Shown here piece by piece: positions 1 to 64,000 of a DNA stretch of 64,000 bases; within the stretch, counting starts at the first letter, position 1; each line of letters begins with the position of its first letter. The notes beneath the pieces are model-generated. The model had not been told where the DNA came from, ran no database searches, and was given only the letters and a program-made list of their open reading frames with translations. This DNA is from Eledone cirrhosa (lineage: Eukaryota), in assembly GCA_964016885.1 (NCBI GenBank), contig OZ024742.1:84630001-84694000 (forward strand), written 5' to 3'. A program made the position numbers and the translations under genes.

Positions 1-63
1 CAACCGCTCTTTCAAACCAGTTCCTGTACACAGCTAAGTATTCTATAAGTCTCTAGCTGTGTC

Positions 64-152
64 ATTCTCGATAAAAGCACTGGATATGTAATCCTGAAGA
101 TTTCTAATAAGAATGAAACGCGTAGGTTACTTCCCTTGCTTTTATCGAGAAT
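64..152 (+). ncRNA. Type I hammerhead ribozyme, copy 1
   Basis: Stem I GTAATC(88-93)/GGTTAC(125-130). Core CTGAAGA 94-100. Stem II TTCT-AATA-AGAA closed by a T.T. GAAA 115-118, palindromic stem III ACGCGT, GTA cleavage triplet (cut after 124). Stem I extends past an internal loop into a perfect 16-bp helix 64-79/137-152. Confidence 0.85.
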
Positions 153-373
153 CTAATTGTAATACGTGACGTATTCTATTCTATAGCGATTAGGTCTTCA
201 AAATGTTTATTATAAACATACAGAATATTTTCGAATATTCTATGTCTATCTTCACATATATATCGCTATTTCAGAGCATTTAATCCAATTTCTAATTTCT
301 GCCGGACCGGCAACCGCTCTTTCAAACCAGTTCCTGTACACAGCTAAGTATTCTATAAGTCTCTAGCTGTTTC

Positions 374-462
374 ATTCTCGATAAAAGCACTGGATATGTA
401 ATCCTGAAGATTTCTAATAAGAATGAAACGCGTAGGTTACTTCCCTTGCTTTTATCGAGAAT
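374..462 (+). ncRNA. Type I hammerhead ribozyme, copy 2
   Basis: Same motif as copy 1, offset +310; predicted cut after 434. Confidence 0.85.
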
Positions 463-683
463 CTAATTGTAATACGTGACGTATTCTATTCTATAGCGAT
501 TAGGTCTTCAAAATGTTTATTATAAACATACAGAATATTTTCGAATATTCTATGTCTATCTTCACATATATATCGCTATTTCAGAGCATTTAATCCAATT
601 TCTAATTTCTGCCGGACCGGCAACCGCTCTTTCAAACCAGTTCCTGTACACAGCTAAGTATTCTATAAGTCTCTAGCTGTGTC

Positions 684-772
684 ATTCTTGATAAAAGCAC
701 TGGATATGTAATCCTGAAGATTTCTAATAAGAATGAAACGCGTAGGTTACTTCCCTTGCTTTTATCGAGAAT
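684..772 (+). ncRNA. Type I hammerhead ribozyme, copy 3
   Basis: Same motif, offset +620. One C>T in the outer helix converts a C-G pair to a U.G wobble. Predicted cut after 744. Confidence 0.85.
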
Positions 773-870
773 CTAATTGTAATACGTGACGTATTCTATT
801 CTATAGCAATTAGGTCTTCAAAATGTTTATTATAAACATACAGAATATTTTCGAATATTCTATGTCTATC

Positions 871-907
<37 letters not shown>

Positions 908-995
908 ATAATAACAAATTTGAAGACTAAAATCCAAAGAGGGCTCGATAAGGATAAATATATATCAAATATATAAGAATCGTAGAGCAAATATT

Positions 996-1356
996 TATTA
1001 AAATAACAGATTAAAGTTTAAGCAAATAATCGCTACTTTCACCCTTAACGGGATCTTCTGAAACTAACAAAGTCAATCTGTGAAAGCAGAAGTGAATATT
1101 TCAAAAAACGTTGAAACCGGAGGAACACAGGAAGACGATACTTTGGTTGGTGGAAACGTTCCCTGGCAAAGAACGGGAAAAAACGAATATAATACGTCAT
1201 TATTTGGAGCGGTGAAAAACAATTACACGCAAAGACAAAACCACGTTTATGGTATAAATGAAGTCGTAGACTAATATTCTATTAGGTGGTTCAGAAGATC
1301 CCGTTAAGGGTGAAAACAGCGATTCTTTGCTTAAACTTTAATCTGTTATTTTAATA
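996..1356. mobile_element. Short element with 67-bp terminal inverted repeats (MITE-like or Penelope-derived inverted fragment)
   Basis: 996-1062 is the reverse complement of 1290-1356 at 64/67 positions. It begins and ends with TA and has a 227-bp non-coding interior. Confidence 0.6.
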
Positions 1357-1405
1357 TATATATATGTGTGTATGTGTATATGTGTGTATGTATATATATA
1401 TATAT

Positions 1406-1712
1406 GGCTATTTCAGAGCACCAATTCTAATTTTTAATTTCTGCTTCACCGGCAACCGCTCTGTATAATCAGTTACTGATTATTTACTAGAATTCTATAA
1501 GAACCAAACATCCATGATTTCAGCAGACGGGAGGAGTAGTTGGCTTTGATAAGCATCAATAAATGCAGAAACAAGGCCTTGTCAGCTTTATCTCCCCCCG
1601 TTTGCTGAAATTAAAGTGAGTGAGTCTGTCACTACTCTAAAACAATAGCATAAAGTCTTCGAAATGCTTTTAACTAAGCATAAAGTGTATTGCAAAATGC
1701 ACTATATATACA

Positions 1713-1716
<4 letters not shown>
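1406..1716 (+). mobile_element. Diverged solo monomer of the 310-bp retrozyme-like family, flanked by (TA)n
   Basis: Shares gctatttcagagca, taatttctgc, accggcaaccgctct, attctataag and gtcttc-aaatg anchors in the same order and at similar length. (TA)n lies on both sides. Confidence 0.8.
1517..1611 (+). ncRNA. Variant type I hammerhead ribozyme (U3-A8 core)
   Basis: Stem I GGCT(1542-45)/AGCT(1584-87). Core TTGATAA 1546-52. Stem II GCAT-CAATAA-ATGC, extra A1567, GAA. 12-nt palindrome ACAAGGCCTTGT as stem III, GTC triplet (cut after 1583). Outer helix ATTTCAGCAGACGGG/CCCGTTTGCTGAAAT. Confidence 0.65.
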
Positions 1717-1767
<51 letters not shown>

Positions 1768-1853
1768 TAATTGTTATACTCATTTTATTAAGGCTAAATA
1801 GTGAGTCTTGTCACTCTGGTGTTTCAACTGCTTATCATATTGTCATCTACATA

Positions 1854-1899
<46 letters not shown>

Positions 1900-1940
1900 A
1901 GTGTGTGAGTGTGTGTTTGTGTGTATATGTGTGTGTGTGT
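1717..1940. repeat. (TA)n and (TG)n microsatellites
   Basis: (TA)n at 1717-1765 and 1857-1896, followed by TG-rich repeats. Confidence 0.95.
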
Positions 1941-2668
1941 GTTTATGTGGGCAAGCTTGTATGTCTGCATGGTTGCCTGTGTGTATCAGTGTTACTGTGT
2001 GTCAGTGTTATTTGACATTAAATGAAGATATTTTCTAAAGGAGCCTGATATGAATATTTTCGACAATCCCTCTCTCTAATATGAGAGCTTTCAAATATCT
2101 TTGGCACATTTATTCTAAATTGACTAATTTATAAATCAAAATGCCTGTTAGGGAGTGTATTAGATAAAATTTTCCACAGACTACGACTATTATTTATTTT
2201 ATTTAGAATGGTGTTGGGGGAGTTGATATCTAAAATACACCGCCGGCTTGTATTTCGAACTTATAACGTTAAGTGACAATAATTCTTTTCCTTGACTGCT
2301 TTCGCATTATTAAGTAACAATAATATACACACATAGGAATAGAACTCCGCGAAATCTAGCTTCGGGCAAAATTTTAAACTGTCACCAAATTAACTACATA
2401 CACATATGTAAATATATAATATATTTCTACATATACACACAATCTCGCGCATAATCTCGCTACATATAGACGCGCATATTTATGTATCTGCACAAACACA
2501 CACCTACACATATATCTATTTTGTAGGTATATTTTATTATGTTTGCATAGATATGTTTATATTTTCCATATGTGAGAGGTTAAATTTGTGGGAAGATGCG
2601 TGCGCGAATTTGCGTGTGTTCTACCTGCATACGCATTTCAGTTTCCACGCCATTAATAAATAAAAAGG

Positions 2669-2851
2669 GCGGTGAATTGGCAGTATCGATAGAGAGTCAG
2701 ACGCCATGCTTTCCAGCGTAGTTACGTCTCTTTACGGTCTGAGTTCAAATCCCGCCGAGGTTGACTTTGCCTTTCATCCTTACGGGGTCGATAAAATAAA
2801 GTACCAGTAATGTACTGGGTATTTGCTGGCCTTGTGCCAAAAGTAGAAACA
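2669..2851 (+). mobile_element. tRNA-derived SINE, full length, with 17-bp target site duplication
   Basis: A-box-like TTGGCAGTATCG and B box GAGTTCAAATCC. TSD attaataaataaaaagg at 2652-2668 and 2852-2868. Six further copies occur in the window. Confidence 0.9.
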
Positions 2852-3669
2852 ATTAATAAATAAAAAGGCTATCAAGAATGTAAGCTACTGGCAGACATCA
2901 AATAACTACTACATTATTTGCAAAATTAAAAGACGAAAAAGATACGATAGCAAATTATTGCCGAAGCTATATAAATGCTTAGTATTTCATATATTTATAT
3001 TTGAAAATATGAGAAAAGTGTTTGACAAAAAATGTGTAAGATCATATCTAATTACATTTAAAATAACACGTTACACACAAAGGAAGGAAAAGGCCTTTGA
3101 TGATACTTCTTAATTGTTTCTCTTTATCAATTACTAAAAGCTATAACACTTGACAGTCTCTGTTCAAACTAGAAAAGTAATATAACATATAAATATATTT
3201 TATAACTATGTTGTTTCGTCTATTTTGAAATAAATAAATATCTGTTTATTATGAATTGGTCATTTTTACCCAAATATATGTTTATAAGTTAAAAAAGAAG
3301 AAAAGAAAAATCAAAACTAGCTAACTTGCCATGATATGTACTGATAAATGCTTGACAGTTTTCGGAATGATGTTTCTCATTAACTTTATTTCATTAACTC
3401 TGAGAACATAAAGTAAATGCAAAGATATCTGTCAATAGTAACTATTTTCGAGTGCAATAAGTATTTTTAGAAGGAATATACACACTGTAAATTTGTAAAT
3501 ATCTTCATTAAATATTTACTCTAATTGTCAACGTTTCCTAACGCCTCCAAGGAGAGATCGCAGGCGCATCGCCAGCTTTTGTGGCATGAAATGGAGACAG
3601 CAATATATTTTTTAAAATAGGGCCCTCTACCTAAAGCTTAAACGCATCTCTTTATAATCCGTGCCACGG

Positions 3670-3890
3670 ACGATGTAGTATGATTCTTTTGACATGAGCA
3701 GCCGGATTGAAAGTGGTATCATGATTGGTATGTGTAAAATCAGTCGGTCGAAATTTGCAGACGAAATGGTGTAACTTAACTTGACAAGAGCTGATCTCCG
3801 ACTTGCACTAGATAGGCTAGACGCTGAGTGCTGCATGGCTGGAATTAAGATCACTGCTGCGAAAACTGAGACACACGTCCATTCAAGGAT
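3670..3890 (+). pseudogene. Decayed RTE-clade (Expander/Rex3-like) reverse transcriptase fragment
   Basis: The frame from 3721 reads MIGMCKISRSKFADEMV*LNLTRADLRLALDRLDAECCMAGIKITAAKTE. This matches the RTE pattern ...LLFADDLVLL...DLQ.ALDRFAAEC..AGMKIS..KTE. Confidence 0.7.
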
Positions 3891-6159
3891 GATTGCAAGT
3901 AATATTTACTACCTCAGATAGATCGCTCGATACATAGATAATTAAGGGTGGATTTCTGAGAAATATCAAGATGTGACCATAACACAATTTGTACTCACTA
4001 CGTTAGTAGAATATAGGCATCTTTATTTTATATATATATGAATTGAAGTTGGTTGTTCAACACTGGATAGAACCTTTCTTTCTGTGTAGTTAACCATGAT
4101 GTATTAGTATGAAAAGCATTCAACCTGACGCAACTCACTGTCGCTTTATTCAATTATATATATGTAAATATTTAGTCAAAGGGCGATCTATTAAATGCTT
4201 CATGAAAATTCATAGTTCATGTACATTTACCTGTTTGTATATAAATGTAAACACATATTAGTGGCAGTTGGAAGAAACTGACAAAGAAAGGAGGATTTAG
4301 CTTTCAGAAAACAAGTATTTTTCATAAGTCAATGTGTCCATTAGGTTAGTTAAGGGACAACTATGGTAATATATTTCGATCTATAAGTTTTTACCAAACT
4401 TAGTAAAGCTGACATAGACATGAGTGTCTATAGCTACGTTTTACGATATAGAAAAACATCACCGATATTTTTGACAACATTATAAAGCAAAAACCTCTCA
4501 TTTTCTGCGAGGGTTTTATTTTATTAAAAAAGAAAATTATCACAAGTTATGAAGAAGCTTATGTAAATAGTCATCAATTCGCGTTGCTAGCTTTTATATA
4601 TTATATATTTGCTGGAGACCGCTTTCCTTTTGAAATGGCAACATAGCTTAAATTATATGTTTATTGTGTTAGTGTTTTATTGTTCAGAGGTTTTAAAGAA
4701 CAAACACTCAGCACCGTGAACGAATGGAACCCGTGATGAATTTACAGTTTTACTTTAGGAAATTTGTTTTCACCCCTATTAGATGTATTTGAACCATCTG
4801 GAATGGAACATTAGGAAATATATTGTTTTCCCATGGATTCAATTCATGCATTTCCAAAGAGAGGATATAGAATAGTAAGGCTTTTAATATCCATCTGATA
4901 TTCTATTGACTTGGACACCTGCTGTTTTCGAAAGCAACACCGAGAATGTGGCTGTATTGTCTTACTGTTTTAGATACAATACATGTATTACTTAGAATGT
5001 GTTACTATACAATACATGTATTACTTAGAATGTGTTACTATAATATGTTGAGTATCTCTATGAAGGAATATTGATATATCTATCAAAGCGTTGATAACTG
5101 TATTGGCAATGTGTCATAATGCATAATACGTGGCGTAAAGCAAGGCTTCTTGGAACGTTATACATGCAAATAGCTCAAATCCACATTAAAATTTCTATTG
5201 CTTCCCATGCAATTTCATAGCACACTTTTCTCAAGAAATATATCTTCAAATAAAGAAATAGACACAATAGGCATGCATTTATACATTTATTGAATAATCT
5301 GATTGATCTGAAAGAAAACATTCAAAGGATACATGGAATTTATCAAGGAGTATCTGAATAATGGTTGGGAAACTCAGTAGATTACTACCGTGAAGTTTTT
5401 GTTTTCGTTTGTCTTTGCCTGGTACTGTTGAAAATTTCGAATGCTGAATAGATGGCGAAATTTATGATTGAAATGCACGAATAGACAATAGTCATAAGCA
5501 TCTTGTTTATATATGAATACAACAAATCATATTAGGAAACTTACAAACATCAAACGCTAAGGTTATTCACACAATGTTATAAACCACTGATTAATGTTAT
5601 CATTAAATAACATTTTATTTTTCTACCAGAATTCATTACTGATTCAGTTTGTTTTATGGTGCAGCATATAATGTAATAGAAAGAAACACGTATATTTTCG
5701 CTATTAAATCTCGGGTATTTTATGAACCAAAGCAACATATCAGGTGTGCTTCTTTTCTGTATCCACACGAAAATAATGTAATTTTGAAAACGTAAGTGAT
5801 ACAAATGATAGTGTATTAGCTGAAAATATTGGAATGTGCGTGATATAAGAGGTTCTGTAATCTCGACAGAGCAGTTAAATTCTACGTCAATGTTTATGTA
5901 TCTGCGTTATCAATTTAAATATTATTATGAGGGTATATACTATAAAACAGCACGCTCTCTAAACATCGTTTTAATATAAAGATGCGTCCAGTATGATTTT
6001 ACAATGATCAAAATAAATTGTTTCCTTTTCCCGAAGACGGAAATCTAATTACGTCTACAATCACATGTAAAATAGGTGATATCATCCATATAGATAGATT
6101 TAACACCTCATAGGCAAAGAAATAGCGGCAGACAAATTCCTGAAGTATGTTATGTTATC

Positions 6160-6529
6160 ACCATAAACTTTTAAACTGAATTGAGGAGAATACTAAGTAA
6201 AATAAAGTACTACCTTCGAACCAGTTTCTTGAAAGGTGGGTGAGAAGGTAGAATATAGCATGAGTAAATGGACCTGCTCTTAGTATGCACCTGTAGACTG
6301 GAGGAGGACAACTGGATTGGGCACCTGTTGGCTTTGGATTTTGTGGAATTTCACATTGTGTGGTCAACAGAAGTTGTCCCTACTGTGGAATTTATTCTAT
6401 TTGAATTTTTACATGTTTTACTTTTTTTTGGTTAAAATCTACAACGTGTTATCATATGCTATCTTGTAGCATTCTCTGCCGTCCATAATATTTTCTTAAT
6501 TTCAGCCCTGCGTGGCTAATAAAGAAACC
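6160..6529 (+). mobile_element. Old, diverged 3' fragment of Tx1-type LINE
   Basis: gaaaggtgggtgagaag...gtaaatggacct...agtatg resembles the ORF2 end of the younger copies. Ends gtggctaataaagaaacc + (ATT)n. Confidence 0.65.
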
Positions 6530-6542
6530 ATTATTATTTAAG

Positions 6543-6656
6543 TTTACCTTGAATCATTACGCGTTCGATAAAATAAAGTACCAGTCACACACTGAGGTCC
6601 ATTTAATCTACTTTCCCATGCCCCCAAATTGCTGGCCTTGTGCCCATATGAGAAAC

Positions 6657-6657
<1 letters not shown>
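6543..6657 (+). mobile_element. 5'-truncated SINE (longer-body variant)
   Basis: tcgataaaataaagtaccagt ... ttgctggccttgtgcc ... agaaacc, followed by (ATT)n 6658-6696. Confidence 0.75.
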
Positions 6658-6696
<39 letters not shown>

Positions 6697-7467
6697 GTTC
6701 TTTGAGTTTCAGTCATTGATGTTATTTAACTGGAAGGTTTGTTTAATTGAATATCAAGCCACTACCTGCAGCCTCAGACATTCAGGACGTATCGGAGGGT
6801 TCTTGCTGTTCCAAGCAAGTATGCCTTGTGAAGTGTTCCAAAACGTGGGGCTGTACTAATCTTCTTTAACCATCCTTGGAAAGTTATTGAGATAGTACCT
6901 GGTGCACCTATGACAATCGGGACGACCTTGATTTCATGACAGTTCCAAATCCTTTTTAACCCCCACTTTAATTCCTGGTATCGGTTAATTTTCTCCCTCT
7001 CCTTTTCTTGCACTCTCGTGTCAAATGGGCAGGCTACATCTACAATCAGGAACGATCTTTTTCCTTGTCCAAAACCACCAGGTCAGGCCTATTGTGATCT
7101 AATTTCTTGTCCGTCTGTATCCTAAAATCCCATAGCACCTTCACCTGATCTTTTTCTATCACCGACTCTGGCTTATGCTCATACCACTTCTCAGGATGTA
7201 AATTGTTTAGTTTGTATAGATGCCAGTGGATGACCCTGGCTATCACATCATGTCTCCAGCCTTTATAGTGAGTCTGGGCTAGGTGTTTACACTCGGATAC
7301 AATGTGAACCACAGTCTCCTCTCTCTCTCCACAGATCCTAACAGTGAGCTAGCCTCCACATTGTCAATATGGTGTTTCACCCACTTCGTTCTGAGGGCTT
7401 GCTCTTGTGCTGCCATTAGCATTCCTTCTGTAGCTTTTTTTTAAGGTCTCCTCTTTTAACCAGTTCC
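6697..7467 (-). mobile_element. R4/Dong-type LINE (family D1), 5'-truncated, endonuclease region + 3' UTR
   Basis: ORF pieces HIVSEC...RHD...NRPDLVVLDK...QEKEREKINRYQELKW (RLE PD-(D/E)XK domain). 3' end abuts (AAT)n and matches 29591 and 38600. Confidence 0.9.
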
Positions 7468-7488
7468 GTATCATTATTATTATTATTA

Positions 7489-9850
7489 TTCAATGCAAAG
7501 CACGAAGGCTGCGTTGTCAGAGCTAGGGTGCGTGCTCTCAGACACGAGGGGACGAAAGCCGTTCAATGGGCCCGAGTGGCGGAGGCGCGTCGGGGCAATA
7601 AAACCACGATCCGGTCGTTGGTGGACCACGACGGGCGTGTGCTACTCGATCCCGGACAAATGTGTGAAGCTTTTCAGCGACACTTCGCTCAACTGTTCGG
7701 GGGCAGTGGCGGGCCGGATCGAGGGATGCACTTTAGTATCTACCTCGACTGACTGCCGCGGCTTTCGGCCACTGAGGCGGAGAGTTGCGAAAAGCCGATA
7801 ACAACCGCTGAAGTACGGGAGGCAATGACTGGCTGCACAAGGGGTAAATCGCCTGGTTTGGATGGTCTGCCCTATGAACTTTACGTACAAATGCCAGACC
7901 TGTTCGGAGGCCTCTTGGCGGACGTCTACTGCAACTGGCAACAGAACGGGAGAATTCCCAGCTCTGTGAGGCGAGGAGCGGTGGCGCTGCTGAGAAAGGA
8001 TCTGAACAAGGGGGATAACATAGATAATTTTAGGCCCATAACTATGCTAAACACAGAGTTCAAGATTTTGGACAAGGTGTTAGCTACGAGGTTGGCGCTT
8101 GTCGTTGGTGGTCTGGTGGGGGAGGCACAGACATGCGCCATTCCCGACAGATCCATCCACGACAACCTCCACCACATGCGATACATCGTAGAGAGGGTAG
8201 CTAGGGAACCCGGCACGGGTGGGTCTTTGATCAATTTAGATCAGTCGAAAGCCTTCGATAGGGTCGACCATCGTTACCTAGCGGCAGTCCTGAGGGCGGC
8301 TGGCTTTGGACCTGTCTTCAGAGGCTGGATCGCTGCCATGCACAGCGACATCTGCTCTGTAGTGAGAGTGAACGGTCACCTTTCGGAACCGTTCAACATC
8401 ATGCGCTCGGTCCGCCAAGGATGTCCCCTCTCGTCCCTATCGTACGTATTGACTCTCGAGCCATTACTGCACAAACTGGAGACGTTGAGGGGGGTCTCGC
8501 GCGAACTAGGATGCGGAAGATCCGTGTCAGCATATGCGGACGATGTCACCGTAGTGGTGTCGAACGCCAAACACATCGAGGCGATCGGCACTACACTAAG
8601 AGAATACGAAGCGGTGACAGGAGCAATGATCAACGAGGAAAAGTCAGTGGGCCTGCAGCTCGGCACCTGGAGAGGCAGGTCCATGCCGTCCAACAGCGTC
8701 GTCGGGCGCTGGACGAACGGACCGGTTAAATTGCTAGGGGTCTGGTTCGGTCCAGACCTCCAGACGGACAAAAACTGAGACGAGGTGACAAGCAGGGTGG
8801 CTTCTCTCACCCAGAAATGGGCGGAGAGGAAGCTATCCTTGAAAGGTCGAGCGGAGGTGGCTAACGCGTACATCGCGTCTGTCATCTGCTACCGCCTGAC
8901 CGTCGTACCTTGTCCTAAGCCTCGCCTGACTGCGCTGGAGCGTTTGCTCTTTCGCTTTTTGTGGAAGGGACGCGCTCCGATGGTCAGGCGGTCCATCTGT
9001 TGTCAACACCCGCTACGTGGAGGGCTGGGCATGCCGTGGCTGATGATGTGCAGGCACGCGCTCAGGCTACGACATCTCAACCTCTTCCTAGACGGTGATC
9101 AGGTGTGGTCGCTGTTTGCTAGACCCGTATTTCCCCAACTCGTTTCCTTGACGGAGCTTCAGTCCTGGGTCAAGCGAAGACCGAGAGGGAGCGCCTGGAG
9201 ACTGGAATGTCTTCAGGCGCTCAGAGCCCTCGACCAATCGGGCAATGTGATCGGTGGAAACTCCACCTCGGCGTTCTATAGACGATTAGTGGAGGGGAAG
9301 AGCGACGACGTACTTGGGGAAACTCTAGGCCTCGACGAAAATCAACTAGCCAATCTCTTCGGAAGAACTTTCGGGCCGGAGCCTATGGACAATTTCCAGA
9401 AATCTCTGGCCTGGCAGTGTTAACGAGGAGCTTTGCCAGTTCGGGATAAACTCTGCAGGCATGGAGGTGCCGTCAGTTGGGCATGTCCGAAAATCAGAGT
9501 AGAGAGGGAAGTGCTCTCTTCCCAGCATTTTGTTGAAAGATGGGTGAGAGAAGCAAGAATGGCCTGAGTGAATGGGCCTACTCTGAGTTTATATCTGTAA
9601 GTTGAAGGTGAAAACTGGGAGAGGGCACTTGCCTTGGTGGTCAGGGTCACAGTGGCCTTTTACTGGGCTTTCTCCACAAATGTCCCTCCGAAGTCTCACC
9701 CCTATTGGGGTATTTTTCATTGTTATTTTTTTGTTACATCCTCTGTTTTTGTTTTTTACACGCAGAAATGCCCATTTGTACCGTCCTGTATCGTCCTACA
9801 CTGTCCTTAATGTCTACTTTATGTAAACCCTTGTGGTTAATAAAGAAATC
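7489..9850 (+). mobile_element. Tx1-type LINE (A-type ORF2/3' UTR), 5'-truncated, with internal deletion near 9490
   Basis: RT ORF 7825-8778 (KSPGLDG, NFRPITML, DQSKAFDRV, SVRQGCPLS, YADD), premature TGA, continuation 8785-9423. Ends AATAAAGAAATC + (ATT)n, with (ATT)n on both sides. Confidence 0.92.
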
Positions 9851-9880
9851 ATTATTATTATTATTATTATTATTGTTATT

Positions 9881-12800
9881 GATCTGTTCGGACGTCCTTT
9901 TCGCTCGCTCCCAGCAAGTCGCTTTATTTGCCTGTTAAAATTATTTGTTGTTAAATATTTCTTGTTGTGTCAGGCATATAAGCCCTTAGACTTTGCCCTG
10001 TGTAGGGGCATTTTGCGATCATAAAAAAATTATAAAAAAAAAAACATGGCTGAGCCACGCCTCCCAGCAATATGTCTGCTGCCGTGTGACAACGGCGTCA
10101 AAGTTGAGAGGAGGGTTAGTGAAATTAAATACAACAGACATCACCACAAACAATGTGAACAACACCGAGAACACTAATTTTGAAAAAACTACCACACCAA
10201 CTACAACAATAACAGCGTCAACCAAATTACAGACAACAGAAAATAATGACAACAAATGTAACAACGATATTAACACCACTAACAAGAAAATAAACAGCGA
10301 CAACACCAACAGCAACAATACAAATTGCACTGAAAACTACAACAAAAGGTGGCACCAAAAACACAACCAACGACAACAGTAATAAAAGCAACAACACCAA
10401 CAACACCGTTTCTAGCAGTAGCAACAGCACCAACACCAAGACCAGTAGCAGCAATAGCGGCAGCAATAATGGTACCGCTGAAAAAGGGGCCACTTCTTTT
10501 GCAGGTGTGGCCGGAAATATAGAGACAGTCCTAGTCACGGAGGAGGAGATGGCTGTCGCAAGACCCATGGTGTCGAGAAACAACAATAGAGTTTCCCTGA
10601 AACCTCCACCCGATTTCTTCAAAGACCAACAGCTGCGCACGGTGACTTACTGTACCGTAAGCAAAATCTCACATCGGGTGGGGAGAGTCACAGAGGCTCA
10701 AATCCAAAAGGCCTTGGGTTGCGTCTGGGCGCGCAATACTCACATCACACGAGGCAAAAGATAAGCCACAGTGGACGTACTTTTCTCCACCCCCCAGGAG
10801 GCGAGTCTCACTCTTTGGAAACTCTAAAGAGTGAGGAGATAGTCTTCGTGCCCTCCTACTGCGGGCAGACAATTGTGAGGGTCAAAGTCACCCAGGTCCC
10901 GCCCGACATGCCCATACCTTGGCTGGCCGCGTCTGTACTGGCTGGAATCGAGGAGAAGACCACCATACTGCAATTACCAAGAATGGGAAAAGAGAACTGG
11001 TCAGGAATAGGCATGCAAACGCTAATACAGACTGACCAGGAGTCCACCGAGGCCATCCCAGATATCATAGACCGCGAAGAAGGGGTCTAACTCCTTATAA
11101 TCGTGGAAGGAAAGCGCACAAAGTGCTATCTCTGTGGGCAGAGGGTCACCTCAGGGTCTTCAGCCTGCAGAACACAGCCAAGAAAAGGGCCCCCCTCAGG
11201 GCAGGCAACAGAGGCAGAAGACCCTTCTATGGTGAGTAGGAGGGCAACGTCCGTGGCACCCATACCAAGGCCACGGACAACTAAAGCAGCGGCAGCAGTG
11301 GGGGCAACACAACAATCGCAGTAGCTACACCGGCGGCAAAATCGCCCGAGCGGGCTCCACTACAACCACCAACAGCAGTGGAGCTCATACCCCTCCCAGA
11401 CGCCATGGAATCTGACATGGAGTATGAGGCGGGAGGGAAGTGCCAATTGGTCTGCCACAAAAATTAAAAGAGGAAAAGCCCCTTAGCTTCACCCTCCAAA
11501 GGCTGACAAAGAGGGGTAAAGGCTGCAAGGAGACTTGCCACAACACCATCACCATCACCATCGACACTACAAGCATCACCACGAACAACAACCACACCAT
11601 CACCAGCATCACGAAAAACATCAACATCGCAAACACAACAAAACACACACAGAATAACAACAAGAAGAAAACAGGAACAAAATCACCCCTCCCCACAAAA
11701 AGTTCAGAGCCATAAACATTGCAAATAAAAAGCTCATACAACATATAAAGCAGCACACAGACATCACATAAAAAACTACTACACCCCACCAACACCAAGA
11801 ACCCTTTCGGCAAACTTAAACATCATTAATATCAAAATAGAACAGTACAAACTTTTAAAACAAAAAATTGCGATGGTCGGTTACCAAGAGGATATACACT
11901 GACATCCTCTTGGAAACACCCATGACCAGCCAAAGGGACGTTTCTACTGTCGCTTCACCACACGATCAAGGTAAGTGATCCTTTCTCACTTACCCCGTTT
12001 CTCATCCAACATGGCCGTACTTAGAGTAGGCAGTATAAATGTACGTGGCTTGGTTCATCTTGGAAGCAGGGTCACCTGCTCAACGACCTCAGGTCACTAA
12101 ATATAGATGTGGTGGGGAGACTAGAATCTCCGAAGCACGAGACTTCGCACCGATCTTCGGCGGCTACGATGTATATTCATCTCCCAGCTGTCCAGGATTG
12201 GGGTGGGGGGTGGCAGTGCTTTTTCGGAGAGGTTTGGATCTCGCCATACGGGCCATCTTCCTGGACCCAGAAGGTAAGTCGGTGGTGCGGGACGTGGTCT
12301 GCAGCGAAGGCAATGTTTTTAGACTAGTAGCCGTCTGCGCTCCAACAGAGGCAGGAATGCCAGATTTCTTCAGACGTCTAGAGAACTTTCTTGGAACGTC
12401 CCGCTCTTTAGTGTTAGTGGGCGACTGGAACGGTATCTTAAATGCAAGCTGGGATTATGTGGGGCAGGAGGGTGTAAAAGCCTCAACAACCTGCTCAGAC
12501 GTTTTGAACTGTGTGACAAGTATAGACTGGATTATCCGAATGTGCCAATGTCGACATCGGCAAGCCGCATAAGGTTATCTAGATCGTATTTAGATAGAGT
12601 ATTCTGTAGGGAAACAGATAAGGCTAGTGTAGGTTGTTGACAATTTAAAGTAGTCGACTACACGGACCAGAAATTTGTGATCTGTGAAGTTGACTTAGAT
12701 AGACTCCATAGGCAAGGGCCCGGCTACTGAAAGCTGAACGCGTCGTTCCCGGCGCGCAGAGCTTACAGAGACCGGATTAGCGAATTAGTTAAGCGTGCGT

Positions 12801-15641
12801 TGACGGGTGCGATCGTCAACAACAGGTGGTGGCTTCTCTGAGAAGGGCTATTAGAGTAGAATCGATAAGGTTTGGCAAAAGAGTAGTGATAGAGGAAAAT
12901 AGAGTAGAGGGAGAGTTAGTTAGAAAGCTAGAAGAAGCGTTTAGGACAGGCATCGCAACCGACGTGCTTGCCGCGAGATTGGCACTCGACCAATTCTTCA
13001 ACGTAAAGCATGGGGGCTGCGTTGTCAGAGCTAGTGCGCGTGCTCTAAGACACGAGGGGAGGAGAGCTGTTCAATGGGCCCGGGTGGTGGAGGCGCGATG
13101 CGGCAAGAAGTCCACAATTCGGTCTGTGCCTGATAAAAACGGGCGTATGTTGCTCGAACCCGAGCAGATGTGTGCGGCTTTTCAACATCACTTTGCTCAA
13201 TTGTTCGGGAGCGGTGGCGGGCCGGTTCGGAGTATGGACTTCGCTGCATACCTCGACGGATTGCGGGGCAGTGCTGCGAAAAGCCAATAACAGCAGGTGA
13301 AATACGGGAAGCGATGTCTGACTGCACGAGGGGTAAATCGCCAGGTTTGGATGGTCTGCAGTACGAGCTTTATGCGTATATGACAGACTTGTTCGGCAAC
13401 CTCTTGGCAGATGTCTACTGCAACTGGCAGCAGAACGGGAATATTCCCAGGTTTGTGAGCCGGGAGCGGTGGCGCTGGTGAGAAAAACCCGAACAAGGGG
13501 GACGTTATAGACAACTTCAGGCCCATATCTCTGCTAAACGCAGAGATATGGGCCTACTAAAGATTTTGGCCAAGGTGTTAGTTAAAGAGATTGGCGCTTG
13601 TCGTTGGTGATCTGCTGGGAGAGGCGCAGACATTTGCCATCCCGGAGAGATCCATCCACGACAACCTCCATCTCATGCGATATATCATAGAGAGGGTGGT
13701 TAAGGAACCGGGCACGGGTGGGGCCCTGATCAAATTGGATCAATCTAAAGCAGTTGATTGGGTCGACCATCAGTACCTGACTGCGGTCCTCGACGCGGCC
13801 GGCTTAGGGCCCGGTTTTAGGGGCTGGATCGCTGCGATGCACAGCAACATCTGCCCGATTGTGAGGGTGAATGGTCACTTGTCGCAGCCTTTCAGCATCA
13901 TGCACTTGGTCCACCAGGGTTGCCCCCTCTCGTCTCTCTTGGCCCTAGAGCCGTTACTGCACAAATTGGAGACGATGAGGGTCGTCCCACGCGAACTGGG
14001 ATGCGGGAGATCCGTGTCAGCTTTCGCCGACGACGTCACCGTGGTGGTGTCGAGCACCAAACACGTCCAGATGCTCGGCACCTCTCCCAAGGAATACGAA
14101 CCGGTGACAGGAGCAAAGATAAACCAGGAAAAGTCAGTGGGCTTGCAACTCTGCACCTGGAGAAGCAATCCAATCGTCCGACAGCGTCGCGAAGGTCTGG
14201 ACGGAAGGGACGATTAAATTGCTCTGAGTCTGGTTCGGTCCTGTCCTCCAGATAGTGAAACACTGGAGCGAGGTGAAGAGCAGAGTGGCCTTTCTCACCC
14301 AGATATGAGCGGAGAGGAAGCTATCCTTGAAAGGTCGAGCGGAGGTGGCTAACGCGTATATCGCGTCCGTCATCTACTACCGCCTGACCGTCGTACCTTG
14401 TCCTAAGCCCCGCTTGACTGCGCTGGGCGTTTACTCTTTCGCTTTTTGTGGAAGGGACGCGCTCCGATGGTCAGGCGGTCCCTCTGCTGTCAACATCCGC
14501 TACGTGGAGGGCTGGGTATGCCGTGGCTGATGATGCGCAGAGACGCGCTCAGGCTACGACATCTCCACCTCTTCCTCGACGGTGATCAGGTATGATCTCC
14601 GTTTGCTAGACACGTCTTTCCCCAGCTCGTCTCCTTGACGCAGCTGCAGTCCCGGGTCAAGATAAGACCGAGAGGGAACGCTTGGAGACTGGAATGCCTT
14701 CAGGCGCTCAGAGCCCTCGACCAATCGGGCAATGTGATCGGTGGAAACTCCACTTGGCGTTCTATAGAGGATTAGTGTGGGGGGGGGGGGGGCGACTACG
14801 TACTTGGAAAAACTCTAGGCGTCGACGAAAATCATCTAGCCAATCTCTTCAGAAGAACTTTCGGGCCGGGGCCTATGGACAACTTCCAGAAATCTCTGGC
14901 CTGGCAGTGCTACCGAGGAGTTTTGCCAGTTCGGGATAAACTCTACAGGCATGAGGTGCCGTCAGCCGGGCATGTCCGAGATGCGCGCAAGGCGACGAAA
15001 CCGTCCTGCACGCACTCGTCCAGTGTCCGAGCATTGCTGACTTGTGGGTTTATGTCGAACACCTGCTGTTGCGTGTAGGACGGATCCAGCTATCAGCTGA
15101 GTCCATCGTGAGGATTGCCCCGCCCTCTTCCTTTAGCCGGGAAGGGCAGGCAGTTTTTATCTGTCTGGTGGCCATGGTGAAAGAGATAGTATGGTGGACA
15201 CGTTTGAAAGGGCTGAAGACGAGCACTTACCTCTTCGGTGATGCCCTGATTAACTTTTTCAAATTTCATCTGAAAAGGAAAATCAGGGTAGAGAGGGAAG
15301 TGCTCTCTTCCCAGCATTTTGTTGAAAGATGGGTGAGAGAAGCAAGTATGGCCCGAATGAATGGGCCTTCTCTGAGTATGTGTCTGTAAATTAAAGGTGG
15401 AAAACTGGGAGAGGGCACTTGCCCTGGTGGTCAGGGTCACTGTGGCTTTTTAATGGGCTTTCTCCACCAATGTCCTTCGTAAGTCTCCCCCCTATTGGGG
15501 AATTTTTTTCATTATTCTATTATTACATCCTCTGTTTCTTTTTTTTTTACACGCAGAAATGCCCATTTGTACCGCCCTGTATTGTCCTGTACTGTCATTA
15601 CTGTCTACTTTATGTAAACCCTTGTGGTTAATAAAGAAATC
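9881..15641 (+). mobile_element. Full-length decayed Tx1-type LINE, chimeric (B-type 5'/ORF1/EN/RT, A-type 3' third)
   Basis: Starts at G directly after (ATT)n. Broken ORF1 from ATG 10046 with KCYLCGQ zinc knuckle. ORF2 ATG 12011, APE motifs (LVGDWNGIL, YLDRV), RT (FADD), C-terminal CPRC...H...C. Many frameshifts. Ends in (ATT)n. Confidence 0.92.
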
Positions 15642-15664
15642 ATTATTATTATTATTATTATTAT

Positions 15665-17110
15665 TACACTAAGAGAATACGAAGCGGTGACAGGAGCAAT
15701 GATCAACCAGGAAAACTCAGTGGGCCTGCAGCTCGGCACCTGGAGAGGCAGGTCCATGCCGTCCAACAGCGTCGTCGGGCGCTGGACAGACGGACCGGTT
15801 AAATTGCTAGGGGTCTGGTTCGGTCCAGACCTCCAGACGGACAAAAACTGGGACGAGGTGACGAGCAGGGTGGCTTCTCTCTTCCAGAAATGGGCCGAGA
15901 GGAAGCTATCCCTGAAAGGTCGAGCGGAGGTGGCTAACGCGTACATCGCGTCCGTCATCTACTACCGCCTGACCGTCGTACCTTGTCCTAAGCCCCGCCT
16001 GACTGCGCTGGAGCGTTTGCTCTTTCGCTTCTTGTGGAAGGGACGCGCTCCGATGGTCAGGCGGTCCATCTGCTGTCAACACCCGCTACGTGGAGGGCTG
16101 GGCATGCCGTGGCTGATGATGCGCCGACACGCGCTCAGGCTACGACATCTCCACCTCTTCTTCGACGGTGATCAGGTGTGGTCGCCGTTTGCTAGACGCG
16201 TTTTTCCTCAGCTCGTCTCCTTGACGGAGCTGCAGTCCTGGGTCAAGCGAAGACCGAGAGGGAGCGCTTGGAGACTGGAATGTCTTCAGGCGCTCACAGC
16301 CCTCGACCAATCGGGCAATGTGATCGGTGGAAACTCCACCTTGGCGTTCTATAGGGGATTAGTGGAGGGGAAGAGCGACGACGTACTTGGACGTGCCGTG
16401 CCAGTTCGGGATAAACTTTACAGGCATGGAGGTGCCGTCAGCCGGGCATGTCCGAGATGCGCACAGGGCGACGAAACCGTCCTGCACGCACTCGTCCAAT
16501 GTCCGAGAATTGCTGACTTGTGGGTTTATGTCGAACACCTGCTGTCACGTGTAGAATGGATCCAGCTATCAGCTGAGTCCATCGTGAGGATTGCCCCGCC
16601 CTCTTCCTTTAGCCGGGAAGTGCAGGCAGTTTTTATCTGTCTGGTGGCCATGGCGAAAGAGATAGTATGGTGGACACGTTTGAAAGGGCTGAAGACGAGC
16701 ACTTACCTCTTCGGTGATGCCCTGATTAACTTTTTCAAATTTCATCTGAAAAGGAAAATCAGGGTAGAGAGGGAAGTGCTCTCTTCCCAGCATTTTGTTG
16801 AAAGATGGGTGAGAGAAGCAAGTATGGCCCGAATGAATGGGCCTTCTCTGAGTATGTGTCTGTAAATTAAAGGTGGAAAACTGTGAGAGAGCACTTGACC
16901 TGGTGGTCAGGGCCACTGTGGTCTTTTAATGGGCTTTCTCCACAAATGTCCCTCGGAAGTCTCCCCCCTATTGGGGAATTTTTCTTTGTTATTTTATTTC
17001 ATCCTCTTGTTTTTTTTACACGCAGAAATGCCCATTTGTACCGTCCTGTATTGTCCTGTACTATCCTTAATGTCTACTTTATGTAAACCCTTGTGGTTAA
17101 TAAAGAAAAC
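15665..17110 (+). mobile_element. Tx1-type LINE (A-type), 5'-truncated, small internal deletion near 16390
   Basis: Open C-terminal ORF2 frame to 16865 including CPRC-x8-H-x4-C. 3' UTR as in the other A copies, with (ATT)n on both sides. Confidence 0.92.
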
Positions 17111-17324
17111 ATTATTATTATTTTTATTATTATTATTATTATTATTGTTATTTTGTTATACTTTGGGAGGGTCATGTTGCCAATAAGAAACACACGCACC
17201 AGTTGCTTTCACTTCAATTTATTATATATTTATAAATTCATAAATTTACAAATCTACAAACTTATAAATTATAAATTTCTGGTTGGTTGGTTGGTTCCAC
17301 AACCAGATAGTTGTTTATATATAT

Positions 17325-17369
17325 AGTCATAGTCCTTTCGTCACACACTCTGTGACCTCTTCAGTGACT
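17325..17369 (-). ncRNA. Minimal type I hammerhead ribozyme in PLE 3' repeat (left arm)
   Basis: Exact reverse complement of 21855-21899. Confidence 0.8.
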
Positions 17370-17569
17370 GGGGATTCCTTTCTTCGTTTCTGTGCCTTTT
17401 CTTTCTTCTATCCTACGCCATTTTGTTTCTGTGTGTGTGTTGTGTGCTCAGTTTGCGCATGTGCCACATCCGGGTGTTTGTGTGTGTTTGTGTTCATTTT
17501 TCTATTTGTTTATTTATTTATTGTTGGTTGGTTGTTTGTTCTATGTGTGTGTGTGTTTTCATTTTGTCC

Positions 17570-19460
17570 TTAATTGTAAGTTGTGATGTTGCTGTTCCAC
17601 TCATATTTTCTATTTAATTTTGGTTTTAATTCTTTTATGCTTACTGCCTCTGTAATTTGCCTAAACATTGCGTCTTTTCTGTGCGTGGATTCTATTTTTA
17701 TTTCTATGCTCTCTAATCTACCCCTGTGTTCTATCTTAGCATGTTGGTAGAGCACAGATGATTCTTTATTATCTTGGAGGTCTCGCCAGTGTTCATTTAT
17801 TCGTTCCCCTATACTACGAGCTGTCTCACCTATGTACACTATATTTTTGTTTCTACATTGTCCTTCAGTACATCTTATGCTATACACTACATTTCTAGTT
17901 TTACAGTTAATATGGGGGCTTATTTTACAGGTTATACATTTCTTATCTATACATGAGGGTCTTTGGAACGGGTATGTCTTGCTAATAAGTGTTTTTACGG
18001 AGGTACCAGGTCTTTCTACTATTTTAATATTGAGATTATGTTTATTTAGGGCCTTTCTAAATTTGTAGGCTAGTTCGTCTCTAGGGGTTGTATTGATGAA
18101 CATTACACTCTGGTATTTATTGCTATCATACCATGAGTTTATTCTATTGGCCTTGTTCCTAGTTCTTTCTATTCTATTCCAAAATTTGCTCCTATACAAG
18201 GGGCAGGTCCCATTTATGTCATTATTTACCATTTTTTCCCATTTGGTTCTGGCTCCTTTATACACTCTGATTCTATCTCTCTGATTGTAGCCAGAGAACT
18301 GCATACGGTGGATGAAGTGTTGTATGTGTCTCTCTAGTTCTTCGGGGTTGCACATGCGGGACACATTTCTCATCACCCGTACCAAATCCGCAATCAGTAT
18401 GTTGATTTTGGTATGGTCCGAAATGGCCGAGTTTCGGTGGATCAGATGTTTGGAAGTCATGGGTTTGGCATAATGGGAATGGAGGATTTGTTTTTGGTTG
18501 TTAATGGTATCTAACCAGAGCTCTGTGTCTAGTACAGGTAATCGATGGTTGGGGTGTCTACTTGGGTAGTCTATAGTAACTCTAATGCTCTGGTGGATGG
18601 AGTTTGCTATTTGCTGGATGCTTTCCATTGTGTTTTTCTCTAGTTCCTGACTGTTCTTTAGTGGGGGTGTCTTAACTACGATGTTTATATCATCTACGTA
18701 GCGGGAGTACATTATCAGGGTTAAACTGTCTTCTAATTGTTCATTAAGTTTTTTGTTTAAGTCTACTGTCCCACCATACCATGAATAAGTTAGCTATGTC
18801 GCCTGCAATGCTAACACCAATGGCTGCTCCTTCCTCTTGGGCATATGTTTTACCATTAAATTTGAACATATGTTCCTTAAGGGTTAATTTTATACTGGCC
18901 CCTACCGCATGTGCAATCATTTTCTTCAGTTCATCGTGGTTTTCGGGTGTCCGTATGGCTCTGGTCCACCCGTTCCATCTATCTGTGTGGGTTTTCTTGG
19001 CCATTGAGGTAATGGTAGGTGGTCTGCCTCTTGCTGGTCTTGTAGGGCACAGGTTGCTAAGGTCATAAGTGTCTAGGTAACTATTACTATGGGTAAGCTT
19101 AAGTAGAAGTCCCAGCTCACTGGTATCAATCCCACGGAACTCAACCTTGCTCTCGCTGATCATTTCTACGCATTTCTCCACAGCAAAATCCACGCCAATA
19201 GATGGATACAGGGACACAACATCCATACTGCCTAATATGCAGTTTGTTAGGTCCCCAGATCGGTTACCCGCGCCGATTCTGCTGAGGAGGTCCTCCGTGC
19301 TGTCACACACATCTGGGGACATCTCAATGATGGGGCGTATGATCAGGGAGAGGAAGTAGGACAGTCTGTAGTTACTAGCAATGTTAGCCCCACAGACTGG
19401 TCGTGTTGGTGGTCCCGTGACAGGGTCCCAGCCCGTTTTATGGTCTTTTCGAAGCCCATA
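17570..19460 (-). pseudogene. PLE RT/GIY-YIG ORF, truncated inverted copy with a 1-nt frameshift near 18750
   Basis: ORFs 18744-19322 and 17570-18712 match the + copy. There is an extra base in a homopolymer run. Confidence 0.9.
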
Positions 19461-19509
19461 AAACGGGCTTTGTTTGTTAGGTCCCCAGATCGGTTACCCG
19501 CGCCGATTC

Positions 19510-21654
19510 ATGCAGCGCTCGCGTAATGGAGAGATAGCATGTTTTCCAACAGACAAGTCTGGCAGAATGTCGGCTGACAGCCTGCCAAACTACATCCAGG
19601 CAATGCAACCCCACATCAATAACACAAGAGAGGTAACACCACAGGAGCATGAGGATAGAGAAAAAGCCCTCAATGCCCATATGGTGATGTGGACAAATAT
19701 AATGCAGCCCAACAAAAGGACTGCCAACAACTTCCAGGCCTGGAACAATGACGTGCCGGCGTTGTATGGGCTTCGAAAAGACCATAAAACGGGCTGGGAC
19801 CCTGTCACGGGACCACCAACACGACCAGTCTGTGGGGCTAACATTGCTAGTAACTACAGACTGTCCTACTTCCTCTCCCTGATCATACGCCCCATCATTG
19901 AGATATCCCCAGATGTGTGTGACAGCACGGAGGACCTCCTCAGCAGAATCGGCGCGGGTAACCGATCTGGGGACCTAAGAAACTGCATATTAGGCAGTAT
20001 GGATGTTGTGTCCCTGTATCCATCTATTGACGTGTATTTTGCTGTGGAGAAATGCGTAGAAATGATCAGCGAGAGCAAGGTTGAGTTCCGTGGGATTGAT
20101 ACCAGTGAGCTGGGACTTCTACTTAAGCTTACCCATAGTAATAGTTACCTAGACACTTATGACCTTAGCAACCTGTGCCCTACAAGACCAGCAAGAGGCA
20201 GACCACCTACCATTACCTCAATGGCCAAGAAAACCCACACAGATAGATGGAACGGGTGGACCAGAGCCATACGGACACCCGAAAACCACGATGAACTGAA
20301 GAAAATGATTGCACATGCGGTAGGGGCCAGTATAAAATTAACCCTTAAGGAACATATGTTCAAATTTAATGGTAAAACATATGCCCAAGAGGAAGGAGCA
20401 GCCATTGGTGTTAGCATTGCAGGCGACATAGCTAACTTATTCATGGTATGGTGGGACAGTAGACTTAAACAAAAACTTAATGAACAATTAGAAGACAGCT
20501 TAACCCTGATAATGTACTCCCGCTACGTAGATGATATAAACATCGTAGTTAAGACACCCCCACTAAAGAACAGTCAGGAACTAGAGAAAAACACAATGGA
20601 AAGCATCCAGCAAATAGCAAACTCCATCCACCAGAGCATTAGAGTTACCATAGACTACCCAAGTAGACACCCCAACCATCGATTACCTGTACTAGACACA
20701 GAGCTCTGGTTAGATACCATTAACAACCAAAAACAAATCCTCCATTCCCATTATGCCAAACCCATGACTTCCAAACATCTGATCCACCGAAACTCGGCCA
20801 TTTCGGACCATACCAAAATCAACATACTGATTGCGGATTTGGTACGGGTGATGAGAAATGTGTCCCGCATGTGCAACCCCGAAGAACTAGAGAGACACAT
20901 ACAACACTTCATCCACCGTATGCAGTTCTCTGGCTACAATCAGAGAGATAGAATCAGAGTGTATAAAGGAGCCAGAACCAAATGGGAAAAAATGGTAAAT
21001 AATGACATAAATGGGACCTGCCCCTTGTATAGGAGCAAATTTTGGAATAGAATAGAAAGAACTAGGAACAAGGCCAATAGAATAAACTCATGGTATGATA
21101 GCAATAAATACCAGAGTGTAATGTTCATCAATACAACCCCTAGAGACGAACTAGCCTACAAATTTAGAAAGGCCCTAAATAAACATAATCTCAATATTAA
21201 GATAGTAGAAAGACCTGGTACCTCCGTAAAAACACTTATTAGCAAGACATACCCGTTCCAAAGACCCTCATGTATAGATAAGAAATGTATAACCTGTAAA
21301 ATAAGCCCCCATATTAACTGTAAAACTAGAAATGTAGTGTATAGCATAAGATGTACTGAAGGACAATGTAGAAACAAAAATATAGTGTACATAGGTGAGA
21401 CAGCTCGTAGTATAGGGGAACGAATAAATGAACACTGGCGAGACCTCCAAGATAATAAAGAATCATCTGTGCTCTACCAACATGCTAAGATAGAAAACAG
21501 GGGTAGATTAGAGAGCATAGAAATAAAAATAGAATCCACGCACAGAAAAGACGCAATGTTTAGGCAAATTACAGAGGCAGTAAGCATAAAAGAATTAAAA
21601 CCAAAATTAAATAGAAAATATGAGTGGAACAGCAACATCACAACTTACAATTAA
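19510..21654 (+). CDS. Penelope-like RT + GIY-YIG endonuclease (N-terminally truncated but open; Cys-linker, Neptune/Nematis-like)
   Basis: TDKSG, LYGLRKDHK, RPV, MDVVSLYPSI, GAAIG, RYVDD, LPVLD. Linker C-x4-C-x2-C. VVY...C...C...YIGET.R...R..EH...H...EA. Confidence 0.9.
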   Translation: MQRSRNGEIACFPTDKSGRMSADSLPNYIQAMQPHINNTREVTPQEHEDREKALNAHMVMWTNIMQPNKRTANNFQAWNNDVPALYGLRKDHKTGWDPVTGPPTRPVCGANIASNYRLSYFLSLIIRPIIEISPDVCDSTEDLLSRIGAGNRSGDLRNCILGSMDVVSLYPSIDVYFAVEKCVEMISESKVEFRGIDTSELGLLLKLTHSNSYLDTYDLSNLCPTRPARGRPPTITSMAKKTHTDRWNGWTRAIRTPENHDELKKMIAHAVGASIKLTLKEHMFKFNGKTYAQEEGAAIGVSIAGDIANLFMVWWDSRLKQKLNEQLEDSLTLIMYSRYVDDINIVVKTPPLKNSQELEKNTMESIQQIANSIHQSIRVTIDYPSRHPNHRLPVLDTELWLDTINNQKQILHSHYAKPMTSKHLIHRNSAISDHTKINILIADLVRVMRNVSRMCNPEELERHIQHFIHRMQFSGYNQRDRIRVYKGARTKWEKMVNNDINGTCPLYRSKFWNRIERTRNKANRINSWYDSNKYQSVMFINTTPRDELAYKFRKALNKHNLNIKIVERPGTSVKTLISKTYPFQRPSCIDKKCITCKISPHINCKTRNVVYSIRCTEGQCRNKNIVYIGETARSIGERINEHWRDLQDNKESSVLYQHAKIENRGRLESIEIKIESTHRKDAMFRQITEAVSIKELKPKLNRKYEWNSNITTYN

Positions 21655-21854
21655 GGACAAAATGAAAACACACACACACATAGAACAAACAACCAACCAA
21701 CAATAAATAAATAAACAAATAGAAAAATGAACACAAACACACACAGACACCCGGATGTGGCACATGCGCAAACTGAGCACACAACACACACACAGAAACA
21801 AAATGGCGTAGGATAGAAGAAAGAAAAGGCACAGAAACGAAGAAAGGAATCCCC

Positions 21855-21899
21855 AGTCACTGAAGAGGTCACAGAGTGTGTGACGAAAGGACTATGACT
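21855..21899 (+). ncRNA. Minimal type I hammerhead ribozyme in PLE 3' repeat (right arm)
   Basis: AGTCA-CTGAAGA-G-GTCACA(GAGTG)TGTGAC-GAA-AGGACT-A-TGACT. Perfect 5-bp stem I, 6-bp stem II, intact core, predicted cut after 21894. Confidence 0.82.
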
Positions 21900-24800
21900 A
21901 TATATATAAACAACTATCTGGTTGTGGAACCAACCAACCAACCAGAAATTTATAATTTATAAGTTTGTAGATTTGTAAATTTATGAATTTATAAATATAT
22001 AATAAATTGAAGTGAAAGCAACTGGTGCGTGTGTTTCTTATTGGCAACATGACCCTCCCAAAGTTGAACAATATCGGTTTCAACACACGATTTCAGATAA
22101 AGAATCTTGCTAAACAAATTCAGAAACGAAATATTGTTATTTTATTTTCTTTCATTGTTGTTTCTGAGATATATGCCGAGTGGCTTCCTGACACCTAGGG
22201 CAAATAAATTCACAGTGTGTATTGGTAAGTAAGTTAATACAGCACATTGGTTATAATTGAAAAACAAAACAAAAAAAAAACAGTATACATATATACACAT
22301 ATGCATATATAAATACAAGGAGGGATATCAATCTCACAGAGATAGTACTCTTCTCAATACGTGTGCAGTACCAGTCAAAACAATATTTTGCACCACATTC
22401 GCAAATATTGTTCTGTTCCTTTTTTGATCATTCCCAGTCCTCCCACAATCACTGGTATCGAAACAGCCTTGATGTGCAACATTTTATCAATTTCAATAAG
22501 CAGATGTTTATATTTTCGTAGCTTGTCAAATTCTTTAGCCGCGATATTGTGATCACATGTTATGCTCATATCTATCAACAAACAGACCTTGTTATGTTGA
22601 TCTTTTATAATGATGTCAGGTCTACTTGCTTTTATGGTCCTGTCTGTATGTACAGGAAAGTCCCAGAGAATTGTTACTTTTTCTCCTTCAGTTGCAGCCT
22701 CAGGGTGATTTTGTAATGCCGACATATTACCCAGTGTAGATATTGACCAACTCTGTCATGTCTATATTTGTATTCTACTGGTGCTAAAACTTTAAACCCA
22801 GAGACTAAGTGATCCACTGTTTCAATCCCAGAACTGCAGAATCACCGCTTTGGGTTTATTCCGTTTCTCATCACACTGCGCTGGTAATTACAAGTCAATA
22901 AGCTTTGATCTTGGGCAGCTAAGATGAGGCCTTCACTCTCCTCTTTTAGCCCTGAACTACGTACCCACTGATGGATGTGCTTTTGGTCAACATCAGCTTG
23001 TTTTCTACGGGCCATATAATTGCCATGCAGTGGTTTCTGCTCCCAATTTGATGCTAATTGTCCTTGCCATTTTGCTTTCGTCAGTGATTTTATGTGCCTA
23101 GCAGCATCAGTTGCAACAGTTTCTTTAGTCTGTCCAGCCTGGGTATCAAGCATGAGATCAGTAGCATGTTTTTTGCTCTCCTTCAAGATAGAATGAAGCT
23201 TCTTACTTCTCTCATGCTTTTCAACACGTTTCAGCATACAGTCGTTAGTTGTTTCAAGGTATTTGGCCAGTCCAATGATGGTGGTCTTGTAAGCAATTTC
23301 AAATTGGATCAGGCCACGGCCTCCTTGAGTTCTAGGAAGGTAAAGACGGTCTACATCTGATTTTGGGTGGTTCATCCTATTACAGGTCAGTAGCTTACGG
23401 ACGTTGGTGTCGATTCTTTTGAATTCACTCATATTCCAGTTCAACACACCGAAGCTATAAGTGACAACTGGGACTGCCAAGGAATTTAAGGCTAGCACCT
23501 TTTTACGAGCATTTAGTTCTGATCTCAGAACTGTACGTACTCCCCTATAACATTCTTTCCTTATCCGCTCTTTCATACTTGCATGCTGTATGCCAGAGCC
23601 CTCATTAATCCCTAAGTATTTATAGGTTTGCTCCTGCTCAAGTTCCTTTATGATTGTTTCAGCATCCAATTCAACTGAGTCTGAGTTGACAAGCTTCCCC
23701 TTCTTGAAAGTGGCCTTTGCACACTTGTCAAGTCCAAACTCCATCCTGATGTCATCGCTAAACGTTTTTGCTGTCCGCAAAAGGCCTTCCAGTTCATCAT
23801 TATCTTTGCAATATAACTTCAAATCATCTATATAAAATAGGTGGCTTATTTTTTTGTTGTCAATTCCATAATCGTACCCTGTTCTATTAAGTTGTGATGT
23901 AAGGGGTATTAAAGCTATGCAGAAAAGAAAGTGAGTCACCCTGGAATATACCACAGTTGATGTTTATATTCCTAGAGCATAGTACCCCAGTGGAATGAGA
24001 CAATTGAATATTTGTGTTCCATAATGACATATTGTGTTTCAGGAAGTTTGAGATCGCAGGTGAGATTTTGAAGATGTCCAGTGATTTCAGAATCCATGAG
24101 TGCGGTATGCTGTCAAATGCTTTTTTATAATTGATCCATGCAGAACTGAGATTTCTGTGTTTATTATGACAGTTCTCAAGGATCATACGATTAATCAAAA
24201 GTTGATCTTTGAAACCATATAAACCTCTTCGGCACCCTTTTTGTTCAATGGGGAAAAGATTGTTCTTCTCCAAAAACACGTATGCTTTTTCCATGAGAAT
24301 AGACGTTAATGGTTTATAAGTGGTGGACAAGCTCGTTATGGGCCTATAGTTTTTTGGATCTTTGGTTTCGTTGTTCTTTGGTAGAAGGTAGGTAATGCCA
24401 CTTGCTATCCAATCGTGTATTTGTTGGATCTTTCATAATTCCATGAGACAACTTGACCAATATATGTGAGTGCACGGGAGTGAGGAAAGCCAGAAATTTG
24501 GCACCCTGTCTCTACCAGGAGATTTCCATTTATAAGATTTATTGAGTGCTGTCCTTAAGTCCGCTATAGAGATGTCGTCCCACGCCTGTTCTTCTAAATT
24601 TGTGTACCATTTTTCCAGTCGACTAATCCGATCTACATTAGCATTATATGTCTTCTCATCACTCAAAATCTTACTCCAGAAGTTTTCAACTTCTATTATC
24701 TTCAATAATAATTTTTTTCTTCCCTACTTCTCTATAAAATGATTTGGCATTTGATGAGAACAACTTATTTTGCCTGTAGAAGGTGTTTCGCTTCTCGAAT

Positions 24801-25158
24801 CTATGAATTCGTCGGGCTTTTACTTGGACTTTTTGTTTCAGAGATTCTTTTGTTGAACTATTGCTTCTCTAGAAGACAGTCCATATTTTCTCTTTAGCTT
24901 TCTTACCTTCTCGGATCTTATATCATTTCCAGCGGTCAATAAAGATATTTCTCCTCTCATTACGTCAACCTCCCTTTCGATTCTACTCCTCCAAATTGGT
25001 TTACCTCGATGTTTCGACTTTTTTTGTTTTTTTGATGGTAAGCAACTTGTTTCAATTACTCTAGCAGATGCATAAATGATTTCATTTAACTCAGTAAGAT
25101 CAGGTTCTAGTTCTTCTATGATTTCTTTTGTCACAGAATTACCTATCATTATTTGTTA

Positions 25159-25341
25159 GGTGTATTGGCAGTATCGGTAGAGGGTCGGACGCAATGCTTT
25201 GACGCATAGAGTTACGTCCCTTGCCATTCTGAGTTCAAATCCCGCCAAGGTTAACTTTTCCTTTCATCCTCATGGGGTCGATGAAATAAAGTACCAGTAA
25301 TGCACTGGGTAATTGCTGGCCTTGTGCCAAAAGTAGAAACA
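25159..25341 (+). mobile_element. SINE with 11-bp TSD
   Basis: Matches 2669-2851. TSD attatttgtta at 25148-25158 and 25342-25352. Confidence 0.88.
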
Positions 25342-25370
25342 ATTATTTGTTAATTATTTGTTTTCTATTT

Positions 25371-25461
25371 TAACTTTACCTCTCATCCTTACGTGGTCGA
25401 TAAAATAAAGTACCAGTAATACACTGGATTAATTGCTGGCCTTGTGCGAACAGTAGAAACA
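25371..25461 (+). mobile_element. 5'-truncated SINE with TSD
   Basis: 3' half of the SINE, flanked by attat(t)tgttttctatttt on both sides. Confidence 0.85.
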
Positions 25462-26335
25462 ATTATTGTTTTCTATTTTGGATTGTATTTGGGAGTTTTT
25501 GAAGTGGTTCGCTATCATTTATACTAGAATGTCTTACTACTGCAAGCTCATCCAGTACTTTTTGCTTTAATTCCTTCATAGTCTCCATGTGTTCTTCAGC
25601 AGATGTTTGGTTTTCAATTACTGTTTCTAAGTCACTCTCCTGGCTATTTTCAGCGTGTTCAATAGGGCTTTTTATTTCTACAAACCCATTTGTGATTTGG
25701 TCAGATGGAGGTCTTTCAGTAAAGACTCGTTACTGATTGCTATCTCCAGGAGATTCTTCAGTTCTTTCATCATTTATATTTATGTCATTCTCTACAGCCT
25801 GCTTGATCGCAGTTAGTTCAGTGTCTGTGAGTCTATTAATTCTGACGATATACCTCCTTACATTTGCCAACTTATTTCCATCCATATCACGTCTGCTAGC
25901 TTGATTCCGAGTTTGCCAGATTTTGTAGGAGTTTAAATTGTGTCTGTCTTGTGATGGCTTACCTAATGCATAGTAATATGCATATATTAATTCTTTATAC
26001 TCTTCTCGGGTCCATTTCATCCTTTTAGGTTTTTCTTTTTGAGGTGGTTTGGGTGGTGGATCTGGAGGGCTTGAGTTGGGGCAATCACCAATCAAGTAAC
26101 CATCCAGGTCCATAATTGGAGAAGAGTTTGTGCCAGAGGAGGAATTTTTGATCTCAGGTTGGCACCATCCCGAGGGACGCGCGTCCTGATTAACCATAGG
26201 AAAAGCGATTTGGTATTGTGTATTAATTGTTATTTGTTCATCTAGCAGTACATGCTTGCGTTACGTATGGTATTGGACGTACATGGAAATGTGCCCGTCT
26301 CTTTGGGTAGTGCATTTGCTGGCTGGCACTGATAT

Positions 26336-26513
26336 AATTGCAGTATTGGTAGAGGGTCGGACGCCATGCTTTGATGCATATAGTTACGGCCCTTACCTTT
26401 CTGAGTTCAAATCCCGCCGAGGTTAACTTTGCCTTTCATCCTTACGGGGTCGATAAAATAAAGTACCAGTAATACACTGGGTGATTGCTGGCCTTGTGCA
26501 TAACGTAGAACCA
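26336..26513 (+). mobile_element. SINE
   Basis: B box GAGTTCAAATCC and body as at 2669; ends in attatta. Confidence 0.88.
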
Positions 26514-27227
26514 ATTATTACTATTATAACAGTATAGTTATGGTCATTGCTGTTGTTGATTGAGGCGATATTGTTATGGTTGCAGCTGTAAGAGGTGTAC
26601 GAGAATTTTCTCAACTGTTCTTGTGGTGTGAGTGTGTTGGTGGTGGTGGCAGAGAGATTAATGCTGGGTGGGGTGCTGGGAGTGGTAGTGGGTAGGGTGA
26701 CATTGTAGCTTATAGGAATTGCTTCTCTCGTGTTATTTTCTGTTTTCTTCCCTTTTGTTTTGTCCTTTATGTGGGCTCCATACACATACATAAATATACA
26801 TTCACCCGTGCATACTTATACACACGTATGTATACACACACATATATATATATATATATACCAACACATTAGACACTGAGAAGGGAGGTAGGTGGCAGTC
26901 AGTGACAATAGTCTAAAAATAGATTGGGGTTTTACTGGTGTGAATGTGTGAGGAAGTGGTTGTGAATGCGGTGGTGGGAGAGAGAAGTGATCTTTCAACT
27001 GTCCATTTTTCTTTCAAAGTCTGAAATTTAGCCACAATCGACCGAAATGTAAAAAAACAGAAAATTGTATTGGTGAAATATTTAAAAATATATATGCACC
27101 TTTCACATCTTCAGCCACAGAAATGTTGCATAATAATTAGTCGGATTTTTGATTAAACAGAACTTATCCCCCGAAATAAAAACTGTGTTTTCCGATCTGT
27201 GTCTGTTTCTGTTCTTCAAATAATAAT

Positions 27228-27305
27228 TGTTTCTACTTTAGGCACAAGGCCAGCAATTATCCAGTGCATTACTGGTACTTTATTTTTTTATCGACCCCGT
27301 AAGGA
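27228..27305 (-). mobile_element. 5'-truncated SINE
   Basis: Reverse complement of the SINE 3' half (tccttacggggtcga...gccttgtgcctaaagtagaaaca). Confidence 0.85.
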
Positions 27306-27917
27306 ATAATGTGTACACAGCGATTGTAATGGTTAAATATATAAAAATATTTATGCAGTTCTCACAACTAGTGTCAGATTATTTGTAGAGATAAGTGGTG
27401 AAATAATTTGTCGAAATTTCGTGTTAGGGAAATCCAAATTAAACACAACTTACACCTAGAAATAAGCAACGTGTCGTCCGATCTACGACTGTTTCTCTTC
27501 TTCAAATAGTTTTTTCTTTAAGTTCAAAGAGCGAACGTCTGCATGTTTGTTTTGTGTACAGTTTTCGTTGTATTTATAATACATGTATGTGTAATATAAT
27601 CAATAGAGTCTGTTATTACATATATCGTTTTTCTTTTTGTTTTGATTTAAAAGTCTGAATAGTGGTGCGGCTGATATTCAGTTTCTTTATTTACACATGT
27701 GGTCCGTTATTTTAATGAAGAAAATTATGTTATAAGGACGAATTTATTTTTTGTAGGCTTCTTTGTTATTCGCCCATTATGTTTCCACTTCGTTTTTTTA
27801 GTGTTTTTATTATTGTTTTGCCGATGGTGTTCGATTTATTTCAAATTTTGTGGGGAGCTGCGTTATGGGCGTCCATGATGTTATTCGGCCAGCTCGTTAT
27901 TATTATTATTATTATTA

Positions 27918-29512
27918 CAGTTGCATTTATCTTGCTTTATGTTCATACGAGTTATCACCAAGTCACAACCAGTGACCTCAAGAGACAACAAGGTCCGCCA
28001 TGTTCAAGAAAGAACATACATATTCACACATGCATCTTTAGTGTTTAGACTTGTGATGTACTTATATTGACAGAATCTTCCTTAGTATATGGGCAGTTCC
28101 CATTAGTACTATATTTTGTATTTCTCCTATACGCGGGTTTCCTGGGATTTGCGATAAATAATCATTAGACCCCTTAGGTATCATTCCCAGAGCGCCTACA
28201 ACCACTGGTATTGTTTTAGTTCTCAATTTCCACATTTTTCCAATTTCTATCTCCAGGTCCTTATACTTGCTCAATTTTTCAAATGTTTTTATAGATACAT
28301 TCTTGTCTATTGGAACAGACATATTAATTAGCAGGCATACCCTCTTTTTAAAGGCCTTCAATATTATATCAGGTCTATTTGCATCTATTTTTCGGTCTGT
28401 TTGGATGCTAAAGTTCCACAAGATTGAGATGTGATCTTTTTCAAGTATGGGAGGTGGTTGATGCTCCCACCAATTCTTTTGATGGGGCAGGTCAAAATGC
28501 TTACACATTATCCAATGTATGTATTGTGCAGCCCTGTCATGCCTGTTTAGGTATTCGGTTGGAGCTATAGGACTGCACATTGAAATTATATGGTCAATGG
28601 TCTCTGGTTGTTTTTTGCATACACGGCACAATGGGCTGCACCCATTTTTTATTATGTTGGCTTGGTAATTTTTTGTTGGCAGACACTGATCTTTTGCCGA
28701 TATAATCAGTCCTTCAGTCTCCGATTTCAGTCCAGAGGATGCCAACCACTGATGGGTTAAAGTTTTATCAACATCAGGATTGTTAGCTCGCTCTGGGTAT
28801 TTTCCATACAGAGGCTTTTCTTGCCATTTCTTAGCCAGTTTCTGTAGCAGTTCTTTCTTTGCAGTTACTTTTAGCTGCTTTGCTTTTTCTGTGTTTTCCA
28901 TTTCAGCAGTCAATGGGACTTCTGAAATTTGTAGTCCATTACTGTATCTTTGTGCATCTTTTGTAATGGAATATGATCTTTTGATGCTTTCGTGTTTCAA
29001 AACGAGTTTGATCATCCAATCATGTGATTCCCTTAGATATGTAGATAATCCAATTGTTGCAGTTTTCAGCGCAATGTCTAATGGATTAACCCACGTCCTC
29101 CTTCTTTCCTAGGGAGATATATTCTATCTATATCTGCCTTAGGGTGATGCATTCTGTGCATGGTTAAGAATTTTCGAATTTTTGTATCGAGCCTACGGAT
29201 CTCTGTGCTTGACCAGTTGATGACATTGTAACTGTAGGTTACTACTGGTATGGCAAGCGTGTTTATGGCATCGATCCTATTCCTTGCATTCAATTCCGTT
29301 CTTAAGATTGCTCTTACTCTGCGGTAACATTCCTTCCTTATCCTTTCCCTCATTGTCGAGTGCTTGATTCCGTCTCCTTCACAAACACCTAGATATTTGT
29401 AAGTTTTTTCTTGATCAAGTTCTCTTATCACGTTCCCCCGATCAAGATTGATGTCTGAACTCTTCAGCAGCTTTCCTCTGGTGAAGGTTGCTTTGGCGCA
29501 TTTATCTAGTCC
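27918..29512 (-). mobile_element. R4/Dong-type LINE (family D2), 5'-truncated
   Basis: YKYLG, GGRGL, CRVC...ETIDHIISMC, RHD, NRPDII. (ATT)n tracts on both sides (27898-27917, 29513-29590). Confidence 0.92.
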
Positions 29513-29580
<68 letters not shown>

Positions 29581-29666
29581 GTTATTGTTATTCCTTGAAT
29601 CTCAGTCATTGATGTTGGTTAACTGGAAAGTCCGTTGGATTGAATATCAAGCCACTACCTGCAGCC

Positions 29667-32600
29667 TCAGATATTCAGGGCGTATCGGAGGGTTCTTGCC
29701 GTTCCAAGCAAGCATGCCTTTTGAAGCGTTCCAAAAAGCGTGAAGGGGCCGATTTTCTTTAACCATCCCTGGAAACCTTTGGAGATAGTCCCCAGTGCGC
29801 CTATGACAATCGGGATCACTTTGACTTCATGGCAGTTCCAAATCCTTTTCACCTCCCACTTTAGGTCCTGGTATCGGTTAATTTTCTCCCTCTCCTTCTC
29901 TTGCACTCTCGTGTCGAACGGGCAGGCCACATCCACAATCAGGCACGATCTTTTTTCTTTGTCCACAACCACCAGGTCAGGTCTATTGTGTTCCAGTTTT
30001 TTGTCCGTCTGTATCCTAAAATCCCACAGCACCTTCACCTGACTGTTCTCCATCACCGCCTCTGGCCTATGCTCATACCATTTCTCAGAATGTGGTAGAT
30101 TGTTTACTTTGCACAGGTGCCAGTGGATCACCCTGCCCATCACATCGTGTCTCCAGCCCTTATAGTGGGTCTGGGCTAGGTGTTTACACTCGGACACAAT
30201 GTGAGCCACAGTCTCCTCTCTCTCTCCACAGATCCTGCACAGTGGGCTAGCCTCCTCCTTGTAGATATGGTGCTTCAACCACTTCGTTTTGAGGGCCTGC
30301 TCCTGCGCAGCCATTAGCATTCCTTCTGTAGCCTTTTAAGGTCTCCTCTTCTCAACCAGTTCCATGTCTGTGGATCTCTAAATTCAGTTTTCTCAAAGAA
30401 GGTACTATGAAGGGATTTTCCCTTAAGGCTGCTCTTCCTCCTTGATGTTATTTCCTCCTTGGGTATCCCCTGGCCTACTGTCCCCTCCTTCAGTACAGCT
30501 CTGAGCATTGGCTCCTTACTATAGGTCACGTATTTGTATAGGTTGTTTTTCTCCATCTGAACACAGTCCTCTATGCTGATAAGACCTCTTCCACCCTCAG
30601 ATCTCCTTAGGTAGAGTCTATCGACATCACTCCTCTTGTGGAACATGTTGTAGATAGTCAATAGCTTCCTAGTCTTCCTATCCATTTCTTTTTGTTCAGC
30701 AACATTCCATCTCAGAATTCCCGCACTGTACCTAATAATAGACACAGCTCGGGAATTTACTGCGCTTATGGCATTTCTGCTGTTCAGATGTGACTTCAAT
30801 ACGCTCCTTACTCTCCGAATGTATTCAGTTCTTAACAATTCCTTCATTTTTTTGTTCTTTATGCCATCAGCCTCCAGAACGCCCAAATACTTGTATCCTT
30901 CCTCAGAGTCAATTTCCTTTATCATCTCACCTGTTGGTATCTGGATCCCGTTACTTCTGCTCAACCTACCCCTCCTCATCACAATGACTCCACATTTACC
31001 AATACCAAACTGCATACATATATCACTGCTGAAAATACGGACAGTGTCAACAAGCACATCCAACTCCTTCTCACTTTTCCCGAAGAGCTTAAGATCGTCC
31101 ATGAAGAGGAGGTGATTGATGGTAAGCTCTCCCCTTCCCAACTTGTATCCTGCTCTCACTTTTCGCAGCATAATGGTCAAGGGCATCAGGGCAAGGACAA
31201 ACAACAGAGGGGACAGGCTATCTCCCTGGAAGATACCTCTCTTGATCTTCACGCTTCCCAAGGATACTCCAGTTGATGTCAACTCTGTCTCCCAGGACCC
31301 CATACTCCTGCCCAGCAACTGTCTGATGTTATCTGCCACCCTGAAGACCTCCAGGCTTTTGGTGATCCAGGAATGAGGCACCATGTCAAATGCCTTTCTG
31401 TAGTCTATCCATCCCATGGCAAGATCAGTGTGTCTCCTCCTGCAATTCCCCATTACCATCTTATCAATAAGCAACTGGTCCTTTGTATCACGTGACTTCT
31501 TTCGGCATCCTTTCTGTTCGTCCGGTAACAAGTTGTTTGTGTGGAGGTGATGGTAGATTTCCTCAGACACAATGCTCGTCAACAGTTTCCACATTACGGG
31601 CAGACATGTAATAGGTCTATAGTTGGTAACATCATTACCCTTGATTCGGTCTTTCATTATCAGAACTGTGGTACCTTTTGTCAACCACTCTGGCACCTCA
31701 CCCGACACCAAGCAGTCATTGAACATGGCCGTCAGCTTCGGGTGGAGGGATGTTAAATGTTTAATCCAATACCCCTGCACACCATCTGGGCCTGGTGATT
31801 TCCAGTTGGTTAGTTTTTTGGCTTGCCCCTTAAGAGTTTCAACTGTGATACTCAAATCAGTCTGTTGTTGTGCCTTCTCACCGATCTCCCTCTGTACTGT
31901 CTCAATCCACCCTGCCTGGGCATTGTGTCTAACATCCTGCTCCCATATTCCTCTCCAGAATGTTTTAGCTTGTTCCGCCCCAGGGATCAAGTCGTTGCCT
32001 CTTTCTTTCCCCTCAAGCTGTCCAAACAGCATCTTCTGGTTGTTGTCGAACATGCGGTTCTGTTTATACTGACTGACTCTGTTCTCGTATCGCCTGATTT
32101 TGGCACTCTTTGCTACAATGCGTTGCTTCAATTCCTCTATGATAATATTTAGCTTTTTACTCCTAGTTTTGTATTTTATTTCCAGTCTATTTTTAGTGCC
32201 TATGTTTTTTAGTGTCCCATTCAGTAGTGACTCAAGCTTTCCTATGTCATTTCTCATTTCCCCGATTTGCCCACTCAGTCGCTTCTTCCACCACGGCTCT
32301 GCTCTTTCTTGTCTGTTGTTTCCTCTCGCTTTTATACCAAGTAGTTTCCTCACCGTATTTGCTGTTGCTTTGAGGATATTGTTGCACTGGTGAAGACTCC
32401 TCGCCTCAAGGTATGGGATGACTTTGTTTACCTTAGCTGTTGTTTCTTTTAACTTTTTCCTGTCTACAAATCTTAGGTTCATAGGTCTCCCACTATCATT
32501 GTTCAACTCATCTACCACTAAATTTAGGATGTCAACCGAATCTTGTCCTAGCCCGTCAGCATCCATCTCCTCAGTGGCCGTATCTCTGTTCCAGGTATTA

Positions 32601-33058
32601 TTTATCTCAGTATTCAGATCATTGTCTGCTTCGGGTGGTTCCTCCGTTCTCAGGACCTCCTCACCTTCATTTCCCGCCGGCTCGCTTGTCTGGCATACTA
32701 CACCCGCCATCTCCAAGCCATTCTCTCTGCTCAGTTCCTCCAGTTCCGGCTCGCTTATCCACCCATTAGTTCTTATTACCCGAGCCTGCCCGGCCAATTT
32801 TTGTTCATCTAATTTAAATAAACCAATCTCGTTCCAGATGTTATGCATCCGTCTCCTGTAGCCCCTCTCCTTGGGGTTACTTTTCAGGTAGCATTGCATA
32901 ACAGTTCTATTCAATTCTTTCGTCCAGTTGGTTCTGGCCCCTTTCCTTCTTCTTCTTCCTCCAACATCAGCAGTATTTGGTTGACAGTCAGGTTCCTGCT
33001 GCTGAGCCAGGGGGCACCTGTTGGGTGAGAGTCTGTCACATGACGTTCTAGTCTCCAT
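29667..33058 (-). CDS. R4/Dong polyprotein (RT, CCHC zinc knuckle, RLE), about 1130 aa, single frameshift near 30335
   Basis: The 914-aa ORF (WKSPGPDG, NYRPITCL, QGDSLSP, FMDD, YKYLG, GGRGL) and the 217-aa ORF (CRIC...H...C, RPD, KINRY) join if one base is restored in an A-run that has 5 nt in sister copies. Confidence 0.88.
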
Positions 33059-33629
33059 TTCACCGTTATTCGAACTGTTTATGTTCGATATTTAAACACT
33101 CTTATCGAGGATTTGCGAATGTATGTTTACATAGCCATCTGTGGATCCGCCATCCCACTTGGCCCTTGTGTGGCATTATCACCACGCTGTATACGGACAC
33201 ACATAAACAAACAAACACACGGGCAGAAAGGGCCCCAAAAATGAATAAGCATAAGTTTCATTGTAATGTAGTATTCGAATGTCTGACTTAGTTTTTGTTT
33301 TTTAAGTTTTACTTCCCCCCCCCCCTCTTCTCTGTCCGTCCGCCTGCTTCTCTCTTCATTCTTATTTTCTTTACGTTTTTGGGGTTTCTTTTTTTGTTTT
33401 TGTTTTTCTCTGTTTTTCTCGTTTTTTACTGTTGTTGCTGTGCTGCTTTTGTTGTTTGTTTTTTCTTTTTTCTTTTGAGTCTATCTATATATTTTGATGC
33501 CTTCCTCTTTGTTAGTAGTAGGAATTCTATAATGTGGAAGTGGTAGCCAGCAGAGACTGGCGGCGTTGGCGATACTGAGACAGTGGTGGTGGTGATGTCG
33601 ATACCGAGGCAGTGGTGGCGGTGATGCGA

Positions 33630-34285
33630 CCGTATTACTGTAGTGATGGTGCTGTAGCGGTGGCAGCAGCAGTGAAGGAGTCAGGGGGTGGTGGCGGCGG
33701 TGATGGGATAGTGGTGGTAATGATGGCCGTAGTGAGCGGTGGCGGTGAAGGTGAAAATGCTGTTGTGTTTAGTGTACACAGATGATGGGGTGGGTGGTGT
33801 ATCTAGTTTCTGGTGTTGGTGAGTTTCGCTGTCCTATATAGTGTAGCCAGAGGAGAGGAGGGGGGGGGGGGTTCTTCTTCTTCCATTTATAGCCATTTTA
33901 TTTATTTATTTTTTTTTTTTGGATATACAATGTACAATACAAAGTTGAATATTTGAATATTTGAGCCGTATTACTGTAGTGATGGTGCTGTAGCGGTAGC
34001 AGCAGCAGTGAAGGAGTCAAGGGGTGGTGGCGGCGGTGATGGGATAGTGGTGGTAATGATGGCCGTAGTGAGCGGTGGCGGTGAAGGTGAAAATGCTGTT
34101 GTGTTTAGTGTACACAGATGATGGGGTGGGTGGTGTATCTAGTTTCTGGTGTTGGTGAGTTTAGCTGTCCTATATAGTGTAGCCAGAGGAGAGGAGGGGG
34201 GGGGGTTCTTCTTCTTCCATTTATAGCCATTTTTTTTTGGATATACAGTGTACAATACAAAGTTGAATATTTGAATATTTGAGCC
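33630..34285. repeat. Tandem duplication (about 336 + 320 bp) inside the Dong 5' UTR
   Basis: ccgtattactgtagtgatgg...gaatatttgag occurs at 33630-33965 and 33966-34285. Confidence 0.9.
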
Positions 34286-34495
34286 TTATAACAATATATA
34301 TTTGGGGCTCAAGCCGGGTGCTTTACGTAGCATTTGTACTAAGAGTTGTTATTTCACAAATGATTTAAATATGTTAAAAATTCAAAACTTACGGGAACGA
34401 TTTCATGACCTCCGTCACCTCGTGCGTCTTCTTCCCTTATAATTATTATTATTATTATTATAATTATTATTATTATTATAATTATTATTATTATT

Positions 34496-37400
34496 GGCGA
34501 CCTACGTAGTAAATCGTATCATTGTGAGCTCCGCAAACGTTTGTTATTTTCAGTTGTTTAAAATTGCCATTTATGGAAAATTGTTATTGTTAACTGTATA
34601 TAAGTGCACATACATTGATTTCTGAAAAGGACACTCAAAAAGATTGGGGCCTTGAGCCCAAAATTTAAACTTTTTATAATTATCAAACAAAAAAAAATTT
34701 CTTTGAAAAATCATGGCCGACTCAGTAGCTGAGAGCCTTCCTCACAAACTAACACCTCACACCGACACCATTGTAAATATTACTACGTTTGCCAACACTA
34801 AAAATATAAGCAGTAGCAATATATTAAATTTGTCTCAGGCAGACATTCATTTCCCGCCATTACCAATGACTGCAGGTGTTAAAGCCGCCACCCCCACAAC
34901 CACCACAGCGACAACAGAAACAAAAGAAAAAAATAAATTAACCCGTGATATCGAAATGAATTCAACCAAAATGAACTCTTCCACACCGAACACCACTGAC
35001 GCCACCACCACCACAACTGAAACTAAAATTAACAATAACAAAAATAACGATAACAACAACAGCAACAATGAAATTAAGAAAACCACCCTGAGTTTTGCCA
35101 GAGTAGCAAAACAGTGCGAAGCATTCCAGGTAACTCAGGAGGAATTAGAAGAAGCTAAAAAAATGGTAAAGAAAGATGGGTACAGGGTCAGCTACACACA
35201 CCTAATGAAATGGAGCACCGTCGCCTATGCACCGTGTCTTATCGGACGATAAACATAAAATCGCGCCGAGTGGAACGGGCATCCGAGTTCCAAATCCAAA
35301 AAGCTTTGGGACATGTGTGGGTTAAAACAACCCGCATCAGACGGGCAGAAATATGGAACCGTGGACGTGTTCTTTGAAACACCACAAGAGGCCAGAGAAC
35401 ACTCCATGGCCCCATTAAGAAGTGACGACTTCACACTCGTCCCAAGCTATTGTGGCCAGAGACTCGTGAAGATCAGGGTGACCAACGTTCCACCGGCCAT
35501 CGAAATTCCCTGGCTAATAGCTGCCGTCCTCGCCGGCATCGAAGCCAACACCAAGATAATCGAAATAGCTAAAGAAAAGTAAAGAACTGGTCCGGATCTA
35601 CGATGGAGCTCCTGATCCAAGTGGACCAAAAAAGCATTGGGGAGATCGCAGAGATAATTAACCTCACTCACGGCAGCCACCTCACCGTAATCGTCGAGGG
35701 CAGAAGGTCTAGATGTGTCGTTTGTGGTGAAGGAATCCACCTAAGGGCTTTCTGACCTCAGGCTAAAAGGTTGAGGCCACCTCCCTTACCCACCCCAGTG
35801 ACTCAACCATCAACACCACCAGCAGCAGAAATAGTAGCAACAACTGTAGCAGCAACAACAGAAGCAACTGTAACAGCAACAACCCCAGCAACAGTAGCAA
35901 AACCAACACCACCACCACCCAACGCGCCAGAACTAGCACCCGCGCCTACACCATCCACGACGCCACAACCAAAACCAACGCCTGTGGAGGATTTTCTACT
36001 CCCAGCCTATCACAACTGGAGACAGTTTGTGACGACGAGGAGTGGGAAACGGTATCAGGAAAAAAAAAGAAACAAAAAAAGAAAAAAATCTCTTCCCTCC
36101 CCTCCAAAAACAAAATACAGAGGGAAACAAATAAACTATCAAACAAAAAAGTTAGGACAGATATGCCACCATCCACACCAGCATCACCAACCCCATCACC
36201 ACAAACACCAACACCATTACCATCATTAACCCCAACACCACCATCACCAACACCACAAAAGTCGCCAAAAAGCGAAACAGAAACAAACCCACAACAAACG
36301 CAAACAAAGCAAAACAACCAAAACGATACACACTACACAGCTTAAATTTGAACAACAACCAATTATTACACTACATGCAACACAACACCAGCATCACAGA
36401 AAAAGACTACACAACAACCCAAAAGTTCACACCACCTCCACACATACAAATCACTCGCATCACACAGAAAACGTACACGACACTAAAACAAAAATTCCCT
36501 AAAGACATCGGAGACTTCCGACAAGCACTCTCCAGGACGATTTATAAGGACATCCTTCCGGAGTAGGCCACAAGCAGAGAAAATGATGGAGAAACCGTCC
36601 TTCCTCTACGGGAAGTAAGGTAAGTGGTCTTTCCCATCTTTTCCACTCCATTTCAACATGACCTCACTCAGAATAGGCAGCATAAATGCGCGTGGCTTGG
36701 GGTCGTCATGGAAGCAGGGCCACCTGCTCAACGACCTCAGGTCACTAAACATAGATGTAGTGGCCATCAGCGAGACCAGAATCTCCGAAGCACGTGCCTT
36801 CGCAACGATCTTCTGTGGCTACGATGTGTACGCATTTCCCAGCCGTCCTGGATCGGTGGGAGGAGTTGCTGTGATTTTTCGGAGAGGTTTGGATCTTGCC
36901 ATACATCTTGCCATACATCTTGTCCATTCCTGGACCCAGAAGGTAAGTTGGTCGTGCTGGACGTGACTAGCGGAGACGGGCAAGCTTTCAGGCTAGTGGC
37001 CGTCTTAGCCCCGACAGGAGCAGGGCGGCCTGATTTCTTCCGGCTTCTGGACCTTTCTTGGAATATCCCGCTCTTTAGTGTTAGTAGGTGACTGGAACGG
37101 GATCTTAGATGCACGCTGGGACTGTGTGGGATTAGCGGATAGGAGAGGAGGGTGCAATAGCCTCACCAACCTGCTCAGGCGTTTTGAACTGTCTAACAGG
37201 TACCGATTGGATTTCCCGAATGTGCCAATGTGGACTTGGACAAACGATAGGGTCATCCAGATCATATCTAGATAGAGTATTTTGTAGGGAAATAGATAGG
37301 TCTTACATAGGCTGTCCACAATTCAATATAGTCAGCTACACGGACCACAAATTCGTGATCTGTGTGATTGACTTAGATAGGCTTCATAGACGAGGACCCG

Positions 37401-38542
37401 GCTACTGGAAGCTAAACGCGTTCTTACCAACGCGCAAGGCCTACAGAGACAGGATTAGCGAACTAGGTAGCGTGCGTTGACGGGGGCCATCGTCAACAAC
37501 AAGTGGTGGGTTGCTCTGAAAAGAGCGATTAGAATAAAGTCCATTAGATTTAGTAAGGCTTTAGCAATAGAGAAAAATATAGCATAGGGAGAACTAGTTA
37601 GAAAATTAGACGAGGCGCTTAGCAAAGGCATCGCGACTGACGTACTTGCAGCGAAATTGGCCCTTGGCGTTCTATAGAGGATTAGTGGGGGTTAAGAGCG
37701 ACGACGTACTTGGAGAAACTCTAGGCGTCGACGAAAATAAACTAGCCAATCTCTTCGGAAGGACTTTCGGGCCGGGGCCTATGGACAACTTCCAGAAATC
37801 CCTGGCCTGGCAGTGCTACCGAGGAGTTTGCCAGTTCGGGATAAACTCTACATGCATGGACGTGCCATCAGCCGGGCATGTCCGAGATGCGCACAGGGCG
37901 ACGAAACCGTCCTGCACGCACTCGTCCAGTGTCCGAGCATTGCTGACTTGTGGGTTTATGTCGAACACCTGCTGTCACGTGTAGGACGGATCCAGCGATC
38001 AGCTCAGTCCATCGTGAGGATTGCCCCGCCCTCTTCCTTTAGCCGAGAAGGGCAGGCAGTTTTTATCTGTCTGGTGGCCATGGTGAAAGAGATAGTATGG
38101 TGGACACGTTTGAAAGGGCTGAAGACGAGCACTTACCTCTTCGGTGATGCTCTGATTAACTTTTTCAAATTTCCTTTGAAAAGGAAAATCAGGGTAGAGA
38201 GGTAAGTGCTCTCTTCCCAGCATTTTGTTGAAAGATGGGTGAGAGAAATAAGTATGGCCCGAGTGAATGGGCCTACTCTGAGTATGTGCCTGTAAATTAA
38301 ACGTGGAAAACTGGGAGAGGGCACTTGTCCTGGTGGTCAGGGTCACTGTGGCCTTTTAATGGGATTTCTCCACAAATGTCCCTCAGAAATCTCCACCCTA
38401 TTGGGGGATTTTTCATTGTTATTTTTTTTATTACATCCTCTGTTTTTTTTACACGCAGAAATGCCCATTTGTACCGTCCTGTATTGTCCTGTACTGTCGT
38501 TAATGTCTACTTTATGTAAACCCTTGTGCTTAATAAAAAAGC
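34496..38542 (+). mobile_element. Tx1-type LINE (C-type 5'/ORF1, A-type ORF2) with both ends intact but the RT domain deleted
   Basis: Starts at G after (ATT)n. ORF1 from 34713. ORF2 from 36658 (MTSLRIGSINARG). Junction at 37663/37664 skips about 1.8 kb. A-type 3' UTR + (ATT)n. Confidence 0.9.
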
Positions 38543-38599
38543 ATTATTATTATTATTAATATTATTATTATTATTATTATTGTTATTATTATTATTATT

Positions 38600-40750
38600 G
38601 TTCTTTGAGTCTCATTCATTGATGTTATTTAACTAGAAAGTTTGTTGAAATGAATATCAAGCCCCTATCTGCAGCCTCAGATATTCAGGACGTATCGGAG
38701 GGTTCTTGCTGTTCCCAGCAAGCATCCCGTTTGAAGTGTTCCAAAAGGCGGGGCTGGATTAACTTTCTTTAACCATCCTTGGAAACTCTTTGAGATAGTA
38801 CCTAGTGGGCCTATGACAATCGGGACGACTCTGACTTCATAGCAGTTCCAAATCCTTTTTACCTCCCACTTTAAGTGTTAGTATCGGTTAATTTTCTCCC
38901 TCTCCTTTTCTTGCACTCTCGTATCAAATGGCAGGCTACATCTACAATCAGGCATGATCTGTTTTCCTTGTCCAAAACCACCAGGTCAGGCCTATTGTGT
39001 TCCAGTTTCTTCTCCGTCTGTATCCTAAAATCCCATAGCACCTTCACCTGATCGTTGTCTATCACCGACTCTGGCGTATGCTCATTCCACTTCTCAGAAT
39101 GCGGTAAATTGTTTAATTTGCATAGGTGCCAGTGGATCACCCTGCCCATCACATCATGTCTCCAGCCTTTATAGTGAGTCTGGGCTAGGTGTTTACACTC
39201 GGATACAATGTGAGCCACAGTCTCCTCTCTTTCTCCACAGATCCTGCACAGTGGGCTAGCCTCCTCCTTGTAAAAATGGTGTTTCACCCACTTCGTTTTG
39301 AGGGCCTGCTCTTGCGCGGCCATTAGCATTCCCTCTGTAGCCTTTTTAAGGTCTCTTTTTAATCAGTTCCATGTCTGTGGATATATAAATTCAGATTTCT
39401 CAAAGAAGGTACTATGAAGGGATTTTTTATGAAGGTTGCTCTTTCTCCTTGTTATTTCCTCCTTGGACATATCCCCTGGCCTATTGTCCCCTCCTTTAGT
39501 AGATTCTGAGCATTGGCTCCCTACTGTCGGTCACGTATTTGTGTAGGTTGTTTTTCTCCATCTGAATACAGTCTTTTATGCTGATAAGACCTCTTCCACC
39601 TTCAGATCTCTTTAAGTAGAGTCTATCGACATCACTCCTCTTGTGGAACATGTTGTAGATAGTCAATAGCTTCCTAGTCTTCCTATGCATTTCTTTTTGT
39701 TCAGCAACATTCCATTTCAGAATACCCGCACTGTACCTAATAATAGACACAGCTCTGGAATTCACTGCACTTATGACATTCCTACTATTTAGATGTGTTT
39801 TAATACGCTCCTTACTCTCCTAATGTACTCAGATCTTATCAATTCCTTCATTTTTTTGTTCTTGATGTCATCTGCCTCCAGAACACTTAAATATTTGTAT
39901 CCTTCTTCAGTGTCAATTTCCTTTATCATCTCACCTGTTGGTACCTGGATTCCGTTGCTTCATCACTAGAACTCCACACTTATTAATACCAAATTGCATA
40001 CATATATCATTGCTGAAAATACGGACAGTGACAACAAGGACATCCAACTCCTTCTCACTTTTCCCAAAGAGTTTAAGATCGTCCATGAAGAGGAGGTGGT
40101 TGATGGTAAGCTCTCCCTTTCCCAACTTGTATCCTGCTCTCACTTTTCGCAATATAATGGTCAGGGGTATCAGGCCAAGGACAAACAACAGAGGGGACAA
40201 ACTATCTCCCTGGAACATACCTCTCTTGATCTTGACACCTCCCAAGTATTCTCCACCCGATGTTAATTCTGTTTCCCAGTACTTCATACTTTTGCTCAAC
40301 AACTGTCTGATGTTATCTGCCACCTTGAAGATCTCTAGGCTTTTGGTTATCCAAGAATGAGGTACCATGTCGAATGCCTTTTTGTAGTCTATCCATCCTA
40401 TGGCAAGACCAGTGTGACTCCTCTTGCAATTCCTCATTACCATCTTATCAATAAGTAGCTGGTCTTTTGTACCACGGGACTTCTTTTGGCATCCTTTCTG
40501 TTCGTCCAGTAACAAGTTGTTTGTGTGGAGGTGATGGTAGATTTCCTCAGACACAATGCTTGATAACAGTTTCCACATTACGGATATACATGTGATAGGT
40601 CTATAGTTGGTAACATCATTACCCTTGATTCGGTCTTTCCATACCAGGACTGCGGTACCCTTTGTCAACCACTCTGGTACCTCACCCAACATCAAGCAGT
40701 CATTGAACATGGTTGTCAGTTTCGGGTGGAGGGATGTTATATTTTTAATC
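38600..40750 (-). mobile_element. R4/Dong-type LINE (D1 subfamily), 5'-truncated, frameshifted
   Basis: RT (FMDD) and RLE ORF pieces similar to 29667-33058, with (ATT)n on both sides. Confidence 0.92.
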
Positions 40751-40802
40751 TTTTTAATCTTTTTTTTAATCTTTTTAATTATTATTATCATTATTATTAT
40801 TT

Positions 40803-40864
<62 letters not shown>

Positions 40865-40974
40865 TCCATTATCTTTTATATTGCGGATTATTACTGCTTT
40901 ACCGAGAAAACCCCTGCGCCCCTTTCGTATGAGCAGTGTAGATTTTGCTAATGTTGTTTCTATTGTATTGATAG

Positions 40975-42980
40975 TAATTTTCGTAATATGTGTGCAGTGC
41001 CTAGAAGTGCTATCTTTTGTATGCTGTATATATTGGTAAGTCCTGGGATTTGGGCTATGTATTTGTTTGTGAGTTTTTTTCTATCATTGCTAGAGCACCT
41101 ATTATTATAAGTATTGTGTCTGTTTTCATTTTCTACATTCGAGTTATTTCTATCTCTAGATATTTATATTTTGAGAGTTTCTCTATTGGTAGATATATTG
41201 TCATCATTAGGAGTAGTTACATCAATGAGAAGGCAATTTCGTTTCAAACTGTGTTTCTGCTTAGCATTAACTACATTAACTGAGACACTAAACAGACCTG
41301 GATTAGGTGTAAACGCTACATGAAAATTAACCCTCTCCTATATATAGATGTATGTTGCAACCGAAGAACAACTCAAAACACTGCTACCGACAACAATGCA
41401 AACACTCACTAAAAAAAGAGTCATGGATTTTGGACTAGGCAAATGTTCCATGGGATAACTGATGAGAGGAAAACCAATGAAAAATACTATCATGCTAGAT
41501 AAAGAATTGAGATGAGAAAATAAGATCAAATACAGATATATATATATAGATTTTCTGACTCTCTCAGATCTAATTAAATCTTTTGGCAAGTAAACGATGT
41601 GTCCCTGTTACATCTTTCAACCAAAAGCTGGGGTTCTTGTCATGACCCGGTGCCTTTCATTTGCATGCTGTTTTAGTGTAATAGATACATTTCCTGTTGT
41701 TCTTACAAATTTCTCTTATCCTTCTGTCCATAGTCTTCTTCAGAACTCTTCCACCTTTTTTACTTTCGGGACTATATTTACTTCTATTTTACTCTTATTT
41801 AGTTCCTGAATGAGTCGTTTTGTGTTAGAGTGAAATAGCTGCTTTTGTTCGAAACACTTGTACTTTTCACATTTCCGGATTCATTGTGCTTTTGCACTCG
41901 TATTTGTGATTTTAGTTATTCCTTAGTCGCCGGAATTTCCTTTTCCGTTATATTTCTTTAGTATTTCTTTTTCCCATTACTAGTTTAGTTCGCGTGTTTT
42001 CTTTCTTCCTATTTCATTTCATTTCATTATTTTTTTGTGGGTTTTGTTCTTCATCCTAGTGTAGATCTAAGGGGATACCCACATTCTTGTGTAACAACAG
42101 CTGCTGCATATATTATTTTATTTAGCTGTGTGGTACTAATCTTTATATTCGTGTTTATTAATCTATGAGGGCTACATTGGTGTTATTTTATAATTGTTTT
42201 TATTTTATCGTTACATTTTTAGTGGTGGTAGGAGGGTATATTCTTTGTTCCATAGGGAAGGAGATATATGTTCTGGATTTCTTGGATTATCCTTACGTTT
42301 ATGTCCGTTAGATGCTTTGTGTTTTTGTTGTGTATTTGTGTAATATGTTTTTGCTTAATATATATTCCCTTCAATTTGCTAGTCTGTTGGGCTCGTGCGT
42401 TAAATCAAGATGTGGGTCTTATTTAGGGGTAATTTTTATTTTTGAGCGTTTTCTTGTTTTCACTATTAGGGTGTAGTATTTTTGTAAAACATGCGTGTGG
42501 AATCGAAACCTATTCCTCGGGTGTGAATTTGTATATTTTGAGTGGTAACGTCTAACCAATCTATGAGAATATTATTTCTGTTGAATATCTGCCTTTGTTC
42601 TTCTAAATTAGTACGACTTCCGCGCATGGGTCTTCGGAGAATTTTTTTCTTAAGTGCAAAGTATAAATATCCGTACGTCTATATTTTTCGCTATTTTCAT
42701 AATATAAGCTCTTGTAATACAATCTATAGATTCGACTTTATTTGCAGGCATTCCTTTTTTTCCTTCTTTTACTTTTATTTGGGTTGTAAACACTCAGTGT
42801 TTATGTGGTGGCTGTTTTTCTACTTGTTGCATATTTCTCATGGGATTCCAGTGGTGATAAATAAATTTATACGCCAGGAACACGCCAGACATAAAATATA
42901 GCTTTATTAAGGCTCATTGTAACATATTCTTTTTCGTTTTCCGGCTACATTTACTATTGTTTCCTCGATCGTGTCCGATA
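40975..42980 (-). mobile_element. Very old R4/Dong-like LINE remnant (right limit uncertain)
   Basis: The minus strand at about 40982-41050 reads IPGLTNIYSIQKIALLGTAHILR, the typical Dong C-terminus. The rest is heavily decayed. Confidence 0.5.
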
Positions 42981-42991
42981 TGTTTGAACGC

Positions 42992-42993
<2 letters not shown>

Positions 42994-43073
<80 letters not shown>

Positions 43074-43150
43074 TCTCTCTCTCTCTCCCTCTCTCTCTCT
43101 CTCTCTCCCTCTCTTTATTATCCCCCTCTCTCCCTCTCCCCCCTCTCTCT
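42994..43150. repeat. (TC)n microsatellite
   Basis: Direct reading. Confidence 0.97.
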
Positions 43151-44152
43151 CTGTTTTCCAATGGCGCTTTCTTTCTCCCTAGGGCTGTGTTGCCGGATTC
43201 TCTATGCTATGATCTTTTATAACTACCTACTTTTTACAATTATTTCTATGTTTGATTCGTTTACACTTCTACGAAATTTCATATTCGATCGCTCCAACGC
43301 TTCAAATCGATAATTCGATAATTCCATATCTTGTTCGTTTACACAGACACACAAACACACAAACACACAAACACATATACCGCTCCCCCACCATATATAT
43401 ACATTTGCATACAAGCATATTCACATGTGTGTTGTGTGTGCGTGCATGTGTGTGTATGCATGTCTTTGTATGTGTATGTGTGTGAGTATAAGTGTGTGTG
43501 TCAATCTCATACATGGATATTCTCCAGTAGTTGTATTTTCTGATATTTATGTAATTTGTAATATGATATCATGAAAAAAATTATTTTCTATAAGAACTTA
43601 ATTTTCATTACAAAAGCCAATGCTCTAAATGTAAGTATCCATCTGAATTTCATCTTATCCATGTAGAATATTTATAACTATACATATTTGTGTTCTGAAA
43701 GATTTTCACCTTCCTTAATCGCAATATTTTGAATCGTTAAGCATGACATATTAATAACGGCAATGTTATTACAGTAATAAAGTGAAAGTTTCAGTTTTGA
43801 TGACTATGTCTAACCGGTTCACAGATAAAGTCTTATGGATATGTGTATCCGTGTCTCAAGAGGATTGTTGTTTAATGGTATATCTGTGTTAGTTACTATA
43901 AAATCTATAATTATGTTTCCGACATATATCTTATTTTATCGGCCTTCTTTTACACAGAATTATATTTTAGTTTACTCTGAATTATGTTTTATTTGTTCTT
44001 CGATAATTCAATATTTATTTAGTGTGCAATGTATTAGCTCGAGGTTTCTTCCTTCTAGGGATGGATATAATGTTTGTGTTTTATTTAATATATGCTTTTC
44101 TGTATGTTACACAAACATGTTGTCATAAATGTATTATTTTTTCACCACTAGT

Positions 44153-44153
44153 A

Positions 44154-44232
<79 letters not shown>

Positions 44233-44320
44233 ACTACTCTCTCTTTCTATATATAGATAGATACGTAGATAGATAGACACACACATACACATACACACAA
44301 ACACACACACACACATATAT
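44153..44320. repeat. Compound microsatellite (TAC)n(TGC)n ... (TAGA)n(CA)n(TA)n
   Basis: Direct reading. Confidence 0.95.
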
Positions 44321-45255
44321 ATATAGTCTATCAAAGTTCTTTCATCTCACACATGTGACATCATCTGTGTTACTGTAATGTTTCTTCCCGTTGTATTGTA
44401 ATGTATACACCATTGTTATTATATATATATATATTTCTTTTTTTTATTACGCATTTTTCTATATATAATCCCCACATACTGATTATCTCTGTTTCAATAC
44501 TCATAAATGTGGAGAGATTCTCCATTTCTCTTGGACATATAATGCCACTTGTTAATACTTCTACGAGATAAAACCTCTTTGATTAATGCCTTTTGAAACA
44601 CTATCTGAGCAATATGTAAATTCTTCTTTGAATGAATTTACAACATGCTAGATTGGGGTGTTAAACTAATTAGCTTTGTGCAAATATTTTCCCTTTGTCC
44701 ATTTCTGATTTATTTCCTATTACCAACAAGTCTTTTGGTAGAGAGGAGCTTTGCATTATATTACGTAATACCAATTTCAATTCATTTTTTTTTTCGTTTT
44801 TCAGTCTCCATCTTTACTTTCCCATCGTCTTCTTTGCACTGTTATCTCATGTTCTGTTTCGTATAGTTATATTTATATTGGCTTCCTTGAAGACAAACCC
44901 CAATTTGCTTATGGTTGAGGTATGATAAATATAGCTTTCGTTCGAGAATATTATTGCCGGACCAGCTAAGCCTTTGAAATATATTATATCATTTCGGGTA
45001 TTTATCGTTCTTTTACACATTAATGTAACGTATTTATAAAATTCGATCCTCACCTTTCATTTCTCTGCGTTGTACTCTATGTAATTCATTTATACAACAA
45101 TGATTTTATATACAAAGGGATATTATTATATGAACGTGGCTGGTCACACTTGGGGATCCAGCCGGATCAGTTGGAGATGGTTGCTTCTGACAGTACTCGC
45201 TGGAAAGATTGTTTGAGGACTCTGTCACCAAGATCCTCTCAAGAATAAGTGGGCG

Positions 45256-45322
45256 AAGAAGAAGAAAAAGAAGGAAAAGAAGAAAAAGAAGAAAAAGAAG
45301 AAAAAGAAGAAGGATGATGATG

Positions 45323-45380
<58 letters not shown>
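45256..45380. repeat. (AAG)-rich then (AAT)n microsatellite, left flank of third insertion cluster
   Basis: Direct reading. Confidence 0.95.
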
Positions 45381-48300
45381 GGGAAGAAAACGCACATGGT
45401 GGATAGGAGGTCGTGAAATCGCTCCCGTAAGTTTTTGATTTTTAACATATTTAAATCAATTGTGAAATAACAATTCTTAGTACAAATGATACATAAAGCA
45501 TCCTATTCAATTTTGTATTATACATTTTATATTAAAAAAAGAAAATGGTTATAAATGGAAGAAAACCCCCTCTGTCTACACTATATAGAACAGCCGAATA
45601 ACAGCAATTTCACCAACACCAGAAACTAGATACACCACCCTCCCCATCACTCCTCTGTGTACACTAAATGTAACAGCCAGATAACGGCAATTTCACCACC
45701 ACCACCACCAATCTCAGCATAATAATAATAATTACTATTATTATTGTCTCAAGTTTTAACAAAATGTTTAATTCCAATATTAAGGGAATATGGCAACACA
45801 TATACGCGACTAACCCCATAGATTCACCGATCAAACAAAAATACAATCTATTCAACAAAACTCAGTAACGACAACGCTATCACTACAGTCACCGCCGCCA
45901 CCACCCATCCATCATTACTACCACTATCCCATCACCACCGCCACCACTCCTTCATTGCTACCACCGCTACCCCCATTACCTTCTGTTAACTTACGAAAGG
46001 GGAAGGTGGCGGTATCCCTAGACAATATTAATAAACAAGATTAATATTTAATTTTGGATCAGGAATGTTAGAGTCGAAAAGGGGAAAAATGGCAAAATGA
46101 CTAAATAGCTAAAGATAATTTCACCACCAACACCACCACCACTACCACGATGAACACTCTGGTCAAGTCGACTCAACCGCTATTTCTACTCCAACTTCAA
46201 CACCATCACTACAGTACTACGATCACATCACCACCACCACTGCCTCTTTATCGCTACCGCCGCTATTCTCTCCCACTACCTCCTGCTAGTTGCTGCTAGC
46301 ACAGCACCGCCACCACCACCACCAGCACTGCATCATTATCACTACCGCCGCTATTCTCTCCCGCTACCCCCTGCTACATCGTAGTGTCCCCACTAAAAGA
46401 GGAAGGCATCAAAATATATAAATAGACTGAATTGATGACCCGGTCAAAATCAAAAAACCAAAAATCAAAATCAAAGCAGCAGAGCAAGAACGAAAAACGT
46501 AAAGAAAAGAAAAATGAAGAGAAAAACAAACAGACGGACAGAGAAGGGAAGGGAAAAACTAAGTCAGACATTCAAACATTACATTACAATGAAACTTATG
46601 CTTATTCAAAATTTTTTTTTGGGGGGGGGGGGGGCTGTTTGTTTGTTTGTTTATTTATGTTCGTCTACAGTGTGATAATGGCGCACAAAAATCACCGAGA
46701 GTGACGAAATCACCGGAGGTGATGAAATCACCGGTGGTTATGTTACCATACATTCGCCAATGGAGACTAGAATGTCATGTGACAGACTCTCACCCAACAG
46801 GTGCTCAAGGCTCAGCAGCAGGGACCTGGCTGTCAACCAAATACTGCTGGTGTCGGAGTAAGAAGAAGAAGGAAAGGGACCAGAACCAACTGGACGAAAG
46901 AATTGAATAGAACTGTTATGCAATGTTACCTGAAGAGTAACCCCAAGAAGAAAGGCTATAGGAAACGGATGCATAACATCTGGAACGAGATTGGTCTATT
47001 TAAATTAGATGAACAAAAATTGGCCGGGCAGGCTCGGGTAATAAGGACTAATGGGTGGATAAGCGAACTGGAACTGGAGGAACTGAGCAGAGAGATTAGC
47101 TTGGAGATGGAGAGTGTAGTATGCCAGGCAAACGAGCCAGTGGGAAATGAAGGTGAAGAGGTCGAGAGAACGGAGGAACCACCCGAAGTAAACAATGATC
47201 TGAATGCTGAGATAAATAATACCTGGAACAGAGATACGGCCACTGAGGAGATGAATGCTGACGGGCTAGGACAAAATTTGGTTGATATCCTAAACCTAGT
47301 GGTAGATGAATTCAACAATGATAGTGGGAGACCTATGAACCTAAGATTTGTAGACAGGAAAAAGTTAAAAGAAACAACAGCTAAGGTAAACAAAGTCATC
47401 CCATACCTTGAGGCGAGGAGCCTTCACCAGTGCAACAATATCCTCAAAGCAACAGCAAATACGGTGAGGAAACTACTTGGTATAAAAGCGAGAGGTAACA
47501 ACAGACAAGAAAGATCAGAGCCTTGGTGGAAGAAACGACTGAGTGGTAAAATCAGGGAAATGAGAAATGACATTGGAAAGCTTGAGTCCCTACTGAATGG
47601 GACACTAAAAAACATAGACACTAAAAATAGACTGGAAATAAAGTACAAAACTAGGAGGAAAAAGCTAAATATTATCGTAGAGGAACTGAAGCAACGCATT
47701 GTAGCAAAGAGTGCAAAAATCAGGCGATACGGGAACAGAGTCAGTCAGTATAGACAGAACCGCATGTTCGACAACAACCAGAAGATGCTGTTTGGACAGC
47801 TTGAAGGGAAAGAAAGAGGCAACGACTTGATCCCTGAGGCGGAACAAACTAAAACATTCTGGAAAGGATATGGGAGCAGGATGTTAAACATAATGACCAG
47901 GCAGTGTGGATTGAGACAGTACAGAAGGAGATCAGTGAACAGGCACACCAACAAACTGATTTGAGTATCACAGTTGAAACTCTTAAGGGGCAGGCCAAAA
48001 AACTAACCAACTGGAAATCACCAGGCCCAGATGGTGTGCAGGGGTATTGGATTAAAAATATAACATCCCTCCACCCGAAACTGACAACCATGTTCAATGA
48101 CTGCTTGATGTCAGGTGAGGTACCAGAGTGGTTGACAAAAGGTACCACAGTTCTGATAATGAAAGACCGAATCAAGGGTAATGATGTTACCAACTATAGA
48201 CCTATCACATGTCTGTCCGTAATGTGGAAACTGTTGACAAGCATTATGTCTGAGAAAATCTACCATCACCTCCACACAAACAACTTGTTATCGGACGAAC

Positions 48301-50224
48301 AGAAAGGATGCCAAAAGAAGTCATGTGGTACAAAGGACTAGTTACTTATTGATAAAATGGTAATGAGGAATTGCAAGAGGAGACACACTGGTCTTGCCAT
48401 GGGATGAATAGACTACAAAAAGGCATTTGACATGGTGCCTCATTCTTGGATCACCAAAAGCCTGGAGATCTTCAAGATGGCAGATAACATCAGACAGTTG
48501 TTGGGCAAAAGTATGAAGTCCTGGGAAACCGAGTTAACATCAACTGGAGAATCCTTGGGAAGCGTGAAGATCAAGAGAGGTATCTTCCAGGGAGATAGTC
48601 TGTCCCCTCTGTTGTTTGTCCTTGCCCTGATGCCCCTGACCAGTGTACTGCGAAACGTGAGTGCAGGATACAGGTTGGTAAAGGGAGGGCTTACCATCAA
48701 TCACCTCCTCTTCATGGACGATCTTAAGCTCTTCGGGAAGAGTGAGAAGAAGTTGGATGTTCTTGTTTACAATGTCCGTATTTTCAGCAATGATATATGT
48801 ATGCAATTTGGTATTAGTAAGTGTGGAGTAATTGTGATGAAGAGTGTAAGTTGAGCAGAAGTAACGGAATCCAGTTACCAACAGGTGAGATGATAAAGGA
48901 AATTGACTCTGAAGAAGGATACAAGTATTTGGGTGTTCTGGAGGCTGATGACATCAAGAACAAAAAAATGAAGGAATTGATAAGAACTGAATACATTCGG
49001 AGAGTAAGGAGCGTATAAAGTCACATCTGAACAGTAGGAATACCATAAGTGCAGTAAATTCCCGAGCTGTGTCTATTATTAGGTACAGTGCGGGAATTCT
49101 GAGATGGAATGTTGCTGAACAAAAAGAAATGGATAGGAAGACTATAAGCTATTGACTATCTACAACATGTTCCACAAGAGGAGTGATGTCGATAGACTCT
49201 ACTTAAGGAGATCTGAGGGTGGAAGAGGTCTTATCAGCATAGATGACTGTGTTCAGATGGAGAAAAACAACCTACACAAATACGTGACTGATAGTAAGGA
49301 GCCAATGCTCAGAACTGTACTGAAGGAGTGGACAATAGGCCAGGGGATGTCCAAGGAGGAAATAACATCGAGGAGAAAGAGCAGCCTTCAGGAAAAAATC
49401 CCTTCATAGTACCTTCTTTGAGAGAACTGAATTTAGAGATCCACAGACATGGAACTGGTTGAAAAGAGGAGACCTTAAAAAGGCCACAGAAGGAATGTTA
49501 ATGGCTGCGCAGGAGCAAGCCCTCAAGACGAAGTGGTTGATACACCATATTTACAAGGAGGAGACTAGCCCACTGTGCAGGATCTGTGGAGAGAGAGAGA
49601 GGAGACTGTGGCTCACATTGTATCCGAGTATAAAGACCTAGCCCAGACTCACTATAAGGGCTGGAGACATGATGTCATGGGCAGGGTGATCCACTGGCAC
49701 CAATGCAAAGTAAACAATTTACCACATTCTGAGAAGTGGTATGAGCATAAGCCAGAGTCCGTGATAGAAAACGATCAGGTGAAGGTGCTGTGTGATTTTA
49801 GGATACTGACGGACAAGAAATTGGAACACAATAGACCTGACCTGGTGGTTGTGGACAAAGAAAAAAGATCGTGCCTGATTGTGGATGTGGCCTGCCCATT
49901 CGACACGAGAGTGCAAGAGAAGGAGAGGGAGAAAATTAACCGATACCAGGACTTAAAGTGGGAGGTAAAAAGGATTTGGAACTGCTATGAAGTCAAAGTG
50001 ATCCCGATTGTCATAGGCACACTAGGGACTATCTCCAAAAGTTTCCAGGGATGGTTAAAGAAAATTGGCCCCTTCACGCTTTTTTGAACGCTTCAAAAGG
50101 CATGCTTGCTGGGAACAGCAAGAACCCTCCGATACGTCCTGAATATCTGACGCTGCAGGTAGTGGCTTGATATTCATTTCAACACATTTTCCAGTTAACT
50201 AACATCAATGACTGAGACTCAAAG
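45381..50224 (+). mobile_element. Full-length decayed R4/Dong-type LINE (family D1)
   Basis: (TAA)n-GGGAAGAA start. ORF from ATG 46760 to TGA 50150, broken by several frameshifts and stops. 3' end ...CTCAAAG-(AAT)n. Confidence 0.93.
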
Positions 50225-50236
50225 AATAATAATAAT

Positions 50237-50504
50237 ACGCAAATCCAAGGGGTCTAATGATTACTTATCGCAAATCCCAGGAAACCCGCGTATAGGAGAA
50301 ATACAAAAGATAGTACTAATGGGAACTGCCCATATACTAAGGAAGATTCTGTCAATATAAGTACATCACAAGTCTAAACACTAAATATGCATGTGTGAGT
50401 GTGTATATTCTTTCTTGAACATGGCGGACCTTGTTGTTTCTTGAGGTCACTGGTTGTGACTTGGTGATAACTCGTATGAACATAAAGCAAGATAAATGCA
50501 ACTG
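50237..50504 (+). mobile_element. Short 3' fragment of Dong family D2
   Basis: Reverse complement of about 27918-28175, with (AAT)n on both sides. Confidence 0.9.
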
Positions 50505-50528
50505 TAATAATAATAATAATAATAATAA

Positions 50529-53500
50529 GGGCTAACATGAAGAAAACATTAGAGAGGCACAGAACAGTACAGGAAGATACAAAGTGGGTTTTGGTCGTGT
50601 AAACAGTTTTTAACACAATCGGGCTAGAAATCAAAAAAATTCAAACAACAAAAATTCCCCCAAAAAGGGGGAAACCACCGAGGGTCACTCGTGGCGAAAA
50701 CCACACAAAAAGACCACGGCCACCCTGACAACAAGGGCAAGCGCCTTCTCTCAGTTTTCTCACTCCTCAGTCTACAGGCGCAAACTCAGAGCGGACCCGT
50801 TCTCTCGCACCAGACTCGCCACTTTTACTCACCTTTCAACAAACTTACTAGAAGACAGCACTTGCCTCTCCACCCTGATTTTCCTCTTCAAGTGAAAGTT
50901 TAAAAAGTTAATCAGCAATTGGCCGAAGAGGAAGTGTCCATCTTCAACCCTTTCAATCTTGTCCACCACACAACCCCTTTCGCCATGGCCACCAGGCAGA
51001 TGAAAACTGCCTGCCCTTCCTCCTCTTTAAAGGAGGATGGCGGGGTTATATGCACAATGGACTCAGTCGCTAACCGGATCTGTCCTACACGCCACAGCAG
51101 CTGTTCGACATAGCTCCACAAGTCAGCAATCCTCCTCGAGCATAGAACGAGTGCGTGCATGTCGGTTTCGTCGCCCTGCGCGCATCTAGGACAGGTTCGG
51201 CTGACAGCACCTCCGTACCTGTAGAGCTTATCCCGACCGGCAACGGTCCCCAGTAGCACTGCCAGGAGAGGGATCTCTGGAAGTTGTCCATAGGTCCTGG
51301 TCTGAAAGTTCTCTTGACGCCCAGGGTCTCCTCGAGAGCGTCGCGCTCTTTACCTCCACTAGCCCTCTATAGAACGCCGAAGTGGATGTTCAACCGATAC
51401 TAGTACCCAGCTGGTAGAGGGCGGTGAGCGCTTGGAGACATTCCAGATTCCAAGCGCTATCCCTCGGTCTTTTGCTGATCCATAACTGCAGATCCGTCAA
51501 GGAGACGAGCTGGGGGAAAGCGTGTCTGGCAAACGGTGACGACAACTGTTCACCGTCAACGAAGTAAAAAGATGTCGCAGCCACAGCGTACGTTTGCTCA
51601 TCATCAACCACGGCTTGCCTACTGCTCCACGCAACGGGTGTTGAAAGCAAATGAATCGTCTTACCATGGGAGCACGTCCCTTCCACAAAAAGCGGAAGAG
51701 AAGGCGCTACGTTTTGGTTAGATTTGGGCGGGGGAAAGATACGACGGTCATGCGGTAGCAGATGACGGACGCTATGTACGCATTCGCCACCTCCGCCCAA
51801 CCTTTCAGAGACAGCCTGCTCTCGGCTGAGAGAGGCCACCCTGTCGTCACCTCGCTCCAGCTTTTCTTCATCTGGAGGTCCGGACCGAACCAGACCCAGA
51901 GCAATTTAACCAGTCCTTCCGTCCAGCACCCCACGATGCTGGCGGACGGCATGGACTTGCCTCTCCAGATGCCGGGTTGCAAGCCCACCGACCTTTCCTG
52001 GTTTATCTTTGCTCCTGTGACCGCTTCGTATTCCTTAAGTGCGGTGACGAGCATCTGGACGTGTTTGGTGCTCGACACCACCACGGTGACGTCGTCGCCG
52101 TACGCTGACACGGATCTCCCACATCCCAGTTCGCGTGGGACCCCCATCATCGTTTCCAATTTGTGCAGTAACGGCTCTAGGGCCAGTACGTACAAGATGG
52201 ACGAGAGGGAGAAACCCTGGCGGACCGAGCGCATGATGTTGAAAGGCTGCGACAGGTGACATTCGCCCTCACAATCGAGCAGATGTCGCTGTGCATCGCA
52301 GCGATCCAGCCCCTAAAAACGGGCCCGAATCCGGCCGCCTCCAGGACCGCATCCAGGTACCGATGGTCGACCCTATCATCTGCTTTAGATTGATCCAAGT
52401 TGATCAGAGCTCCACCCGTACCAGGTTCCTTAACCACCCTCTCTATAATATATCGCATGAGATGGAGATTGTAGTGGATGGATCTGTCCGGAATGGCGCA
52501 TGTCTGCGCCTCTCCTCCCAGATCACCGACGACAAGCGTCAATCTCTTTGCTAACACCTTGGCCAAAATCTTAAACTCTGCGTTTAGCAGAGTTATGGGC
52601 CTGAAGTTGTCTATAACGTCCCCCTTTTTCGGATCTTTTCTCAGCAACGCCACCGCTCCCCGGCTCACAAAACTGGATATACTTCTGTTCTGCTGTCAGT
52701 TGCAGTAGACATCTGCCAAGAGGTCACCGAACAAGTCTGGCATATACGCATAAAGCTCGTAGGGCAGACCATCCATACCTGGCGATTTACCCATCGTGCA
52801 GTCAGACGTCGCTTCCTGTATTTCACCTGCTATTATTGGCTTTTCGCAGCATTGCGCTGTGGTCGGAGAGAGCAGCAGGAGTCAGTCGGGGTATGCACCG
52901 AAGTCCATACTCCGATCCTGCCCGCCGACGATCCAGAACAATTGAGCAAATTGCTGTTGAGAAGCCGCACACATCTGCTTGGGTTAGAGCAACATGCGCC
53001 GCTTGATCAGGCGAAGACCGAATTGTGGACTTGTTGCCACGTCGCGCCTCCACCACCCGGGCCCATTGAACGGCTTTCTCCCCCTCGTGTCTTAGAGCAC
53101 GCGCTCTAGCTCTGACAACGCAGCCTTCATGCTTTGCCTTGAAGAAATGGCCGAGTGCCAATCTCGCCGCAAGCACGTCGGATGCGATGCCTGTCCTAAA
53201 CGCCTCTTCTAGATTTCTAACTAACTCTCCCTCTAATCTATTTTGCCCTAACACTACACCTTTGCTAAACCTTACGATTCTACTCTAATAGCCATTTTCA
53301 GGGTAAACCACTATCGCACCCGTCAAGAAACGCTTAACTAATTCGCTAATCCGGTCTCTGTAAGCCGGCCCTTGCCGATGGAATCTATCTAAGTCAACTT
53401 CACAGATCACAAATTTGTAGTCCGTGTATTCGACTACTTTAAATTGTGGACAACCTACACTAGCTTTATTTGTTTCCCTACAGAATACCCTATCTAAATA

Positions 53501-56256
53501 CGATCTGGATGACCCTATGCGGTTTGCCCATGTCCACATTGGCACAATCGGATAATCCAGTCTATACCTGTCACACACTTCAAAACGTCTGAGCAGGTTG
53601 TTGATGATTTTACACCCTCCTGCGTTGTCTCACTTTCTCCACATAATCCCAGCGTGCATCTAAGATACCGTTCCAGTCGTCGACTAACACTAAAGAGCGC
53701 GACGTTCCAAGAAAGGTCTCTAGACATCTGAAGAAATATGGCAGTCCTGCCCCTGTTGGGGCGAAGATGGCTACTAGCCTGAAAGCATTGCCTTCGCTGC
53801 CGGTCACGTCCAGCACCACCGACTTACCTTCTGGGTCTAGGAAGATGGCCGGTATGGCGAGATCCAAGCCCCTCCGAAAAAGCACTGACACCCCTCCCCC
53901 CGATCATGGACGGCTGGGAGATGCGTATACATCGTAGCCGCCGATGATCGGTGCGAAGGCTCGTGCTTCGGAGATTCTAGTCTCACTGATGGCCACCACA
54001 TCTATGTTTAGTGACCTGAGGTCGTTGAGCAGGTGACCCTGCTTCCAAGATGAACCCAAGCCACGTACATTTATACTGCCTATTCTAAGTACGGCCATGT
54101 TGGATGAGAAACGGGCAAGTGAGAAAGGATTGCTTACCTTGATCGTGTGGTGAAGGAACAGTATAATCGTCCCTTTGGCTGGTCATGGGTGTTTCCAAGA
54201 GGATGTCGGTGTATATCCTCTTGGCAACCGCCCCTCCGAAGTCACCAACTGCGTTGGGCAATTTTTGTTTTAAAAGTTTGTAATGTTTTGATTTCAATAA
54301 TGTTTATGTTTGTCGGGAGAGTTCTTGGTGTTGGTGGGGTGTAGTTGTTTTTTTCTGAATGTCTGTGTGCTGCTTTATATGTTGTAAGAGTTCTTTATTT
54401 GCCAAGTTTATGGCTGTGTACTTCTTTGGGAGAGGGGTGATTTTGTTACTATTTTCTTGTTGCTGTTGGGTGTGTGTGTTTTATGTTTGCAATGTTGGTG
54501 TTTTGGTGATGTTGGTGATGGTGTGGTTGTTGTTGGTGGTGATGCTTGTGGTGTTGATGATGATGGTGGTGGTGTTGCTGCAAGTCTGCTTACAGCCTTC
54601 GTTTGCCTTCGCTTTTGGAGGGTGAAGCTAAGGTTTTTTTAGTTTTTTTTGTTTTTTGTGGCAGACCGTTTTCCACTTCCCTCCCGCCACATACTCCATG
54701 TCGGATTCCGTGGCGTCTGGAGGTGGCAGTGGAGGGCGCTCCAGCGATTTTGACGCCGATGTAGCTACTACGACTGTTGGTGTTGTCGCCACTGTTGTCC
54801 GTGGCCTTGGTATGGCTGCCACGGACGTTGTCCTCTTACTCACCATGGAAGGGTCTTCTGACTCTGTTGCCTGCCCTGCTCTTGGTAGCAGCGGATCAGG
54901 CGTCGGAAGGAGGGGGGAGGCTCGTCTTGGCTGTGTTCTGCGGGAAGAAGGCCCTGAGGTAACATTTCTGCCCACAGAGATAGCACTTTGGGCGCCTTCC
55001 TTCCACTCTTATAGGGAGTTGGAGACTTCCCCGAGGTCTATGATGTCTGGGATGGCCTCGAAGCACTCCTGGTCTGTTTGTATTAGCATTTGCATGCCTA
55101 TCCTGACCAGTCCTCTCTTCCCATTCTCGGTATTTGCAGTATGGTGGTCTCCTCCTCGATTTCAGCAAGTACAGACGCGGCCAGTCAAGGTATGGGTACG
55201 TCGGACGGGATCTGGGTCACTTTGACGCTCACAATTTTCTGCCCGCAGTAGGAGGGCACCAAGACTATCTCCTCACTCTTTACAGTTTCCAAAGAGTGAG
55301 ACTTCACCTCTTGGAGGGGGGGGGGGTTCTTCTACTGTGGCATACTTTTTACTTCGGGTGATGTGGGGTTTGCGCGCCCAGACGCACCCTAAGGCCTTTT
55401 GGATTTGAGCCTCCGTGGCTCTCTCCACCCAATGTGACATTTTGCTTACGGTGTGGTAAGCTGCTGGTCTTTGAAGAAATCGGTGGAGATTTGAGGGAAA
55501 CTCTATTATCATTTCTAGTCACCATGGCTCTTGCGACCGCCATCTCCTCCTCCGTGACTACCAATGTCTCTATATTTCGGACCACACCTACGAAAGATGT
55601 GGACCCTTTTTCAGCGTCACCATTGTTGCTCCCGCTATTGCTGCTACTGGTCTTGTTGTTGGTGCAGTTGCTGTTGCTACTGCTAGAAACGTTGTTGTCG
55701 GCCTTGTTGCTGTTATCACTGTGTTGTAGTTGGTTGTGTTTTTGGTGCCACCGTTGTTGTAGTTTTCGGTGCAATTTGTATTGTTGCTGTTGGTGTTGTC
55801 GTTGTTTATTTTCTTGTTAGTGGTGTTAATATCGTTGTTGCATTTGTCTTTTTTTTCTGTTGTCTGTATTTTGGTTGTCGCTGTTGTAGTTGGTGTGGTA
55901 ATTTTTTTTAAATTACTGTTCTCAGTGTTGTTGTCTGTGGTTACGTTGTTTGTGTTGGTGTTTGTTGTATTACTTTCTGTGACCCGCTTTTCAAATTTTA
56001 CGCCGTTTTCACATGACAGCAGACATATTGTTGGCGTGTCTCAGCCATGTTTTTTTTTAAATTTTTAAAAGTAAAATGTTCAAATATTGTTCAAATATTT
56101 GGGCCAAAAGGCCCAAGTACTATACTTTCCCCTTCACAGGGCAAAATCCAAGGGCTTATATCCCTTACACAACAAGAAAAATTTAACAACAAATAATTAT
56201 AACAGGTAAATAAAGCGACTTACTGGGAGCGAACAAAAAGGACGTCCGAACAGACC
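50529..56256 (-). mobile_element. Full-length decayed Tx1-type LINE (B-type throughout)
   Basis: 5' end G-TCTGTTCGGACGTCC as at 9881. ORF1 with RPKCYLCGQ. ORF2 from 54098 (MAVLRIGSINVRG), YGDD. Distinct 3' UTR. (AAT)n on both sides. Confidence 0.92.
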
Positions 56257-56310
<54 letters not shown>

Positions 56311-56311
<1 letters not shown>

Positions 56312-59300
56312 CTTTCTGTATTAACCACAAGGGTTTACATAAAGTAGACATTAAGGACAGTACAGGATAATACAGGAAGGTACAAATGGGCATTTCTGCG
56401 TGTAAAAACAAGAAACAAAGGATGTAATGATAGAATAATAAAAAATTCCCCAATAGGGGGGAGACTTCCGAGGGATATTCGTGGAGAAAGCCCATTAAAA
56501 AGCCGCAGTGACCCTGACCACCAGGGCAAGTGCCCTCTCCCAATTTTCCACCTTTAATTTACAGACACATACTCAGAGTAGGCCCCTTCACTCGGGCCAT
56601 TCTTGCCTCTCTCACTCATCTTTCAACAAAATGCTGGGAAGAGAGGACTTCCCTTTCTACCCTGATTTTCCTTTTCAAATAAAATTTGAAAAAGTTAATC
56701 AGGGCATCACCGAAGAGGTAAGTGCTCGTCTTCAGCCCTTTCAAACGTGTCCACCATACTATCTCTTTCGCCATGGCCACCAGACAGATAAAAATTGCCT
56801 GACCTTCCCTGATAAAGGAAGAGGGCGGGGCAATCCTCACGATGGACTCAGCTGATAGCTGGATCCGTCCTACACGTGACAGCAGGTGTTCGACATAAAC
56901 CCACAAATCAGCAATGCTCGGTCACTGGACGAGTGCGTGCAGGACGGTTTCGTCGCCTGGCGTGCATCTCGGACATGCCCGGCTGCCGGCACCTCCATGC
57001 CTGTAGAGTTTATCCCGAACTGGCAAAGCTCATCGGTAGCACTGCCAGGCCAGGGATTTCTGGAAGTTGTCCATAGGCCCCGGCCCGAAAGTTCTTCCGA
57101 AGAGATTGGCTAGTTGATTTCGTCGACGGCTATAAATTTTGCAAGTACGTAGTCGCTCATACCCTCCACTAATCCTCTATAGAACGCCAAGGTGGTGTTT
57201 TCACCGATCACATTGCCCGATTAGACGAGGGCTATGAGCGCCTGAAGACATTCCAGTCTCCAAGCGCTCCCTCTCGGTCTTCGCTTGACCCAGGACTGCA
57301 GCTCCGTCAAGGAGACCAGCTGACATCGTCCGCATATGCTGACACGGATCTTCCGCATTCTAGTTCACGCGGGACCCCCCCTCAACGTCTCCAGTTTGTG
57401 CAGTAATGGCTCGAGAGTCAAACGTACGATAGGGACGAGAGGGGACATCCTTGGTGGACCGAGCGCATGATGTTGAACGGTTTCTAAAGGTGATCCAGCC
57501 TCTGAAGACGGGCCCAATGCCACCGCCCTCAGGACTGCCCCTAGGTAACGATGGTCGACCATATCGAAAGCTTTCGACTGATCTAAATTGATCAAAGAGC
57601 CACCGTGCCAGGTTCCCTAGCCACCCTCTCTACAATGTATCGCATAAGGTGGAGGTTGTCGTTGATGGATCTGTCGGGAATGGTGCATGTCTGCGCCTCT
57701 CCCACCAGACCACCAACGATAAGCGCTAACCGCTTTGCTAGCTTTTTGGCCCAAATCATGAACTCTGTGTTTAGCAGAGTTATGGGCCTAAAATTATCTA
57801 TGTTATCCCTCTTGTTCGGATCCTTTCTCAGCAGCGCCACAGCTCCTCGGCTCACAGATCTGGGAATTATCACGTTCTGTTGCCAGTTGCAGTAGACGTC
57901 CGCCAAGAGGACTCCGAACAGGTCTGGCATCTGTACGTAAAGTTCATAGGGCTGACGATCCAAACCAAGCGATTTACCCCCTGTGCAGCCAGTCATTGCT
58001 TCCCGTACTACAGCGGCTGCTATCGACATTTCGCAACACTCCGGCTCAGCGGCTCAGAGAGCCGTGGCAATCCGTCGAGGTAGACACTAAAGTCCATCCC
58101 TCGATCCGGCCAGCCGCTGCCCCCGAACAGCTGAGCGAAGTGTCGCTGATAAGCTTCACACATTTGCCCGAGATTGAGTAGCATGCGCCCGTCGTGGTCC
58201 ACCAAAGACCGGATCGTGGATTTGTTGCCACGATTCTCCTCCGCCACTCGGGCCCATTGAACGGCTTTCGTCCCCTCGTGTCTGAAAGCACGCACCCTAG
58301 GTCTGAAAACGCACCCTTCGTGCTTTGCATTGAAGAATTGGTCACGGGCCAATTTCGCCGCCAGTACGTCGGTCGCGATGCCTTTGCCAAGCGCCTCGTC
58401 TAATTTTCTAACTAATTATCCCTCTGCTCTATTTTTCTCTATTGCTAACGCCTTACTAAACCTAATGGACTCTATTCTAATTGTTCTTTTCAGAGCAAAC
58501 CACCACTTGTTGTTGACGATGGCCCCCGTCAACGCCCGCTTAACTAGTTCGCTAATCCGGTCTCTTTAGGCTTTGCGCGCTGGTAAGGACGCGTTTAGCT
58601 TCCAGTAGCCGGGTCCTCGTCTATGAAGCCTATCTAAGTCAAGCACACAGCTCACGAATTTGTGGTCCGTGTAGCTGACTATCTTAGCCTATGCTAGACC
58701 TATATATTTCTCTACAAAATACTCTATCTAGATATGATCTGGATGACCCTATGCGATTTGTCCAAGTCCACATTGGCACATTCGGGAAATCCAATCGGTA
58801 CCTGTCAGACAGTTCAAAACGCCTGAGCAGGTTGGTGAGGCTCTTGCACCCTCCTCCCCTATCCGCTAATCCCACACAGTCCCAGCGTGCATCTAAGATC
58901 CCGTTCCAGTCGTCCACTAACACTAAAGAGTCTAACACCAAGAAAGGTCTCCAGACGCCGGAAGAAATCAAGCCGCCCTGCTCCTGTCGGGACATAGACG
59001 GCCACTAGCCTGAAAGCTTGCCCGTCTCCGCTGGTCACGTCTAGCACCACCAACTTACCTTCTGGGTCTAGAAAGATGGCCCGTATAGCGAGATCTACAC
59101 ATCTCCGAAAAAGCACAGCAACTCCTCCCCCCGATCCCGGACGGCTGGGAGATGCGTACACATCGTATCCGCCGAAGATCGGGGCGAAGGCCCGTGCTTC
59201 AGAGATTCTGGTCTCGCTGATGGCCACTACATCTATGTTTAGTGACCTGAGGTCGTTGAGCAGGTGGCCCTGCTTCCATGACGACCCCAAGCCACGCGCA

Positions 59301-61690
59301 TTTATGCTGCCTATTCTGAGTGAGGTCATGTTTAAAATAGAGTGGAAAAGATGGGAAAGACCACTTACCGTACTTTTCGTAGAGGAGGGATGGTTTTTAC
59401 ATCCCTTTTCACTTGATCGTCTGGTGAAGGGACCGTTGAATCGTCCCTTCGGCTGGTCGTCGGCTCTTCTATGAGTATGTCCGAATATACTCTTCGATTG
59501 ATAGTTCCTCCTATGTCCCTGAAATCACCAACTGCGTTGGGGAATTTCGTTTTAATGTTTGTGTATTGTTTCTGTGCTATTTTTAGCAGTCTTATGTTAG
59601 TTGGCGTTTTGATTGGTGCTGGTATTATGTAGTCGTGTTGTGAAATGTCTGTGTGTTCAATTATGTAAGTCATTAGTTTCTTGTTGTGTGTATTTATTGC
59701 CGTGCATTTGTTTTTCTGGGGGTGGGGTGTGGTTCTGCTCTTTTCTTGTCGTTGTTGCTGGGTATGTGTGTTTTGTTGTTGTGTTTGCGATGTTGGTGCT
59801 TTTGGTGGTGGTGTTGAAGGTGTTGTTGGCGGTGGGGTTGTCGCCGGTGGTGATGGTGGTGCTAGTGTGGGTGGTGATGGCGTTGGTGTTGTTGCTGCTG
59901 TGAGTCTCTTTGCAGTAGACATTATACTTTTCTCATTTCTTTCCTCCCTTTTCAAAGGCGACGATGCGCTGCTTCTGCGTTTGTACCTTCTTACGACCTT
60001 TTGCCATCCCTCTCCCACCTCACACTCCATGTCTGATTCTGTGAGCTCGGGGAGGGGTACCAGCTCCACTCTTTCACTTGTTGTTGTTGGTGATGTTTGC
60101 ACTGGAGTCTCTGTTGCAGCTGCATTTGGTATTGCTGTTGTTGTTGTTAATATTTCCACTGCTGCTGCTGATTTTGATTTCCGTGCCGTGGGTATGGGTG
60201 CCACGGACCTATCGTTCCTGGTTGCTGCTTGTCCTGTTGCTCGTAGCCGTGGAGCCGGTTTCGGAAGGAGGGGGGTTTTCTCCTTTCTCAGGGTCTTCTC
60301 GTTGCAGAAGGCCCTGAGGTGAGTCTTCGATCCACAGCGAAAGCATTTCGGGCGTTTGCCCTCAACACTTATGGGCAGTTGAGTGCCGTTATCTAAGTCT
60401 ATCACATCCGGGATAGCTTCGATGCACTCCTGGTTGGTTTGGATTAACATCTCAATGGAGGTGCCGACCCAATCTTCTCTTACTTTTTTCTGTACTTGCA
60501 GTACAGTTGTTTTATCCTCGATTCCGACGAGGACAGACGCGGCCAGCCATGAAGGGGCCATCCCGGGGGGGGGGGGGGGGACGTGGATCAGTTTAACCCT
60601 CACAATTTTTTGCCCGCAGAAGGAGGGCACCAACACCAGTTCCTCGCTCCTTTGGGTCACTACGGATTGAGCCTTTGCCTCCTGGGGTGTGGCAAAAAGT
60701 ACGTCTACGGTGGCATATTTTTGGCCTCGGGTGATGTGCATTTTCCGCTGCCACACAGACCCCAAGGCTTTTTGTATTTGAGCCTCTGTGGCTCTTTCAA
60801 TCCTACGGGATTTTGTACTTACTGTACGGTACTTGACCGTACAGTGCTGTTGGGCTTCGAAAAGTTTTTCCGCTGTCTTGCAGATTGCTCGGTGTCCAGT
60901 CTTTGTCACCATCTTCTTCGCTTCCTCTAATTCCTCATTTGTTATGAGGATTGTTTCCAGGTTCTTCGCGATACCTGCAAACGAGATTGGTTTTTCTTTG
61001 CTGCTGTTGTTGTTGTCGTCAGAGCCGCTGTTACTTTTGTTGTTGCTGCAGGTACTACGACTATTGCCTCCGCCGCTGTTGCTGTGGTTGTTGTTAGTGT
61101 TGCTGCTGCTAATGCTGTTGTTGTTTATGCTGCTGGTGATGCTGTTGCGGCTGCTACTGTTATTTTCATTGTCACTGTTGCTATTGTTATTACGGCTGCT
61201 ACTGCTATTATTCCTGACGTCAGACGAATGAAATGGGTTTTCGTATTTCCCGCACACCTGTTTCGTCGTTGTCGTCGTCGTCGTGGAGAAATCTTGCACG
61301 CTTTGCACGAGACTTTTCTTTTCTGTCGTCGCTTCCTAAAGAGAAGGGAGGGAGAGAGACACATTTAAAGAAGGGAGGGAGAGAGACAATCTTCTCTCTG
61401 CTGTAGTGATGATTGAGGAAGAAGAAGACGGAATGAGTGGGAGTGACCTATGAAAATTCTTTTTCGTAGCCATGTTGTTTTTTTTTGTTTAAAATAAATA
61501 TTGGGCACACAACCCCAATAAGCAGTTATTTAACCCCGAAGGGCCAAATAACGGGCAGAAAGACCCCTCTCACGAGGAGGAGGGTGTTTTTGTCTACAAG
61601 TTCGTTAAAGTTTTAAACAATTTACAATTGTTATAGCGTTCAAAATTTACAATACCTTACAGAGCCGAGCCTCCGTCAACCATAGCATTC
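56311..61690 (-). mobile_element. Tx1-type LINE (D-type 5'/ORF1, A-type ORF2), both ends intact, about 0.6-kb deletion after YADD
   Basis: ORF2 from 59329 (MTSLRIGSINARG). Deletion junction at 57320/57321. A-type 3' UTR. (AAT)n on both sides. Confidence 0.92.
59365..61308 (-). CDS. Tx1 ORF1 (gag-like nucleic-acid-binding protein), 647-aa open frame
   Basis: N/S-rich N-terminus, conserved central domain, zinc knuckle C-x2-C-x4-H-x4-C (CFRCGSKTHLRAFC), P/T-rich linker. The true start may be the ATG at 61473, cut off by a short duplication. Confidence 0.85.
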   Translation of the reverse strand: MQSVQDFSTTTTTTTKQVCGKYENPFHSSDVRNNSSSSRNNNSNSDNENNSSSRNSITSSINNNSISSSNTNNNHSNSGGGNSRSTCSNNKSNSGSDDNNNSSKEKPISFAGIAKNLETILITNEELEEAKKMVTKTGHRAICKTAEKLFEAQQHCTVKYRTVSTKSRRIERATEAQIQKALGSVWQRKMHITRGQKYATVDVLFATPQEAKAQSVVTQRSEELVLVPSFCGQKIVRVKLIHVPPPPPGMAPSWLAASVLVGIEDKTTVLQVQKKVREDWVGTSIEMLIQTNQECIEAIPDVIDLDNGTQLPISVEGKRPKCFRCGSKTHLRAFCNEKTLRKEKTPLLPKPAPRLRATGQAATRNDRSVAPIPTARKSKSAAAVEILTTTTAIPNAAATETPVQTSPTTTSERVELVPLPELTESDMECEVGEGWQKVVRRYKRRSSASSPLKREERNEKSIMSTAKRLTAATTPTPSPPTLAPPSPPATTPPPTTPSTPPPKAPTSQTQQQNTHTQQQRQEKSRTTPHPQKNKCTAINTHNKKLMTYIIEHTDISQHDYIIPAPIKTPTNIRLLKIAQKQYTNIKTKFPNAVGDFRDIGGTINRRVYSDILIEEPTTSRRDDSTVPSPDDQVKRDVKTIPPLRKVR

Positions 61691-61771
<81 letters not shown>

Positions 61772-61775
61772 AAGA
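61691..61775. repeat. (AAT)n(AAG)n microsatellite, right flank of third cluster
   Basis: Direct reading. Confidence 0.95.
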
Positions 61776-62022
61776 AACGGAAGAAGAAAAAGAAACAGAA
61801 GAATAATTAAATACCAATGAAATATTGGGGGAGTGTGCTATTACCTATCCCAACCTCACACGTTTTCAAACTCTTGCCTTTGTTCCGGGTAAATTATAAT
61901 CTGAAAAAATTCGGCTTCTATTTCTAGCTATTCAGTAAATACGTAGATGCTGTTATTCGTTTATTCCTAAGTAAGTGTGTGGCTTTAGATGAAGTTAAAT
62001 ATTCCGGTTCTCGTTTTGGTCG

Positions 62023-62198
62023 ATTGGCAGTATCGATAGAGGGTCGGACGCCATGCTTTCCAGCATAGCTACGTCCCTTTACGATCTGAGTTCAAATCCC
62101 GCCGAGATTGACTTTGCCTTTCATCCTTACGGGGTCGATAAAATAAAGTACCAGTAATGCACTGGGTTATTGCTGGCCTTGTGCCTAAAGTAGAAACA
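62023..62198 (+). mobile_element. SINE
   Basis: Close match to 2669-2851; ends in attattat. Confidence 0.9.
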
Positions 62199-63258
62199 AT
62201 TATTATGATTAGCTATATATTGATTGAAAACCTTTTCTCTTTTATGCGTATTTAGCAACTTTCTTTAGTAGAGAATTATGATTTTTGAAGAGATGAATAC
62301 CTGAACCACGTGCTGTATTATAAATGTTGTTAATAGCTACATGTCCTTTGTTTGGACCATAATAAATGGCAATTTGAGACACACAAATGCAGAAAATATT
62401 CACTTACCGTTATCTAAGCACACAGCTGTTACATTTGAGTAACCATATAACCGAATACTATGCAGACACTTTTCTCAGCAATACATATTTTAATGGCAGC
62501 AGTCCATTTAAGTTACATTTTGCTAATTTTATGCCTCAAATAGGAACATTTCTGTTCTATACATTTCTTTACCTGCTTTTTTGCGGAACAATCCTAAGAA
62601 AGTTTAAGGATTGGTTATAAATGGAATATTTTCTAAACTGTTTAAATTATAATCACTACCATACATTCTGATAGGTCATCCTCTGAAATTTTAGAAATAA
62701 ATGGATTTTTCCAGCATGTAATTGTAATTAATATAAATTTAGAGAGTCATTTTCATAATATTACTTGCAAAAGACATTAATCATTCATAATCGCTTATTT
62801 AGTTTCTATAACATGCTGCATAATTCCTATTTAAAAATACAGCACAGTCACTTTCAAACCGAACAAAAAATCTTCATCTATTTTAATTCAGCAGTCTTTG
62901 CCCAAACGTATGGATAATTGTAATTTGTAATAGATGACAAAATGATAATCTAAGCTCGGTTAAATTGATATATGTATTGGTTGTAGCAGTTGAGGCCATG
63001 CATTAATCATTTCCATGTGAATAATATTTATAAAATGAAAAATATAATTGGCAATTGTAGATTGAAATATTATTTTTTTTAAATTCAGATGCAGGTGGCC
63101 TATCCAACGTATGATTTGCTGAGACATATATAGGGCAGAGATCGATGTGTAAATGTGACAGGTAAGTTGTTGAATTCAAAACATCTCGTCATATAGAATG
63201 TGGAAATTTCAATTATACCGTAAGACGTTAAGGTTAGACGCTACAGAAAATATATCAT

Positions 63259-63792
<534 letters not shown>

Positions 63793-64000
63793 TTAAGTGG
63801 ATGAAATGAAGTACTCTCTATTGAATTCATCAGTTAATGACAATGATCTGCATGTAAAGCCCCCAAACTTCATTTTGGCTCAAAGTTTCCAGGAATCCTT
63901 ATTGATAGAAATTTGAATTGGAACTTGCAAATCAAGCTATAGAATCCAAAGTATTGACACAAATTAGAATAATCTGTAGGGGACGTAAATGTTTGGACAA

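Follow-up and report, generated by a model that had tools for sequence, protein, structure and literature searches.

A predicted U3-A8 hammerhead ribozyme inherited in a large branch of a high-copy repeat family, probably non-LTR retrozymes, in Eledone cirrhosa

The window analysed here, i.e. a stretch of 64,000 nucleotides from contig OZ024742.1 of Eledone cirrhosa, begins with a tandem array of hammerhead-bearing units, followed by a single, highly diverged copy whose ribozyme core reads UUGAUAA instead of CUGANGA. This raises the question whether the double change at positions 3 and 8 reflects the decay of one copy or the inherited state of a working ribozyme. Based on the sequence analyses described here we consider it likely that the copy is a solitary non-coding repeat of ~320 nt, presumably a non-LTR retrozyme, and that it carries an inherited type I hammerhead with a U3-A8 pair which probably still cleaves. 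The copy itself is an ordinary dispersed repeat and probably a dead end; as it is a single unit between microsatellites, no unit-length RNA can come from it alone.

The hammerhead consists of three helices around the core and is open at stem I (Table 1). Stem I, stem II, the palindromic stem III, the GUC triplet, and the UUGAUAA core all lie where a previous reading of the sequence alone (the sequence-only reading) had placed them. The outer helix it described is also present, although not with 15 bp: the exact arms comprise 14 bp (1518-1531/1597-1610), whereas the minimum-energy fold extends the helix to 17 bp, including one G-U pair. The unit had been delimited as 1406-1716, of which the start is nearly right, but the 3' end has to be shifted to ~1726. 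Within the core, positions 3 and 8 form a Watson-Crick pair, U3-A8 replacing C3-G8, and U4, G5, A6, A9, G12, A13, A14, A15.1-U16.1, and H17 are canonical, i.e. apart from the 3-8 pair the window copy deviates only by one additional base ahead of G12. The internal loop of stem I and the A-rich loop 2 are retained across copies. This fold is more stable than those of all 100 shuffled sequences (z -5.36), and a type I descriptor that allowed C3-G8 or U3-A8 plus one extra base had no match in 2,000 dinucleotide shuffles of 1406-1716. Across the whole window the same descriptor found only the three array ribozymes, the monomer hammerhead, and the two arms of a Penelope-like element. An Rfam scan of the whole window at gathering thresholds yielded no match and is non-discriminating, as the canonical ribozymes of the array and of the Penelope-like element were missed as well.

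No open reading frame of at least 120 aa overlaps the monomer, which is preceded by a mixed TA/TG tract (1354-1406) and is 95-97% identical to dispersed genomic copies (40 of 1,775 candidates scored in the 3.0-Gb assembly). Like a non-LTR retrozyme, the repeat is short and non-coding, has one type I hammerhead in each unit, and occurs both in tandem and dispersed. A further mark of this class is lacking in the window copy, a lone monomer, but is found at 13 of 51 loci of its subfamily and in U3-A8 runs of 6 units.

Table 1. Features of the retrozyme copies and of the Penelope-like element in the window
Feature	Position	Strand	Basis
Array subfamily, separate insertion; 310-bp units, core CUGAAGA at 94, 404, 714	1..883	+	
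Solitary retrozyme monomer, ~320 bp, U3-A8 clade, extra-A sub-lineage	1407..1726	+	ends from natural tandems
First 25 nt of unit; optional 3' tail in other insertions	1407..1431	+	insertion ends at 51 loci
14-nt motif common to monomer and array subfamily	1449..1462	+	genome-wide exact matches
Ribozyme domain; hammerhead enclosed by outer helix (1515-1531/1597-1613) plus distal stem I (1533-1536/1592-1595)	~1514-1613	+	fold
Type I hammerhead	1542..1587	+	sequence, descriptor test, pair counts
Stem I, GGCT/AGCT	1542-1545/1584-1587	+	read from sequence
Core TTGATAA = U3-U4-G5-A6-U7-A8-A9 (U3 = 1546, A8 = 1551)	1546..1552	+	
Stem II, GCAT/ATGC around CAATAA	1553-1556/1563-1566	+	read from sequence
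Extra A between C11.1 and G12	1567	+	sequence
GAAA	1568-1571	+	sequence
12-nt palindrome ACAAGGCCTTGT, stem III within; predicted intermolecular stem III of double hammerhead	1571..1582	+	two-strand fold
GTC triplet	1581-1583	+	sequence
Predicted cleavage site after C17 of GUC	1583..1584	+	hammerhead numbering
(TA)n tract entered by 3' end of monomer	1703..1765	.	
Penelope-like element, inverted pair; terminal repeats to ~17170 and ~22060	17570-21654		weak RT and GIY-YIG Pfam hits

The array insertion has one more unit left of the window start. When the monomer is aligned with an array unit, 75/106 positions of the 5' flank (71%) and 69/105 of the 3' flank (66%) are identical, as opposed to 42/91 (46%) within the ribozyme domain; judged by these alignments the two are homologous. 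As the flanks are clearly homologous, the former description of the monomer as almost unrelated to the array is roughly right for the ribozyme alone. Similarly, the statement that every pairing is kept is inexact at 10.1-11.1, since stem II of the array closes with a U-U mismatch. Across subfamilies the flanks (1407-1513 and 1614-1726) are more conserved in sequence than the ribozyme. They include the 14-nt motif, which has 18,704 exact matches in the genome (reversed control: 0), and might possibly harbour a promoter or a protein-binding site. Elsewhere, e.g. at G000:C5:55925749-55935549 and C1:15433883-15438291, the array subfamily is organised in long head-to-head arrays whose 310-bp units are nearly identical and number ~30 in one example. 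Such an array may mark an inversion point from which multimers extend both ways, as rolling-circle copying combined with Penelope-type inversion would give.

When positions 3 and 8 were left free and the flanks were matched exactly, 495 places in the genome were found, 494 of which have U3. The only one with another base has C3 together with A8, i.e. C3-G8 occurs in none of the 495 places. Thus, the other copies do not have the canonical CTGATGA, UUGAUAA represents the consensus as far as positions 3 and 8 are concerned, and the double change is, as had been proposed, not a private product of decay: the U3-A8 core is inherited and fixed in a clade of thousands of copies. In contigs from three runs of one sample, which is of unrecorded kind, possibly the assembly's own, and not counted as independent evidence, other letters make up <5% at 1546 and 1551. 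In the wider family Y-U-G-A-N-R-A cores are present at 4,177 places, counted with an upstream anchor that leaves out the array subfamily; 2,653 of these cores are U3-A8 and 1,419 C3-G8, leaving ~105 mismatched ones by subtraction. As the patterns demand the rest of the core, these counts are uninformative on its conservation. They do bear out the expectation that a strict CUGANGA search would miss the U3-A8 ribozyme, and surveys of this kind can miss the larger part of a retrozyme branch. The proposed coexistence of two subfamilies, in contrast, has to be replaced by many subfamilies, with a graded series linking the C3-G8 and U3-A8 forms.

Covariation was assessed with 99 distinct copies on contig C1, drawn from the region that the first 100 listed matches cover; four truncated or deleted rows were dropped and the array unit was excluded, so that the alignment comprised 95 copies and the window copy. 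The hammerhead structure pairs 94.0% of the cells in this alignment, with two-sided changes at 20 of 29 pairs, counts that are inflated by the kinship of the copies; 0 of 500 shuffles were as high in pairing and two-sided change, and slid controls showed 39-54% pairing. In the 95 distinct rows two-sided changes affect 9 of 12 pairs of the outer helix and 3 of 4 pairs of distal stem I, and the 3-8 pair is UA in 46 rows, CG in 44, UG in 2, and something else in 3. Positions 3 and 8 covary across the family, and so do the helices; owing to the shared ancestry of the copies, the covariation of 3 and 8 goes back to about two events.

These events can be placed on a tree of 96 rows that was calculated with the 7-nt core masked, five rows (the long-branch array unit and the four damaged copies) having been left out. 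In this tree 44 U3-A8 rows and two rows with a single change form one clade (100/98) nested among C3-G8 lineages, and a second U3-A8 group of three rows (94/94) is located inside a distant C3-G8 group. A single U3-A8 clade is rejected by an AU test that came after a look at the unmasked tree (p-AU 3.7e-5); the bootstrap is not fully settled and the root is a midpoint root. The topology argues that the switch likely arose twice. Alternatively, the second group might have received a short core patch by template switching or gene conversion, in which case there would have been one switch only. The small size of this group, just the three tree rows and two further copies, and its 94/94 support in a core-masked tree with a bootstrap that is not fully settled would be compatible with such a transfer, but stems I, II, and III around the core belong to the group's own lineage, so that the patch would have to be 7 nt or little more, and we consider this course of events unlikely. 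In the unmasked tree the nearest C3-G8 neighbour of the main clade (L222) already has G10.1-C11.1, and the other C3-G8 lineages mostly have A-U or U-U at these positions. This suggests that G10.1-C11.1 was a permissive first step before the switch, an idea backed by one event only; in the second U3-A8 group (L173, L180, L194, L346) stem II starts with an A-A mismatch at its base, in contrast to the G-C of the main clade. An amplified U3-G8 or C3-A8 subfamily was not seen among the sampled copies.

The fate of the core after the switch was followed in a core-blind sample, i.e. the first 100 of 2,841 matches to a flank-only pattern outside the core, corresponding to 70 insertions; an earlier pattern with too long a gap had caught just 79 long variants and was redone. 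U3 is present in 95 and A8 in 99 of the 100 copies. Variants common to at least four insertions affect 27 of the 47 other sites and none of the 11 catalytic ones (Fisher p 4.3e-4). The sites in this test lack independence, and several sites outside the catalytic set show the same invariance. One of these, N7 (window 1550), is U in 100 of 100 copies, as compared with U, G, or A in the C3-G8 subfamilies, and the 3-8 swap may constrain it. The youngest non-array subfamily sampled is a U3-A8 subfamily (median identity 98.6%, 8 loci), the corresponding value for the window's subfamily without the extra A being 96.7% (13 loci), and one U3-A8 insertion comprises 6 units at a period of 316 bp, the longest tandem run of this type. 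Taken together, the switched core appears to have stayed constrained, which is the best evidence that the switched ribozyme remained useful. The sequence-only reading had ascribed the double change to selection on catalysis rather than to decay; inheritance and constraint of the core agree with this, while the role of catalysis is still a matter of interpretation.

The extra A ahead of G12 does not belong to the consensus, but defines a minority sub-lineage of about a third, being present in 178 and absent from 318 exact matches of the window subfamily. It is found in 8 of the 96 rows of the masked tree, with four changes, and is missing in about half of the depth in the above contigs of the one, possibly assembly-own, sample. 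A register with a 6-nt core and an A-A mismatch was rejected, as the majority of copies retain G10.1-C11.1 and have no extra A. It could be that the window copy and the rest of the extra-A sub-lineage are catalytically dead and were cut in trans by palindrome-sharing partners without the additional base. The youngest U3-A8 subfamily indeed lacks it, and some core insertions are described to lower hammerhead activity (in passages of PMC3088659); the 178 exact copies and the persistence of the extra A in a second subfamily with altered stem I and intact core render a dead sub-lineage rather improbable, and the extra A is likely tolerated or mildly harmful.

How a ribozyme of this type might be switched is indicated by predicted folds, the energies of which ignore tertiary contacts. 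In the monomer GGCUUUG (1542-1548) pairs with CAAGGCC (1572-1578) with a probability of 0.98, which ties up U3, U4, and G5, and the active fold lies 5.2 kcal/mol above this off state. Two copies are predicted to form a double hammerhead with a 12-bp intermolecular stem III (-99.3 kcal/mol, compared with -45.2 kcal/mol for the off-state monomer), matching the dimer model for animal hammerheads (PMC4209133). The same type of dimer is predicted for three other sampled subfamilies with perfect palindromes; where stem III has an odd length, as in the youngest U3-A8 subfamily and the array, the dimer of lowest energy does not adopt this fold. The off-state helix comprises 7 bp in the window copy; for the family, a version of it is predicted by RNAalifold. 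Selection on this helix itself was rejected, since part of it simply follows from the palindrome, and young U3-A8 subfamilies with a CAUG or CAAGUC stem III have it in broken or shortened form; it is kept as a folding prediction only.

The mode of insertion was studied at 51 loci of the window's subfamily (what remained of 60 after removal of 9 overlapping ones; L052 and L054 are possibly one duplicated insertion), a sample biased to full copies, as it was chosen by likeness to the window copy or exact core match. Both orientations are present at 34 of the 51 loci, and at 30 an arm ends 25-48 nt into the next unit. TA-rich DNA follows 58 of 84 arm ends, and most remaining arms stop at the unit junction, far from the cleavage site. 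These insertions show partial tandems, inverted 5'-truncated arms, an optional tail, and a microsatellite target, all of which are hallmarks described for Penelope-like elements (PMC8557442); there the tail measures 30-40 bp, and it has been traced back to reverse transcription starting at two internal sites (PMC11167929). Thus, the insertion anatomy points to the Penelope machinery, and copies that read through the cleavage site would require a circular or an uncut multimeric template. In some copies the 5' half of the ribozyme is replaced by an inverted 3' half, resulting in long palindromes (G000:C2:32965770, C3:3802083, C12:1730466, C21:35085588), likely by template switches within a hairpin. 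That the family is a satellite DNA which recombination or rolling-circle copying of DNA has spread without any RNA step, leaving the ribozyme as a relic, would fit the long near-identical tandem runs of the array subfamily, but not the dispersed 5'-truncated and inverted copies with fixed 3' ends, tail, and TA targets, nor the covariation of the RNA structure; this already disfavoured explanation is extremely improbable.

A candidate for the protein is encoded in the window itself. The Penelope-like element has an open frame of 730 aa with a reverse transcriptase and, at its C-terminus, a GIY-YIG domain, and each terminal repeat contains a canonical hammerhead (core at 21860 on the + and 17364 on the - strand). 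Neighbours of the protein in the Atlas have GIY-YIG and HTH_animal, its C-x4-C-x2-C linker is of the Neptune/Nematis type (described in PMC8557442), and PDB sequences yielded no match. The family is young, with 97-100% protein identity among 137 scored copies. Its arm ends are followed by (TA)n in 19 of 36 cases, counted by eye; copies of the family either stop in (TA)n or continue beyond ATATC, which resembles the retrozyme junction. Between the retrozyme and this family no homology was detected (30 loci of one family among 41,096 Penelope candidates in the genome; best E 0.031). With its own canonical hammerhead and without homology to the retrozyme, this family is a candidate carrier only.

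In the mechanism we propose, tandem source copies would be transcribed, and cleavage at GUC would take place once two neighbouring hammerheads have paired via their palindromic stem III. After its release the monomer would be circularised and rest in the inactive fold, with U3-U4-G5 paired to the stem III strand. A Penelope-like RT/GIY-YIG protein might then copy the circle or a multimer into (TA)n targets from two start points ~25 nt apart and far from the cleavage site, and such copying could give rise to the partial tandems, inverted 5'-truncated arms, and tails observed. Alternatively, Penelope might copy the U3-A8 lineage from linear read-through multimers, i.e. no cleavage would be needed, and the core would be kept for its fold, for protein binding, or as a historical accident of a few source copies. 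Hammerhead cleavage was dispensable for insertion of one Penelope element in vitro (PMC11167929), the insertion ends of the retrozyme lie ~140-170 nt from the cleavage site, and the monomer is predicted to fold into the off state. Nevertheless, all 11 catalytic positions lack subfamily-level change, whereas the stems change with compensation, and the 3-8 pair is preserved although it lies outside the predicted secondary structure, so that its retention points to a tertiary active site. Propagation without cleavage is thus quite unlikely in our view. Returning to a ribozyme that cleaves, we can extend our reading to a scenario that is possible, if somewhat doubtful: the valley between C3-G8 and U3-A8 would have been crossed twice, in the main case after G10.1-C11.1, and the switched lineage, now the larger branch, would use an off-monomer/on-dimer switch and be moved by a Penelope-type protein whose recognition of it requires no terminal-repeat homology.

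The literature searched contains no account of the family, of a U3-A8 core in non-LTR retrozymes, or of insertions between 11.1 and 12, and its lone match to UUGAUAA is a pistol ribozyme and not a hammerhead. Such variants may be described in two works, i.e. that of Przybilski and Hammann from 2007, which reportedly deals with 3-8 exchanges in the hammerhead, and a 2017 study that is said to treat Penelope-associated hammerhead dimers. Natural U3-A8 hammerheads as such are already published, though the change is seen only rarely, and of interest is the family with its ordered high-copy record rather than the window copy. The switch can be traced through thousands of copies in ordered subfamilies, with neighbouring changes before and after it, which provides a natural series for the context that lets a ribozyme active site swap a core pair. 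Natural hammerheads with the same 3-8 covariation, including U3-A8, which is stated to be active in vitro on the basis of earlier work, have been reported (Perreault et al. 2011, PMC3088659), in the form of several examples as opposed to the high-copy mobile lineage described here; the passages of that study at hand do not mention an insertion between 11.1 and 12. In Cercyon Penelope-like elements of Schistosoma mansoni ~1,300 U3-A8 motifs were missed by a first descriptor (PMC4209133). These share the core covariation with the present family, but they are, unlike the hammerheads here, minimal motifs in Penelope terminal repeats with a long helix II and no helix III, and in the passages at hand no tree of the U3-A8 switch is given.

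In its testable marks the family agrees with the non-LTR retrozymes of metazoans (Cervera and de la Pena 2020, PMC7229834), and it would work similarly. It differs from them in the U3-A8 core of its non-array majority, in a stem III with a palindrome of up to 12 nt, and in the insertions of the window's subfamily, most of which comprise one or two full units with inversions; moreover, RNA circles are demonstrated for those retrozymes, whereas those of the present family are putative. A dependence of retrozymes on Penelope has been argued, mostly with vertebrate data, from the co-occurrence of the two and from homology of terminal repeats (Li, Clavereau, Pollet 2026, 10.64898/2026.07.22.740005), and 8 of 9 Xenopus retrozyme dimers were inactive in vitro in that work. 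Those retrozymes resemble the present ones in their co-occurrence with Penelope-like elements and in forming monomers, dimers, and multimers; here, in contrast, tail, inversion, and TA target are found, and homology to the examined Penelope family is lacking. Tail, inversion, and (TA)n are direct insertion evidence on the question whether Penelope-like elements mobilise animal retrozymes.

The window contains several other repeats. Between the array and the monomer lies a 72-bp inverted repeat (94% identical; 991-1062/1290-1361) of another kind, a piece of which also flanks copies in L062 and L076. At 2760-2850 and 25251-25467 there is a short interspersed repeat, presumably octopus-like, and fragments of other retroelements with reverse transcriptase or endonuclease are located at 7753-9423, 13582-14217, 15618-16865, 22842-23963, 30314-33091, 51707-52312, and 58859-59524.

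What the first reader, a model, noticed from the sequence alone, without database searches (positions are those of the whole stretch)
6160..61775. Three (ATT)n landing pads filled by two unrelated LINE clades in strictly opposite orientation
Seen: in clusters 6.2-17.2, 27.9-40.9 and 45.3-61.8 kb, essentially every element-element junction is an (ATT)n/(AAT)n tract, and elements are side by side rather than nested. All 7 Tx1 copies are sense to ATT and all 6 flanked Dong copies are sense to AAT. When the microsatellite strand flips in the third cluster, both clades flip. Known: Dong elements target (TAA)n. Inference: an APE-type and an RLE-type endonuclease have converged on one microsatellite but nick opposite strands. 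Each insertion regenerates the target, so single microsatellites grow into 11-16-kb arrays, and read-through from one clade is antisense to the other.
Basis: partly seen in the sequence, partly recalled or inferred. Interest (0 to 1): 0.72.

Follow-up and report, generated by a model that had tools for sequence, protein, structure and literature searches.

The report
Two retrotransposons sharing one microsatellite
In this probably octopod genome stretch, two unrelated jumping-gene families sit in the same three-letter (ATT) repeats facing opposite ways, likely because each cuts a different strand of the repeat, so single repeats have grown into 11-16 kb stacks of old copies.

Summary
Observation largely confirmed. 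7 of 7 Tx1-clade copies end in ATT and 6 of 7 begin at an ATT tract in sense. 7 of 8 Dong/R4-like copies end in AAT and 6 of 8 begin at AAT. None of the 15 lies reversed. Four tracts touch only 5' ends, so they are nobody's tail. The strict test is 3 Tx1 and 3 Dong junctions. Public reads extend the Dong half beyond the window: about 150,000 reads carry AAT behind the 3' end, and at least 6,848 join a 3' end through AAT to a full-length 5' end. The Tx1 half rests on this window alone. New here: a tRNA-type SINE shares the Tx1 3' end (14 of 22 bases), and 5 of its 7 copies follow an ATTA-starting flank. It is likely Tx1's passenger, which suggests a short recognition site. Dong at (TAA)n is known, as are Tx1 at other microsatellites and opposite-facing TRAS/SART in telomeres. 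An (ATT)n Tx1 lineage sharing Dong's target was not found in print. Opposite-strand nicking and antisense read-through are untested.

The parts
6160..6529 (+). T0: old Tx1 3' fragment ending in three ATT units; 5' boundary vague
   Evidence: 67-70% to the other Tx1 3' ends
6540..6657 (+). SINE 3' fragment inserted behind T0's tail
6658..6696 (+). (ATT)13: SINE tail meeting Dong tail
6697..7472 (-). Dong1 3' fragment (zinc knuckle + restriction-like endonuclease)
7473..7490 (+). (ATT)6 between two 5' ends (Dong and Tx1): nobody's tail
7491..9850 (+). T1: 5'-truncated Tx1a with RT; internal deletion at 9490
   Evidence: RVT_1 E=2e-28
9851..9880 (+). ATT tract
9881..15641 (+). T2: full-length Tx1, chimera (subfamily b up to ~14,300, subfamily a after)
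15642..15665 (+). (ATT)8
15666..17110 (+). T3: 5'-truncated Tx1a with zf-RVT
17111..17150 (+). ATT tract, right edge of cluster 1
22320..26800 (-). Dong3: divergent, near-full-length Dong-like copy with no AAT at either end (the exception); carries three SINE copies; outer limits approximate
25159..25461 (+). two SINE copies in tandem at one ATTATT-starting site, with 11-base and ~18-base duplications
27897..27916 (+). ATT tract (Dong2 tail), left edge of cluster 2
27917..29514 (-). Dong2, 5'-truncated
29515..29592 (+). (ATT)22 plus variants
29593..34440 (-). Dong1 full length: 925-aa + 222-aa frames; RT, CCHC knuckle, PD..D nuclease
34441..34495 (+). ATT tract between two full-length 5' ends: nobody's tail
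34496..38542 (+). T4: Tx1 with its own 5' end and ORF1 type, APE, RT deleted
38543..38599 (+). ATT tract, tail-to-tail Tx1/Dong
38600..40777 (-). Dong1, 5'-truncated
40778..40865 (+). ATT tract; also the tail of Dong4
40866..41870 (-).
45255..45378 (+). (GAA)-like, (GAT), (AAT)18 compound microsatellite in front of a Dong 5' end: nobody's tail
45379..50224 (+). Dong1 full length
50225..50236 (+). (AAT)4
50237..50505 (+). Dong2 3' fragment, 97.5% to the copy at 27.9 kb
50506..50526 (+). (AAT)7
50527..56256 (-). T6: full-length Tx1b lacking its last ~18 bases
56257..56310 (+). (AAT)18
56311..61690 (-). T5: full-length Tx1 with open 656-aa ORF1 (CCHC), APE, Tx1a 3' end
61691..61803 (+). (AAT)17 then (AAG)n in front of a Tx1 5' end: nobody's tail
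2664..2852 (+). SINE with a 17-base target duplication that begins ATTA; 3' end like Tx1's

Best explanation
A Tx1-clade LINE and a Dong/R4-like LINE sit in the same (ATT)n tracts in opposite directions, likely because the Tx1 APE endonuclease first nicks the AAT strand and the Dong restriction-like endonuclease first nicks the ATT strand, each nick then likely priming reverse transcription of an RNA whose tail matches it. Shown: the domains, the junctions, the orientation and the mixed ages of neighbours. Inferred: each insertion leaves a tract on both sides (duplicated target plus tail), so the number of targets rises and one site grows stepwise into an 11-16 kb array. The first tract is either a host microsatellite (cluster 3) or an older element's tail (clusters 1 and 2). 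Inferred: the SINE uses the Tx1 machinery, and its duplications put the cut just before ATTA, so recognition is probably short and long tracts act as many sites in a row.
For: All 12 scoreable 5' junctions lie on tracts that make up 1.6% of the clusters, in the family's direction. Four tracts touch only 5' ends (7473, 34,441, 45,325, 61,691). Both outer edges of cluster 3 carry CTT-type repeats on the same strand, as a split compound microsatellite would. Neighbours differ in age: Dong2 copies are 97.5% alike, Dong1 88-93%, Tx1a 89-94%, T0 67-70%. Run X6: 117,863 + 32,271 reads have AAT loose ends behind the Dong1 3' end; 1,714 + 3,810 + 1,324 reads join that end to a Dong1 5' end, a junction the window lacks, against 145,447 molecules starting in the 3' end. 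Dong at (TAA)n in molluscs is reported (PMC7998251, passages). Endonuclease swaps change TRAS/SART specificity (PMC7265360, passages). The SINE and Tx1 3' ends match at 14 of 22 bases without gaps, against 4-7 of 22 for Dong ends; window background 3e-4.
Against: No Tx1 flank outside the window was seen: no genome is held, and one search shows no interpretable Tx1 flank among the 24 of 8,441 loose-end rows and 15 of 1,453 joint rows displayed. Only 3 Tx1 5' junctions are free of a same-clade tail. Dong3 has no AAT at either end and T0 has no clean 5' tract. SINE duplications lie in ordinary AT-rich DNA, not long tracts, and 2 of 7 SINE copies show none. 0 of 80 distant Tx1-like loci (45% identity or less) hold an ATT tract of 15 bases. 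Duplications inside pure tracts cannot be measured, so the cut position there is unknown. The read library is restriction-based, so shares are biased and the number of loci is unknown; PCR template switching is not formally excluded. No nicking data.
Confidence: 0.58

Rival explanations
1. Both families do end up in the tracts, but direction is set by RNA-tail pairing. A loosely AT-preferring nuclease nicks either strand, and only the nick complementary to the RNA tail primes.
For: Every flanked copy carries the matching tail. SINE duplications start at ATTA in non-repetitive DNA. Annealing of target-like RNA improves accuracy in SART1 (PMC7265360, passages).
Against: The same paper names the endonuclease as the main determinant for TRAS/SART. 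Pairing alone does not explain how the two tails became fixed in the first place.
Confidence: 0.26
2. Only Dong targets the tracts. Tx1 inserts broadly, and its tandem runs come from template jumping between RNAs and from survival in a transposon-rich region.
For: 3 of 6 Tx1 5' junctions abut another Tx1's tail. Tx1 copies are mosaic. No genome-wide Tx1 data.
Against: T1, T4 and T5 begin at ATT tracts that are no Tx1's tail. No Tx1 copy is nested in another element although tracts are 1.6% of the clusters.
Confidence: 0.13
3. The clusters are copies of one another or an assembly artefact.
For: Clusters 1 and 3 both have a Tx1a 3' end followed by a b-type 5' end; clusters 2 and 3 both have Dong2 behind Dong1.
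Against: Truncation points, deletions and order differ, and copies differ by 2.5-12%. Reads show further Dong-Dong junctions at other loci. No contig piece shown spans the stretch, so the assembly itself was not checked.
Confidence: 0.03

Closest known systems
Dong (R4 clade), (TAA)n-specific
   Same: Single RT-CCHC-PD..D frame, no N-terminal zinc finger seen, sense to (TAA)n. Reported for insects, molluscs and cnidarians (PMC7998251, PMC3812793, passages).
   Different: Nothing essential. Here several families stack in one another's tails. The 5' HDV-like ribozyme shown for silkworm Dong (PMC3774820, passages) was not found in two aged copies.
Microsatellite-specific Tx1: Kibi (TC)n, Koshi (TTC)n, crocodilian (TTCC)n/(TTTC)n, anole telomeric Tx1
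   Same: ORF1 + APE-RT-zf-RVT, and insertion into a short tandem repeat (PMC4494074, passages and section 15; PMC10088271, passages).
   Different: The target here is (ATT)n. The lineage groups with an Argonauta protein (99/100) and unnamed ~50% relatives (94/100); its link to Kibi/Koshi is unresolved in my tree.
TRAS and SART in silkworm (TTAGG)n telomeres
   Same: Two families in one tandem repeat facing opposite ways and forming arrays (PMC7265360, PMC10088271, passages).
   Different: Both of those are R1-clade APE elements at telomeres. Here an APE and a restriction-like element share an interstitial microsatellite.
R1 and R2 in 28S rDNA (recalled, no call)
   Same: An APE and a restriction-like element converge on one repeated locus.
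   Different: Separate sites, same direction, and a gene target that insertions do not multiply.
SINEU with Tx1-Mar in crocodilians
   Same: A SINE and a Tx1 share a target, and repeat insertions make tandems around a duplication (PMC4494074, passages).
   Different: Here the SINE is tRNA-type, shares the 3' end and targets ATT.

Membership tests
Tx1 clade | Two frames: ORF1 with CCHC knuckle, ORF2 with APE + RT + zf-RVT | tested here: met
   Exo_endo_phos, RVT_1 and zf-RVT; APE motifs GDWN, SYLDR, DHK; CX2CX4HX4C in the 656-aa ORF1
Tx1 clade | RT groups with Tx1 rather than L1 | tested here: inconclusive
   Nearest named hits include 'transposon TX1 149 kDa protein' at 41% and U2- and 5S-flanked loci at 31-40%. 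The tree had no L1 reference and an open base.
Kibi/Koshi microsatellite lineage of Tx1 | Clade with Kibi/Koshi; pyrimidine-rich repeat target | tested here: inconclusive
   No labelled Kibi/Koshi sequence was available, the branch is unresolved and the target differs
Target-specific Tx1 (over 20% of flanks one sequence type; criterion in PMC4494074) | Flank share genome-wide | not testable with these tools
   6 of 7 in the window; no genome held
R4/Dong clade | Single frame: RT, C-terminal CCHC, PD..D restriction-like nuclease, no APE | tested here: met
   the profile's best solved matches are R2 proteins, E=3e-60 versus L1 9e-29
R4/Dong clade | Inserts sense in (TAA)n | tested here: met
   6 of 8 5' ends and 7 of 8 3' ends; reads
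R4/Dong clade | N-terminal divergent Myb/SANT domain, no zinc fingers | tested here: inconclusive
   A conserved W/Y block is present in 54 aligned proteins, with no Pfam Myb hit at E up to 1; no structure model was obtained
R4/Dong clade | 5' HDV-like ribozyme | tested here: inconclusive
   No hit by my descriptor or Rfam; only two aged 5' ends to test
R4/Dong clade | RT phylogeny with named Dong/R4 | not testable with these tools
   No named Dong or R4 among the 120 of 161 homologs listed
Octopus CORE-SINE OR2 | tRNA head and CORE domain matching the published consensus | not tested
   A- and B-box-like motifs are visible (box consensus recalled). OR2 is named as a CORE SINE in PMC4758252 (passages). 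No reference sequence was available.

The most novel reading that the evidence does not exclude
Octopods carry an (ATT)n-specific Tx1 lineage, with its own SINE passenger, that has converged on Dong's target from the opposite strand. The three elements make targets for one another, and this self-feeding loop builds the genome's ATT tracts and a large share of its transposon hotspots, with mixed junctions supplying antisense RNA that links the silencing of both clades.
Probability: 0.3. Interest if true: 0.68.

Novelty: new variant of a known kind. Interest (0 to 1): 0.5.

Why it matters
It would add a new target, (ATT)n, to the Tx1 clade and give a natural pair of unrelated endonucleases that read one three-base repeat from opposite strands, a simple system for separating enzyme choice from RNA-tail pairing. 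It offers a mechanism for the transposon hotspots mapped but not explained in Octopus vulgaris, where Dong-R4 and L1-Tx1 are both recently active (PMC13282606, first third of the text and passages), and a candidate driver for an octopod SINE. It also warns that (AAT)n markers in these genomes may often be element junctions.

Tried and rejected
Whole-genome flank counts: no genome held. Other Tx1 loci: none in viral contigs or prokaryote genomes. The metagenome scan kept the best 80 of 524 confirmed loci, all distant (45% or less); none had an ATT tract, and of the 20 scanned with Rfam 7 carried U2 or 5S RNA matches. The loose end at 53,146 in run X6 (24,567 reads, AT-rich, agreement 0.39) looked like Tx1 flanks but sits on an AATT restriction site of the other subfamily; I read it as ligation chimeras and do not use it. 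Joints 502xx to 56,256 are tails mapping to the other AAT tract, not deletions. Ribozyme searches found nothing. No structure model was obtained. Cluster look-ups added no names beyond Argonauta. Earlier findings of this scan: none. 'Tracts are only tails' is rejected by four 5'-only tracts. 'Clusters are duplicates' is rejected by differing breakpoints. Empty sites were not tested: the reads were laid on 45,360-56,275 only, without unique flanks.

Full report
What is there. A self-comparison and domain scans resolve three clusters of non-LTR elements joined by ATT tracts. One family has ORF1 plus APE, RT and zf-RVT. Its closest named relative is an Argonauta hians protein at 71%, and a 'transposon TX1 149 kDa protein' matches at 41%, so the host is probably an octopod and the family Tx1-like. 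The other has one frame with RT, a CCHC knuckle and a PD..D nuclease, and its profile is nearest to solved R2 proteins. With its (TAA)n flanks it fits Dong/R4, though no named Dong was available for a tree.

Junction counts. All 7 Tx1 copies end in ATT, and 6 of 7 begin at an ATT tract in sense; the old fragment T0 has no clean 5' tract. Of 8 Dong-like copies, 7 end in AAT and 6 begin at AAT. Dong4 is rearranged, and Dong3 has no AAT at either end. None is reversed, and both flip in cluster 3. The 15 tracts are 641 of 40,802 cluster bases, and no LINE in the clusters is nested in another.

Tail or target. 3' tracts prove nothing, since they may be tails. Six of the twelve 5' junctions abut a same-clade tail and could in principle come from template jumping. 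The other six (T1, T4, T5, and Dong at 7472, 34,440 and 45,379) sit on four tracts that are nobody's tail; direction by chance is 0.5^6 = 0.016, post hoc. In cluster 3 both outer edges run into CTT-type repeats on the same strand, as if a compound microsatellite had been split. Clusters 1 and 2 may have been seeded by the tails of T0 and the SINE and of Dong4. Ages differ: Dong2 copies are 97.5% alike and both sit in a Dong1 tail, Dong1 copies are 88-93% alike, Tx1a 89-94%, T0 67-70%. This points to stepwise growth, not one event.

Beyond the window. No genome is held. Four of the eight listed public runs were laid on 45,360-56,275. Run X6 is a RAD library of organism C, which is the same or a close species (another run with that label holds 46% of the sampled words; identity not established). 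Read starts and ends fall on GCATGC at 50,100 and AATT at 45,458. 145,447 molecules start in the Dong1 3' end. The two displayed loose-end rows there read AAT (117,863 reads, agreement 0.87; 32,271 reads, 0.96). 10,100 molecules end in the Dong1 5' end, and three joint rows (1,714, 3,810 and 1,324 reads) link a 3' end to a 5' end, a junction the window does not have. Five more rows (8,058 reads, possibly overlapping those) place an AAT run before the 5' end. So Dong stacks head-to-tail through AAT at other loci. Limits: only 15 of 1,453 joint rows and 24 of 8,441 loose-end rows are shown, the library samples by restriction site, the number of loci is unknown, human-like reads are filtered, and PCR switching is not excluded. 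No displayed row informs on Tx1 flanks; the one candidate at 53,146 sits on a restriction site and is read as chimeras.

The SINE. Seven SINE 3' ends lie in the window. Their last 22 bases match Tx1 3' ends at 14 of 22 without gaps in 4 of 6 copies compared (13 for T0, 10-11 for T4, which has a deletion), against 4-7 for Dong ends; 3 in 10,000 window positions reach 14. Five of the seven have an ATTA-starting left flank. Duplications are 17 bases at 2664, and 11 and about 18 bases for two copies in tandem at 25.2-25.5 kb; one has only 6 bases, one lies in T0's tail, and two show none. I infer that the SINE is mobilised by this Tx1 and that the cut lies just before ATTA, in ordinary AT-rich DNA as well. 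That supports the direction rule independently but argues for short recognition. The match is short, and another LINE partner is possible.

Mechanism. In target-primed reverse transcription the first nick is on the strand complementary to the element's sense (established knowledge, recalled). Tx1 therefore primes from the AAT strand and Dong from the ATT strand. Whether the nucleases choose the strand (0.58) or tail pairing does (0.26) cannot be told from sequence. Antisense read-through is possible only at mixed junctions. The copies are 2.5-12% diverged and all LINE copies here show stops, frameshifts or truncation, and no RNA was examined.

What is known. Dong at (TAA)n, including molluscs (PMC7998251, PMC3812793; passages). 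Tx1 at (TC)n, (TTC)n, (TTCC)n and telomeres (PMC4494074, passages and section 15; PMC10088271, passages). TRAS and SART facing opposite ways in telomeric repeats (PMC7265360, passages). The two octopus repeat surveys list both clades; in the text and passages I read they give no targets (PMC13282606; PMC8967140). Nine literature searches (listings, with passages of eleven papers) showed no (ATT)n Tx1 and no shared Tx1/Dong target. Repbase, subscription papers and the supplements and figure of PMC4494074, which list Tx1 targets, could not be seen and may hold it.

Verdict. The pattern is real and non-random. The Dong half is known biology, confirmed here at scale. The Tx1 half, with its likely SINE, is a probable new target specificity supported by one window. 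New variant of a known kind; interest 0.5.

Noticed in passing
window 17150-22074: Young Penelope-like element (RT + GIY-YIG, 730-aa frame at 19,462-21,654) as an inverted pair with arms 99.4% identical over 2.3 kb, directly at the right edge of the ATT tract of cluster 1.
   Followed up: no
window 9881-15641, 34496-38542, 56311-61690: Tx1 copies are mosaic: three unrelated 5' ends and ORF1 types (38-57% amino-acid identity) on ORF2 and 3' parts about 90% alike; T2 switches subfamily near 14,300.
   Followed up: partly
window 50247-50492: The Dong2 piece differs at only 4 of 246 bases from a 1,489-base contig in each of organisms A and B, whose runs hold just 11-14% of the stretch's words; a young shared or transferred family is possible.
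   Followed up: no
window 50820-54095: In runs X1 and X2 the summed depth over Tx1 is about 10 to over 1,000 times that over Dong, the reverse of run X3: the balance of the two families differs between organisms.
   Followed up: no
window 22320-26800: Dong3 has TA-rich rather than AAT ends, and near 26,750 a 13-base match to the Dong1 5' end; possibly a lineage with another target.
   Followed up: partly
window 33630-34292 and 40742-40777: A 345-base tandem duplication in the Dong1 5' region, and a threefold short repeat at a truncated Dong 5' junction that looks like polymerase slippage.
   Followed up: no
window 1-883: Tandem 310-base repeat, 2.8 copies, 99% alike.
   Followed up: no
L006, L010, L011, L013, L016; L018, L032: Distant Tx1-like elements from metagenomes with U2 snRNA or 5S rRNA matches; L011, L013 and L016 also have a U2-like match 0.5-0.9 kb from the contig start.
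   Followed up: no
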